NCBI GenBank assembly: GCA_964476015.1
Contig: CAYYZT010000002.1
Coordinates: 1-41,924, forward strand
From: an uncultured Chitinophaga sp.
GTDB taxonomy: Bacteria; Bacteroidota; Bacteroidia; Chitinophagales; CAIOSU01
Direction: 5' to 3'
Length of the DNA stretch: 41,924 nt
Part shown: positions 1-41,924 of the stretch, one piece after another
Position numbering within the stretch: the first letter of the stretch is position 1
Layout: each line of letters opens with the position of its first letter
Made by a program: the position numbers and the translations under genes
The notes under the pieces: model-generated
What the model saw: the letters and a program-made list of their open reading frames with translations, nothing else
Database searches by the model: none
What the model was told of the DNA's origin: nothing

Positions 1-2
1 AC

Positions 3-2216
3 CGCGAACAATATAGGATTCCGGTGATTGGTATTACGGGCAGCAACGGAAAAACCATTGTAAAAGAGTGGCTGCACCAGTTGCTGGAAGTGGATTACGT
101 AATAGCCCGCAGCCCCAAGAGCTACAACAGCCAGGTAGGGGTGCCGCTCTCGGTATGGCAACTGAACGATACCCATACGTTGGGCATTTTCGAGGCGGGA
201 ATTTCAGAAGCGGCCGAAATGGAGCATCTGGAGAAGGTAATTCGTCCCGACATCGGCATCTTCACCAATATCGGCGAAGCGCACAACGAGGGCTTCCTAA
301 ATACCCGCCATAAAGTAAAGGAAAAGCTTAAGCTCTTCATCCACAGCAAAATCCTTATTTACTGTAAGGATTATCCGGAGATAACACAGGCCATTACCGA
401 AATTCGCAGCCAGTTTACCGAGGAGGAGCAGCAAGAGAAATTCCAGTTGTTTACTTGGGCGCACAAAACGGATGCCGACCTGCGCATAACCAAAGTGGAG
501 CGCAACACGGGCGAAACGCGCATAGAGGGCCTGTATAAAGGGGAGACCATCCACATTGTTACGCCCTTTATCGATATGGCCAGTATCGAAAACTCCATCC
601 ACTGCTGGGCCGCGCTGTTATACCTTAAAGTACACCAAGAGGTAATACAGGAGCGCATGCTCAAGTTGGGCAAAATAGCCATGCGCTTGGAGCTGAAGGA
701 TGCAGTGAACAACTGCTCACTCATAAACGATAGCTACAACTCCGATTTGGGATCGCTTACCATAGCACTGGATTTTTTGAACCAGCAGAAACAGCACCCC
801 AAGAAAACCCTGATACTGTCCGACATATTGCAATCGGGCAAAAACGAGATGGACCTTTACCAAGACGTGGCCACCCTCTTACAGCAAAAAAAGGTGGACC
901 GCCTGTTCGGCATCGGTCCGGCCATCAGCAGGCAGCAGAAAACCTTTGCCGCTATTCAGGATTTGGTTTCGGCCTTTTACCCCTCAACCGATGCTTTTTT
1001 GCAGCAGCTTTCAGCTATTCCTTTCGAAAACGAGACCATACTGTTAAAAGGTGCCCGCAGCTTCGAGTTTGAGAAGGTGAGCAAGCTGATGGAGCAAAAG
1101 GTACACGAAACGGTGCTGGAAATCGACTTGAACGCCCTTGCCCACAACCTACAGGTGTACCATAGCTTGCTAAGGCCGAACGTGAAGATGATGGTGATGG
1201 TAAAAGCCCTGTCGTATGGTTCGGGTAGTTTTGAGATAGCCAGTACGCTGCAATTCCATCGGGCGGATTACTTAGCGGTGGCCTATACCGATGAGGCCGT
1301 TACGCAGCGCAAGGCGGGCATTACGCTGCCTATTATGGTAATGAACCCCGAGCCGAGCAGCTTTGATGCCATTGTGCAGTACAACCTAGAGCCGGATTTG
1401 TACAACGAAGGCATCATGCAGAAGTTTAGCGACTACCTGCAAACCAGTGGCAGGGCCTTGGCCACGCCGCCGTTCCCGGTGCATGTAGAACTGGATACGG
1501 GCATGCACCGCCTGGGTTTTGGGGAGGAAGACATGCATGCCCTGTTGAAAGGTTTGAAGAAGAACCATTGGATGCACGTACAAAGCGTTTTCAGCCACTT
1601 GGCCGCCAGCGAGGATGCGGTGCATGATGGTTTTACCAAAGAGCAGATAGCCCGTTTCGAAAAAATGAGCCAAGAGGTATTGAACGCGTTGCCGTACAAA
1701 CCGTTGCGCCATATCCTCAATTCGGCGGGCATAGCACGCTTCCCCGATGCGCAGTATGATATGGTGCGGTTGGGGTTGGGTATTTATGGCATTGATACCA
1801 GCACGGCCTTGGCTGGAAAGTTACAACAGGTGGGCCGTTTGCGCACTACCATTTCGCAGATACGCAAAATTGCTGCCGGCGACACGGTGAGCTACAGTCG
1901 TACTTATACCGCCCCCAGTGAACGCCGTATTGCCACCATCGGCATTGGCTATGCCGATGGCATTGACCGCCGCCTGAGCAATGGCACGGGCAGCATGCTG
2001 GTGCAGGGCAAAATGGCCCCCATTGTTGGCCGGGTGTGCATGGATATGTGTATGCTGGACGTGACCGATATACCGGATGCTGCCGAGGGCGACGAGGTAA
2101 TCGTTTTTGGGCCGGAACTGCCCGTGCAGCAGTTGGCCGACTGGGCGGATACCATCCCTTACGAAATATTGACGGGTGTCAGCAGCAGGGTTAAAAGGGT
2201 ATTTTGGCAGGAATAG
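3..2216 (+). CDS. bifunctional UDP-N-acetylmuramoyl-tripeptide--D-alanyl-D-alanine ligase / alanine racemase (MurF-Alr fusion); 5' end lies off-window
   Basis: The frame is open from nt 3 (REQYRIPVIGITGSNGKT), so the listed Met at 24 is internal. GITGSNGKT is the Mur-ligase P-loop. The C-terminal half carries alanine racemase hallmarks: the PLP-lysine context MVMVKALSYGSG, then GIGYADG and GRVCMDMCMLDV. Confidence 0.85.
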   Translation, partial: REQYRIPVIGITGSNGKTIVKEWLHQLLEVDYVIARSPKSYNSQVGVPLSVWQLNDTHTLGIFEAGISEAAEMEHLEKVIRPDIGIFTNIGEAHNEGFLNTRHKVKEKLKLFIHSKILIYCKDYPEITQAITEIRSQFTEEEQQEKFQLFTWAHKTDADLRITKVERNTGETRIEGLYKGETIHIVTPFIDMASIENSIHCWAALLYLKVHQEVIQERMLKLGKIAMRLELKDAVNNCSLINDSYNSDLGSLTIALDFLNQQKQHPKKTLILSDILQSGKNEMDLYQDVATLLQQKKVDRLFGIGPAISRQQKTFAAIQDLVSAFYPSTDAFLQQLSAIPFENETILLKGARSFEFEKVSKLMEQKVHETVLEIDLNALAHNLQVYHSLLRPNVKMMVMVKALSYGSGSFEIASTLQFHRADYLAVAYTDEAVTQRKAGITLPIMVMNPEPSSFDAIVQYNLEPDLYNEGIMQKFSDYLQTSGRALATPPFPVHVELDTGMHRLGFGEEDMHALLKGLKKNHWMHVQSVFSHLAASEDAVHDGFTKEQIARFEKMSQEVLNALPYKPLRHILNSAGIARFPDAQYDMVRLGLGIYGIDTSTALAGKLQQVGRLRTTISQIRKIAAGDTVSYSRTYTAPSERRIATIGIGYADGIDRRLSNGTGSMLVQGKMAPIVGRVCMDMCMLDVTDIPDAAEGDEVIVFGPELPVQQLADWADTIPYEILTGVSSRVKRVFWQE

Positions 2217-2306
2217 ATGATGGTCCACGGTCGACAGTTGACGGTCCACAGTAAAATGGTTATTGGTTTGGCCAGCCTCTCTGCCGACTATGCACAGTCG
2301 ACCAAA

Positions 2307-3461
2307 CTACTCCTGCATCAATTTCCCGCTCCTGTAATATTGCTCGGAGATGATCTTACCTTTCGGGTCCCACTTGGTGGCTTTGCCGTCTTCCAGCCCG
2401 TCGGTAAAGAAACGCTCGAATTCCTTTACGCCCGTATCGTACCAGCCCGTGAACTTGCCGTGCTCCTTGCCCATTTTAAAGTTGCCTTCCGACGATTTCT
2501 GGCCATTCTCGTACCAAGAACTGGAGGTGCCATTTTCTTTGCCGTTGATATAGCTGCGCTGCCACATTTTTTGGCCGTTGCGGTACCATTGCGTTATTAC
2601 GCCCTGTTCCTTGCCATCCACGTAGTTGCCCTCAAAGCTCTTGGTGCCGTCTTCAAACCACTCTATCCAAAGCCCTTCCTTGAGGCCGTTTTTAAAGTAC
2701 ACTTCCGATACCAGCTTGCCGCTGCTATACCAAAAGGGCCATTTGCCCTCGCGCATGCCCTCTTTGTAGCGGCCCTCGGCACGCTTTTGCCCGTTGCTGT
2801 ACCAGTAGGTCCAAAAACCTTCTTTCTCGCCGCTGAGGTATTCCCCTTCCGATTCCTTTACCCCGTTGCGGTTAAAGAATACCCACACGCCTTCCTTCTT
2901 GTCGTTTTGGTGGCTGCCTTCCTGCATGAGCTGGCCGTTGCCGTACCAGCGTTTAAAAGCCCCTTCGTATTTGCCGCTTTGATGGTATGCTTCGGTGGAT
3001 ACCTCGCCCGTTTCGAACCACGTAACCGATTTGCCTTGCAAATTGCCCAAAATGTAAAACGATTCGGAGCCTTTGGTGCCGTCTTCAAACCAAAACAGGG
3101 AAACACTATCCTTTAGGCCGTGTTTGTAAAACTCCATGAATTTCATCTGGCCACCTTCGTACCACTGTAGGTCGGGTCCATGGAGGGTATCGTTCACAAA
3201 ATGGCTCTCGCGCTTTATTTGGCCGCTGGCATAGAATTCGGTTTCCTTTATTTTCTTGGCATCGTCACCCTTGCCTACGTAAGTATATACAAACGCGGGG
3301 TTGCCGTTGGAATATGCTTTGGAGATAACATCGTAAGGGGTATTGTCGTACAGGCAGCCCGGAAAGAGCAATACCAAGGCAATGCTTACCAGCACTGCCC
3401 GAAAACCGGTAGAAAGGCCCCGCAGGCCATCCATAAATTTTACCCCAAACCTAGTGTTCAT
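2307..3461 (-). CDS. MORN-variant / YwqK-like repeat lipoprotein
   Basis: About 23-aa repeats of the G-x-W-x-x-WY-x-NGQ type recur throughout (e.g. GFWTYWYSNGQK, GKWPFWYSSGKL, GVITQWYRNGQK). The N-terminus has a signal peptide with lipobox LLFPGC. The start is uncertain: in-frame Met codons end at 3527, 3476, 3461 and 3434. Confidence 0.7.
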   Translation of the reverse strand: MNTRFGVKFMDGLRGLSTGFRAVLVSIALVLLFPGCLYDNTPYDVISKAYSNGNPAFVYTYVGKGDDAKKIKETEFYASGQIKRESHFVNDTLHGPDLQWYEGGQMKFMEFYKHGLKDSVSLFWFEDGTKGSESFYILGNLQGKSVTWFETGEVSTEAYHQSGKYEGAFKRWYGNGQLMQEGSHQNDKKEGVWVFFNRNGVKESEGEYLSGEKEGFWTYWYSNGQKRAEGRYKEGMREGKWPFWYSSGKLVSEVYFKNGLKEGLWIEWFEDGTKSFEGNYVDGKEQGVITQWYRNGQKMWQRSYINGKENGTSSSWYENGQKSSEGNFKMGKEHGKFTGWYDTGVKEFERFFTDGLEDGKATKWDPKGKIISEQYYRSGKLMQE

Positions 3462-3744
3462 CAATGGGTGCTCCATAAGATGATTTCGCTGCCTGATTAC
3501 ACCCCAATATAGCCATGAATACCGCATTGGTACGCCATATTGGGCAATATAGGATTGAAAATACTAAAAAAGCAACAAATTATAGTGGACGGCCATCTGA
3601 AAAAGATAACCAGTGTGCGGTGGTCGATGGATTTGGGCGGTATGCCTATGCGGGTTTTATTAATCGGTGCTTTCGCTTTAGTTTTGCATGGATTGATTTA
3701 CAGTATTTTGAAAAGACGGTTCTTAGCCGAAAACTACTATACCT

Positions 3745-4788
3745 ATGTCAGTAAATGTTGAGTTGCTAAAGGAAATATGCGAAGTGGCCGGGGCACCGGG
3801 ATTTGAGCAGCGCATACGCCAAGTGGTGCTGCGCGAGTTGAAGAAATTGCCAGTGGAAGTATCCGTGGACAATATGGGCAACGTGGTGGCCCTGAAAAAA
3901 GGCCGTAACGATAAGAAAGTAATGGTGGCCGCCCATATGGACGAGATAGGCTTTATGGTGAGCTTTATTGACGAGGAAGGTTTCGTGCGTTTCAATACCT
4001 TGGGCGGCTTCGACCCGAAAACGCTTACTGCACAAAGGGTTATCATCCACGGCAAAAAGGATATCATTGGCGTTATGGGCTCCAAGCCCATACACGTAAT
4101 GAGCCCCGAAGAGCGCACCAAAATGCCCAAAACCACCGATTACTTTATCGACTTGGGCATGCCGAAATCGGAAGTGGAAAAGTACATCTCTATCGGCGAC
4201 CCTATTACCCGCGACCGTGAGCTGATTGAAATGGGCGAGTGCGTGAATTGCAAGAGCCTGGACAACCGCGTATCGGTTTACATTTTGCTGGAAACGCTGA
4301 AAGAGCTGGGCGATGTGCCCTACGATGTGTACGGCGTGTTTACCGTGCAAGAAGAAGTGGGCCTGCGCGGCGCGTTGGTGGCTTCGCACCATATCAGTCC
4401 CGATTTCGGCTTTGGCTTGGATACCACTATTGCATACGATGTGCCCGGTGCCCGCCCCGAAGAGAAGATTACGGAGTTGGGCAAAGGCGTGGCCATCAAA
4501 ATAATGGATACGTCATCCATTGCCGATTACCGCATGGTACGCTATATGAAGGAAGTGGCCGGCAACCACAACATTAAATGGCAGCCCGAGGTATTGACCG
4601 GCGGCGGCACCGACACGGCGGGCATGCAACACATGAGCAAGCAGGGCGTAATTGCCGGGGCGGTTTCCATCCCCACTCGCCATATACACCAAGTAATCGA
4701 GATGTCCCACAAAAACGACATCCGTGGCGGCATCGACCTACTTAAAAACTGCCTGCAAGACCTGGATAAGTTCGATTGGAGTTTTTGA
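3745..4788 (+). CDS. M42 family metallopeptidase (FrvX/CelM-like aminopeptidase)
   Basis: A 347-aa ORF with AAHMDEIGFMV, NRVSVYILLE, FTVQEEVGLRGA and a C-terminal IPTRHIHQVIE, all typical of M42 peptidases. Confidence 0.8.
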   Translation: MSVNVELLKEICEVAGAPGFEQRIRQVVLRELKKLPVEVSVDNMGNVVALKKGRNDKKVMVAAHMDEIGFMVSFIDEEGFVRFNTLGGFDPKTLTAQRVIIHGKKDIIGVMGSKPIHVMSPEERTKMPKTTDYFIDLGMPKSEVEKYISIGDPITRDRELIEMGECVNCKSLDNRVSVYILLETLKELGDVPYDVYGVFTVQEEVGLRGALVASHHISPDFGFGLDTTIAYDVPGARPEEKITELGKGVAIKIMDTSSIADYRMVRYMKEVAGNHNIKWQPEVLTGGGTDTAGMQHMSKQGVIAGAVSIPTRHIHQVIEMSHKNDIRGGIDLLKNCLQDLDKFDWSF

Positions 4789-4866
4789 TTTGGTTGATTT
4801 TGGTTAATCAGTTCATTGGTTAATCGGTTATCGGTTGATTGGTCTGTATGAACCCCAAAAACCTAT

Positions 4867-4905
4867 AAAAGCAGCAGGCCGCCCATTGGGCGGCCTGCTG
4901 CTTTT
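4867..4905. terminator. bidirectional intrinsic terminator between convergent genes
   Basis: A perfect 14-bp GC-rich stem, GCAGCAGGCCGCCC (4871-4884) pairing with GGGCGGCCTGCTGC (4888-4901), has a 3-nt loop. It is flanked by AAAA on the left and TTTT on the right. It lies between the M42 peptidase (+) and the slyD-like gene (-). Confidence 0.8.
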
Positions 4906-4947
4906 ATACTGATTAACGGATGAACCAATCAACCGATTAACAAAAAA

Positions 4948-5457
4948 TCAATGATGGTGGTGTCCGTCTGGGCCGTGAACGTGGCCGTGGGCTACTTCTT
5001 CGGCAGTGGCTTCGCGAACGCTTATTACGCCACCTTTAAAGTATAGGTCGGCACCGGCCAACGGGTGGTTAAAGTCCATAGTTACCTGCTCCAAACCAAC
5101 CTTCTCTATGCGGCCACGCAGCGGGTTGCCTTGGTGGTCTTGCATGGTAAGGTAGCGGCCCACTACCAGCAAATCATCGGGTATGCGGCCGTCTGTTTCA
5201 AAAATATTGATGGGCAACTCAATGATGGCTTCTTCTTGAACGGGGCCATACGCATTGTCGCTTTCGATGGTAAACTCGAACGACTTGCCCTCGCTCAAAC
5301 CGTGCAGGTTTTCCTCAAACTCGGGCAACAGGCCGCCCGCGCCAAACAAGAAAACGAAAGGGGCCGCGGCTTCCACTTTTTCTACCAGTGCGCCTTCCGG
5401 GTTGCCGATTTTCAGATCGTAGGTAATCCCTACAACGGTGTTGTTTGTTATTTCCAT
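4948..5457 (-). CDS. slyD: FKBP-type peptidyl-prolyl cis-trans isomerase, SlyD-like
   Basis: The gene starts at MEITNNTVVGITYDL (internal Met of the 190-aa ORF; CAT at 5455-5457). It has an FKBP fold with an insert-in-flap region and a His-rich tail, HGHVHGPDGHHHH. Confidence 0.75.
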   Translation of the reverse strand: MEITNNTVVGITYDLKIGNPEGALVEKVEAAAPFVFLFGAGGLLPEFEENLHGLSEGKSFEFTIESDNAYGPVQEEAIIELPINIFETDGRIPDDLLVVGRYLTMQDHQGNPLRGRIEKVGLEQVTMDFNHPLAGADLYFKGGVISVREATAEEVAHGHVHGPDGHHHH

Positions 5458-5653
5458 AGTACTTTTTTGTACGCCTTTATTGCAGCGTTTTTTACATAAT
5501 AGGTTTTCAAAGGTAAGCAATTAATTGTGGCGAAGGCAGTACCTGCCCGCATGGCCACAAGTGCTTCGTTATCAAAAAGAATGCCTTGTGCAACGCAAAC
5601 CGCCAAATTGGCGTTATTTGGAAAGCAGCCTTGGAATCTTATATCTTTATGTC

Positions 5654-5830
5654 ATGAAACGCAGCATCCTTTTACTTTGCCTAGCGGGCGTGCTTGCCCT
5701 AGGCTCCTGCCACAAGAGCACTTGCCCCACTTATGATACCGGTGGCGATGGCGGCACCAAGGGCGGCAGCAAAACCAAATCGGGCCTATACCCTAAAAAG
5801 GTGCAGAAACAATTGGAGAAGAAGAAATAG
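5654..5830 (+). CDS. small lipoprotein (58 aa), function unknown
   Basis: An ATG at 5654 gives MKRSILLLCLAGVLALGSC, a signal peptide plus lipobox. A Gly/Lys-rich tail follows. The upstream part of ORF 5525-5830 has no coding character. Confidence 0.5.
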   Translation: MKRSILLLCLAGVLALGSCHKSTCPTYDTGGDGGTKGGSKTKSGLYPKKVQKQLEKKK

Positions 5831-5866
5831 TCTAGTCTTAAGCCATGGCAAATATGAAATGACAGA

Positions 5867-5919
5867 TGATAAAGGATAATCAAAGATAGCAGACTTGACC
5901 TTTTGATTATCCTTTATCA
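5867..5919. repeat. 18-bp perfect inverted repeat (AT-rich hairpin) between the lipoprotein gene and mnmE
   Basis: TGATAAAGGATAATCAAA (5867-5884) is the exact reverse complement of TTTGATTATCCTTTATCA (5902-5919), with a loop of about 17 nt. No T-tract follows. Confidence 0.6.
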
Positions 5920-5995
5920 GGGCGTAACTTGCATAAGTTTAAGAAACGACAATGCTTTTGAAGTTTTTCATCTATCATTTTTCATCTGCCATCTA

Positions 5996-7345
5996 ATGGA
6001 TACCATAGTAGCCCTCTCCACCCCCCAAGGCACCGGTGCCATCGGCGTTATCCGGCTCTCCGGCCCCGATGCCATTACCATAGCCCACAAGGCATTCAAG
6101 GGTAAGGATTTAACGCTACAACCCGCCAATACACTGCATTTCGGTAGCATCGTTCGCAACGGGTTGGTTCTGGATGAGGTAGTCGTGGCCCTGTTCCGCG
6201 CCCCGCACTCCTATACCAAGGAGGACGTGGCCGAAATCTCGTGCCACGGCTCGCCCTACATCCTCCAACAAGTGTTGGAACTGTTGATAGAGCTCGGTTC
6301 CCGTCCCGCCAAGCCCGGCGAATTTACCCTGCGTGCCTTTATCAATGGCCGTATGGACCTAAGCCAAGCCGAAGCCGTGGCCGACCTAATCGCCTCACAG
6401 TCAGCCGCTTCGCACCGTCTAGCTATGCAACAGATGCGGGGCGGGTTCAGCAACCGCATCAAAGACCTCAGAACCAAGCTCATACACTTTGCCAGTATGA
6501 TTGAACTGGAACTGGACTTTGGGGAGGAAGACGTGGAATTTGCCGACCGAAACGACCTTCGGGTGTTGGTGGCTGAGCTTCAGGAGATTATAGGCAAGCT
6601 TATTCGTTCTTTCCAACTGGGCAATGTGCTTAAAAGTGGCGTGAGCACGGTGATTGCGGGCCGCCCAAATTCGGGGAAGAGCACGCTTTTAAACCGCCTT
6701 CTCCAAGAAGAAAGGGCCATAGTAAGCGATATACCCGGCACAACAAGAGACACCATTGAAGAAGCTGTAACCATTGCTGGCATTACGTTTCGACTGATTG
6801 ATACCGCTGGCATACGAGAGGCTACCGATGCCATTGAACGGATAGGGGTGGAACGTACTTTCCAAAAGATAAGCCAAAGTGCATTGGTGGTGTATTTGTT
6901 TGATGCTACCACGCTCACTATCAAAGAATTGCAACACGATTTGGCACGGTTGGGAAGTACCGTTCCGGTGCTGGTAGTGGGCAATAAGCTCGACACCATG
7001 GCTGAAAATGCTTTGCAACAATTTGACAACCAACAAATTATATTTATTTCCGCCGCTACTGGGGAGGGCATTGCCGAACTGGAAAACGCCTTAGTGCAAG
7101 CCATTGGCGCACAGGGCCTTACGGAAGAAGATACCATAGTATCCAACGCACGGCACTATAATGGACTATTAGCTACGCAAACCGCCCTGAACGCAGTGCT
7201 GCAAGGCATCGAAACCCGCATCAGTAGCGACTTTCTGGCCCTTGACATCCGCCGCGCCCTGCACCATTTGGGCGAGATAACGGGCGAAATAACCACTGAT
7301 GATTTGTTGGATAATATATTTAGTAAATTTTGTATCGGGAAGTGA
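5996..7345 (+). CDS. mnmE: tRNA modification GTPase MnmE (TrmE/ThdF)
   Basis: The gene starts at MDTIVALSTPQGTGAIGVIRLSG (ATG 5996). It has a G domain (GRPNSGKSTLLN, DTAGIR, GNKLD) and the invariant C-terminal FCIGK motif before the stop at 7343-7345. Confidence 0.92.
   Translation: MDTIVALSTPQGTGAIGVIRLSGPDAITIAHKAFKGKDLTLQPANTLHFGSIVRNGLVLDEVVVALFRAPHSYTKEDVAEISCHGSPYILQQVLELLIELGSRPAKPGEFTLRAFINGRMDLSQAEAVADLIASQSAASHRLAMQQMRGGFSNRIKDLRTKLIHFASMIELELDFGEEDVEFADRNDLRVLVAELQEIIGKLIRSFQLGNVLKSGVSTVIAGRPNSGKSTLLNRLLQEERAIVSDIPGTTRDTIEEAVTIAGITFRLIDTAGIREATDAIERIGVERTFQKISQSALVVYLFDATTLTIKELQHDLARLGSTVPVLVVGNKLDTMAENALQQFDNQQIIFISAATGEGIAELENALVQAIGAQGLTEEDTIVSNARHYNGLLATQTALNAVLQGIETRISSDFLALDIRRALHHLGEITGEITTDDLLDNIFSKFCIGK
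7328..7345 (+). repeat. attL core (last 6 codons of mnmE: TTTTGTATCGGGAAGTGA)
   Basis: The first 11 nt are identical to 23337-23347, and 14/18 positions match overall. Both copies translate to F-C-I-G-K-stop. Confidence 0.75.
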
Positions 7346-7439
7346 ATAATGAAAATAACATCCAATCAAAGGAAACAAAACACCTACAAATACAACATTT
7401 TAGATTCCCACTATTGTCTTTCATTTTTCCGATGGTTTC

Positions 7440-7507
7440 TTATTTTTTACACTTTTTTGCTTTATTTTTACACTAAATGGTTATTGAAGGTGTAAAAAGG
7501 TGTAAAA
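7440..7507 (+). promoter_or_regulatory. integrase-proximal repeat cluster (candidate arm-type sites or int operator)
   Basis: TTTTACAC occurs at 7445-7452 and 7466-7473. Its inverse GTGTAAAA occurs at 7490-7497 and 7500-7507, and the last copy overlaps the int ATG. The stretch 7440-7477 is repeated imperfectly at 23264-23300. Confidence 0.45.
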
Positions 7508-8637
7508 TGAAAGTCAAATTGATTAACAGAAAAACTAACAAAGGCGATAAAGCACCCTTTGTTTTAGAGGTCTATAAGGGCTATTCAAAAACAGACACGG
7601 GAAAGATTAAGCACAATCGTCAATTTGAAACCCTAGACTACTATCTATATAAGAACCCCACTACCCCACACCAGAAGCAGCATAATAAGGAGCATAAGAA
7701 GTTAGCGGAGGCGGTAAAGGCAAAAGTGGAATTGGAATTAGTAAACGGAACCTATGGATTTAGGTCTTCTCATAAGTCTAAACTTAGCTTGATTGAATAC
7801 TTCAAGAATCTAAGAGACGAAAGGAAGAAGAGCAAAAACAACTGGGATAACTGGCAGGGTACTTTCAAGCACCTACAGCAATATTGTTCAAGCCATGTTA
7901 CTTTGAATGACATAGATGTTGATTTTGTGGCCGGATTCAAAAGTTACTTAGATGAAACTGCTGTAAGGTCTTCTGGAGAACCTTTATCTCAAAACACAAA
8001 GTATTCTTATTTCAACAAGTTTAGAAAGTGCATAAATCAAGCGTTTGAGGATGGATTGATTACCGAAAACCCTTCAAAAAGAGTGAAAGCCTTTCGCATG
8101 GGCGAGCCTGACAGAGAATACTTGACTTTAGAAGAAGTTAAGTCCGTTTTTAAAGCAGAGTGTAGATATGATGTCCTAAAGAGAGCGTTTTTGTTTTCGT
8201 GCCTTACCGGAGTGCGTTGGAGCGATATTTATAAAATGACATGGAAGGAAATAAGGGAACAGGTAGGCTATTGGGAGTTTGCCTTTACCCAACAAAAAAC
8301 TAAAGGTGTCGAATATCAACCGATTAACGAAGAGGCTTTTAAGTTACTAGGAGCACCTAGGGGAGCAGATGAAAGGGTTTTTGCTGGACTTAAATATTCG
8401 TCATATACCAATGTAGCTATTAAAGATTGGATGTTAAAGGCTGGCATTACTAAACACATAACATTTCATTGTGCAAGGCATACCTATGCGATACTCCAAC
8501 TTGGAAGCGGTACGGATATATATACAGTATCTAAGCTACTGGGACATCGAGAGCTTAAAACCACTCAGATTTATGCTAAAGTTATGGATGATGCCAAAGT
8601 GAGTGCTGCTATTAATCTACCTAAAATAGGCATGTAA
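7507..8637 (+). CDS. site-specific tyrosine recombinase (phage integrase family, Bacteroidota type)
   Basis: The gene starts at MKVKLINRK (ATG 7507; the listed 7477 start is upstream and in frame). The C-terminal catalytic region has TGVRWSDI (Arg), HCARHTYA (H-x-x-R) and LLGHRELKTTQIYAKV (His and Tyr). The N-terminus resembles an arm-binding plus SAM-like domain. Confidence 0.88.
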   Translation: MKVKLINRKTNKGDKAPFVLEVYKGYSKTDTGKIKHNRQFETLDYYLYKNPTTPHQKQHNKEHKKLAEAVKAKVELELVNGTYGFRSSHKSKLSLIEYFKNLRDERKKSKNNWDNWQGTFKHLQQYCSSHVTLNDIDVDFVAGFKSYLDETAVRSSGEPLSQNTKYSYFNKFRKCINQAFEDGLITENPSKRVKAFRMGEPDREYLTLEEVKSVFKAECRYDVLKRAFLFSCLTGVRWSDIYKMTWKEIREQVGYWEFAFTQQKTKGVEYQPINEEAFKLLGAPRGADERVFAGLKYSSYTNVAIKDWMLKAGITKHITFHCARHTYAILQLGSGTDIYTVSKLLGHRELKTTQIYAKVMDDAKVSAAINLPKIGM

Positions 8638-9416
8638 TGGATAAGAGGAAGGCAAAGTTTGTTCGTTCCCATGAATTGTCAATGGGGCTTGTCGGAGTTT
8701 CGGAGGGTCTAGCTCAGGAAATTGAAAAAATGAATATGCGACTTGACCAACCTTATCTGAGTAACGAAGATTTGTCTATAGCAAGGTCAATGGTTAAGCA
8801 ACAGCTTGCACGATTTGAACAACTCGCAAAGATGTATGACGTATGTTATGGCGACTATGTAAAAGATAAGTTCAATTTCAAACCAGTACCTGCGGATTTT
8901 GCTAATTGGTTTTTTGATGGTCTTTCTATTAAGGTGTCACTAAACCCAGACATTCGATTTAGCGCAAAAGATTACTTAGAGTATTGTGCTCTGAAAAAGA
9001 AAGAGTTGGATAGTATTGCCGATACACTAAATAAAAGAGAGGTTCAAAAGCTACTTACTAAGGAGGACAAAAAGGAGATTATAGAATCTCATTTAAAATT
9101 CATGAATGGTGTGAACCCTTCTCAAGAAAGTATACTAACCCCAAATGACTATGAATGGCTTTTATCAAAAACGATAGAATTAGTTGAAATAGGGGAATGC
9201 CCAACTATTGAAAAAGCTATCAGACCTAAAATTTCAGCTACATCAATTAGCTATACATTCTACCTTATACATAAGGAAATCTTTACCACAAGACCCATTA
9301 GAGATGGTTTTATTGACTTCTTAAATAGGGCGTTTAAACAATTTGCCAATACCGAATGGACAACTATAAAAACTAAATTCAGTGTCAAGCATAAAGGATT
9401 TCCGTACCAGCAATAG
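8637..9416 (+). CDS. hypothetical protein (259 aa), translationally coupled to the integrase
   Basis: Its ATG overlaps the integrase stop (TAATG at 8635-8639). It shares the AT-rich codon usage of the island. I recognised no motif. Confidence 0.55.
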   Translation: MDKRKAKFVRSHELSMGLVGVSEGLAQEIEKMNMRLDQPYLSNEDLSIARSMVKQQLARFEQLAKMYDVCYGDYVKDKFNFKPVPADFANWFFDGLSIKVSLNPDIRFSAKDYLEYCALKKKELDSIADTLNKREVQKLLTKEDKKEIIESHLKFMNGVNPSQESILTPNDYEWLLSKTIELVEIGECPTIEKAIRPKISATSISYTFYLIHKEIFTTRPIRDGFIDFLNRAFKQFANTEWTTIKTKFSVKHKGFPYQQ

Positions 9417-9430
9417 GTAACACTTTTCTT

Positions 9431-9459
9431 TCTTACCATATTCTTACCAATATCTTACT
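9431..9459 (+). promoter_or_regulatory. three helically phased direct repeats TCTTAC(C/T) upstream of the xis-like gene
   Basis: TCTTACC occurs at 9431-9437 and 9442-9448, and TCTTACT at 9453-9459. The spacing is exactly 11 bp. The cluster lies 26 nt upstream of the ATG at 9485. Confidence 0.4.
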
Positions 9460-9484
9460 TGCCTTATTTGCTTTCGTAATCAAA

Positions 9485-9796
9485 ATGAAAGCGATGGCAG
9501 ACCTATTAGCATTAGAACAACGCTTGGAGCGAATAGAAAACCTGTTACTTAATCATAAGGAGGTTTTCAATCTAGATGAGGTAGCGCACTATACTAGCCT
9601 ATCAAAGTCATATCTCTATAAACTCACTTCTACAGGCGGAATACCTTGCTATAGACCTAAGGGTAAGCATCTCTATTTCAAGAAGACAGAAATTGATGAA
9701 TGGTTATTATGTAACCGGATTAGGACTAACGAGGAAATTGATTTGGAAGCCTCCTCAAAAGTTACTTTAGGTAAACACTCCTTTAATAAGGCGTAA
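9485..9796 (+). CDS. helix-turn-helix DNA-binding protein, excisionase/AlpA-like (HTH_17 type)
   Basis: The segment FNLDEVAHYTSLSKSYLYKLTSTGGIPCYRPKGKHLYFKKTEIDEWL matches the MerR-superfamily excisionase HTH pattern that is common beside Bacteroidota integrases. Confidence 0.75.
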   Translation: MKAMADLLALEQRLERIENLLLNHKEVFNLDEVAHYTSLSKSYLYKLTSTGGIPCYRPKGKHLYFKKTEIDEWLLCNRIRTNEEIDLEASSKVTLGKHSFNKA

Positions 9797-9817
9797 CTGT
9801 CCCCCATTTTGGCGACA

Positions 9818-10774
9818 ATGATAGATTCCATATCCATATCAAAACAACTCACTCAAGAGGAGCTGAATATCATTCTTAGTAACTTAAAAGTTAAAGAGGA
9901 GTTGGTTAATGCTAATACTGGAGAGGTGCGAGTAAATGCAAAAGTTGACGAGGTCATTTCAATTTATATAAGGGGAATCCACATGCAATTATGGGGGAGT
10001 TTATCCCAGTTTTATATTGGTAGTAGGGTAACATCCTTACGATGGGGTCAAGTGTCAAAAGCTTTTGAAAGGCTCGAAGAGAAGTTAGGGGTAGAATTAG
10101 GCACAAGCTACTTCACTCGACTGGACTTAGAGGCTACCATGTCCTTACCACATAAAACGAAAAGTTATTTTCCCTACCTAGGAGAACATAAACACTATAA
10201 TAGATTCCAAGATAGAACCACCTTGTATTATTCCAACTCATCCAGGCAAATTTGCATTTATGATAAGGGTTTGGCCTTAGACCCTATTGATAGAAGTTTT
10301 ATTCCAGAACACCAATCCCTTATGCGCTTTGAGGCAAGATACAAATGGAGATTTTTAAAGCGGCTCGCCAAGAATAGAGGAGTGGAAAAGATTAGTGTTA
10401 CGAATATACTAGACCCTACTTTTCAGGAAACCCTAATTGGTTTATGGTTGGCAGAATATAATAGTATTCCCAAGTACCATAAACTCCAGTTTAATATGGA
10501 AAAAGTAGGCAGTGTTAAGGAATTAAAACAAGCACTTGAAGCACATGCTATAGATAGCTTAGGCGGGGTGCATGAAGTTATAAGCATGATAGAAAGAGCT
10601 AGAGCAACAAACATTCAACTAGATAGGAAAATTGCAAGCAAAATGAAGTCTACAATAAGGGCATATACACAACAAACTGACATCGCTATCTCTAGCCCCC
10701 ATATAGCAGAACTAACTATTGCCATATCAATAGCGTACATCGAAAACTTACTAAGTATAAATGAAAGCTACTAA
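9818..10774 (+). CDS. rolling-circle replication initiator-like protein (Rep_trans / phage gene II-X-like)
   Basis: Three ordered motifs resemble the Rep_trans signature: FTRLDLEAT, TLYYSNSSRQICIYDKG and LMRFEARYK. The first ATG is at 9818; the listed start at 9809 is a TTG. Confidence 0.5.
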   Translation: MIDSISISKQLTQEELNIILSNLKVKEELVNANTGEVRVNAKVDEVISIYIRGIHMQLWGSLSQFYIGSRVTSLRWGQVSKAFERLEEKLGVELGTSYFTRLDLEATMSLPHKTKSYFPYLGEHKHYNRFQDRTTLYYSNSSRQICIYDKGLALDPIDRSFIPEHQSLMRFEARYKWRFLKRLAKNRGVEKISVTNILDPTFQETLIGLWLAEYNSIPKYHKLQFNMEKVGSVKELKQALEAHAIDSLGGVHEVISMIERARATNIQLDRKIASKMKSTIRAYTQQTDIAISSPHIAELTIAISIAYIENLLSINESY

Positions 10775-11126
10775 AGCTATATTGTTAACAAGATTAAAAG
10801 ATGTGGCTGCCTATCTTATTGAAGGAAGAAGTAGGGAGTTTATAGTGCAATATGGTTCAGAAAACTGGGAAATAGGAGAACGACAAGCTGACAATTATAT
10901 TAAACAAGCCAGAGATCTTATCGCAAAAGAAGTAGTAAATGATGTAAAGTATGACTTTGCCAAAGCTCTTAAGCGGTTTGAATATCTGTACAATCAGTCG
11001 ATTCTGAAAAATGATATTAAAACCGCTATGGCAATAAATAAAGAAATAGCCAATCTACAGGGGTTGTACAAAACCCAGATAGAGCAAAGCGGAGAGGTGG
11101 TATTTATAAGTAACATACCGGATTAG
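10761..11126 (+). CDS. hypothetical protein (121 aa); its position suggests a small terminase or DNA-binding accessory protein
   Basis: It overlaps the Rep-like gene by 14 nt and ends 23 nt before the TerL-like gene. I recognised no motif, so the functional suggestion rests on position only. Confidence 0.45.
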   Translation: MKATKAILLTRLKDVAAYLIEGRSREFIVQYGSENWEIGERQADNYIKQARDLIAKEVVNDVKYDFAKALKRFEYLYNQSILKNDIKTAMAINKEIANLQGLYKTQIEQSGEVVFISNIPD

Positions 11127-11149
11127 GATAAAAAAAGTAACTTTTTTGA

Positions 11150-12505
11150 ATGAGGATTGACTTTAGCCAATACTACCAACCAAAGCTCAAGCAGACCATA
11201 GCCCACAGCACGAGGGCAAAATACCTGCTATTCGCTGGTGCGTTTGGTGCTGGCAAAAGCTGGTTTCTTTGTACGGAAGCCATAAAGAATGCCCTAAAAT
11301 TCAATGGCAATAGGCTGGTCATTGTCAGGAAGGAGTTATCGGTTATGAAGCGCACAATCCTTGTTACGTTCTTTTCCGTATGCCCTCCGCAACTCATACG
11401 CTCCTTTAATCAGAGCAAAATGGAAGTTACTTTTGTCAATGGCTCTGTACTGACCTTTATTGAGGCCAATGTCTCGAAAGACCCGTTACTAAATAAGTTG
11501 AAAGGGCTGGAAATTGGCTGGTTTGGTATTGATGAAGCCAATGAGGTCAATGAGGAGGTATTCAGGATATTGAAAACCCGCCTTAGATGGGTATTGCCCA
11601 ATAATACGAGGCCACGCTACGAGGGTAGGCTAACCTCTAATCCAGAAAATTGCTGGTTAATACCTGCCTTCATACATTCTACTGACCCCAACCAAGTTTT
11701 TATTCAGTCCATCACAACCGATAACTACTCCGAAGATGACGAGTATGTAGTGAATTTGAAGAATGCCTTTAAGGATAGCCCTAACCTGTATAGAAAGTAC
11801 TTGTTAGGGGATTGGACAAATCTTGACAGCATCAATCAGCTTATATCCAATCTGTCAATATCAAAGGCTGCTGCAAACCTTGAAAATGGCTTTGGAACAT
11901 CTATGGGTGTGGATGTGGCAAGGTTTGGAGGCGACAGTACCGTTTTTACGGTGTTACAGGACGGCAATGTGGTTCTAGTGGAGGATTATGTGGAAACATC
12001 CATAAACGAAGTTGTAACCCGTGCTATAGCTCTTATGGAAAAATTTAGCATCACAGCCGATTGGGTCGGAGTTGATGCAGTAGGTATCGGGGCTGGAGTA
12101 GTGGATAACCTTCGTGCAAGTGGCTATTATGTTCAAGAGATACAGGGAGGCGCAAAACCTGCCGAACTTGAAACGGATGAAGCATTCAAACCCCATAACC
12201 TTCGTGCTCAAATGTACTGGGAGCTGAAAAGGGATATTGATGCAGGTAATATTGGTAACATTACACATCCTACCCTAAAGCACGAACTTTCTATCATTCG
12301 CTATGAGATAATGTCTGACAAGACCGTAAAAATCCTTAGTAAAGAAGCATTAAAAAAGCTATTAGGTAAAAGCCCAGACTTTGCTGACAGCCTTGCCTAT
12401 GCGAATTGGGTAAAAACCCATAGAGGGGCGTATCCTTATGCTTTACCCATATGTGGTGGTGCCGACGAAACAGATAGCAATTCCCAATGGGGCTATTGGA
12501 GATAA
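11150..12505 (+). CDS. phage terminase large subunit-like protein (Terminase_6 / PBSX type)
   Basis: It has Walker A (FAGAFGAGKSW), Walker B (WFGIDEANEV) and a coupling motif (LTSNP). The C-terminal RNase-H-like nuclease carries acidic motifs GVDVARFGGDSTVFTV, VGVDAVGIGAGVVD and SPDFADSLAYA. Confidence 0.8.
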   Translation: MRIDFSQYYQPKLKQTIAHSTRAKYLLFAGAFGAGKSWFLCTEAIKNALKFNGNRLVIVRKELSVMKRTILVTFFSVCPPQLIRSFNQSKMEVTFVNGSVLTFIEANVSKDPLLNKLKGLEIGWFGIDEANEVNEEVFRILKTRLRWVLPNNTRPRYEGRLTSNPENCWLIPAFIHSTDPNQVFIQSITTDNYSEDDEYVVNLKNAFKDSPNLYRKYLLGDWTNLDSINQLISNLSISKAAANLENGFGTSMGVDVARFGGDSTVFTVLQDGNVVLVEDYVETSINEVVTRAIALMEKFSITADWVGVDAVGIGAGVVDNLRASGYYVQEIQGGAKPAELETDEAFKPHNLRAQMYWELKRDIDAGNIGNITHPTLKHELSIIRYEIMSDKTVKILSKEALKKLLGKSPDFADSLAYANWVKTHRGAYPYALPICGGADETDSNSQWGYWR

Positions 12506-12594
12506 TAAACGACTAATTCAAAGATGAAATTTGTAAATTTGGGGCAAACTAAAACAAAGTCATTATAGGGTAAGCTAACGATATACATATAGAT

Positions 12595-12756
12595 ACTGCG
12601 TATGCAGGTCATTGCTCCGTTCAAATACTGGTAATATTTCACTCAAAGGCAAATGACTGTGTAACGCACCCGGCTGGGTGTGTACACTTCATTGCTTTTG
12701 TAGGTTATACCAGTAACCTGAACGGAGGATGTAGTGTTACACACCCTCTTTTTTAA
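12595..12756 (+). other. highly structured non-coding segment (candidate ncRNA, leader, or ori/pac site) ending in a T6 tract
   Basis: An outer helix pairs CTCCGTTCA..TACTGG (12615-12631) with CCAGTA..TGAACGGAG (12710-12727). An inner hairpin spans 12652-12694: AATGA-GTGTA-CACCC, loop GGCT, then GGGTG-TACAC-TCATT. A competing pairing joins GGTGTGTA (12677-12684) with TACACACC (12739-12746). TTTTTT lies at 12749-12754. No ORF covers the segment. Confidence 0.35.
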
Positions 12757-12776
12757 CCACAATTAATGTATCTATT

Positions 12777-14024
12777 ATGAACGCTGGTACAACCAACTCT
12801 AAAAGCACTATTTTGACAGTTCTAAAATGGATTGGAGCATCAATTTTCTTGTTGTCCTTTCTTATGGCCTTAATCAAGGATTTTGCTGTAATTTCAGCCC
12901 TGCTCTTTTTGCTTGGGGGATTGATTCTGCTGCCCCCGATGTCGGCCTTTTGGCAGTCGAAAGTAAAGTTACTTTCAAACAGGCCAGTCAAGGTTATTCT
13001 TTTGTTGATGCTCTTTGTTGCAGGGTTTGTTACCAATCCCAATGCAGGTAAACACAGCGCAAGGAATGAAACGACAAAAAGCGGAAGTGCCTATCAAGCA
13101 TATATTGACCAGACTGAAAAGAATATAAACGGCCTTTCGCAAGAACGCAAAACCCAGAGGGAGAAGATGTATGGGGAGCTAAAGGGAAATCCTATCTATT
13201 TGTCATTGGTGGAACAGAAAGAAGTTTCTACGGAATACTTACCAGTGCTACATGCTATCGCAAACGGAATTAGCCACACAGTGACAGACCAGTTTTCAAT
13301 TGATGAAGAATTGATGAAACAGATAGGGGCTTCCACCAACGGCAGCGATAAAACCCGTTTTGTGGCCGTTGTAGTAGCTTTAGCTGGCAAAGCGAACGGT
13401 GGTGTTCCAAATGAGGTAATTGAGGTCTTTGAACGCTATAAAAACGCTTACCGTATGTATGGGAGTAAAGGGAGTGTGGTTGTAACCGCTAGCGGTCAAC
13501 AAACCACTATTCCAAATGATTTTGACCTGTCTCCGTTTTTCGGAATGGTTGACCCTAAGAATCCAGAAGTATTGAACAGTATTTACGAAGCAAAACAGAA
13601 GAAACTTTCAAGCTGGCCAAATACCCAGCACCCCACCTTTCCTCACTTGGCTTCCAAGACAGGTTACATGAACCACGTAAGAAGTGTTTATCCCGATAGC
13701 CCTTACCTATTGAACGTGGACTATGAAGTAACCGCTTCACAACTTTATGCTTCTTATGACGGCAATGAAGTGGCTGCTGACGAAAAGTATAAAGGTAAGA
13801 AACTGGCAGTAACGGGCATTGTTGGAAACATCTCCAAAGGTATTTTCGATGAAGCCATTGTAAGCCTAGAAATAGGTTTTTTACAAAACATTAATTGTGA
13901 TTTTGGAGATAATACAAAAGCTGTTTCTCGTTTGAGTAAAGGTGACAGAATTACAATTATTGGGAAGTGCGAGGGGTTTATTTTAAGTCAAGTGATATTG
14001 GGAGATTGTGAGGTGTGGCAATAA
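12777..14024 (+). CDS. membrane-anchored protein with C-terminal OB-fold (tRNA_anti-like) domain
   Basis: The N-terminus has 3 hydrophobic helices (IGASIFLLSFLMALI, ISALLFLLGGLILLPP, VILLLMLFVAGFV). The C-terminus reads YEVTASQLYASYDGNEVAADEKYKGKKLAVTGIVGNISKG...GDRITIIGKCEG, typical of the tRNA_anti-like OB-fold family. Confidence 0.6.
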   Translation: MNAGTTNSKSTILTVLKWIGASIFLLSFLMALIKDFAVISALLFLLGGLILLPPMSAFWQSKVKLLSNRPVKVILLLMLFVAGFVTNPNAGKHSARNETTKSGSAYQAYIDQTEKNINGLSQERKTQREKMYGELKGNPIYLSLVEQKEVSTEYLPVLHAIANGISHTVTDQFSIDEELMKQIGASTNGSDKTRFVAVVVALAGKANGGVPNEVIEVFERYKNAYRMYGSKGSVVVTASGQQTTIPNDFDLSPFFGMVDPKNPEVLNSIYEAKQKKLSSWPNTQHPTFPHLASKTGYMNHVRSVYPDSPYLLNVDYEVTASQLYASYDGNEVAADEKYKGKKLAVTGIVGNISKGIFDEAIVSLEIGFLQNINCDFGDNTKAVSRLSKGDRITIIGKCEGFILSQVILGDCEVWQ

Positions 14025-14064
14025 TAATCTGCTTTTATAAATTGTTCAATACACAATAGATGCA

Positions 14065-14091
14065 TTTGATTTAAATAATTTCCTACTTTTG
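14065..14091 (+). promoter_or_regulatory. possible Bacteroidota sigma-A type promoter for the three-gene operon
   Basis: TACTTTTG (14084-14091) fits the TAnnTTTG -7 consensus and lies 22 nt before the ATG at 14114. TTTG at 14065-14068 is a possible -33 element, but the 15-nt spacing is shorter than the usual ~19. Confidence 0.3.
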
Positions 14092-14113
14092 ACCCTTGCT
14101 AATAATTATAGTT

Positions 14114-16432
14114 ATGGGCTCAAAAGCAACCACTCAAATACCAAAATCCCATCAAAACGAAAGGAAATCAAAAAGGAACTTTGAAGCACTTCTTGATGCC
14201 TATAACATGAGGCTAGCTTTCCCATGGGCTGATAATGATTATGGGATAGATTGCCAAGTTGAGCTTATTAGTCCAATCTTTAATTCGGATAGTTTTCGAC
14301 CCGAGAGCAAGTTCTTTTTAATACAGTTAAAATCTACAGAAAAGCCTAAAGTCGTAGGAGAAAAAATATCGTTTCCTATTCAAGTAAAAAAGGTAATACA
14401 ATGGTTTAGCGCAAATCTTCCGGTAATGTTTGTCCTGAATAACCTTACCGCAAAAACCTTTCATATTCTGTGGATTGATGAAAAACTGATTTCTCAATTA
14501 GATAGCGAGAATCCTAACTGGGTAAACCAAGAGAGTATAACACTGAAAATACCCTTCATCCATGACTTTAACGCATATGGTGCAGAGGCTATAAGGGACT
14601 ATGTGATGACATGGAAAGTGCCTTCACGAAAAATCATTGAGCCAGGCACATATTTTGAGCTAAAGGAGAAATGCATTGAGAATCTGCGCCAATACAAACA
14701 GATTGCTAGCCTTTCCAACTTCTCTTCAGTTAATGCTTCCATAAATGCGTTGGAAAAGCAAACTGAGCAAGCAATTTATCGCATTGCAATAACTGGCATG
14801 TCAAGGGTTGGAAAAAGTACTTTAATCAATAGTCTTTTGTACAGAAAAGATGTTTCCCCAACAGGTTTTTTCCAAACTACCGGAGTTCCTATCCAAGTTA
14901 TTCCAAATAGTATTGAGGCGGTTGACATACTTTTTAAGAATGGCAAGAAAGTAACTAAGCCATTTTCATTTGATGTAATTGAAGAATACGCCTCGCAAAC
15001 AAAAAACGAGGATAACAAGAAGGCTGTTTCTTTGGTTGTAATAAAAATTGCAAATAGGCAATTGGAAAGAGGGGTTTCATTTTTCGATATCCCCGGACTT
15101 GATGACCCCGATGATGAAATTTATGCCTATGCATGGAATACTGTAACAAAAGCTAATGCCATACTGTACTTAATTGATGCTTCTCCTTTTGAAAATGGTG
15201 GCTATATATTTAAAGCAGAGTACAAGAAACATCTACTTGAGTTAGGCCAGTCGCTGGATAAAATATTCCTAGTCTTTACAAAAGTGAATGCCCTCTCAGG
15301 AGATAAGCTAATTCTTTTGAAAGAAAGGGTAATGAAGGACTTGCAAAAACTCAATCTATATGAGAAGGTTTCAAGAAAAGTATATTTTATAAGTGCCGAA
15401 GAAAGCTTAGAAATAAGGACAGGAGGTGAGGGTAAAAGTTTGGACTCCGTTCAACTATTGGAGGATGACTTATGGGGCTATTTGTTAAAGGAAAGCAAAA
15501 TTGGATTAGCGAACCTTGGGAATGTAAACCAACAAATTTTGCAATCCATACAAGATTTTAAGAGTCTCCTTAGTGTAAGAATGATAGATAATCAAAAGAG
15601 GAAGGATATTGAGAAAGCAATGATTACTGTTCGGAATAAAATACCCGAGCTAGTAAAGTTGTATAATACTAAGGAAGACGAAATCAAAACAGGTATAACC
15701 AAGTCCCTTAAAAATAAGAAATATGGATTACTACACCAATTGGAAACCTATTTGAAGTCAATCCCACTTAATGGAGATTTACCAAGCAGCCATCAACTCA
15801 AAACCTATTTAGCTCAAGGTGGCCATCAAGCTATTGAAGAAGCAAACAAGGAATACTTTCACCAACTCAATTTACAGCAAGAGCTAATCCACGGATGGAT
15901 TGAGGATAACTTAAAGCAGGTCAGGGATTTGATTGCCGAAAGTACTGCCCAAAGAATCATTGACTTCTCCGATATTGAGAAGTTTGAATCTCCCTCCATT
16001 GATTTATCCTCTTCATTCGGATTTGGTTTTCTGGCAGGTTTTTTGGCATTTCTTGTAAATCCACCTGCAACAATCGCAGCCGGATTTTTTGCATTTTTTG
16101 GAAACCTCTTATTCTCTGCATCAGACAGAAGAGCCAAAAGAATTAGTAAAATAATGGATGCAGCGAGAAGAAGCTACAACTCTCAATTTCAGAAAATTGA
16201 AGAGGGTTATACTTCTTGTATTGATGAAAACTCTCAGAGAATCCTTGATTTCGCAAAAGACAAGGTTATTCTCTTCTTCAATGACCTCACTCTACAAATG
16301 CAAGATTTAGATACCCCAATATTGCCTAGCGAGGAAAAGCTATATGAGAACTCTTTTGAAAAGCTGGAAAAAGTTGAAATAGTAATAAGAAAGCTAAATA
16401 CAGAGATTAATAACTGGTATTCATCAATTTAA
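14114..16432 (+). CDS. fusion protein: DUF4365-like PD-(D/E)xK nuclease-fold N-domain + dynamin-like GTPase + C-terminal hydrophobic (membrane) hairpin
   Basis: The N-terminus has DNDYGIDCQVELI...FFLIQLKSTEK (D/E/K triad spacing, 14231-14332). GTPase motifs are G1 GMSRVGKST (14794-14820), G3 DIPG (15086-15097) and G4 TKVN (15278-15289). A long helical stalk follows, then FGFGFLAGFLAFLVNPPATIAAGFFAFFGNLLF (about 16015-16115). The first ATG is at 14114; the listed 14096 start is a TTG. Confidence 0.7.
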   Translation: MGSKATTQIPKSHQNERKSKRNFEALLDAYNMRLAFPWADNDYGIDCQVELISPIFNSDSFRPESKFFLIQLKSTEKPKVVGEKISFPIQVKKVIQWFSANLPVMFVLNNLTAKTFHILWIDEKLISQLDSENPNWVNQESITLKIPFIHDFNAYGAEAIRDYVMTWKVPSRKIIEPGTYFELKEKCIENLRQYKQIASLSNFSSVNASINALEKQTEQAIYRIAITGMSRVGKSTLINSLLYRKDVSPTGFFQTTGVPIQVIPNSIEAVDILFKNGKKVTKPFSFDVIEEYASQTKNEDNKKAVSLVVIKIANRQLERGVSFFDIPGLDDPDDEIYAYAWNTVTKANAILYLIDASPFENGGYIFKAEYKKHLLELGQSLDKIFLVFTKVNALSGDKLILLKERVMKDLQKLNLYEKVSRKVYFISAEESLEIRTGGEGKSLDSVQLLEDDLWGYLLKESKIGLANLGNVNQQILQSIQDFKSLLSVRMIDNQKRKDIEKAMITVRNKIPELVKLYNTKEDEIKTGITKSLKNKKYGLLHQLETYLKSIPLNGDLPSSHQLKTYLAQGGHQAIEEANKEYFHQLNLQQELIHGWIEDNLKQVRDLIAESTAQRIIDFSDIEKFESPSIDLSSSFGFGFLAGFLAFLVNPPATIAAGFFAFFGNLLFSASDRRAKRISKIMDAARRSYNSQFQKIEEGYTSCIDENSQRILDFAKDKVILFFNDLTLQMQDLDTPILPSEEKLYENSFEKLEKVEIVIRKLNTEINNWYSSI

Positions 16433-16443
16433 CATTGAAAATC

Positions 16444-17931
16444 ATGGCTTATCAACCTATCGTGAAAGATATAGAGACATCTATTTTGAAGATTAATGAA
16501 CTTCAACTCGCTTCCTCTTTTGAGATAAAAATGGAAGGCCACTATCTTCATAATGCCGTTTTCGAAATTACCAAAGGGAAAAGGCAATATAACTTTTCAT
16601 CAAGTTCGTCTATACCTCATGGCTTGCAAACACATAAAGAACTTCAATTTGATAGGGAAACGCCAATAGAATTGCATAAGACTAATCAATCTTTATTTGT
16701 ATTGGGAAAGCACCTATTTATCAATAACATATCCTACAATGAAGATTTCACATTAAAGATTTTTTCTGGCGGTATTTCAAGTTTCTCCACTGCCACAGAC
16801 TATAAATTGTTTGACAATAAGTTTTTGAGGTTCATTATGCCAGTGGGAGAAAAACATCCATTTACAATTACCGAATTTCAACATCACTATTTAATTTCCT
16901 CAAGCAAAAAGTCCTCAAATTATATTCCTTTAAAAATTTCGGAACAAGAGTTAAATTTTATCGAATATAAGCTTGGTAACCAGTTTTATCTGATTATTGA
17001 TTGTGTGCAGCCAGATTTATTGGTTCAATTTCAGAAGAAATGTTTCAATATTCTCTTGGCTCTAGGTTTTATTAAAGGAAAACTGTTCCATGATGAATGC
17101 TATATAGCAGCCTTTGATGATATTAAAATGGAAGTTCCAGAAAATATTTTGTATAACTCAATGCGAGCATCCGTGAAATCGGGTCAGGCAACGTTCACAT
17201 CAAATCCATATTCAGTTTATCATGACTACGAACTGGAAATGAACGAGGACGGAAAGACAAAACAACAAATGATTGATGAGCTAAATAAAGAGATGATTTT
17301 TTTTCCAATTGCGGTATTCTCTAACCTAGCGACAATGTTTTTTGAGCAAGAAAAGCTCCAGAGGGCAGCACTAATCTACATTCAAAGTCACATTGCTTCT
17401 TTGGAAGTCAGAATTCCTAACTATTATGTCGCTCTTGAAGCCATAACAGGTTTTGTTTCAAAAGAATTATCTACGGAGAAAACATCTTATAACCCAATAA
17501 GAAATAAGAAAATAGCTGACGATTTGATTTCTGAAATTACCACACTAGCCAAAAATAAAAAAGCAGAGATGGGTTTAGGAGATGAAGATTTTAATTTGGG
17601 GATATTATTGAAAAATATTGGAAAATTAAATGCTCCTCCAAATGCAGATAAGCTTTCTGGGGGATTCAGCCATGTAAAATATGAGCTATCGAGAGAGCAA
17701 AAAAGCATCCTTGTCAATCGTAATACATTTTTACATGGTAGCTTTTTAAAAGTTGCTGGAGATGACAACCAATTTAAAGAGGCTTTACATGTAGCATTGC
17801 GTTTGCATCTAATGATAGCGGTGTTGTTTTATAAACTTGCTGGATTTTCAGGGCGGATTATCAATTACGCAGAACTATGGTCACATATTACAGAAAAAGA
17901 TTTAAAAGAGGAAAGGCTTGTTAAAATATAG
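16444..17931 (+). CDS. unknown protein with C-terminal HEPN-like Rx4H motif (candidate RNase)
   Basis: The gene begins 12 nt after the stop of the upstream gene (a TTG at 16435 is even closer). The C-terminal helical region contains LVNRNTFLHGSF (R at 17719-17721, H at 17734-17736), the RNxxxHG form seen in Abi-type HEPN domains. The N-terminal ~330 aa are unassigned. Confidence 0.5.
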   Translation: MAYQPIVKDIETSILKINELQLASSFEIKMEGHYLHNAVFEITKGKRQYNFSSSSSIPHGLQTHKELQFDRETPIELHKTNQSLFVLGKHLFINNISYNEDFTLKIFSGGISSFSTATDYKLFDNKFLRFIMPVGEKHPFTITEFQHHYLISSSKKSSNYIPLKISEQELNFIEYKLGNQFYLIIDCVQPDLLVQFQKKCFNILLALGFIKGKLFHDECYIAAFDDIKMEVPENILYNSMRASVKSGQATFTSNPYSVYHDYELEMNEDGKTKQQMIDELNKEMIFFPIAVFSNLATMFFEQEKLQRAALIYIQSHIASLEVRIPNYYVALEAITGFVSKELSTEKTSYNPIRNKKIADDLISEITTLAKNKKAEMGLGDEDFNLGILLKNIGKLNAPPNADKLSGGFSHVKYELSREQKSILVNRNTFLHGSFLKVAGDDNQFKEALHVALRLHLMIAVLFYKLAGFSGRIINYAELWSHITEKDLKEERLVKI

Positions 17932-17935
17932 AGAT

Positions 17936-19492
17936 ATGGAAACCTCAAAGTTGCTTTCATTTGTCGAAGACCTTTTTCATAAAGAACAATTTGATGAGGC
18001 ACATCTCTTAATCAAGGAAGCTATTGCATCCATCAGTGTTGACTCTAGTTCTGAATCCTTTTTCTACCAAATTAAATTGCATTGTTTGTTGATTGATATT
18101 GGCTGGCGAAATTTGGAAGAGAGTGATTTTAGTGTGGCCATATGCTTTTTTGAGCAAAATGAAGAGAAAATATTAAGCTGCATAGAGAAAGTTAGCTATT
18201 ACTATAATTTAGCTAATGCTAAGGCTGGGGTGAGCAAAGCATATCACAAGAAAAACTTGGGGGTTCATAGTCTTGATGAGACCAAAGCTATCCACCAAGA
18301 ACCCATCCGATTGTATTGGCTTGCCTATAATAATTGCTCAAAGAATTCACGACTACTTCCACAGATATTGATAAATCTTTCCGGTGCATTGGTAGAAGTT
18401 GCTCGACTAACTGAAGCCTTGCAGTTTTTAGACATAGTACTCAGAACTTATCCCACATTTCCAGAAGCATTGGTGTCTAGGGGCGATTTTCTGTATTGGT
18501 GGGATTTAGTTACTAATAGTGCTGATACTGTAGCTCTTAAAGTTCAAACATATGCCTCTTATGATGCTGCAATCAATACTAATGCGTTGCCAAGCTATAT
18601 CCTTGAGAAGTGCATAAATGCAAAGGCAGAGGCATTGCATTCAATGCAGGAGCATGGTTTTGATGCATCCGACATTGAAGAAGAGTTGGTTGAAACGCAA
18701 GTTGAGTTTGATAAGCACTCTAAATATCGACAATATTGTCTCGACAATTTTTTGACCTTAAATGAACACGGTATCTATTGTAAATGCGTGGCTACTGAGA
18801 AAGATGATTTGCAAATAGGTGTAAAATATGCCTTGTTCAAATTAAAGTCGCTACCTCACTTAGAAGTACTGTTAAACAGGATGAAGTCTGAATTTGCACT
18901 TGCTAGATGGCTATATTACCAATCAATATCAAAGGAAACTACTGTCGAAAATGATGTTCTATTTTCAGAGCTTTATGACGGTGAAGCTATCAGCTACCAT
19001 AATGAAATGCAAAGGGCAAGTTTTCGACTTTGCTATGGGATACTTGACAAAATAGCACTTGGAGTTTGTAAATTATACAATCTGGATAGCCACCATATTC
19101 AGTTTGAAACATTTTGGGAAAACAAGAAAAGAAAACCGGAGCTTGACCAAATTAAAAACATCCATTTAAATGCTCTTTATAGCATAGCGTGTGATTTAAA
19201 TTCAAAGACAGGAGAATTGCGCCAATTTAAGTTGTGGCGTAATGACCTAGAACATAACTTTCTGCTTTTAAAGGATAGCTCTAAATTCAATCTGGACATT
19301 TTCGGTATTCATCTTGACAAAGAATTTGTTGAGGTTGTGGATTCAATAGATTTCGAGAAGAAATGCTTGCATTTATTACAGTTGACCAGAGCAGCAATAT
19401 TCAGCTATGTACATTGTGTTCGACTGCAAACTATTGAGCATCCCAATGAAGAAATTGAAAAAAGATCTGTACAAATTGGCTTCAAGGAATAG
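17936..19492 (+). CDS. helical-repeat (TPR-like) protein with C-terminal LA2681-like HEPN domain
   Basis: The ATG lies 4 nt after the upstream stop. The N-terminal half is alpha-helical repeat-like. The C-terminal motif FKLWRNDLEHNFLLL (R at 19238-19240, H at 19253-19255) is the RNxxEH HEPN signature, and a TPR plus HEPN layout is described for the LA2681 family. Confidence 0.55.
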   Translation: METSKLLSFVEDLFHKEQFDEAHLLIKEAIASISVDSSSESFFYQIKLHCLLIDIGWRNLEESDFSVAICFFEQNEEKILSCIEKVSYYYNLANAKAGVSKAYHKKNLGVHSLDETKAIHQEPIRLYWLAYNNCSKNSRLLPQILINLSGALVEVARLTEALQFLDIVLRTYPTFPEALVSRGDFLYWWDLVTNSADTVALKVQTYASYDAAINTNALPSYILEKCINAKAEALHSMQEHGFDASDIEEELVETQVEFDKHSKYRQYCLDNFLTLNEHGIYCKCVATEKDDLQIGVKYALFKLKSLPHLEVLLNRMKSEFALARWLYYQSISKETTVENDVLFSELYDGEAISYHNEMQRASFRLCYGILDKIALGVCKLYNLDSHHIQFETFWENKKRKPELDQIKNIHLNALYSIACDLNSKTGELRQFKLWRNDLEHNFLLLKDSSKFNLDIFGIHLDKEFVEVVDSIDFEKKCLHLLQLTRAAIFSYVHCVRLQTIEHPNEEIEKRSVQIGFKE

Positions 19493-19690
19493 GAACATTT
19501 TCAATAGTATCTAATAAAACACTTCCTTTGAATACTTGCTCGGAACTACATTGATATATCTAGTACTGCCAATTACTTTTTAAATAGTGTCCTGCTAGGT
19601 GGTCGCTTGCACACAGTACATTTTAAAAAGAATTGGTATGCTAGTTGATTTACCCTAACCATTAACTAACTTTACCAGAATAACTAGGGT

Positions 19691-20689
19691 ATGAATCAAA
19701 GTCTCCTTACAAGATTATTCAAAACAATAGACGGTAATGAAGCATCACCTATTGTAAGGATAGCGTACAGTATAATTGAAGATGAAAAGCGTAAAGGTCA
19801 TGTCAAGCTTGCGGAAAAATTAAGAGCGATACTTTCAAGCAATCTAAGTAAAGAACAACAACTCAAGCCAATTCGCTCTTTATCAAAAGAAGGAACTTTT
19901 AAAGTCCCTGTTGATAGACGTTATAGGCTTCCATTAGCTTCCCATGTTGAACATGAACATTTGCGCCATGACATGATTCTCTCTCATTCTGTAGAAGAAA
20001 AAATTGTAAGAATTGAGAAGGAGTATCTAGCTAGGGAACGTTTAGCACACCATGGCTTAAAGCCTCGTAAAAAGATTCTGTTTTATGGTTCTTCCGGCTG
20101 CGGAAAAAGCATGGCTGCTGAAAGAATTGCTTGGGATTTGGGATTACCCTTCTATAAAGTCAGATTCGACTCAATAATCTCGTCATACCTCGGAGAGTCC
20201 GCTGCCAATCTTCAAAAACTTTTTGATAGTTTAGAAGACTTTCCATGTGTTTTGCTATTAGATGAATTTGACATTATTGGTAAGCAAAGAAATCTAGGCT
20301 CTAATGATGTAGGTGAAATCCATAGGATTGTAAATATTTTATTAGGACTCCTTGAAGAATATAGTGGGGAAGGGATATTAATAGCAACAACTAACTTAGA
20401 AGGTAGTTTAGATAAAGCACTTTTTAGGAGATTTGATGATATTATTGAATTACCAAAGCCATCTGACGTTGAAATTCTTGAACTATTAAAAACGTCATTT
20501 TCGGCATTGAAACTTAATAAAAAGATTGACCTTCATACTTATGCAAAGAAGATGGAAGGTTTATCCTATGCTATTGTCGCTAAGATAGCTAGCGATGCTG
20601 CAAAAAAATCAGTAATTCGTTCCAGTACCGTTATAGAGGCCGACGATTTAAATGTTGCGTTGGAAGAGAACTTTACTATCAATCACTAA
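19691..20689 (+). CDS. AAA+ ATPase (classic AAA clade), IetA-like
   Basis: It has Walker A (FYGSSGCGKSMAA, 20087-20110), Walker B (VLLLDEFD), sensor-1 (IATTNL) and an Arg-finger region (ALFRRFD). An S8 protease gene starts 7 nt downstream. Confidence 0.8.
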   Translation: MNQSLLTRLFKTIDGNEASPIVRIAYSIIEDEKRKGHVKLAEKLRAILSSNLSKEQQLKPIRSLSKEGTFKVPVDRRYRLPLASHVEHEHLRHDMILSHSVEEKIVRIEKEYLARERLAHHGLKPRKKILFYGSSGCGKSMAAERIAWDLGLPFYKVRFDSIISSYLGESAANLQKLFDSLEDFPCVLLLDEFDIIGKQRNLGSNDVGEIHRIVNILLGLLEEYSGEGILIATTNLEGSLDKALFRRFDDIIELPKPSDVEILELLKTSFSALKLNKKIDLHTYAKKMEGLSYAIVAKIASDAAKKSVIRSSTVIEADDLNVALEENFTINH

Positions 20690-20696
20690 TATATAA

Positions 20697-23162
20697 ATGG
20701 AGCCCTTCCCGCATTTAAGGTTTCTTCAAAAAATAATTGGTCGACCTCGACTTCATGGAGGTGGTGAGCAAAATGAAAGGTCAGAAGAAAATAAACGTAA
20801 TCGTTCTGGCCATAGTGGCATCCTCTTGGGCAGTGTAGGTAACATTAAGGATAGTTGGGGTGAAGAGTTTGATAATCGGGAGGAACAAGGTCTTGCACCG
20901 ATTGAAAAAGAGGTTGTACCTGTCTTTCTTCAAGTTAATCCTGGTTTAGTTGAAATGGTTGAATTCAACTTACACCAGCTAGGAATTGAGATAATATCGC
21001 AGCAAGACGATGGATATATAATAGGAGCTTCATTAGATGGATTGAGGTCATTAGAGGAAAAAATTAATGGATTCGTCAACCATACCCATGGCACTGGAAG
21101 AATAGCTGAACTATGGGAAATCATATCAGGTGATAGAGCCTTATGGAAACCAGAGCATATATTATCCGAAGAGCTATTTTTGAAATGGCCAGAAATTGAT
21201 GACAATAGAATTTATCACTTAGAAATCTCTATTGCCTTTGATAGACCCATCAGAGCCGAGCCTAGTCCCGATGTTCGGGGATATGCCACTAAGTTAGAAA
21301 GATACCAGCAAGCACTAATTGATAGAGATGAGCAGTTAAGAAGTAGAGAACAACATTTTGAGGATTTCATTCGGCATTATGGAGAAATCACAAGTTCTAT
21401 TATTGAACTGGAAGATAGCTTTGGATGTGAAGTAGCTATAACAGGTCAAGGCTTAAAAGATTTAGTCGTAAATTATCAATTTGTATTTGAAGTATCTGAA
21501 GTTGAAAAAATTGAAGGAGTTATAGGGAATGAGGTAGAGGCCGAGGATTTTGATATTGAAGTAATTCCTCCAACTGAAAACGCTCCTGAGGTTGGGGTAA
21601 TAGACAGTGGGATAATGGAAAATCACAAGTATTTATCCCACGCAATTATCCCAGCAAACTCAGTATCCTACCTTACTGATACTTCAACTGCGGATAAAGT
21701 ATTGGGTGGAGGACATGGTACTAAAGTTGCAGGAGCCATCTTATACCCCAAAGGCGTATCTGTTGTGGAAGCACCATATCAACTTCCTTGTTACATTAGA
21801 AATATCAGGGTACTTGATGAGAATAATAAACTAGTTGATATTTATCCGACAGACCTTATCCATAGAATAGTTCATGATAATACGCCTTGTTCGATATTTA
21901 ATCTCTCTATCAATTCCACTGCTCCCTTTAGACTAAAACACATGTCTTCTTGGGCTGCGATGTTGGATTCTCTAACCCATGACAAAGGTGTATTGTTCAT
22001 AATTTCTGCTGGCAATATAGGCAAACAACAAATCCTACACTATTTATCAAATGGTCAAGAATATCCCTTATTTCTACAAGAACCTAATTGCAGGTTAGCC
22101 AACCCTGCTCAAAGTAGCTTTTCCCTAGTAGTGGGTTCGGTAAACATCGCTACACTCGATAATGAACATTGGGTTTCTTTGGGGAATGAATTGGAGGTAT
22201 CTCCATTCTCAAGAATAGGGACTGGAATTTGGGGTATGATTAAACCTGATGTTGTTGAATATGGAGGTGGTTTGGCTATAAGTAAGAATACAACCCCCAG
22301 TCTTACCGAAAAACCAGAGATTTCCCCCGAGTTGATACGTTCCACTTATCATGGAGGCCATGCTATTGGAAAGGATGCTGTAGGGACATCCTTTTCCACC
22401 CCCAAAGTATCGCACATAGTTTCTCAACTCAAAATGCTTTACCCCGAGGAAAATGTAAACTTACTAAGGGCTCTAGTAGTACAATCCGCAAGATTGCCTC
22501 GTAATTTTTTTGAAGCTCCTGTATTAGACCATATACGCTTTTTCGGATATGGCATACCTCAACTGGAAAGAGCTACTATAAACAATGAGCATCGAATTAC
22601 TTTTTACAACACTGGTCAGTTGAGGGCAGAGGAAGGGCATTTGTACTTGCTTAAAATTCCTGAAGAATTATATGACCCAACAAATGAGTATGATATTTTG
22701 TTGGAAGTTACTTTGGCGTACAGTGCCAAAGTAAGACGCACTAGACAAAAAACGAAATCATATTTAGCTACTTGGTTAGACTGGGAAACATCAAAAATGG
22801 GAGAAACGTTTGGCGAGTATCAAAACTATGCTTTAAGAGAAATTGAAAATACGGCCACTGCGTATGATCGAGATTTACGAAATGGTTTGGAAACTTTTGA
22901 CTGGAAAATAAAGAATCGTTTAGATTCAGGAAGTGTAACTGGTATTAGAAGAAATGACAGCACTGTTCAAAAAGATTGGGCTATCGTAAAGTCTTTTGAT
23001 TTGCCCGAAGAAATTACTTTTTGCATCCGTGGGCATAAAGGTTGGGACAAAAATCGAGAGGAAGTCCCTTACGCACTTGTTGTTTCAATTGAAATACTCG
23101 GTTCTAATATCCCAATATATGAGTCGATTAGAATAGAAAATGAGATTGAGCTACCTGTATAG
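20697..23162 (+). CDS. S8 family (subtilisin-like) serine peptidase with long unassigned N-terminal region, IetS-like
   Basis: The catalytic triad is in S8 order: Asp in VGVIDSGI (21603-21605), His in GGGHGTKVAGAI (21714-21716) and Ser in GTSFSTPKVSH (22389-22391). About 300 aa precede the protease domain. No signal peptide is evident. Confidence 0.8.
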   Translation: MEPFPHLRFLQKIIGRPRLHGGGEQNERSEENKRNRSGHSGILLGSVGNIKDSWGEEFDNREEQGLAPIEKEVVPVFLQVNPGLVEMVEFNLHQLGIEIISQQDDGYIIGASLDGLRSLEEKINGFVNHTHGTGRIAELWEIISGDRALWKPEHILSEELFLKWPEIDDNRIYHLEISIAFDRPIRAEPSPDVRGYATKLERYQQALIDRDEQLRSREQHFEDFIRHYGEITSSIIELEDSFGCEVAITGQGLKDLVVNYQFVFEVSEVEKIEGVIGNEVEAEDFDIEVIPPTENAPEVGVIDSGIMENHKYLSHAIIPANSVSYLTDTSTADKVLGGGHGTKVAGAILYPKGVSVVEAPYQLPCYIRNIRVLDENNKLVDIYPTDLIHRIVHDNTPCSIFNLSINSTAPFRLKHMSSWAAMLDSLTHDKGVLFIISAGNIGKQQILHYLSNGQEYPLFLQEPNCRLANPAQSSFSLVVGSVNIATLDNEHWVSLGNELEVSPFSRIGTGIWGMIKPDVVEYGGGLAISKNTTPSLTEKPEISPELIRSTYHGGHAIGKDAVGTSFSTPKVSHIVSQLKMLYPEENVNLLRALVVQSARLPRNFFEAPVLDHIRFFGYGIPQLERATINNEHRITFYNTGQLRAEEGHLYLLKIPEELYDPTNEYDILLEVTLAYSAKVRRTRQKTKSYLATWLDWETSKMGETFGEYQNYALREIENTATAYDRDLRNGLETFDWKIKNRLDSGSVTGIRRNDSTVQKDWAIVKSFDLPEEITFCIRGHKGWDKNREEVPYALVVSIEILGSNIPIYESIRIENEIELPV

Positions 23163-23263
23163 TTCTATTATTACGATAATGGTAGGTAAATTACCTTTAT
23201 CTTTATCTAGAGAAATAACTGGTGAAATCACTAAGTAAGTTGAGTTTTTCTCATTCTCGTCTT

Positions 23264-23300
23264 TTATTTTCTCCTTTTTTGCTCCTTATTTACACCTAAA
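23264..23300 (+). repeat. island-internal imperfect direct repeat of 7440-7477 (candidate arm-type site near attR)
   Basis: TTATTTTCTCCTTTTTTGCTCCTTATTTACACCTAAA aligns with TTATTTTTTACACTTTTTTGCTTTATTTTTACACTAAA. Most positions match, with about 3 one-nt gaps in a by-eye alignment. Confidence 0.45.
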
Positions 23301-23336
23301 ATATCACAACTAATTGGTTTTCAGTTGTTGTTTACT

Positions 23337-23354
23337 TTTTGTATCGGAAAATAG
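23337..23354 (+). repeat. attR core (displaced copy of the mnmE terminal codons: TTTTGTATCGGAAAATAG)
   Basis: This is the direct-repeat partner of 7328-7345. It reads F-C-I-G-K-stop but has no ORF upstream of it. Composition returns toward host-like shortly after. Confidence 0.75.
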
Positions 23355-23357
23355 CTC

Positions 23358-23465
23358 AAAAACGGTTTTGCGGCATTTTGAGACATTTTTGCGGCATTTT
23401 TATCGTAAAAACGGCCCTTTTTGAGACATTTTGCGGCATTTTGAGCTATTGCGGCATTTTTTTGA
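23358..23465 (+). repeat. phased short repeat array: TTGCGGCATTTT x4 interleaved with TTGAGACATTTT x2
   Basis: Exact TTGCGGCATTTT copies lie at 23368-23379, 23389-23400, 23431-23442 and 23449-23460. TTGAGACATTTT lies at 23378-23389 and 23421-23432. AAAAACGG occurs at 23358 and 23407, which suggests a higher-order duplication of about 49 bp. The array lies directly after attR. Confidence 0.7.
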
Positions 23466-23511
23466 GGTATAATGTCTCTAGGTGGGTGGCAACGATCGAT
23501 TTTTGGTCTCC

Positions 23512-23724
23512 CTATCCGAAAAGTTGCCCGATTTCCATTTCCAACGCTTGGCTTATTTTGAGCAGGGTGCCCACGGTGGGGTTGGTGCGGCCCTTCTCCA
23601 GCCGCACGATGTTGGTGGCTTCTATATCGCACCTATAGGCCAACTGCTGTTGCGTAAGGCCCTTCGCCTGCCTGAGAGCGGCTATTCTTTGCCCAAGATT
23701 GGTTAGCACTTCCTGTTTGTCCAT
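23512..23724 (-). CDS. XRE-family helix-turn-helix transcriptional regulator
   Basis: The sequence LGQRIAALRQAKGLTQQQLAYRCDIEATNIVRLEKGRTNPTVGTLLKISQALEMEIGQLF is a canonical HTH_3 domain. The gene is divergent from the MmeI-like gene. An alternative start lies at 23742. Confidence 0.8.
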   Translation of the reverse strand: MDKQEVLTNLGQRIAALRQAKGLTQQQLAYRCDIEATNIVRLEKGRTNPTVGTLLKISQALEMEIGQLFG

Positions 23725-23860
23725 TGCCCCTAGTGGTTCCATCTACAATAAATAGGCAATAGATAAATACCCAAGCGTATCGTTTATGATAGGAATAAAT
23801 TACAATCTGATTTTTACTTTAGTATAAGTTAAACCGCACACGAAATGTTGTCATCAGTAC

Positions 23861-26623
23861 ATGAACAAGCGCAACCCTTCAGCTTCCACCTCAGTTGCGA
23901 AGCATGTCCACGTCAACCTCAGTTGGAATGAAATAAAGGATAGAGCACTTCGATTTAGCAATGATTGGAAAGGCGAGAAGCGCGAAAGAGCGGAGAAAGA
24001 CACTTTCTGGAACGAGTTTTTTGATGTGTTCGGCATTACCCGCCGCCGGTTGGCCACTTTTGAAGAGCCCGTTAAGAAGCTCAACAACAAACAAGGCTAT
24101 ATCGACCTTTTTTGGAAAGGCAATCTATTAGTAGAGCATAAATCCAAAGGCCGCAGTTTGGATGCTGCCTTTTCACAGGCCACCGATTATTTCCATGGCT
24201 TAAAAGAGCACGAGCTACCCAAGTATGTGCTCGTTTCCGATTTTGAGCAATTCCGGTTATACGACCTTGAAGACAAAGCGCAACATGAATTCCATATAGC
24301 CGACTTCCATAAGCAAGCCAAGCTTTTCGGTTTCATGGCTGGCTATCAAAAACGCAAATTCCAAGAGCAAGACCCCGTTAACATCAAAGCGGCCGAACTT
24401 ATGGGCAAGCTGCATGAGCAGTTGGAGGCAAGCGGCTATACAGGCCACCCCTTGGAAATATACTTGGTGAGGCTGCTATTTTGTTTGTTTGCAGACGATA
24501 CGGGCATTTTTGAGAAGGATACCTTTAAAGAATATATCGAAACCCGTACTGCCGAAGATGGCAGCAACCTTGGCCCTTTGTTGGCAGAACTCTTCCAAGT
24601 GCTCAACACCCCGGAAGAGAAGCGGATGAAAACGCTGGACGAGCAATTGGCATCGTTTAGGTACATCAACGGCAAACTCTTCGAAGAACAGTTACCATTT
24701 GCCGCCTTCAACAGGTTAATGCGCGAAATGTTGCTACAATGCTGTAGCCTCAATTGGGGCCTAATATCGCCCGCTATATTCGGCTCCATGTTTCAAAGCG
24801 TAATGAACGCCGAGGAACGCCGGAATTTAGGTGCCCATTATACGAGCGAAAAGAATATATTGAAACTCATCAAGCCCTTGTTTTTAGACGAACTACGGGC
24901 TGAGTTCGAGAAGAATAAAAAAGACAAAAAGCAGTTAGGAAAATTCCATGACAAGCTGTCAAAGCTAAAGTTTCTGGACCCCGCTTGCGGTTGCGGCAAT
25001 TTTCTAATTATTACTTACCGAGAATTGCGACTACTAGAGCTTGACGTTATGAAAGCCATATATGGCAACCAGATGGCCATGGGCATACAGCTTATTTCCA
25101 AAGTGGATGTAGACCAGTTTTATGGAATCGAAATCGATGAATTTCCCGCCCGTATATCCGAAGTGGCCCTTTGGCTGATGGACCACCAAATGAACTTGCT
25201 TTTGAGCGAAGCATTTGGCGAGTATTTTGTTCGCCTGCCTCTGCGCAAAAGCGCTACCATAGTACATGGCAATGCATTAAGGATGGATTGGGAAACCGTG
25301 GTGCCTAAAGAGGAACTGAGTTATATCTTGGGCAATCCGCCATTTGTAGGTAAGCACCTGCAAACAAAAATTCAAAAGCTTGACATTGTAGAATCAATGA
25401 AAAATGTCAAAAATGCTTCTGACTTGGATTATGTGGCAGGATGGTATTACAACGCTGCAAAATACATTGTTGGTTCAAAGATTGAAGTAGCTTTCGTTTC
25501 AACCAATTCCATCATACAAGGAGAGCAAGTGCCTATTTTGTGGCAAAGCTTATTTGATTTATTCGACATCAAGATCAACTTCGCTCACAGAACCTTTCGA
25601 TGGAATAATGAAGCCAAAGGAATAGCAGCCGTACACTGCATTATTATTGGTTTTGCTTCTTTTGATAGGAAAAGAAAAATGCTATATGATTACGAACTGC
25701 TAAATAGCGAGCCTCACGGAGTTTTTACCCATAGAATTAACTGTTATTTGAGCAGCGGCCCTATGGTTATTATTTCAAAAACGAATGTTCCTATACATTC
25801 TGGCCCAGCCATGAAATATGGGAATAAGCCTTCGGACAACGGAAATTATATTTTCTCCCCCCAAGAGAAAGAAATGTTTTTACAAATGGAGCCGGGAGCC
25901 AAAAAGTTTTTTAGGCGTTATATCGGTTCTTATGAGTTTATAAACAATATAGAAAGATGGTGCCTTTGGTTAAAAGATATTGAACCCAGTGATTTGAAAT
26001 TGATGCCAAAAGTATTAAAAAGGGTGGAATTGGTAAGAGATTTCCGCTTAGCAAGCACCGCCGCACCTACCCGTAAGTCCGCAAACTATGCAACATCCTT
26101 TTTTTATACTTCCCATCCCAACACCCCTTATCTAGTAATACCTGAAACATCGTCTGAGAAAAGAAAATACATCCCTATTGGGTATATGGATAAAGATGTT
26201 ATAGCTAGCAACGCTGTATATCTTATACCATTTGCGACCCTCTACACATTTGGAATCCTATGCTCAATTGCACATATGAATTGGACTAAATACACCTGTG
26301 GCAGACTAAAAAGTGATTATAGATATTCCGCATCCATTGTCTACAACAACTTTCCCTGGCCCAAAAACCCTACGGAAAAGCAAAAACAAATGGTGGAAAC
26401 TAAAGCACAACAAGTATTGGATGCAAGGGCATTGTTTCCGAACAGTAGCCTAGCCGATTTGTACGACCCCATTGCCATGCCGCCAGCACTGATGAAAGCC
26501 CACCAAGAACTTGACAAGGCCGTAGACCAATGCTATCGCTCCCAGCCTTTCCCTACCGAATCTGCCAGAATGGAGTATCTTTTCGAACTTTATAATGAGT
26601 ACACCAACTCACCAAAGCAGTAA
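23861..26623 (+). CDS. MmeI-family type IIG restriction endonuclease / N6-adenine DNA methyltransferase (single polypeptide)
   Basis: The 920-aa protein appears colinear with my recollection of MmeI (919 aa). It has an N-terminal D-X9-E-X-K nuclease motif (IDLFWKGNLLVEHK; D 24104, E 24134, K 24140). Other matches are the helical spacer GKLHEQLEASGYTGHPLEIYLVRLLFCLFADDTGIF, SAM motif I DPACGCGNFL, catalytic motif IV NPPF (25334-25345), and a C-terminal TRD with YRYSASIVYNNFPWP. Confidence 0.88.
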   Translation: MNKRNPSASTSVAKHVHVNLSWNEIKDRALRFSNDWKGEKRERAEKDTFWNEFFDVFGITRRRLATFEEPVKKLNNKQGYIDLFWKGNLLVEHKSKGRSLDAAFSQATDYFHGLKEHELPKYVLVSDFEQFRLYDLEDKAQHEFHIADFHKQAKLFGFMAGYQKRKFQEQDPVNIKAAELMGKLHEQLEASGYTGHPLEIYLVRLLFCLFADDTGIFEKDTFKEYIETRTAEDGSNLGPLLAELFQVLNTPEEKRMKTLDEQLASFRYINGKLFEEQLPFAAFNRLMREMLLQCCSLNWGLISPAIFGSMFQSVMNAEERRNLGAHYTSEKNILKLIKPLFLDELRAEFEKNKKDKKQLGKFHDKLSKLKFLDPACGCGNFLIITYRELRLLELDVMKAIYGNQMAMGIQLISKVDVDQFYGIEIDEFPARISEVALWLMDHQMNLLLSEAFGEYFVRLPLRKSATIVHGNALRMDWETVVPKEELSYILGNPPFVGKHLQTKIQKLDIVESMKNVKNASDLDYVAGWYYNAAKYIVGSKIEVAFVSTNSIIQGEQVPILWQSLFDLFDIKINFAHRTFRWNNEAKGIAAVHCIIIGFASFDRKRKMLYDYELLNSEPHGVFTHRINCYLSSGPMVIISKTNVPIHSGPAMKYGNKPSDNGNYIFSPQEKEMFLQMEPGAKKFFRRYIGSYEFINNIERWCLWLKDIEPSDLKLMPKVLKRVELVRDFRLASTAAPTRKSANYATSFFYTSHPNTPYLVIPETSSEKRKYIPIGYMDKDVIASNAVYLIPFATLYTFGILCSIAHMNWTKYTCGRLKSDYRYSASIVYNNFPWPKNPTEKQKQMVETKAQQVLDARALFPNSSLADLYDPIAMPPALMKAHQELDKAVDQCYRSQPFPTESARMEYLFELYNEYTNSPKQ

Positions 26624-26665
26624 GAAATAAAATTCTTGGTGAGCCATTGTAAACCATCTCCCCCC

Positions 26666-27022
26666 TCACTTCCCCAAATTCTCCGCTACCCTAAACTTTA
26701 CGATACGCTCAATCAATTCCAGCGGCATGGGCTGGGAGAGGGGGAACTGTACGGAGCCGCGGCCCTGCTTGTAGGGCGATAGCTCTTCGGCGAAGGCGGC
26801 GTGGCCGGTGGGGGCGGCGTAGAAGCCGATGTGGTGCTTGTAGGCGGCAAAAAACACGAGCTGCCCATTAAGATAGTAACCGGGTATGGCGTAGCTGATG
26901 CGTTCTTCGGCACTGGGGGCGGCGGCGCGTATGGTGGCGCGCACCTGTTGCAGCACCTGTTGCACCTCGGCGGGGAAGGCGGCTATGTATTCGTCTACCG
27001 TGGCGGGCTTGGGGGCTGGCAT
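26666..27022 (-). CDS. DUF1801 (YdhG-like) domain protein
   Basis: A 118-aa ORF with VDEYIAAFPAEVQQVLQQVRATIRAAAP...ISYAIPGY...HIGFY...GRGSVQFPL, the pattern typical of DUF1801. Confidence 0.65.
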   Translation of the reverse strand: MPAPKPATVDEYIAAFPAEVQQVLQQVRATIRAAAPSAEERISYAIPGYYLNGQLVFFAAYKHHIGFYAAPTGHAAFAEELSPYKQGRGSVQFPLSQPMPLELIERIVKFRVAENLGK

Positions 27023-27034
27023 GGGCGGCGGGGT

Positions 27035-27652
27035 TTACTTTACAAGGTAGTTTTCGTAGGGCAGGCGGTTGGCAATGGAGCGGGCGAGGGTAAGCTCGTC
27101 GGCATACTCCAGTTCCCCGCCGAAGGCGATGCCGCGGGCGATGGTGGTTACGCGCACGCCGTGGGGCTGTAGCTGGCGGGTGATGTAGAAGATGGTGGTG
27201 TCGCCCTCTATGGTGGGGCTGAGGGCCATGATGATTTCGCGCACATGGTCGGCCTTTACGCGCTCCACGAGGGTATCCACGCGGATGTCTTCGGGGCCGA
27301 TGCCGTCCACCGGCGAGATAACGTTGCCGAGCACGTGGTACATGCCGTTGAACTGGTTGGTGTTTTCCACGGCAATCACGTCTCGCAGGTTTTCCACCAC
27401 GCAAAGCAGGGTCTCGTCGCGGCGGGGGTTGGCGCAGATGGTGCAAAGCTCGGCATCGCTCACGTTGTGGCACTTGCGGCAGTAGCGTATCTGCTGACGC
27501 ATGCGCATCACGGCCTCGCCGAGGCGGTCGGCCTTGTCGGGCGATTGGTTGAGGAGGTGCAGCACGAGGCGGAGGGCGGTTTTTTGCCCGATGCCCGGCA
27601 GTTTGGCGAACTCGCCCACGGCGTCTTCTATCAGTTTACTGGGGAATTTCAT
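27035..27652 (-). CDS. recR: recombination mediator RecR
   Basis: The gene starts at MKFPSKLIEDAVGEFAKLPGIGQKTALRL (HhH; CAT at 27650-27652). It has a C4 zinc finger (CRKCHNVSDAELCTIC) and a Toprim segment (LLCVVENLRDVIAVE). Confidence 0.9.
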   Translation of the reverse strand: MKFPSKLIEDAVGEFAKLPGIGQKTALRLVLHLLNQSPDKADRLGEAVMRMRQQIRYCRKCHNVSDAELCTICANPRRDETLLCVVENLRDVIAVENTNQFNGMYHVLGNVISPVDGIGPEDIRVDTLVERVKADHVREIIMALSPTIEGDTTIFYITRQLQPHGVRVTTIARGIAFGGELEYADELTLARSIANRLPYENYLVK

Positions 27653-27660
27653 GCTTTCGG

Positions 27661-27688
27661 TCGATGGTCCATGGTCGATAGTCCATGG
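27661..27688 (+). repeat. tandem 14-bp repeat TCGAT(G/A)GTCCATGG x2, a member of a dispersed GGTCCAYGG motif family
   Basis: The two copies lie at 27661-27674 and 27675-27688. Related copies are GGTCCACGG at 2222-2230, GGTCCACAG at 2243-2251, and CCGTGGACC (reverse complement) at 27765-27773. All are intergenic. Confidence 0.55.
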
Positions 27689-27834
27689 AAAACACATAGT
27701 GGATATGACTGGGTTTCAGTAAGTAAAGATACTAAATTTTGGGACCACGGACGACAGGCAACGGACCGTGGACCAAACAGATTTGGCATTGTAATTGCAA
27801 AGTATCGCTTGTTTTTTACCAAATGTGTGGAACG

Positions 27835-28011
27835 ATGGCTGACAACAAAAACCTTCGCGGGCCCAAGGACGGGCAAAGGATAAACATCAACGAAGATTAC
27901 GAACTGGATTACTGGACGAACGCACTGGGCGTGTCGCGAGACAGGCTTCGGCAGGCGGTAAGGGCAGTGGGCCCGGTGGCCAAAGACGTGAGGCGGCATC
28001 TAGAAAAATAG
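27835..28011 (+). CDS. DUF3606 domain protein (58 aa)
   Basis: An ATG at 27835 gives MADNKNLRGPKDGQRININEDYELDYWTNALGVSRDRLRQAVRAVG, the conserved DUF3606 pattern (inline ..YEv.YW...lGvs...L..Av). Confidence 0.65.
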   Translation: MADNKNLRGPKDGQRININEDYELDYWTNALGVSRDRLRQAVRAVGPVAKDVRRHLEK

Positions 28012-28045
28012 CAGTGTGGTGCCGAAACGCCCTATATTTGCACCC

Positions 28046-28468
28046 ATGCAACAACAACATTTCTCGGCACCGGTAATGTGGGCACAGATTGACGGCAACA
28101 TGCACATGCGCCACTCCGCCTATGCCGATTTTGCCACACAGGCCCGCATATTTGAACTGGAGCAACTGGGCATTACCTCCGATACTTTTGTGAAAGAGAA
28201 ACTAGGGCCCATCTTGTTCAGGGAGGAAACCGTTTACCTAAAAGAGGTGAAGCTGAACGACACCGTTACCGTAAAAATAACGCTGTTGGCCTGCCGCCCC
28301 GATGCCAGCAGGTGGACGATAAAGCACGAGCTGTTTCGCGGTGACGGCGTAAAGTGTGCCGAAGTGACCATAGATGGTGCATGGATGGGCTTGGAAACCC
28401 GCAAGCTAATGGTACCCCCTAGCCAATTTGCGGAGCGATTTTTGGCACTGCCGAGGTTGGATGGGTAG
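28046..28468 (+). CDS. acyl-CoA thioesterase (4HBT / hotdog fold)
   Basis: The N-terminus APVMWAQIDGNMHMRHSAYADFATQAR resembles the 4HBT active-site region. The length and beta-rich C-terminus fit a hotdog fold. Confidence 0.6.
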   Translation: MQQQHFSAPVMWAQIDGNMHMRHSAYADFATQARIFELEQLGITSDTFVKEKLGPILFREETVYLKEVKLNDTVTVKITLLACRPDASRWTIKHELFRGDGVKCAEVTIDGAWMGLETRKLMVPPSQFAERFLALPRLDG

Positions 28469-28500
28469 ATTTTAGTACTTTCGAATCCAAAAGGAACCAG

Positions 28501-29697
28501 ATGCATTTGGGTGAGAAAGAGAAAAAGATGTGGCATGTATTGCTTGCAGTGTCCATATTGTCGTTCCCGCTGTTCTATTGGCTTTTTTATCAGCTTGTCA
28601 TCGTAAAGGGCTGCGACTCCGACATTTCGCTCCATGCCCAAGCCGTGGCCGATATGGTAAGCGGCAAGATTGGCTTCCAACCCAACTTCCTTTATTACGA
28701 GGCGGTATATTGGCTATCAGGCTTTTCTGGCGAAGTGGGCCAACTTACCCTCGCCTCCATCCTATTGGTTTCTTTAGCGAAGGCCGCCACCATATATACC
28801 AGCGGCTCACTTTTTTTAACCTTGGCACCAAACTGGCCCGGCACTTCGTTGCGGCCAAAGCACTTGGCCGCGTTTATACTGTTGGTGCTTTCTTTCCAGC
28901 TACTGCACAGCATATCGTATAAGTTATGGATACCGCGCTACATCGGGCAGTTTACCCCTACGCTTTGGCACAACTCCACCACCATTGTGCTTATTCCTAT
29001 TGCCACGTTGCTGTTTCAATACACGTATTTGCAGTTGCAGCAGCACGCTGCCCGCCGCCTTTGGGCCATTGGCACCCTGGCATTGGTTAGTTGTTTTATA
29101 AAGCCTACTTTTTTTATCGTGTTGGCCCCTGCCTATGGGCTGTTGGTATTGTTCGGCACTATGCCCATGCGCGCCAAAATAGCATCGCTGGCACCGTTGG
29201 TAGCCGCCGTGGCGGTAGTGGGAGCGATGACGGTGGCCATTTATGTGTTCAACCTCGGCTCCCAATACAAAGGCGAATCAAGCGTAACTATCAAGCCGTT
29301 CTTTACTTGGCTATACGTGCTCAACCACCGGTGGCTGTTGCTGCCCATCAGCTTGGTACTTTCCATATTGTTTCCCGTGGCCATCAGCGGCTATTTCTAT
29401 TTCGTTAAGAAGGAATACACCAAGCTCATCCATTACATAACGCTCGTTTTCACCTTCGCACTGCTCATTTTCATCCTGTTTTTGGAGCAGGGGCCACGCA
29501 TGTTGCACGGCAACTTTGGCTGGCAGTTGCACGTGGCCTCGCACATTTGGTTTGTGGTGGGCGCCGCATTGCTGTACCGTGTTTGGCTGGAAAAAAAGCC
29601 GTTGGTTTTTTGGGCATTGAGCAGCCTTTACCTGTTGCATTTGGCAAGTGGCATATTGTACCTGCGGTTCTATTTTACGGGCTGTAGCTACATTTAA
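28501..29697 (+). CDS. polytopic integral membrane protein, function unknown
   Basis: The 398-aa ORF has at least 9 hydrophobic helices. I recognised no catalytic motif. The start could be 28501 or the Met 9 codons downstream. Confidence 0.55.
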   Translation: MHLGEKEKKMWHVLLAVSILSFPLFYWLFYQLVIVKGCDSDISLHAQAVADMVSGKIGFQPNFLYYEAVYWLSGFSGEVGQLTLASILLVSLAKAATIYTSGSLFLTLAPNWPGTSLRPKHLAAFILLVLSFQLLHSISYKLWIPRYIGQFTPTLWHNSTTIVLIPIATLLFQYTYLQLQQHAARRLWAIGTLALVSCFIKPTFFIVLAPAYGLLVLFGTMPMRAKIASLAPLVAAVAVVGAMTVAIYVFNLGSQYKGESSVTIKPFFTWLYVLNHRWLLLPISLVLSILFPVAISGYFYFVKKEYTKLIHYITLVFTFALLIFILFLEQGPRMLHGNFGWQLHVASHIWFVVGAALLYRVWLEKKPLVFWALSSLYLLHLASGILYLRFYFTGCSYI

Positions 29698-29840
29698 GCA
29701 ACATACAGCCCCGTTGCATATAGATTTGTGCCAAACCATTGCAGGCAGATGGACAGCAGTATCGGCACAGCCAGTAGAAGCAGGCACGTTGAATCTTTTT
29801 CGCCATCGCCATGTTATCACACTGTTTCTCGCAGGTTGCC

Positions 29841-29872
29841 TTTGGATGGCCTAAAGGGAAACCCTATCTTTG
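29841..29872 (+). promoter_or_regulatory. probable Bacteroidota sigma-A promoter of purF
   Basis: TTTG lies at 29841-29844 and TATCTTTG (TAnnTTTG) at 29865-29872, separated by 20 nt. The -7 box ends 22 nt before the ATG at 29895. Confidence 0.35.
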
Positions 29873-29894
29873 TCCCTTAATCCGCGCCCCGTAC

Positions 29895-31796
29895 ATGAGC
29901 GAGAGCATTAAGCACGAATGCGGCATTGCCGTTATTCGGTTACTAAAGCCCCTGGAATATTACCAAGAAAAGTATGGTACGGCCCTCTACGGCCTAAACA
30001 AGCTGTACCTGTTGATGGAAAAACAGCACAACCGCGGCCAAGACGGCGTGGGCGTGGCTACCATCAAGCTCGACCCGGTGCCGGGCAACCGCTACATTAG
30101 CCGCAAACGCAGCAACAGCCCCCAGCCCATCAAAGACGTGTTCAGGGAAATCTTCGAGCCGTTTGGCGAACTGGAGAAAACCGACCCCGCCAAGCTTCGC
30201 GATGCCAATTGGCTAAAGCATAACATGAAATACATAGGCGAGGTAATGATGGGCCACCTGCGCTACGGCACCCATGGCAGCAACAGCATAGAGGCTTGCC
30301 ACCCCTTCCTGCGCCAAAACAACTGGATGACCCGTAACCTGGTACTGGCCGGAAACTTTAACATGACGAACGTGGATGAGCTGTTCGACCAGTTGATGGA
30401 GCTTGGGCAGCACCCCAAAGAGATGACCGATACGGTAATCGTTTTGGAAAAAATCGGCCATTTCCTTGATGACGAAATACAAAAGCTCTTTGCCCAGTTT
30501 AAAGGCCAACGATATAGCAACGTGGACATTACCCACATGATTGCCGACGAGCTAAACGTACAAAAGGTATTGGCCCGCAGCATGAAAGACCTTGACGGGG
30601 GCTATGTAATGACGGGTATGATAGGCCATGGCGATGCATTTGTTATCCGCGACCCGAACGGCATTCGCCCGGCATTTTGGTATCAGGACGAAGAAGTGGT
30701 AGTGGTGGCCAGCGAACGCCCGGCCATACAAACCACTTTTAACATACCGGTGGAGAAAGTGCGCGAGATTACGCCCGGCCACGCCGTTATCATCAAAAAG
30801 AACGGCCAGGTGAGCCATGTGGAGTGCGCCCCGCAAAAGCCGAAAAAGTCTTGCAGCTTCGAGCGTATCTATTTTTCGCGCGGCAACGACAAGGATATTT
30901 ACCAAGAGCGCAAAAAGCTGGGCCACCTGCTTACCCCTACGGTGCTGAAAGCGGTGGACCACGATTTGGAGAACACCATTTTCTCCTTTATACCCAACAC
31001 TGCCGAAACGGCTTATTATGGCTTGGTTGATGGCATTTTGGACTACCTGAAGAAATACCGCAAGGATGAAATAAAACGCCTCGGCTCCAATATTACCGAT
31101 GCCGAACTGGAGCGCATTTTCAACCTTTCGCCCAGGCTGGAAAAACTGGCGTTGAAAGACATAAAACTGCGCACGTTTATTACCGCCGATGCCTCGCGCA
31201 ACGAGCTGGTATCGCACGTGTACGACGTTACCTACGGCCTTATCCGCAACGGGGTGGATACCATTGTGGCGCTGGATGACTCCATTGTGCGCGGCACCAC
31301 GCTGGAGCAGAGCATATTGAACATTTTTGACCGTTTGGGGCCAAAGAAAATCATCATTGTAAGCAGCGCGCCTCAAATCCGCTATCCAGATTGTTACGGC
31401 ATCGATATGTCGCGCATGAAGGAATTTGTGGCCTGCCGTGCGGCCATCGAGTTGTTGAAAGAGAGTGGCCGCGAAAACATCATCAAGGAAACGTACGAAA
31501 AATGCAAGGCTGCCAACTTGAAATCGCTGCACGAGGTAACTAACGAGGTAAAAGCCATTTATGCGCCGTTTACCGACGAGGAGATAAGTGCCAAAGCCGC
31601 CGACCTGTTGAAGCCGAAACACATTTTCAGCGATGTGCAGATTATTTTCCAAAGTATTGAGAACCTGCACGTAGCCGCGCCCAACCACACGGGCGACTGG
31701 TACTTTAGCGGCGACTACCCCACCCCGGGCGGCAACCGCGTAGTGAACCAAGCGTTTATAAACTACTACGAGGGTAAGGACAAGCGGGCGTATTAA
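29895..31796 (+). CDS. purF: amidophosphoribosyltransferase (long Bacteroidota form)
   Basis: MSESIKHECGIAV places the catalytic Cys of the Ntn glutamine amidotransferase domain near the N-terminus. The PRTase motif is VALDDSIVRGTT. The ATG at 29895 is an internal Met of the listed ORF. Confidence 0.85.
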   Translation: MSESIKHECGIAVIRLLKPLEYYQEKYGTALYGLNKLYLLMEKQHNRGQDGVGVATIKLDPVPGNRYISRKRSNSPQPIKDVFREIFEPFGELEKTDPAKLRDANWLKHNMKYIGEVMMGHLRYGTHGSNSIEACHPFLRQNNWMTRNLVLAGNFNMTNVDELFDQLMELGQHPKEMTDTVIVLEKIGHFLDDEIQKLFAQFKGQRYSNVDITHMIADELNVQKVLARSMKDLDGGYVMTGMIGHGDAFVIRDPNGIRPAFWYQDEEVVVVASERPAIQTTFNIPVEKVREITPGHAVIIKKNGQVSHVECAPQKPKKSCSFERIYFSRGNDKDIYQERKKLGHLLTPTVLKAVDHDLENTIFSFIPNTAETAYYGLVDGILDYLKKYRKDEIKRLGSNITDAELERIFNLSPRLEKLALKDIKLRTFITADASRNELVSHVYDVTYGLIRNGVDTIVALDDSIVRGTTLEQSILNIFDRLGPKKIIIVSSAPQIRYPDCYGIDMSRMKEFVACRAAIELLKESGRENIIKETYEKCKAANLKSLHEVTNEVKAIYAPFTDEEISAKAADLLKPKHIFSDVQIIFQSIENLHVAAPNHTGDWYFSGDYPTPGGNRVVNQAFINYYEGKDKRAY

Positions 31797-31851
31797 AACT
31801 TTCCTAGCCTAGAAATCGTTATCATTGTAGCTTTAACGTAACTGATGTGCC

Positions 31852-32055
31852 ATGAAAGAAGTGACTTTAAAAATACAAGAAGACAAATACCAATTCTTTT
31901 TGGAATTGATGGCTCAGTTGGATTTTGTGGAGATGGAAGAAACCTTTGAAGTACCTGAGTTTCATAAATCGATTGTCAGAGAAAGGCTGGCGACCTACAA
32001 AACAGAAAAACAGTATAATTGGGATGATGTGAAGGATAAATTCGACTTGGAGTGA
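31852..32055 (+). CDS. putative addiction-module antitoxin component (Unstab_antitox-like)
   Basis: The 67-aa protein has a C-terminal half, VPEFHKSIVRERLATYKTEKQYNWDDVKDKF, that matches the pattern of this antitoxin family. Its stop overlaps the GTG of a RelE/ParE-like reading frame (GTGA). Confidence 0.55.
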   Translation: MKEVTLKIQEDKYQFFLELMAQLDFVEMEETFEVPEFHKSIVRERLATYKTEKQYNWDDVKDKFDLE

Positions 32056-32347
32056 AAGCCAGGGAAGCTATTCTTACGGATAGAGCCAAGGAAGACATTC
32101 AAAAGGCGTACATTGGTAAAATTCTAAGCAAAAGGGCTTGGGGAAAAGATTTAATTCGTTCTTGAAATTAGCTATTGTTAACATCATAGTCACGCCAAGC
32201 TTCCAAATCCGCTACAATGAAGTAAGATGCTTTAAGGTGAAGCGGTTTCCCTATTTAATCCATTATGTTTTTGAAAATGACACGGTATACATATTAGCTG
32301 TTATCTGCACCCGTCAAAATCCTGAAGAACAATGGCTCTTTGATTAA
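32052..32347 (+). pseudogene. frameshifted RelE/ParE-family toxin gene
   Basis: Frame 1 (32052-32165) reads VKAREAILTDRAKEDIQKAYIGKIL... then stops. A second frame, open from 32120, reads NSKQKGLGKRFNSFLKLAI...FPYLIHYVFENDTVYILAVICTRQNP. The two halves together make one typical toxin, with the frame break near 32113-32120. Confidence 0.6.
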
Positions 32348-33540
32348 TCCTTCTTCCCCCTCCTTTCTATTTCTCCTTTCAACTCCGCTAGAAATTCGTT
32401 GTCCTTGTCCATAAACTTTTGGGCGTTTTCGTAGGTGAGTTTATAATACTTGAGCACATCCGCATCCAGCTTAAGATTATCGGCCGAAAAAGCGAGATAG
32501 AGATAAGGCAACACGAGCAGTTCGGGTTCTTTATGGTAGGCTTTTGCTCGCCCTTCCAAAAACGCCATAAAGGGCTTGAGGGCATTGTTCTGTTTGTAAG
32601 CCGCCATCAATTCGGAATACGAATCTTGGTCGGTAGGGTCTATTGCTATCAGCGCTACGCTGTGTTTTTCCAATGCCTTGTTGTCTTTCTGCGCAAAAGC
32701 AATGTCCACAAGGTGGTTATAAGTGGCTGGGTGCTTATCGAAAGCAAGGCTTTGGGTAAAATACTTGATGGCATCGGGATACTTTTGCTGCCCCTTGGCG
32801 GCAACACCCGCAACGCGGTATGCATCGGCTTTATAGGTGCTATCCTCATAAATAGCAGCCGCGGCCAAGGCTTCGGCACAAGCCTTATCCAGTTTACCCT
32901 GTTCCAAATAGATGTAGCTAAGGTTGTAATGGGCCGGGGCATAGGTACTATTCAGTGCTATGGAATTGATAAAATCCCCGGCGGCAATGTCCATTTTGCC
33001 CTCCAGCAAGTTTACATAGCCCACCACATAGTAGCCGAACCAATTTTTATCTCCCAGAGCAATAGCCTTATCAAAGTTTTGGTATGCCAAACTTAGCGGG
33101 TCGTCTTCGGATATGTTCATGCCTGCCTCGCCATATTTAAGGTAAACCTCGTAATGATAACTGCCCAGCGTGCGATATATCAGGGCATTGCCCGGATGTT
33201 TTTCCAGCAAATCGTGTCCTATATCGGCCACGTTGAACATCACCATGCTGGTGGTGCCCGTCATGTCGCGGCGCAACTGCATCAGGTCTTCGCCCGGCTC
33301 CAAATCCTTCAGCCCGAACATTTGGTGCATCATGCTCACGGCAAAATACTCCTGCACGTGGTTGGCCTTGCGTTCAAATACCTCGGGGTTTTGGTTGTCA
33401 GGATCTTGTTTTTCCAGCCAATCCCAAGCGGTCATATACTTCCGTTCGGCCAGCAATTTGTTGTATTCCGTCAAATCTATTTGCCCTACGGCAAACATGG
33501 GCAAGCAAACGGCCCAAAGCAGATAAAATACCCTTTTCAT
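32344..33540 (-). CDS. secreted tetratricopeptide-repeat (TPR) protein
   Basis: The gene starts at MKRVFYLLWAVCLPMFAVGQ, a signal peptide (CAT at 33538-33540). Several TPR-like units are present (e.g. AHYNLSYIYLEQGKLDKACAEAL, AYRVAGVAAKGQQKYPDAIKYFTQSL). Confidence 0.7.
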   Translation of the reverse strand: MKRVFYLLWAVCLPMFAVGQIDLTEYNKLLAERKYMTAWDWLEKQDPDNQNPEVFERKANHVQEYFAVSMMHQMFGLKDLEPGEDLMQLRRDMTGTTSMVMFNVADIGHDLLEKHPGNALIYRTLGSYHYEVYLKYGEAGMNISEDDPLSLAYQNFDKAIALGDKNWFGYYVVGYVNLLEGKMDIAAGDFINSIALNSTYAPAHYNLSYIYLEQGKLDKACAEALAAAAIYEDSTYKADAYRVAGVAAKGQQKYPDAIKYFTQSLAFDKHPATYNHLVDIAFAQKDNKALEKHSVALIAIDPTDQDSYSELMAAYKQNNALKPFMAFLEGRAKAYHKEPELLVLPYLYLAFSADNLKLDADVLKYYKLTYENAQKFMDKDNEFLAELKGEIERRGKKD

Positions 33541-33695
33541 AATGGTTGTTTGCCCTAAACATACATAAATAATATGTATTGCCACATGCGTTCTGCTTCC
33601 GCCAACACCCCCAATCAACAGATTAACCCATCAACTAATCAACCATCCCCAAAATTCGCTACTTTTGCCGCCACTAACCAGCCATCTACAACGCT

Positions 33696-34775
33696 ATGAA
33701 AACAACCGCCCTTACCGACCTTCACATTGGCCTCGGTGCCAAAATGGTGGAATTTGCCGGATACAACATGCCCGTATCGTATGCGGGCATCAACAGCGAA
33801 CACCTCTCCGTGCGCAGTGCCGTGGGCGTGTTCGACGTATCGCACATGGGGGAGTTTGTTTTGGAAGGGCCCGATGCATTGGATTTGATACAGCGCGTTA
33901 CCACCAACGATGCCAGCAAACTCATCCCCGGCAAGGCACAATACAGTTGCCTGCCCAACGGCCAAGGCGGCATTGTTGACGACCTGCTGGTGTATAAACT
34001 GGAAGAGGAGAAATACCTGTTGGTGGTAAATGCCGGCAACATCGGTAAGGATTGGGAGTGGATAAACCAACACAATACCAAGGGCGCAAAAATTACCGAC
34101 ATCAGCGGCGATACCAGCCTGCTGGCGGTGCAAGGCCCAAAGGCCATGCCCACGCTGCAAAAGCTCACGGAGGTAAATTTGGCCCAAATCCCTTATTACC
34201 ACTTTGCCATTGGCACCTTGGCAGGCGTAAAAAACGTTATCATTTCCAACACGGGCTATACCGGCGCGGGCGGATTTGAACTATACATACCCAATGCCGA
34301 TGCGCAAAAGGTATGGGAAGGCTTATTTGAGGCGGGCAAGGAGTTCAACATACAGCCCATCGGCCTCGGTGCGCGCGACACGCTGCGGTTGGAAAAAGGT
34401 TTTTGCCTCTATGGCAACGATATTGACGATACTACCAACCCCTTGGAGGCCGGACTGGGCTGGATAACCAAACTGGACAAGGGCGAGTTTACCGACAAAG
34501 AAACCATTGCGGCCCTCAAGGCCGAAGGCTTAAAACGCAAATTGGTAGGTTTTGAAATGGTGGACAAGGGCATTCCGCGCCACGACTACCCGGTAGTAAA
34601 CGAAAACGGCGACGTTATCGGCAAGGTTACTTCGGGCACCCAATCACCTTCTTTGAACAAGGCCATCGGCTTGGCTTACGTGCCTACCGAAACCTCCAAG
34701 CCCGGCGACGAAATATACATTGACGTGCGCGGCCGCAAGCTCAAGGCACAGGTAGTGAAGCTGCCTTTTGTCTGA
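33696..34775 (+). CDS. gcvT: glycine cleavage system aminomethyltransferase GcvT
   Basis: The 359-aa protein has [36 protein letters not shown] and [10 protein letters not shown], all conserved GcvT blocks. Confidence 0.92.
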
Positions 34776-34793
34776 ACCAGAATTTTGCCATTT

Positions 34794-35246
34794 ATGAGGT
34801 TCCTTATGGTTTGTTTGGGCAACATTTGCCGCTCGCCCTTGGCACACGGTATTTTGGAAGCCAAGATTGCCGAACACGGCTTGGAATGGACGGTGGATTC
34901 CGCGGGCACTTCCGGCTGGCACTCTGGTAGCTGCCCTGATGGGCGCTCCGTGGCCGTGGCGCAGAAATATGGGTTGGACATCAGCGGACAATGCAGCCGC
35001 AAGTTTACCTACCACGATTTCGAGAACTTTGATGTGATATATGTGATGGACCGCAGCAACTACGCCAACGTGCTTAGCCTTGCCGAAACCGAAGAAGAAC
35101 GCGCCAAAGTGAAGATTATCCTCAACGAAATTTACCCCGGCCAGAACAAGGAAGTGCCAGACCCATACTACGACGACAACGGTTTTGAAGAGGTGTACGA
35201 TATGCTGGAACGGGCTTGTGAGGCCATTGTAAGAAAATACCGATAA
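34794..35246 (+). CDS. low molecular weight protein-tyrosine phosphatase
   Basis: MRFLMVCLGNICRSP is the CX5R(S/T) P-loop at the N-terminus, and DPYY supplies the catalytic Asp. The first ATG is at 34794; the listed 34785 start is a TTG. Confidence 0.85.
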   Translation: MRFLMVCLGNICRSPLAHGILEAKIAEHGLEWTVDSAGTSGWHSGSCPDGRSVAVAQKYGLDISGQCSRKFTYHDFENFDVIYVMDRSNYANVLSLAETEEERAKVKIILNEIYPGQNKEVPDPYYDDNGFEEVYDMLERACEAIVRKYR

Positions 35247-35259
35247 GCCGTACTTAGTT

Positions 35260-36342
35260 TTACAAAAACCTTTCCCCTTCCTTCATTTTCTTAATCTCGG
35301 CGGTGTAGTGCTTTATTTCCTGCTCCTTTTCGCGCTGGCAAATGAGGAGCGCGTCGCCGGTATCGATAACGCAATAGCCGTCCAAGCCCTGCACCACCAC
35401 CAGCTTTTCGTTGGGGGTCATCACCATGCAGTTGTTGCTGTCCACCACCATTACCTGCTGGCCGCTTACGGCATTGTTGCGGTCGTCTTTAGGGTATTGG
35501 TCGTATAGCGATTGCCACGTGCCCAAATCGCTCCATCCGAAGTCGGACGGAATTACACGCACTTCCTCGGCCTTCTCCATAATACCGTAGTCGATGGAAA
35601 TGTTGGTGCAGAGGGTGTAGGCCTTGTTTATAAACTCCTGTTCCTTGTCGCTGTTGTACACGGGCAGCCCCTCGTGGAACACCTCGTAAATATCGTGCAG
35701 GTGCTTGTTGAAGGCTGCCAGTATGGTCTTTACGTTCCAGATAAAGATGCCGCTGTTCCAAAGGAAATCGCCGCTGGCTATAAACTGTTTGGCCAGTTCC
35801 AAGTCCGGCTTTTCGGTAAAGGTTTTTACCATGTAAAAACCGTCCGATTCGTTGGTCTCGTCATACTGTATGTAGCCGTAGCCCGTATCGGGGCGGGTGG
35901 GCACTATGCCCAGCGTAAGCAGGTCGTTGTTGGCCGCCACGTGGTCAAACGCCTTGTTGATGATGCGGGTAAACTCCGCCGTGTTCATCACCAAGTGGTC
36001 AGACGGGGCCACCACCAGATTCGCCTGCGGGTCGATGCTGTATATCTTGCTGCTTACGTAGGCAATGCAGGGGGCGGTGTTGCGGCGCAACGGCTCTTTC
36101 AGTATCTGGTTGTCGGCTATATCGGGCAACTGCTCTTTTACAATAGCCTCGTAATCAGCATTGGTAACGATATATATGTGCTCTTTCGGAACATTTTGCA
36201 GGAAACGCTCGTAAGTAAGCTGCAACAGGCTTTTGCCCACGCCCAGTATATCGATGAATTGCTTGGGATAGCCAATCCGGCTCTTGGGCCAAAACCTGCT
36301 GCCGATGCCGCCGGCCATTATGGCGACATAATTTTTGTTCAT
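35260..36342 (-). CDS. mannose-1-phosphate guanylyltransferase (nucleotidyltransferase only, no isomerase domain)
   Basis: The N-terminus AIMAGGIGSRFWPKSR is the sugar-nucleotidyltransferase signature. The 360-aa length and the motifs VAPSDH and GYGYI fit ManC-type enzymes. Confidence 0.8.
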   Translation of the reverse strand: MNKNYVAIMAGGIGSRFWPKSRIGYPKQFIDILGVGKSLLQLTYERFLQNVPKEHIYIVTNADYEAIVKEQLPDIADNQILKEPLRRNTAPCIAYVSSKIYSIDPQANLVVAPSDHLVMNTAEFTRIINKAFDHVAANNDLLTLGIVPTRPDTGYGYIQYDETNESDGFYMVKTFTEKPDLELAKQFIASGDFLWNSGIFIWNVKTILAAFNKHLHDIYEVFHEGLPVYNSDKEQEFINKAYTLCTNISIDYGIMEKAEEVRVIPSDFGWSDLGTWQSLYDQYPKDDRNNAVSGQQVMVVDSNNCMVMTPNEKLVVVQGLDGYCVIDTGDALLICQREKEQEIKHYTAEIKKMKEGERFL

Positions 36343-36575
36343 GACAGAAATTTTTATTAATTTATGTTGTGCTCAAAATGCCCGACATGGATATTTTACT
36401 TTACTCGTTGCCGTTTGATGTGTATCTTCACATCCCTTTTCGGACAGCGATTTAAGTGGAAGCCGTTTTACGGGAATTTTGCGTAAATTTAGGTAGAAAC
36501 TGGCTAATCTTTATAAGAGTGCGCAGTTTCTAAGAGTTTGATACCATTTAAGAGAACAAGTCCGGCAAGCCCCGT

Positions 36576-38765
36576 ATGTTGATAGTAGAAGAGCAGCTCC
36601 AGGTAGCCCTTAAGGAGTATTTTGGTTTTGATCAGTTCAAGGGTAACCAAAAGGAGATAATAGGCAGTATTTTATCCGGCAAAGACACTTTCGTGCTTAT
36701 GCCCACCGGTGGCGGCAAATCGCTGTGCTACCAGTTGCCCGCCATATTGAGCGAGGGCACGGCCATTATTATTTCGCCATTGATTGCGCTGATGAAAAAC
36801 CAAGTGGACTTGGTGCGCTCGTACAGCCATATCGACAATATAGCCCACTTCCTCAATTCGTCGCTCAACAAGGCACAGATAAAGCAAGTGAGGCAGGACA
36901 TCATGGAGCAAAAAACCAAGATGCTCTACGTGGCCCCGGAAACCCTTACCAAGCAAGAGAACATCGACTTTTTCAAGGAAATCAAAATATCCTTCATAGC
37001 CGTTGACGAGGCGCATTGTATAAGCGAATGGGGCCACGATTTCCGTCCGGAGTACCGCCGTATACGCAGCATGATACAGATGTTGGAACAAAAGGTGCCC
37101 ATTATTGCCCTTACCGCCACGGCCACGCCCAAAGTGCAGCAGGATATTTTAAAGACCCTGCAACTGGAAGCACCGCAGGTGTTCGTTTCGTCGTTCGACA
37201 GGCCGAACCTCAATTACGAGGTGCGCCCCAAAGGCACCAAAGCTGTTACCGATAAGGCCATCGTGCAGTTTATCAAGGGCAATGTTGGCAAGAGCGGCAT
37301 TATTTACGTATTAAGCCGCAAAACGGCGGAAGAAATAGCGCAGTTGCTCAACGTAAACGGAATCAAAGCAGCTCCTTACCATGCCGGGCTGGAGGCCCAG
37401 TTGCGGGCCAAAACACAGGATGATTTCCTGATGGAAGAAATTGACGTAGTGGTGGCTACCATTGCGTTCGGCATGGGTATCGATAAGCCGGACATCCGCT
37501 TTGTGATACACTACAATATTGCCAAAAGCATCGAAAACTATTACCAAGAAACCGGCCGCGCGGGCCGGGATGGGATGGAAGGCAAGTGCATGGCCTTTTA
37601 CAACTATAAGGACATCCACAAGCTCGAAAAATTCATGCGAGACAAGTCGCTGGCCGAACGCGAGATGGGCGGCCAGTTGTTGCAAGAGATGGTGGCTTTT
37701 GTAGAAACCGCCACTTGCCGCCGCAACTTTCTGTTGCACTACTTCGGCGAGGATTTTAACAAGCCCAACTGCGGCAATTGTGACAACTGCAACAACCCCA
37801 AACCGAAAGTGGACGCCACGGCACAGGTAAAACTGGCCTTGGGCACGCTGGAAGCGGTGTACGAATCGCTTACCATACCGCACTTGGTGAACATGATAAT
37901 GGGCCGCCGTAACCAGGAAATCATCCAGTATGGATATGACAAGCTGGAGTGGTTCGGTAAAGGCTCGGATAAGGATGAGCTGTTTTGGAGCTCGCTTATA
38001 AGGCAGGCCCTGCTACTGGATTTGCTGAAGAAAGACGTAGAGCAATACGGTGTACTAAAGCTTACCGACCAAGGCCGCAAATATTTGAAGAAGCCGTGGA
38101 ATGTGGATATTACCCTCAACCACGACTACGAGCAGCCCTTGAGCGACGAGGAAGAAGCCAAGCCCGCCGTGCTGGACCCGGAACTGCTGAACCTGCTGAA
38201 AGACCTGCGCCGAAAAGTGGCCAAGGAGCAGGGGGTGCCGCCTTATGTTATCTTCCAAGACCCTTCGTTGGAGGAGATGGCTACCAATTACCCCATTACT
38301 GTTGACGAGCTTTCGCACATTTCCGGTGTTAGCAAAGGCAAGGCGGTGCGCTACGGCACCCAGTTCCTGAAACTGATTGAGGAATATGTAGATGAGAACG
38401 ACATTGACCGGCCCGAGGATTTTACCATGAAATCGATAGTAAACAAATCGGGGCTAAAGGTTTACATCATCCAAAGCATCGACCGGAAACTGCCTATAGA
38501 AGACATTGCCCGCTCCAAGGGGCTCACGCAGGCCGAGTTGATGCACGAAATAGAGACCATCGTGCTTTCTGGCACAAAACTGGATATTGACTACTACATC
38601 CGCGATGTGATGGACGACGATATCATGGAAATGATCTACGATTATTTCCACGAAGCGGAGTCGGACTCTATAGACGAGGCTTACCAAGAGCTGAACGGCG
38701 ACGGGGCATCCATTGAGGACATACAGTTGGTGAGGCTCAAATTCCTCTCCGAAATGGCGAATTAA
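36576..38765 (+). CDS. recQ: ATP-dependent DNA helicase RecQ
   Basis: It has helicase motifs (MPTGGGKSLCYQLP, DEAHCISEWGHDFRPEY, LTATAT) and a zinc-binding region (CRRNFLLHYFGE...CGNCDNC). RQC and C-terminal HRDC-like regions (PYVIFQDPSLEEMA) are also present. Confidence 0.93.
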   Translation: MLIVEEQLQVALKEYFGFDQFKGNQKEIIGSILSGKDTFVLMPTGGGKSLCYQLPAILSEGTAIIISPLIALMKNQVDLVRSYSHIDNIAHFLNSSLNKAQIKQVRQDIMEQKTKMLYVAPETLTKQENIDFFKEIKISFIAVDEAHCISEWGHDFRPEYRRIRSMIQMLEQKVPIIALTATATPKVQQDILKTLQLEAPQVFVSSFDRPNLNYEVRPKGTKAVTDKAIVQFIKGNVGKSGIIYVLSRKTAEEIAQLLNVNGIKAAPYHAGLEAQLRAKTQDDFLMEEIDVVVATIAFGMGIDKPDIRFVIHYNIAKSIENYYQETGRAGRDGMEGKCMAFYNYKDIHKLEKFMRDKSLAEREMGGQLLQEMVAFVETATCRRNFLLHYFGEDFNKPNCGNCDNCNNPKPKVDATAQVKLALGTLEAVYESLTIPHLVNMIMGRRNQEIIQYGYDKLEWFGKGSDKDELFWSSLIRQALLLDLLKKDVEQYGVLKLTDQGRKYLKKPWNVDITLNHDYEQPLSDEEEAKPAVLDPELLNLLKDLRRKVAKEQGVPPYVIFQDPSLEEMATNYPITVDELSHISGVSKGKAVRYGTQFLKLIEEYVDENDIDRPEDFTMKSIVNKSGLKVYIIQSIDRKLPIEDIARSKGLTQAELMHEIETIVLSGTKLDIDYYIRDVMDDDIMEMIYDYFHEAESDSIDEAYQELNGDGASIEDIQLVRLKFLSEMAN

Positions 38766-38832
38766 CACGGTTGGGTTTCCGATTGGGCTTTACAGCAATC
38801 GTAAATGTCAATCGTAAAAACCATCGTACACC

Positions 38833-39324
38833 ATGGGCGAAATATTCAGTAACGAATCCATTACACACCAAGCCGTTGTTTTATTAAACGCTTTTATTGC
38901 CGCTATATTGGCAGGGGTGATAGGTTATGAGCGCGAAGCCTTGCATAAGCCTGCGGGATTGCGTACCAACATGATTATTGCCGCCGTGGCGGTATTGCTG
39001 GTGTCGTTCGGTAAAAGCTTGGCCGAAGAGTTTGGCGGAGTACATTCCGACAACCGTGTAGACCCTATCCGTACCATCGAAGCGATTATTGTAGGCGTAA
39101 GCTTTATAGGCGCGGGCACCATCATCAAGAGCGAGGCAAAGGCTAATGTGCAAAACCTAACCACGGCGGCTACTTTGCTGTTTTCGGCTGGTATTGGCGT
39201 GGGTGTGGCCTTGCAGCAATATGTATTGGCAGTGGGCGTTACTTTCCTAGCCCTGTTTATCAACTTGACCATGAAACGCATGGTAGGGAAAATTAGGGAC
39301 GAGAAAGACCCGGAAGTACATTAA
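38833..39324 (+). CDS. MgtC/SapB family membrane protein
   Basis: The sequence GVIGYEREALHKPAGLRTNMIIAAVA...GVSFIGAGTII matches the conserved MgtC N-terminal domain. Confidence 0.8.
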   Translation: MGEIFSNESITHQAVVLLNAFIAAILAGVIGYEREALHKPAGLRTNMIIAAVAVLLVSFGKSLAEEFGGVHSDNRVDPIRTIEAIIVGVSFIGAGTIIKSEAKANVQNLTTAATLLFSAGIGVGVALQQYVLAVGVTFLALFINLTMKRMVGKIRDEKDPEVH

Positions 39325-39332
39325 CCATATAG

Positions 39333-39692
39333 ATGTTCGATTGGATAAAAGGTCGTTGTAAAAGCTTTGGCTATGCCCTTAAAGGACTGGGCGGCGTATT
39401 GGCATCAGGCCCCAATATGCTTATTATGCTAGTGGCAGCGGGAGTGGTAATAATAGCGGGATTTTATTTCGAAATAGATAATACGGATTGGGCGTTGGTA
39501 GCTATCGCCATCGTAATGGTTACTGCTGCCGAGGCTTTTAATACCGCCATAGAAGAACTCACCGATATAGTAAAACCCGAGCACAACCCGCGTGCGGGCA
39601 AGGTAAAGGACTTGGCCTCCGCTGGTGTATTGATAACCACTATCGGGGCGGCCATCCTCGGCATCCTCGTGTTTGGCAAGTATCTGTGGTAA
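39333..39692 (+). CDS. dgkA: prokaryotic diacylglycerol kinase family protein
   Basis: The 119-aa, three-helix membrane protein has AEAFNTAIEELTD and KVKDLASAGVL motifs. Confidence 0.75.
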   Translation: MFDWIKGRCKSFGYALKGLGGVLASGPNMLIMLVAAGVVIIAGFYFEIDNTDWALVAIAIVMVTAAEAFNTAIEELTDIVKPEHNPRAGKVKDLASAGVLITTIGAAILGILVFGKYLW

Positions 39693-39784
39693 TTCTTTGT
39701 GCCCCTTGCGCATTTCCATAGGGTACTTTGTGTTTAGCTTATGTCGCGCAAATGAGTAACTTAGTAACAATCTAAACATCCACA

Positions 39785-40519
39785 ATGAAATTATTATCCA
39801 TACTGATAGCCTTGACATTTGCAGCCACCGCATGGGCAGGGGGCGAAAATACGTTTGAAGGCAACATTGTGCTCACTACCATTAGCGGCAGCAAGGGTAC
39901 GCCCAACAAAGTGAACCTTACCGTAAAAGGCAACAACGTACTGATTGATGCCACGGCCAGTAGCAAAGGCGCACCGATATTATTGGTGAACAGCAGCACA
40001 GGCGACGTGCATGTGCTCTCGGAAAAAGACAGCCAAAAGATAGCGGTGCGGTTCAACACCAAATCTTTGCAGCCTTTGGGCGGTATAGGTGCCATCATCA
40101 ATACTTTCGGGCTGGATGTGGACGGCAAGGCCAAAGGCACCGTAACCGAAACCGACGAAACCAAGAAAATAGCAGGCTACAACTGCAAAAAATATCTGGT
40201 GAAGGATGGCGAGTACGAATCGGAGTTTTGGATTACACAAGAGTTGGGCATGAGCCTCCCGGCCCTGTTGGGCAACGTGGCCCCGCAAAACAACCTGCCG
40301 CAGGGCATGATATTGGAAGGCAAGGGCAAGAAAACCAATGGGGAGGGTGCTTTTGCGTTTAAAGTAGAACCTACTAAAGCCACGGTGGATAGCAAGCTGT
40401 TCGCCGTACCGTCGACTTATAAAGTGATGGATATAACGATGCTGATTGACCAAATGCTTAAATCCGGCAGCCCCGAAGAGGTGAAAAAGATGTTGGACAA
40501 GATGATACCCAGGGGGTAA
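39785..40519 (+). CDS. secreted DUF4412-like protein
   Basis: It has a signal peptide (MKLLSILIALTFAATAWAG). The beta-rich body includes TETDETKKIAGYNCKKYLVKDGEYESEFWITQEL, which resembles the DUF4412 core. Confidence 0.5.
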   Translation: MKLLSILIALTFAATAWAGGENTFEGNIVLTTISGSKGTPNKVNLTVKGNNVLIDATASSKGAPILLVNSSTGDVHVLSEKDSQKIAVRFNTKSLQPLGGIGAIINTFGLDVDGKAKGTVTETDETKKIAGYNCKKYLVKDGEYESEFWITQELGMSLPALLGNVAPQNNLPQGMILEGKGKKTNGEGAFAFKVEPTKATVDSKLFAVPSTYKVMDITMLIDQMLKSGSPEEVKKMLDKMIPRG

Positions 40520-41686
40520 TCACTTCAAATATTTGCGGCCAATCAACTCCTTCATAATCTCGTTGGTGCCGGCATAGATGCGCTGCACGCGGGCATCGGC
40601 CCATGCGCGGGCTACTTGGTACTCCCAAATGTAGCCATAGCCGCCATGCAACTGTACGCAGGCATCGGCCACTTTGCATTGCAGTTCGGTAAGGGCATAT
40701 TTGGCCATGGATGCCGTGGCGCCATCCAGTTGTTTTTGGTCGTGCAACTCCACACAACGGTCGGCAAATACGCGGCCCATTTCGATTTCGGTAGCCAGTT
40801 CGGCTATTTTATACTTCGTGTTCTGAAACTCCGCCACCGGCTTGCCGAAAGCTTGGCGTTCCTTTACGTACTGTATGGTCAGGTTCAGCGTGGCCTCGGC
40901 GGCGGCAATGGCACCCAATCCCACTACCAAGCGTTCTTGGGCCAGTTCGGTCATCAAATAAGCAAACCCGTGGCCTTCGCTGCCCAATAGGTTCTCCTTG
41001 GGCACCTTCACGTTATCGAAAAACAGCTCACAAGTATCTTGCGCGTGCAAACCCGCCTTATGGAAAGGTTTGCCTTTCGAGAAACCGGGCGTATCGGCAT
41101 CGATAACAAACAAGCTGATGCCCTTGGCACCCAACGCTGGATTGGTTTTGGCTGCTATCACGGCAATGTCGCACAGGTAGCCGTTGGTTATAAACGTTTT
41201 CGAGCCGTTCACCAAATAATGGTCGCCTTTGTCGATGGCGGTAGTGCGCATGCCTTGCAAGTCGCTGCCGGCACCGGGTTCCGTCATGGCGATGGCAGCA
41301 ATGTACTCGCCCGAAATCATTTTGGGCAGGTATTTGAGCTTGGTTTCCGCGCTGCCGTAGTGGTCGATGTATGGGCACACAATATCGCTGTGCAGCGGGT
41401 AGCCCACTGCGGGGCCCGCACAGCCCGACAGGCCCAGCACTTCGGTAAAGATAGCGTTGTATTTAAAGTCCTTAATGCCCAAACCGCCAAACTGCTCATC
41501 CACCTGCATGCACAGGAAGCCCGCCTCGCCCAGTTTTTGCCAGCTTTCGCGGCTCACCATGTGCTCCTTCTCCCACTTCTCGTTGTAGGGCACTATTTCT
41601 TTGGCAACGAAATCCTCCACCGATTTACGAAACAGCAGATGTTCTTCATTATAAATGGTGCGCGGTATATTGGGTGTATTGGTCAT
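40520..41686 (-). CDS. acyl-CoA dehydrogenase
   Basis: The gene starts at MTNTPNIPRTIYNEEH (CAT at 41684-41686). ACAD blocks are present: AMTEPGAGSDL, GSKTFITNG, QERLVVG and VQLHGGYGYIWEYQVARAWADARVQRIYAGTNEIMKELI. Confidence 0.9.
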   Translation of the reverse strand: MTNTPNIPRTIYNEEHLLFRKSVEDFVAKEIVPYNEKWEKEHMVSRESWQKLGEAGFLCMQVDEQFGGLGIKDFKYNAIFTEVLGLSGCAGPAVGYPLHSDIVCPYIDHYGSAETKLKYLPKMISGEYIAAIAMTEPGAGSDLQGMRTTAIDKGDHYLVNGSKTFITNGYLCDIAVIAAKTNPALGAKGISLFVIDADTPGFSKGKPFHKAGLHAQDTCELFFDNVKVPKENLLGSEGHGFAYLMTELAQERLVVGLGAIAAAEATLNLTIQYVKERQAFGKPVAEFQNTKYKIAELATEIEMGRVFADRCVELHDQKQLDGATASMAKYALTELQCKVADACVQLHGGYGYIWEYQVARAWADARVQRIYAGTNEIMKELIGRKYLK

Positions 41687-41813
41687 GGCTCGAAAAAATG
41701 GTTTGGGGGTGCAAGTTAGGTTATAGACGCAAGACACAAGACACAAGACACAATTTTTTTGCCTCTTTGATGATTATTCCATCGATGCGCCGATAAACCC
41801 ATCAACGTGAAAA

Positions 41814-41924
41814 CTACTCCTGTACAGGGTAGCCATGGTTCAGCCAGTCGGTTTTGAGGTTGGTGCTAAGGTTTAACAGCTTGTGGTTAGCGAAGCCCAT
41901 ATCATTCAATAGGGTAAAGGCGGG
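41814..41924 (-). CDS. C-terminal fragment of a possible rhodanese-like domain protein (gene continues off-window)
   Basis: The minus-strand frame is open to the window edge. It reads PAFTLLNDMGFANHKLLNLSTNLKTDWLNHGYPVQE followed by a stop (41814-41816), a pattern like rhodanese C-termini. Only 36 codons are visible. Confidence 0.35.
   Translation of the reverse strand, partial: PAFTLLNDMGFANHKLLNLSTNLKTDWLNHGYPVQE

Follow-up and report, generated by a model that had tools for sequence, protein, structure and literature searches.

A putative phage-satellite-like element at the 3' end of mnmE in a Bacteroidota genome, with an int/xis module homologous to that of SGI1-type islands

Integrases that target the 3' end of a gene carry a surrogate 3' end, so that the gene is kept intact. 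The closest described systems for the locus presented here are the SGI1 and MGIVchHai6 islands of the Gammaproteobacteria, which lie in the last 18 bp of mnmE between imperfect 18-bp direct repeats that keep the F-C-I-G-K-stop codons; the published DR-L of SGI1-K and attL of MGIVchHai6 read TTCTGTATTGGGAAGTAA (PMC11237444, PMC4958241). In relatives of SGI1 the variable distal half of the repeat follows the host on the attR side, and tandem arrays occur at the mnmE site (PMC9035990). The SGI1 integrase itself has been assigned to the IntCTnDOT subgroup, which is dominated by Bacteroidetes (PMC8138268).

A comparable arrangement is evident in the window, by which we mean the whole 41,924-nt stretch of DNA analysed here (Table 1). 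Read directly, the MnmE reading frame ends in TTTTGTATCGGGAAGTGA (7328-7345), the counterpart of the published TTCTGTATTGGGAAGTAA, and a second copy, TTTTGTATCGGAAAATAG, lies at 23337-23354, with 16.0 kb between the two cores. The first 11 nt are the same in both, 14 of the 18 positions match, and each codes for F-C-I-G-K-stop, which confirms the direct repeats described in the first-pass annotation. While an 11-mer repeat by itself has no significance in 42 kb, the weight rests on the degenerate F-C-I-G-K-stop pattern (TTYTGYATHGGNAARTRR), which the window contains just two times, where shuffled sequence would give 0.01; these two 18-mers are also the only ones in the whole 3.59-Mb assembly, where the control gave 0 matches. 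The attR core is identical to the natural mnmE end of one genus relative (G004), and its Gly codon, GGA, is present in the mnmE end of all five genus relatives. Its last 7 nt equal the native end of the genus relative, and those of attL match the nearest related element (L026, attL TTTTGTATCGGGAAGTAA); we infer that the last 7 nt of mnmE (GAAGTGA) come from the island. Between attL and the integrase gene, TTTTACAC occurs twice in direct orientation (7445-7452 and 7466-7473) and GTGTAAAA-like inverted copies lie at 7489-7511, candidate arm-type sites whose TTTACA / GTGTAAAA arrangement before int is also seen in L026 and two further loci (L029, L112).

Table 1. Features of the mnmE locus, with positions in the window
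Feature	Position	Strand	Basis or remark
mnmE (tRNA modification GTPase), intact	5996..7345	+	complete Pfam TrmE_N, MMR_HSR1, MnmE_helical
attL core	7328..7345	+	TTTTGTATCGGGAAGTGA; 11-nt TTTTGTATCGG common to attL and attR
candidate arm-type integrase sites, left	7441..7511	.	overlap int start; putative binding function
tyrosine integrase, IntCTnDOT/SGI1 type	7507..8637	+	Pfam Arm-DNA-bind_5 (PF17293), Phage_int_SAM_5 (PF13102), Phage_integrase (PF00589)
259-aa protein, no assigned function	8637..9416	+	weak homologue in L026 only
excisionase-like HTH_17 protein (Xis / recombination directionality factor candidate)	9485..9796	+	Pfam HTH_17, NCBIfam 'excise' domain
rolling-circle replication initiator, Rep_trans / Phage_CRI superfamily	9809..10774	+	weak Pfam Phage_CRI match
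121-aa all-helical protein, conserved TerL partner	10761..11126	+	small-terminase candidate by position only
large terminase subunit (TerL), full length	11150..12505	+	PHROG 2 E 2e-35; Pfam Terminase_3
C-terminal tRNA_anti-like OB-fold protein, similar to phage superinfection-exclusion (Sie-like)	12777..14024	+	Pfam PF12869; PHROG 8545 'Sie-like'
DUF4365 (nuclease-like) fused to dynamin-like GTPase; defence candidate	14096..16432	+	Pfam DUF4365, Dynamin_N
498-aa protein, no assigned function	16435..17931	+	in the same apparent operon
HEPN_LA2681-domain protein, predicted RNase; defence candidate	17918..19492	+	Pfam PF18733, E 2e-40
IetA, AAA+ ATPase of Iet defence system	19691..20689	+	PADLOC IetA E 3e-74; Pfam AAA
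IetS, S8 subtilase of Iet defence system	20697..23162	+	PADLOC IetS E 3e-56; Pfam Peptidase_S8
candidate arm-type site, right end	23260..23295	+	T-rich ...TTTACAC repeat, as at 7438-7473; 75% identity; putative function
attR core	23337..23354	+	TTTTGTATCGGAAAATAG; displaced original mnmE end; non-mnmE DNA directly before
host-side flank, dispersed repeat copy	23358..23475	+	TTTTGCGGCATTTT / TTTTGAGACATTTT units; species-specific

The interval has a G+C content of 37.4% as compared to 50.2% for the genome, less than in each other 16-kb segment of the assembly (67 in number), and holds 12 ORFs, all open, all on the + strand and separated by short gaps, the first of which encodes the tyrosine integrase; the AT-rich, co-oriented block noted at first reading is thus seen again here. 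MnmE (start at 5996 likely from its translation) is 70-80% identical to the MnmE of genus relatives over its whole length. Beyond attR, chromosome-type DNA starts after 4 nt, marked by a host-specific dispersed repeat that recurs at least 43 times elsewhere in the assembly, on other contigs; its 12-mer units were found as 51 exact matches at 39 loci, against 0.4 expected. However, the first 3.3 kb past attR (XRE and MmeI, 43% G+C) also looks foreign and has no repeat of its own, and low G+C persists, more weakly, to about 26640. The history of the locus is therefore more complex than one insertion.

Strong evidence that this site is used for integration comes from comparison. Integrase homologues lie just downstream of mnmE in 75 of 80 cases among species-representative genomes, 120-770 bp after the stop and on the same strand, and three of the remaining five have too little upstream sequence to judge. 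Each of five small elements of 4.7-6.5 kb (int, xis, rep) is closed off at its far end by another copy of the 18-mer of its own mnmE. Across 29 whole genomes the strict 18-mer pattern gave 58 matches compared to 6 for the control; a second same-strand 18-mer follows 8-51 kb downstream in 13 of these genomes, one genome having three copies. Of 28 viral contigs in which no MnmE homologue precedes int, 21 have the 18-mer in the 900 bp before int, at 144-430 bp among those measured; in the 14 inspected the DNA ahead of it is unrelated and, in 10, has in-frame stops, and the 18-mer appears placed as an attP would be. Together with the intact mnmE frame, these loci support the earlier proposal of an island that sits in the last 18 bp of mnmE and rebuilds the gene end, and the equivalence with the 18 bases of the published SGI1-K and MGIVchHai6 sites bears out the proposal that the target is that of the SGI1 family. 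In four genus relatives mnmE has this 18-mer as well, but no integrase lies downstream; synteny with genus relatives was sought on both sides of mnmE and none was shared, so that they allow no direct attB comparison. A genome of the same species was not found, the exact proteins are not on record elsewhere and two metagenome scans gave no match; neither an empty site nor an attP junction nor an excised circle came to light for this genome.

The integrase (ORF open from 7477, relatives starting at the position equivalent to 7507) combines N-terminal arm-binding, SAM_5 core-binding and catalytic domains with the R-K-H-R-H/W-Y residues, as do IntCTnDOT-subgroup integrases such as those of CTnDOT and NBU1; R237, K264, H321, R324, H347 and Y356 are invariant in 31 homologues. 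With these residues invariant the integrase looks active, and with all ORFs open as well it is plausible that the element is intact and may be excisable. Aligned over 381 residues, the integrase shares 43% identity (E 1e-108) with the 405-aa Int encoded at an SGI1-type locus (L194), in which an enterobacterial mnmE ending in SGI1 DR-L is followed by int, xis and rep; this record is labelled 'UNVERIFIED_ORG', and its identity as an SGI1-family left end is taken from att sequence, gene lengths and host. Xis, which is conserved behind int in the majority of the 80 related loci, shares 29% identity over 76 aa (E 6e-14) with the 122-aa protein at the corresponding place in L194, and the two are alike of the HTH_17/excisionase type. 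In the tree, integrases linked to mnmE cluster as a single clade, whichever of the two phyla they come from, apart from relatives not linked to mnmE, and the L194 Int groups inside it with three gammaproteobacterial mnmE-linked integrases (SH-aLRT 100). The integrase described here belongs, on this placement, to a large clade of mnmE-dedicated integrases, the users of which are Bacteroidota prophages, small int-xis-rep elements and islands.

The first-pass annotation had supposed an unrelated element with convergent or ancient use of the site, and had proposed to place its integrase relative to those of SGI1 type. So placed, the integrase does not stand apart from them, falling in the same mnmE clade. 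Convergent use by an unrelated element is not supported, given the homology of both Int and Xis, the tree and the published subgroup assignment (PMC8138268); of the two options it is ancient use of the site that finds support, and the backbone outside int and xis is indeed unrelated. Since integrase and excisionase are both homologous to the SGI1 type, the shared target was inherited with one int/xis module and is not a coincidence.

Downstream of xis, the replication initiator was modelled with AlphaFold (pLDDT 87), and among PDB entries the model is matched best by RepDE/RepD initiators from S. aureus (4cwe, 4cwc; E 3e-7, probability 1.00); the protein could alternatively be a MobT-like relaxase. 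The 121-aa protein (model pLDDT 80, no significant fold match in a structure search) has homologues of 47-51% identity directly upstream of TerL in three further loci (L199, L201, L203). TerL itself is 57-87% identical in more than 100 clusters, with Walker A, Walker B and the nuclease acidic residues invariant in 26 homologues, and the island-type clade is absent among IMG/VR viral contigs, the best of which reaches 34% identity. No capsid, portal, tail or lysis gene was found among the 12 ORFs of the island with Pfam and PHROGs. The TerL module is also present in other capsid-less islands, at tRNA-Ser and tmRNA, and int, xis, rep, a 122-aa protein, TerL and small cargo are found together again, at att sites elsewhere, in complete units of 7-15 kb. 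The distal 10 kb carries candidate anti-phage genes: the Sie-like OB-fold protein, the DUF4365-dynamin GTPase (weak PADLOC LeoBC/LeoA matches), the HEPN protein and IetAS, the two genes of which lie side by side, as in an Iet system, here with 8 nt between them. The 259-aa and 498-aa proteins have no match in Pfam, PHROGs, NCBIfam or PADLOC.

We suggest, with a probability of about 0.88, one explanation for these observations, namely an integrative element of the mnmE site with an SGI1-homologous int/xis module, a satellite-like life cycle and anti-phage cargo. The segment 7346-23336 would have been put into the mnmE 3' end by its own heterobivalent tyrosine integrase, with an attP that carries, some 150 nt before int, an 18-nt copy of the universally conserved mnmE end. 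This copy and the chromosomal 18 nt would exchange strands within the first 11 nt (TTTTGTATCGG), leaving mnmE intact with the element-supplied codons GGG AAG TGA and moving the original end, GGA AAA TAG, 16 kb downstream as attR; this course of integration is borne out by comparison, not by experiment. Xis and Int may then excise a circle, which would be replicated by the rolling-circle mode through the Rep_trans-like initiator. Since virion genes are missing from the element, TerL and the 121-aa partner would direct packaging into the capsids of a helper phage. The island is thus most likely phage-satellite-like, the satellite part being read from gene content.

The same integration could also have been achieved by an integrative mobilizable element, in which a MobT-type relaxase would nick oriT, a co-resident Bacteroidota conjugative element would move the circle and TerL would be cargo, e.g., for interference with phage packaging. 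We consider this unlikely, although the fold of Rep resembles that of RepD/Rep_trans initiators, the smallest members of the family (4.7-6.5 kb) have only int, xis and rep and no terminase, and the int/xis module is common to mobilizable SGI1-type islands; SGI1 rides on IncC plasmids, a likeness that this alternative invokes. ICEs and IMEs do use relatives of the Rep_trans-like family both as relaxases and to initiate replication, but MobT relaxases have been described for elements of Firmicutes and not of Bacteroidota (PMC5704250). Moreover, a search of the 12 ORFs with Pfam, PHROGs and NCBIfam gave neither a coupling protein nor an oriT nor any further gene for transfer, and the persistence of TerL and its partner, at 57-87% identity, in numerous islands that lack capsid genes and differ in their integrases points to a core role and not incidental cargo.

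A decayed prophage, with virion and lysis genes lost, defence genes in their place and the repeats left as scars of a now immobile element, is quite improbable. The same integrase clade is present in viral contigs of 30-100 kb and in prophage-looking inserts of 25-51 kb, and TerL is a phage gene with no other virion gene beside it; however, the ORFs are all open, co-oriented and closely spaced, the catalytic residues of the integrase are intact, and the short architecture recurs elsewhere in complete form with a strongly conserved TerL. Since the closest phage TerLs are only 27-34% identical, the terminase is no fresh remnant of any known type of phage. That the second 18-mer is a chance match or unrelated duplication, with the low-G+C block gained otherwise and its boundaries elsewhere, is scarcely credible: 11-mers recur by chance in 42 kb and low G+C extends past the repeat, but the 18-mer pattern has no further match in 3.6 Mb, the second copy sits at the composition change and the start of the host repeat, and the same configuration is found in dozens of genomes with homologous integrases.

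The satellite-like element proposed here resembles phage satellites (PICI, capsid-forming PICI, P4-like, marine VEIMEs) in its size of about 16 kb, in the order of integrase, excisionase/AlpA-like HTH protein, replication initiator, packaging gene(s) and accessory or defence genes, and in integration at the 3' end of a conserved gene, with TerL-module siblings at tRNA-Ser and tmRNA. By gene content the island also agrees with a satellite in the broad, PICI-like sense, with integrase, replication and packaging-related genes but no virion or lysis genes in an element within the range of about 5-20 kb. In classical PICIs a small terminase or Rpp/Ppi redirects packaging, and capsid genes are additionally present in cf-PICIs, whereas this island has a full-length TerL with its 121-aa partner and no capsid genes; its Rep is a rolling-circle initiator rather than a primase-helicase. 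The CTnDOT integrase is relaxed in its site choice and that of NBU1 uses the tRNA-Leu 3' end, in contrast to the mnmE-dedicated clade described here. The canonical first catalytic Arg (R237) is also kept, while CTnDOT lacks it (PMC8138268).

With regard to SGI1 and MGIVchHai6, the likeness extends from the 18-bp site to the homologous Int and Xis and to the position of int next to attL, and, as in SGI1 relatives, the variable distal half of the repeat follows the host on the attR side and related genomes show tandem arrays. Beyond this module the elements differ. The host phylum here is Bacteroidota, xis is co-oriented with int rather than on the opposite strand, the replication protein is a Rep_trans-like rolling-circle initiator, and terminase and anti-phage cargo are carried in place of antibiotic resistance genes. 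Neither the SGI1 backbone (traN/traG/traH, mpsAB with oriT, sgaCD, Rep_3 replicase) nor a resistance integron was found among the 12 ORFs (Pfam, NCBIfam, PHROGs, PADLOC), placing the island with the mnmE-targeting int-xis module of SGI1/MGIVchHai6 type and outside the SGI1 family proper, and triggering of excision and mobilization by IncA/IncC plasmids (AcaCD) is implausible in a Bacteroidota host. An int/xis module with mnmE as its target is thus common to this Bacteroidota island and to SGI1-type islands of the Gammaproteobacteria, the backbones of which are otherwise unrelated.

The last 18 nt of the mnmE open reading frame, TTTTGTATCGGGAAGTGA (7328-7345), recur in direct orientation as TTTTGTATCGGAAAATAG at 23337-23354; the frame that ends in the first copy encodes complete MnmE domains and is likely to start at 5996. 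As the first-pass annotation had described, both 18-mers encode F-C-I-G-K-stop and match at 14/18 positions, with a run of 11 identical nucleotides that would by itself be unremarkable within 42 kb. A degenerate pattern for F-C-I-G-K-stop, TTYTGYATHGGNAARTRR, matched the window at these two places only (expected 0.01), and the same two places were the only matches in the whole 3.59-Mb, 498-contig assembly, where the control had 0. The bracketed 16.0 kb has a G+C content of 37.4% against 50.2% for the genome, below all other 16-kb windows of the assembly (n = 67, minimum 37.8%), and all 12 of its ORFs lie on the + strand, in agreement with its earlier description as an AT-rich, one-strand interval opening with a tyrosine integrase. 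The uniqueness of the repeat and the comparison across genomes both back the earlier claim of an insertion at the last 18 bp of mnmE, and we put the probability of integration at the mnmE end at about 0.9.

Features of the island and its right flank, and the terminase pair in the window and in three sibling islands (L199, L201, L203)
Feature	Position	Strand	Remark
Tyrosine integrase	7507-8637	+	Arm-DNA-bind_5, SAM_5 and catalytic domains
259-aa protein	8637-9416	+	no family match
Excisionase-type protein	9485-9796	+	HTH_17
Rep	9809-10774	+	321 aa
Helical protein	10761-11126	+	121 aa
Large terminase (TerL)	11150-12505	+	
Sie-like OB-fold protein	12777-14024	+	
DUF4365-dynamin GTPase	14096-16432	+	
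498-aa protein	16435-17931	+	no family match
HEPN_LA2681 protein	17918-19492	+	
IetA and IetS	19691-23162	+	
XRE-family regulator and complete MmeI-type IIG restriction-modification enzyme	23512-26623	regulator, minus	directly outside attR
121/122-aa helical protein and full-length TerL pair	10761-12505		window
Same pair	9622-11344		L199
Same pair	9296-11341		L201
Same pair	9428-11311		L203

An alignment of 31 integrase homologues was used to retrieve 80 loci from species-representative genomes, covering Flavobacteriales, Chitinophagales, Cytophagales, Sphingobacteriales, Bacteroidales and a few Gammaproteobacteria. In 75 of the 80, the integrase follows an mnmE gene in the same orientation, at a distance of 120-770 bp from its end, and three of the remaining five have upstream sequence too short to judge. 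Five elements of 4.7-6.5 kb, consisting of int, an HTH_17 gene and a Rep homologue, each lie between the 18-mer of their own mnmE and a second copy of it. Across 29 whole genomes with such loci the strict 18-mer pattern gave 58 matches, against 6 for a reversed-pattern control; a second same-strand 18-mer was evident 8-51 kb downstream of mnmE in 13 of these genomes, and in one there are three copies, a tandem array. Three same-strand mnmE 18-mers, 31.9 and 17.8 kb apart, were seen in a Sphingobacterium (locus L044; G047 contig 26, 237798-287482) downstream of mnmE, apparently two elements arrayed in tandem at one site, as reported for SGI1 relatives. In IMG/VR, 28 contigs have at least 1.5 kb upstream of int and no MnmE homologue there. 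The 18-mer lies at most 900 bp upstream of int in 21 of them (144-430 bp among those measured) and is preceded by unrelated sequence in the 14 inspected, with in-frame stops in 10 of these 14, which is how attP, or a junction between two elements, should look.

In four genus relatives mnmE has the same terminal 18-mer and is not followed by an integrase; the presence of the element therefore varies. The comparison with relatives that the first-pass annotation had proposed showed no more than the occurrence of mnmE without integrase in the genus: the five same-genus genomes, whose mnmE is only about 70% identical to that of the window, have no synteny around mnmE, upstream or downstream, RecR being 300 kb away in one of them (G004). 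In another (G005, contig C131, 1-5796) the final 123 mnmE codons occur a second time, in more divergent form, where a short contig ends; this is explained either by strain heterogeneity of the MAG or by a surrogate mnmE end of greater length. Proteins identical to the MnmE and Int of the window are not on record elsewhere, and exact-pattern scans of metagenomes, one with the host flank of attR and one with the species-specific end of mnmE, returned 0 matches each. In our incomplete search of the literature, no paper described attachment at mnmE for Bacteroidota or their phages; the RAP44 island of Riemerella has a tRNA-associated site.

The differing ends of the two repeats can be tentatively assigned to host and element. 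The Gly codon is GGA at all five genus-relative mnmE ends, one of which is exactly GGAAAATAG, the same as attR, and attL (GGGAAGTGA) is similar to that of the nearest related element (GGGAAGTAA, L026). Such a pattern agrees with strand exchange inside the 11 identical nucleotides, by which the last 7 nt of the working mnmE would be supplied by the element and the native end displaced to attR; the same behaviour has been published for the last 9 bp in SGI1 relatives (PMC9035990). The predicted attB junction is ...TTTAGTAAATTTTGTATCGG joined to AAAATAGCTCAAAAACGG, and the predicted attP junction ...GTTGTTTACTTTTTGTATCGG joined to GAAGTGAATAATGAAAATAAC. T-rich motifs (TTTACAC / GTGTAAAA) on both sides of the int start and again near attR, conserved in position in L026 and in two further retrieved loci (L029, L112), are plausible candidates for arm-type sites bound by the integrase arm-binding domain.

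Four nucleotides past attR begins a phased array of TTTTGCGGCATTTT / TTTTGAGACATTTT units (23358-23475). It is a dispersed repeat of the host genome: other contigs have a minimum of 43 more copies, and the exact 12-mer unit was counted 51 times, at 39 loci, where 0.4 would be expected. The DNA to the right of 23354 is therefore chromosome-type. The repeat is absent from the five same-genus genomes; it is a species-specific family and looks REP- or MITE-like. The 3.3 kb past attR, with the XRE and MmeI genes, have 43% G+C in a 50% genome and no flanking repeat of their own, so that this locus seems to have taken up another foreign segment next to the island. This segment does not qualify as one more island of the same type with a recognisable attR: a third copy of the mnmE end, as a sign of tandem islands, was not found in the window beyond MmeI. 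G+C-normal genes (DUF1801, recR) follow from 26666 on.

Within the island, Rep has a weak match to Phage_CRI in Pfam, and its AlphaFold model (pLDDT 87) matches the RepD/RepDE rolling-circle initiators of S. aureus (E 3e-7, probability 1.0). TerL is full length (PHROG 2, E 2e-35), and 26 homologues show no variation in its Walker A, Walker B and nuclease acidic residues. Sequence searches with Rep and TerL against the PDB gave no useful match, and a fold search with the 121-aa protein no significant one. Genes for capsid, portal, tail, lysis, relaxase or coupling protein were not found among the 12 ORFs. TerL (57-87% identity) and its 121-aa upstream partner (47-51%) recur across many Bacteroidota genomes, and the three neighbourhoods inspected share the order integrase, about 210-250-aa protein, HTH_17, about 250-330-aa protein, 122-aa protein, TerL and a small number of cargo genes; virion genes are missing from all three. 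Their integrases and sites differ, one island being beside tRNA-Ser and one beside tmRNA. The closest terminases reach 27% identity in cultured phages and at most 34% in IMG/VR (profile scan), and a single-protein scan found no TerL relatives in IMG/VR viral contigs. The islands appear to make up a capsid-less, terminase-bearing family whose members exchange integration modules; the window copy has the mnmE module and a large defence cargo.

On gene content we favour a phage-satellite life cycle, in which the element would excise, replicate by rolling circle and be packaged in the capsids of a helper via its own terminase. In a rival scenario the element would be mobilized by conjugation, its Rep_trans-like protein serving as a relaxase of the MobT type, for which there is precedent in Firmicutes (PMC5704250). 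The other rival, a dead prophage remnant, is countered by the intact ORFs and by the recurrence of the compact architecture. The helical protein and TerL pair may define an undescribed Bacteroidota satellite family, and capsid-less, terminase-bearing islands loading anti-phage systems are a candidate new satellite type. To our knowledge, no phage satellite has been characterised in Bacteroidota so far.

The element had initially been regarded as unrelated to SGI1, its use of mnmE being possibly convergent, a view that the recombination genes contradict. An entry in a phage collection (OR850969.1, 'UNVERIFIED_ORG', from a phage preparation of Salmonella Kentucky) contains an mnmE that shares 95% identity with the E. 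coli gene and ends in TTCTGTATTGGGAAGTAA; next come a 405-aa integrase, an oppositely oriented 122-aa excisionase and a gene for replication; TTCTGTATTGGGAAGTAA is the published DR-L of SGI1-K and attL of MGIVchHai6 (PMC11237444, PMC4958241). The SGI1-type DNA of this entry has no match among E. coli complete genomes. The window integrase is 43% identical to the 405-aa integrase over 381 residues, arm-binding domain included (E 1e-108), and the excisionases are 29% identical (E 6e-14). The integrase phylogeny proposed in the first-pass annotation, rooted on four IntCTnDOT-like integrases away from mnmE, places all mnmE-linked integrases, the SGI1-type one included, in one clade (SH-aLRT 95), the latter grouping with three gammaproteobacterial mnmE-linked integrases (SH-aLRT 100). 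In this quick tree the latter group is nested among Bacteroidota sequences; sister status was not rejected (AU test, p 0.50), so no direction of transfer is claimed. Smyshlyaev et al. (PMC8138268) had already placed the SGI1 integrase in a Bacteroidetes-dominated IntCTnDOT subgroup, which, with the 43% identity, rejects our initial expectation of an unrelated, P4/DUF4102-type integrase. The homology of Int and Xis, the single mnmE clade and this published placement show that the shared site was inherited with one int/xis module; the common F-C-I-G-K-stop target is not convergent, and the module is homologous to that of SGI1-type islands. The origin of the SGI1-family recombination module is not discussed in the literature searched.

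Clade integrases also adjoin the resident mnmE in gammaproteobacterial MAGs (L036, 5822-11872; L054 in G055, 1876555-1912858), whose MnmE is about 57% identical to the E. coli protein. One carries a 6-kb int-xis-rep element of Bacteroidota type, its G+C content being 34%; the insert in the other is 36 kb long, and its integrase is 61% identical to the SGI1-type. Split E. coli mnmE/tnaC junctions were considered as a source of SGI1-type integrases and rejected, the common split being a 2.7-kb integrase-less islet. About 800 of 5425 E. coli complete genomes lose the match across mnmE/tnaC precisely at the stop codon of mnmE, and both genomes inspected (L192, 12301-15007; L193, 4248-6965) have the islet at this point, one of its genes being annotated as belonging to a type III effector family. 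E. coli, too, therefore varies at the junction formed by the mnmE 3' end.

Islands of the SGI1 family are major multidrug-resistance carriers. The SGI1-type int/xis pair is a member of a much larger mnmE-dedicated clade, mostly of Bacteroidota, that prophages, minimal elements and defence islands use. For annotation in Bacteroidota, a clade integrase after mnmE and the next F-C-I-G-K-stop 18-mer give the limits of a mobile element, and mnmE is a hotspot where the host acquires defence genes. Tentatively, and at somewhat less than even odds, we suggest that the mnmE 3' end is a cross-phylum attachment site of a single int/xis lineage, serving Bacteroidota prophages, minimal int-xis-rep elements and defence islands, and source or recipient of the SGI1/MGIVchHai6 module, and that the window element represents an undescribed Bacteroidota satellite class with its own TerL and 121-aa partner, no capsid genes, and integration modules swapped among mnmE, tRNA-Ser and tmRNA. 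The SGI1 backbone has nothing detectable in common with the rest of the window element. The element is an SGI1-type integration module in a satellite-like, defence-loaded Bacteroidota backbone.

What the first reader, a model, noticed from the sequence alone, without database searches (positions are those of the whole stretch)
14065..19492. Three-gene operon (nuclease-fold/dynamin-like GTPase with membrane hairpin + two HEPN-motif proteins): candidate undescribed abortive-infection system
Seen in sequence:
- Three same-strand ORFs are packed almost without gaps. A stops at 16432 and B starts at ATG 16444 (or TTG 16435). B stops at 17931 and C starts at ATG 17936.
- A TAnnTTTG-like box precedes the operon. 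It lies inside the AT-rich island, directly upstream of an IetAS-like pair.
- Protein A (772 aa) combines four elements: a D..GID..E..QLKS pattern (14231-14332) with PD-(D/E)xK spacing as in DUF4365; P-loop GMSRVGKST, DIPG and TKVN in dynamin order; a long helical stalk; and a two-helix hydrophobic hairpin (about 16015-16115).
- Protein B (495 aa) has an unassigned N-terminal region and a C-terminal RNTFLHG motif (17719-17739).
- Protein C (518 aa) has helical repeats followed by WRNDLEH (19235-19255).

Established knowledge:
- Rx4-6H HEPN domains are RNase effectors in Abi, toxin-antitoxin and CRISPR-accessory systems.
- TPR+HEPN is the described layout of the LA2681 HEPN family.
- Dynamin-like proteins form the Eleos (LeoA/LeoBC) defence system.
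- DUF4365 is a nuclease-fold module recurrent in defence proteins.

Inference: this combination (one nuclease-GTPase-membrane fusion plus two different HEPN proteins) matches no named system that I know. The architecture suggests a membrane-associated GTPase sensor or scaffold that licenses HEPN RNases. I cannot verify novelty without database searches.
Basis: partly seen in the sequence, partly recalled or inferred. Interest (0 to 1): 0.88.

Follow-up and report, generated by a model that had tools for sequence, protein, structure and literature searches.

The report
Three stacked stand-alone defence genes
The three tightly packed genes are real and carry the predicted nuclease–dynamin and HEPN RNase domains, but elsewhere each occurs without the other two, so this looks like a stack of separate candidate phage-defence genes on a mobile island; the uncharacterised nuclease–dynamin fusion is the interesting one.

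Summary
Gene A (14114-16432) is a DUF4365/DREN nuclease fused to a BDLP-type dynamin-like GTPase with a conserved hydrophobic hairpin. Gene B (16444-17931) has a beta-rich N-domain and an invariant Rx4H HEPN domain, distantly Apea-like. Gene C (17936-19492) is an LA2681 HEPN protein (Pfam E 2e-40). No PADLOC model assigns any of them to a named system. IetAS and a type IIG R-M enzyme follow, all on a low-GC island that starts with an integrase.

The "three-gene system" reading is not supported. In about 50 related loci the A-B-C triad occurs only here.
- Of 26 A loci with downstream sequence, 3 have B adjacent and 3 have C nearby. About a third have a convergent gene downstream.
- Of 16 B loci, 3 have A. 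Of about 10 C loci, 3 have A.
- Near-identical A alleles carry different downstream genes (B versus a STAND NTPase).

Best reading: a defence island of independent single-gene modules. A belongs to an uncharacterised Bacteroidota family of more than 110 protein clusters. I infer that dynamin-type assembly at the membrane activates its nuclease. B probably works like ApeA, and C like a sensor-coupled HEPN RNase. Recurrent A-B and A…C adjacency in the closest relatives leaves a minority chance of cooperation.

The parts
14084..14091 (+). TACTTTTG, a Bacteroidota-type TAnnTTTG -7-like box 23 nt upstream of the ATG of gene A. It is a possible promoter element only.
   Evidence: Found by pattern search. 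The motif is not enriched in the window (30 matches against 41 expected), so support is weak.
14114..16432 (+). Gene A (772 aa): an N-terminal DUF4365/DREN PD-(D/E)xK-type nuclease fused to a BDLP/mitofusin-class dynamin-like GTPase, with a helical stalk and a membrane hairpin.
   Evidence: Pfam DUF4365 E 2.1e-11 and Dynamin_N E 6.7e-13. AlphaFold model pLDDT 80. Foldseek best match BDLP 2j69 E 7.5e-18, then IniA, DLP1/2, SynDLP, mitofusins and LeoA. 113 homologous clusters share this architecture.
14225..14602 (+). DUF4365 (DREN) nuclease domain of A, residues 38-163. Putative catalytic residues are E16, D42, D46 and Q71-x-K73 (QxK at nt 14324-14332).
   Evidence: D42, G44, D46, Q71 and K73 are invariant and E16 is present in 49 of 50 homologues. 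QxK corresponds to the Q62/K64 residues that PMC10810196 proposes as the DUF4365 active site of TmuRE and mutates to make an inactive control.
14795..15289 (+). GTPase motifs of A: G1 G228xxxxGKS235, G2 T255/T256, G3 D325xPG328, and G4 T389-K-V-N392 (nt 15278-15289).
   Evidence: G1-G3 are invariant in 50 homologues. G4 is (N/T)KxD in 33 of 50 and (N/T)KxN in 17 of 50, including this gene and its close relatives.
16013..16117 (+). Hydrophobic Gly-rich two-helix hairpin of A (residues 634-668, central NPPA turn). It is probably a membrane-inserting paddle.
   Evidence: This stretch contains the most hydrophobic 19-residue windows in the protein. It is conserved in 44 of 50 family members. It falls inside the only low-confidence segment of the model, 611-667.
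16444..17931 (+). Gene B (495 aa): a beta-rich N-terminal domain (about residues 1-240) and a helical C-terminal HEPN domain (about 289-470), distantly Apea-like. It is a candidate stand-alone RNase defence protein.
   Evidence: B itself has no Pfam, NCBIfam or PADLOC hit. It has 75 close homologues and 926 representative clusters with the family profile. HEPN_Apea hits occur in 4 of 32 and 10 of 47 family members. AlphaFold model pLDDT 90.
17719..17739 (+). HEPN Rx4H motif of B: R426-N-T-F-L-H431-G432. The partner acidic residue E332 lies at nt 17437-17439.
   Evidence: R426, H431 and E332 are invariant even in the 20-31% identical superfamily alignment.
17936..19492 (+). Gene C (518 aa): N-terminal helical, TPR-like repeats and a C-terminal LA2681-family HEPN domain (residues 303-496, nt 18842-19423).
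   Evidence: Pfam HEPN_LA2681 E 2.3e-40, 138.6 bits against a cut-off of 27. More than 177 homologous clusters; several are named LA2681-family or TPR proteins and carry TPR hits.
19235..19255 (+). HEPN motif of C: W434-R435-N-D-L-E439-H440 (Rx4H).
   Evidence: W434, R435, N436, E439 and H440 are invariant in 37 homologues.
19691..23162 (+). Context: an IetA (AAA ATPase, 19691-20689) and IetS (S8 protease, 20697-23162) defence pair. It starts 199 nt downstream of C.
   Evidence: PADLOC IetA E 3.1e-74 and IetS E 3.2e-56.
23861..26623 (+). Context: a type IIG restriction-modification enzyme.
   Evidence: PADLOC REase_MTase_IIG, 1239 bits, full length.
7477..12505 (+). Context: the mobile-element backbone at the left end of the low-GC island. 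It comprises a tyrosine integrase (7477-8637), an HTH_17/AlpA-like protein (9485-9796), a Phage_CRI-like replication protein (9809-10774) and a terminase-large-subunit-like protein (11150-12505).
   Evidence: Pfam hits. GC drops to 0.33-0.42 against about 0.5 in the flanks. The same backbone (Rep 68.5% identical) carries an 80% identical A with different cargo in L076.

Best explanation
Window 14065-19492 is part of a defence island on an integrase-bearing mobile element. A, B and C are three separate single-gene candidate defence modules. They are packed head to tail and are probably co-transcribed, but they are not one three-component system.

A is the notable gene. It belongs to a conserved Bacteroidota family in which a DREN-type (DUF4365) nuclease is fused to a BDLP-like dynamin with a membrane-inserting hairpin. 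Proposed mechanism (inferred): the protein sits at the inner membrane; a phage-induced event triggers nucleotide-dependent dynamin-type self-assembly; assembly brings the otherwise inactive nuclease domains together and switches them on, as DREN tetramerisation does in SPARDA filaments. The nuclease then destroys incoming DNA at the entry site, or kills the cell.

B is a stand-alone HEPN RNase of an Apea-related family. Its large N-terminal domain probably senses an infection cue and releases RNA cleavage (tRNA or other RNA), as in ApeA.

C is a TPR-HEPN protein of the LA2681 family. It probably uses its repeat domain as a protein sensor coupled to RNase toxicity.

Shown here: the domain identities, the conserved catalytic residues, the independence of genomic distribution, and the defence-island context. 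Inferred: every activation step and every substrate.
For: Domains and catalytic residues:
- Pfam hits for A and C.
- Structural match of A to BDLP, E 7.5e-18.
- Invariant E16/D42/D46/QxK, P-loop, T255/T256 and DxPG in A.
- PMC10810196 proposes QxK (Q62/K64) as the DUF4365 active site from an alignment and uses the Q62A/K64A double mutant as an inactive control.
- The DREN nuclease is activated by tetramerisation in SPARDA filaments (PMC12205087).
- Invariant Rx4H in B across a 926-cluster family, with transitive HEPN_Apea hits.
- Invariant RNxxEH in C.

Independence of the three genes:
- B is adjacent to A in 3 of 26 A loci. C is near A in 3 of 26. Both together occur only in the window.
- About 9 A loci have a convergent downstream gene.
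- B loci: A is present in 3 of 16 and C in 1 of 16. Other neighbours are RteC, TraG-like, AbiEii, a caspase and an ABC transporter.
- C homologues at 50-57% identity sit alone beside CBASS, mCpol/Cap15, ABC-3C components, transposases and integrases.
- On NJ trees the B-linked and C-linked A alleles are polyphyletic. L095 (followed by B) and L014 (followed by nSTAND3) have near-identical A.
- L076 has the same element backbone and an 80% identical A, but a 2168-aa NACHT protein downstream.

Defence context:
- IetAS and a type IIG R-M enzyme lie in the window.
- Neighbours of A homologues include GajA, CBASS with HORMA/TRIP13, CapP, pVip-kinase, AbiGi, PIN and STAND proteins.
- Tyrosine integrase is the only neighbour family that recurs widely, in 6 of 27 A loci.

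Precedent:
- Dynamin-like proteins defend against phage (DynA, PMC8844932; the two-gene dynamin system of Millman et al.).
- ApeA is a single-gene HEPN defence protein activated by a small ligand (bioRxiv 10.64898/2026.01.26.701840).
Against: - A-B adjacency recurs in three lineages (window, L001, L095/96). A…C recurs in three (window, L074, L075). In addition, a 690-aa DUF4365 protein sits directly upstream of a 58% identical C homologue. This is more than random placement would give for such rare families, so some cooperation or co-regulation cannot be excluded.
- The 11-nt and 4-nt gaps imply co-transcription.
- Sampling is modest (about 50 loci) and biased towards long contigs.
- No experiment shows defence activity for any member of the A, B or C families.
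- The G4 motif of A is TKVN rather than (N/T)KxD, so guanine specificity is uncertain.
- B has no significant match to PADLOC ApeA models, to any solved structure by sequence, or by Foldseek. Its HEPN assignment therefore rests on motif conservation and transitive profile hits.
Confidence: 0.6

Rival explanations
1. A-anchored variable-effector locus. A is a conserved membrane sensor or scaffold that works with whichever effector gene is inserted directly downstream (B, C, a STAND NTPase, a PIN protein and so on). A-B-C would then be one variant of a modular two-part system.
For: In 16 of 26 A loci a same-strand gene follows A within about 100 nt, and it is usually effector-like or sensor-like: ApeA-like HEPN, nSTAND3, NACHT, a REase-AAA protein, PIN_12, HNH-like, AbiGi. 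A-B and A…C recur in the closest relatives. The A-B intergenic sequence is conserved between L001 and L095.
Against: About a third of A loci have a convergent gene downstream and no conserved upstream partner. The downstream genes belong to classes that are self-sufficient defence proteins elsewhere (ApeA, Avs/NACHT-like). B and C homologues of equal divergence occur without A. A carries its own effector domain with intact catalytic residues.
Confidence: 0.17
2. One reading: an obligate three-gene abortive-infection system in which the membrane GTPase licenses the two HEPN RNases.
For: Gaps of 11 nt and 4 nt, the same strand, and no terminator-like site between the genes. No named PADLOC system covers the trio.
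Against: The triad is unique to this window among about 50 loci of the three families. Each pair is absent in most loci. The closest A homologue (80% identical, same element backbone) has neither B nor C.
Confidence: 0.06
3. A is not an immune protein but a function of the mobile element itself, for example membrane remodelling or DNA processing during transfer, or exclusion of competing elements. B and C would be unrelated toxin or defence cargo.
For: Tyrosine integrase is the only widely recurring neighbour family of A (6 of 27 loci). The window and L076 share int-HTH_17-Rep backbones with A at the same relative position.
Against: Most A loci have no integrase or Rep nearby, and neighbours are dominated by defence genes. 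A also occurs beside Gabija or CBASS in contigs that show no element backbone.
Confidence: 0.1

Closest known systems
Bacterial dynamin-like proteins in phage defence: the two-gene dynamin system, which I equate from memory with Eleos/LeoA-LeoBC, and B. subtilis DynA
   Same: A has a BDLP-class G domain, stalk and membrane paddle. Foldseek gives BDLP E 7.5e-18 and LeoA E 7e-9. PADLOC gives LeoBC E 7.7e-12 over the G domain. A lies in defence islands. In the dynamin system the P-loop is required for defence.
   Different: [quoted passage not shown] A adds an N-terminal DUF4365 nuclease. The PADLOC hits cover only about 150 residues. DynA is a two-headed housekeeping protein that delays lysis rather than a nuclease fusion (PMC8844932).
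DREN (DUF4365) nuclease effector of SPARDA short-Argonaute systems
   Same: The same Pfam domain (E 2.1e-11) with the same QxK signature. In SPARDA the domain is a collateral nuclease switched on by oligomerisation.
   Different: A has no APAZ domain and there is no Argonaute partner. The proposed oligomerisation engine is a dynamin-like GTPase instead of a guide/target-induced Ago filament. Nuclease activity of A is untested.
ApeA (Gao et al. 2020; mechanism in bioRxiv 10.64898/2026.01.26.701840)
   Same: B is a roughly 500-aa single-gene protein with a large N-terminal region and a C-terminal HEPN domain carrying Rx4H. It sits in variable defence-island contexts. Some B-family members pass the Pfam HEPN_Apea threshold.
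   Different: B and 78 other family members tested do not match an ApeA defence model in PADLOC; two distant members weakly hit a model named Cas13-ApeA (E 0.0025). B itself does not hit HEPN_Apea. The N-terminal domain of B is beta-rich, whereas the solved ApeA proteins are predominantly helical. Oligomeric state, ligand and RNA target of B are unknown.
LA2681 family of HEPN proteins (Anantharaman et al. 2013, PMC3710099; Pfam PF18733)
   Same: C matches the family model over nearly its whole length (E 2.3e-40) and has the described layout of helical/TPR repeats fused to HEPN.
   Different: Nothing architectural. The family has no experimental characterisation in the searched literature. C is simply a new member.

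Membership tests
Dynamin superfamily, BDLP/mitofusin class (gene A) | G domain with G1 P-loop, G2 Thr, G3 DxxG and G4 (N/T)KxD | tested here: met
   Pfam Dynamin_N E 6.7e-13, 49.4 bits against a cut-off of 27. G1-G3 are invariant. G4 is TKVN here (D replaced by N, as in 17 of 50 homologues), so base specificity may differ.
Dynamin superfamily, BDLP/mitofusin class (gene A) | Helical neck/trunk bundle and a membrane-binding paddle | tested here: met
   AlphaFold model pLDDT 80 with long helices at 446-608 and 669-769. Foldseek BDLP 2j69 E 7.5e-18, IniA 3.7e-15. Conserved hydrophobic hairpin at 634-668. Membrane binding itself is not testable here.
Two-gene dynamin defence system (Millman et al.; I equate it from memory with Eleos/LeoA-LeoBC) | Operon of two (or three) consecutive dynamin-like genes | tested here: not met
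   A is the only dynamin-like ORF in the region. Its neighbours are B (HEPN) and an OB-fold membrane protein.
Two-gene dynamin defence system (Millman et al.; I equate it from memory with Eleos/LeoA-LeoBC) | Full-length match to the PADLOC LeoA or LeoBC models | tested here: not met
   The LeoBC hit (E 7.7e-12) covers only residues 205-355. The LeoA hit (E 2.7e-5) covers 319-432.
DUF4365 / DREN PD-(D/E)xK-type nuclease (N-terminus of A) | Match to PF14280 with conserved acidic residues and the QxK motif | tested here: met
   E 2.1e-11, 44.4 bits against a cut-off of 24.3. D42, D46, Q71 and K73 are invariant. QxK corresponds to the Q62/K64 residues proposed as the active site of TmuRE.
DUF4365 / DREN PD-(D/E)xK-type nuclease (N-terminus of A) | Nuclease activity | not testable with these tools
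   Requires biochemistry.
SPARDA (short pAgo plus DREN-APAZ) | DREN fused to APAZ and encoded next to a short Argonaute | tested here: not met
   A has no APAZ or Argonaute hit. Only a weak PADLOC Aga_REase hit (4e-5) over the DUF4365 part. None of the island ORFs scanned with Pfam or PADLOC (8637-26623) is Argonaute-like.
HEPN superfamily (genes B and C) | Rx4-6H motif in a helical domain, conserved across homologues | tested here: met
   B: R426xxxxH431 and E332 are invariant in alignments down to 20% identity, within a helical C-terminal domain. C: R435xxxxH440 is invariant and the Pfam HEPN family hit applies. B and C profiles are not detectably related to each other (hhalign probability 0.2%).
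ApeA defence family (gene B) | Match to ApeA or HEPN_Apea models | tested here: inconclusive
   B: no hit. Family members: HEPN_Apea in 4 of 32 and 10 of 47, best E 1.1e-5, just above the gathering score. PADLOC: 0 of 32 with any hit at E 0.1, and among 47 distant members only two weak hits to a model named Cas13-ApeA, E 0.0025. UniRef labels three members 'ApeA N-terminal domain-containing', but no Pfam model hit any of them at E < 0.04 and none of the weak hits was ApeA-related.
ApeA defence family (gene B) | Three-domain, predominantly helical monomer (N-terminal, Mid, HEPN_ApeA) forming a doughnut-shaped oligomer with a ligand pocket | tested here: not met
   The N-terminal 240 residues of the B model are beta-rich, unlike the description. 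Foldseek against the PDB gave no match below E 0.03. Oligomerisation and ligand binding are not testable here.
LA2681 HEPN family (gene C) | Match to PF18733 above threshold, with helical/TPR repeats N-terminal to it | tested here: met
   E 2.3e-40, profile positions 4-202 of 204. Homologues carry TPR hits and are named LA2681-family by NCBI. Family description in PMC3710099.
Conserved multi-gene defence system (the A-B-C triad) | Co-occurrence of the component genes across genomes | tested here: not met
   The triad occurs in 1 of about 50 loci. A-B occurs in 3 of 26 A loci and A…C in 3 of 26. Each gene occurs alone at 50-63% identity to the window protein.

The most novel reading that the evidence does not exclude
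Gene A defines a previously undescribed single-protein immune module: a membrane-anchored dynamin-like GTPase whose nucleotide-driven polymerisation is the switch for a fused DREN nuclease. The same logic applies in SPARDA filaments, but here a dynamin provides the assembly engine. This would directly link dynamin-type assembly, as in eukaryotic Mx proteins, to a defined enzymatic effector. A further possibility is that A also potentiates the HEPN or STAND genes that repeatedly land immediately downstream of it.
Probability: 0.25. Interest if true: 0.8.

Novelty: new variant of a known kind. Interest (0 to 1): 0.5.

Why it matters
How bacterial dynamin-like proteins stop phages is still unknown: the mechanism of the two-gene dynamin system is unknown and DynA acts only by delaying lysis (PMC8844932).

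A family of more than 110 clusters in which a dynamin is covalently fused to a nuclease with a known, oligomerisation-activated relative offers a clear, testable hypothesis for what dynamin assembly can do in immunity. It is also a compact single gene to test.

The analysis gives a cautionary example too. Tight operon-like packing inside a defence island does not make a system. Three rare defence genes can be stacked, and their partners are swapped even between near-identical alleles.

B enlarges the ApeA-like HEPN world to a roughly 900-cluster family with a different, beta-rich sensor domain. C is a candidate for the first functional test of the LA2681 HEPN family.

Tried and rejected
- PADLOC, NCBIfam and Pfam on B: no hits.
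- Sequence search of the B-family profile against the PDB: only noise, E above 0.6.
- Foldseek of the B model against the PDB: nothing below E 0.03. The weak PilZ and split-barrel similarities of the N-domain were not pursued.
- hhalign of the B family against the C family: unrelated, probability 0.2%.
- Pfam check of the UniRef label "ApeA N-terminal domain" on P0059, P0061 and P0067: no Pfam model hit at E < 0.04 and none of the weak hits was ApeA-related.
- Scans of viral contigs: no B relatives; only distant dynamins for A; four 31% identical C relatives with neither A nor B.
- tblastn against plasmids: only a remote dynamin for A and three remote hypothetical proteins for B.
- Comparison of the 800-aa middle gene of L074/L075 with B: unrelated. 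It is a REase-N plus AAA/STAND-like protein.
- Search for att-type direct repeats flanking the island: only a 12-nt exact match and a T-rich segment about 70% similar at 7415-7455 versus 23255-23300. This is not convincing.
- Sigma-70 promoter scan: fewer hits than in shuffles, and not appropriate for Bacteroidota.
- Considered and rejected: A as a member of the two-gene dynamin system (single dynamin gene, partial HMM match); A as SPARDA-related (no APAZ or Ago); a pseudogene reading of the TKVN G4 motif (the substitution is shared by a whole subclade).

Full report
**1. The observation**

The three ORFs exist as described.
- A runs 14114-16432 (772 aa).
- B runs 16444-17931 (495 aa).
- C runs 17936-19492 (518 aa).
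- All are on the + strand, with gaps of 11 nt and 4 nt. The simple scan found no terminator-like site between them.

They lie in a low-GC stretch (0.33-0.42 against about 0.5 in the flanks) from about 7400 to 26600. The stretch begins with a tyrosine integrase next to mnmE. Directly downstream of C it carries IetA/IetS (PADLOC E 3e-74 and 3e-56) and a type IIG R-M enzyme (1239 bits).

The TAnnTTTG box (14084-14091) is present, but the motif is not enriched in the window (30 found, 41 expected).

**2. What each gene is**

*Gene A*
- Pfam assigns DUF4365 (residues 38-163, E 2.1e-11) and Dynamin_N (224-357, E 6.7e-13).
- A search of 5.8 billion proteins found 113 clusters, almost all about 770 aa with the same DUF4365 plus dynamin architecture; those with a source name are from Bacteroidota.
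- In a 50-sequence alignment, D42, G44, D46, Q71, K73, the P-loop G228..GKS235, T255/T256 and D325xPG328 are invariant, and E16 is present in 49 of 50.
- PMC10810196 infers from an alignment that QxK (Q62/K64) is the active site of the DUF4365 nuclease TmuRE of a short-Argonaute system, and uses the Q62A/K64A double mutant as an inactive control.
- An AlphaFold model (pLDDT 80) shows the G domain followed by long helical bundles. The only low-confidence stretch is 611-667.
- Foldseek places the model with BDLP (E 7.5e-18), IniA, Campylobacter DLP1/2, SynDLP, mitofusins and LeoA.
- The low-confidence stretch contains the conserved Gly-rich hydrophobic hairpin (634-668, with an NPPA turn). It is present in 44 of 50 homologues.
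- The G4 motif is TKVN. The Asp-to-Asn change is shared by 17 of 50 homologues, so it is a clade feature and not decay.

*Gene B*
- B has no Pfam, NCBIfam or PADLOC hit.
- It has 75 close homologues. With the family profile it reaches 926 representative clusters, mostly full-length proteins of 470-495 aa.
- R426, H431 and E332 are invariant even at 20-31% identity.
- The link to a named family is transitive. Distant members, some with an N-terminal AIG2/GGACT fusion, pass Pfam HEPN_Apea (best E 1.1e-5); this holds for 4 of 32 and 10 of 47 members.
- No member matched an ApeA defence model in PADLOC; two distant members weakly hit a model named Cas13-ApeA.
- The AlphaFold model is confident (pLDDT 90). 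It has a beta-rich N-terminal half and a helical C-terminal domain that carries the motif.
- Foldseek and sequence searches against the PDB found nothing significant.
- The ApeA proteins solved so far are predominantly helical three-domain monomers. They form doughnut-shaped oligomers and are activated by deoxydinucleotides.
- B is therefore ApeA-like in layout and in probable logic, but it is not a demonstrable member of that family.

*Gene C*
- C is an unambiguous LA2681-family HEPN protein (PF18733, E 2.3e-40).
- W434-R-N-x-x-E-H440 is invariant in 37 homologues.
- Homologues show the TPR fusion noted when the family was defined.
- In the searched literature the family appears only in that 2013 survey.

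**3. Is it one system?**

This was the central test. I collected loci around relatives of each gene.

*B relatives*
- Twelve species genomes carry a B relative. An A relative is adjacent only in L001, and C is never adjacent.
- The neighbours of B there are RteC, a TraG-like ATPase, AbiEii plus DUF6577, a caspase, or unrelated genes.

*A relatives*
- Sixty-one metagenome loci carry an A relative. None has B or C.
- The gene downstream of A is variable: GT8-like, nSTAND3, a PIN_12 giant protein, an HNH-like protein, AbiGi, unknowns, or a convergent gene in about a third of loci.

*Look-ups by exact protein*
- L074 and L075 carry A (66%) – an 800-aa REase-N/AAA protein unrelated to B – C (58-59%) – a 346-aa protein.
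- L076 carries A (80%) on the same int/HTH_17/Rep backbone as the window, followed by a 2168-aa NACHT protein.
- L095/96 carry GajA – GajB – A (59.5%) – B (61%).
- One contig has a 690-aa DUF4365 protein directly upstream of a 58% identical C homologue.
- B homologues at 58-60% identity occur without A.
- C homologues at 50-57% identity occur without A or B. They sit beside CBASS, mCpol/Cap15, ABC-3C components, transposases and integrases.

*Counts*
- A loci with downstream sequence: 26. B is adjacent in 3, C is near in 3, and both occur only in the window.
- B loci: 16. A is adjacent in 3 and C in 1.
- C loci with upstream sequence: about 10. A is present in 3.

*Clustering and trees*
- Clustering all neighbours of 27 A loci shows that only a tyrosine integrase recurs widely, in 6 loci.
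- On NJ trees the B-linked and C-linked A alleles are scattered. B proteins with A upstream are not monophyletic.
- L095 (followed by B) and L014 (followed by nSTAND3) have nearly identical A proteins. The slot after A therefore turns over quickly.
- A PADLOC scan of 126 neighbour proteins returned strong hits to GajA, type II methyltransferases, pVip-kinase and CapP, among 301 models matched. This confirms the defence-island setting.

**4. Interpretation**

The triad is not a conserved system. The most economical reading is a stack of independent single-gene modules on a mobile island, probably co-transcribed.

A caveat remains. A-B and A…C adjacency recur in the closest relatives more often than random placement of rare genes would give, and the A-B intergenic sequence is conserved between L001 and L095. 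This can be explained in two ways:
- co-inheritance of island segments, with recombination anchored in the conserved A gene;
- or some cooperation between the genes. I give an "A plus variable downstream effector" model about 17%.

**5. Mechanism (inferred)**

*A.* The DREN nuclease of SPARDA is inactive as a monomer and is activated when filament formation tetramerises it. Dynamin-like proteins self-assemble on membranes in a nucleotide-dependent way. DynA clusters at membranes on phage attack (PMC8844932, PMC12998192). The two-gene dynamin system needs its P-loops for defence. I therefore propose that A is a membrane-resident protein whose dynamin-type assembly, triggered by a phage-induced membrane or DNA-entry event, brings the DUF4365 domains together and activates nucleic-acid degradation.

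*B.* B probably works like ApeA. A large sensor domain would gate a HEPN RNase, possibly through a small ligand.

*C.* C probably couples a TPR-type protein sensor to HEPN RNase toxicity.

None of these steps is shown.

**6. Comparison and novelty**

- A is homologous to the dynamin defence proteins (PADLOC LeoA/LeoBC models) and to DynA only in the dynamin module. It fails the defining two-dynamin operon feature.
- A shares the nuclease domain with SPARDA but lacks APAZ and Argonaute.
- I found no paper that describes a DUF4365-dynamin fusion, and PADLOC does not model it.
- A is therefore a new variant of known kinds. B is a distant variant of ApeA-type proteins. C is a new member of a family defined computationally in 2013.

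**7. Verdict**

The domain interpretation is largely right. The system-level interpretation is not supported. Interest is moderate (0.5): the nuclease-dynamin fusion is a worthwhile experimental target, but the headline claim of a novel three-gene abortive-infection system does not hold.

Noticed in passing
window 7477-14024: The island backbone resembles a phage satellite or small integrative element. It has a tyrosine integrase, an HTH_17/AlpA-like protein, a Phage_CRI-like Rep (E 3.7e-5), a terminase-large-subunit-like protein (Terminase_3, E 1.4e-8) and a membrane protein with a tRNA_anti-like OB fold (E 7e-18). L076 has the same order with a 68.5% identical Rep but different defence cargo after A.
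   Followed up: partly
window 15278-15289 (A residues 389-392): The G4 motif of the dynamin-like GTPase is TKVN instead of (N/T)KxD. The Asp-to-Asn change is fixed in 17 of 50 homologues. From my own knowledge, in Ras-like GTPases this substitution shifts specificity towards xanthine nucleotides, so this subclade may not be strictly GTP-specific.
   Followed up: partly
L011 9503-11455, and proteins P0069-P0073 and P0312-P0318: A branch of the B family carries an N-terminal AIG2/GGACT (gamma-glutamyl cyclotransferase-like) domain fused to the ApeA-like body (about 650 aa). This is an unusual enzyme-HEPN fusion.
   Followed up: no
JGI sample 3300050046, 8124-nt contig (no DNA retrievable): A 690-aa protein with DUF4365 but no recorded dynamin hit lies 9 nt upstream of a 58% identical C homologue. 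It is either a divergent A or a different DUF4365 fusion, and it bears on possible A-C coupling.
   Followed up: no
L074 8541-13479 and L075 12329-17330: A conserved block of an 800-aa REase-N (HSDR_N_2) plus AAA/STAND-like protein, an LA2681 HEPN protein and a 346-aa unknown protein, with overlapping or 3-nt junctions, lies downstream of A. It may be a separate STAND plus TPR-HEPN system.
   Followed up: partly
L009 7728-10004: A 758-aa caspase-like (Peptidase_C14, E 1.6e-14) protein overlaps the start of a B homologue in Brumimicrobium glaciale. This is a possible protease-HEPN pair.
   Followed up: no
B model, residues 1-240 (window 16444-17163): The confident beta-rich N-domain of B gives only weak Foldseek similarities, to PilZ c-di-GMP receptors (YcgR, MrkH; E 0.03-0.3) and to FMN-binding split barrels. 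This hints at a small-ligand-binding sensor domain, but the matches are not significant.
   Followed up: no
window 7415-7455 versus 23255-23300: T-rich segments about 70% similar lie just upstream of the integrase and just downstream of IetS. If they are att remnants, the type IIG R-M gene (23861-26623, higher GC) would lie outside the integrase element. The similarity is weak and low-complexity.
   Followed up: partly
L075 3840-9629: A CBASS operon of the kind I would call type III (SMODS, bacterial HORMA, a AAA ATPase, a SAVED effector) with an HTH/M78 (CapH/CapP-like) regulator pair lies immediately upstream of, and divergent from, the A homologue.
   Followed up: no
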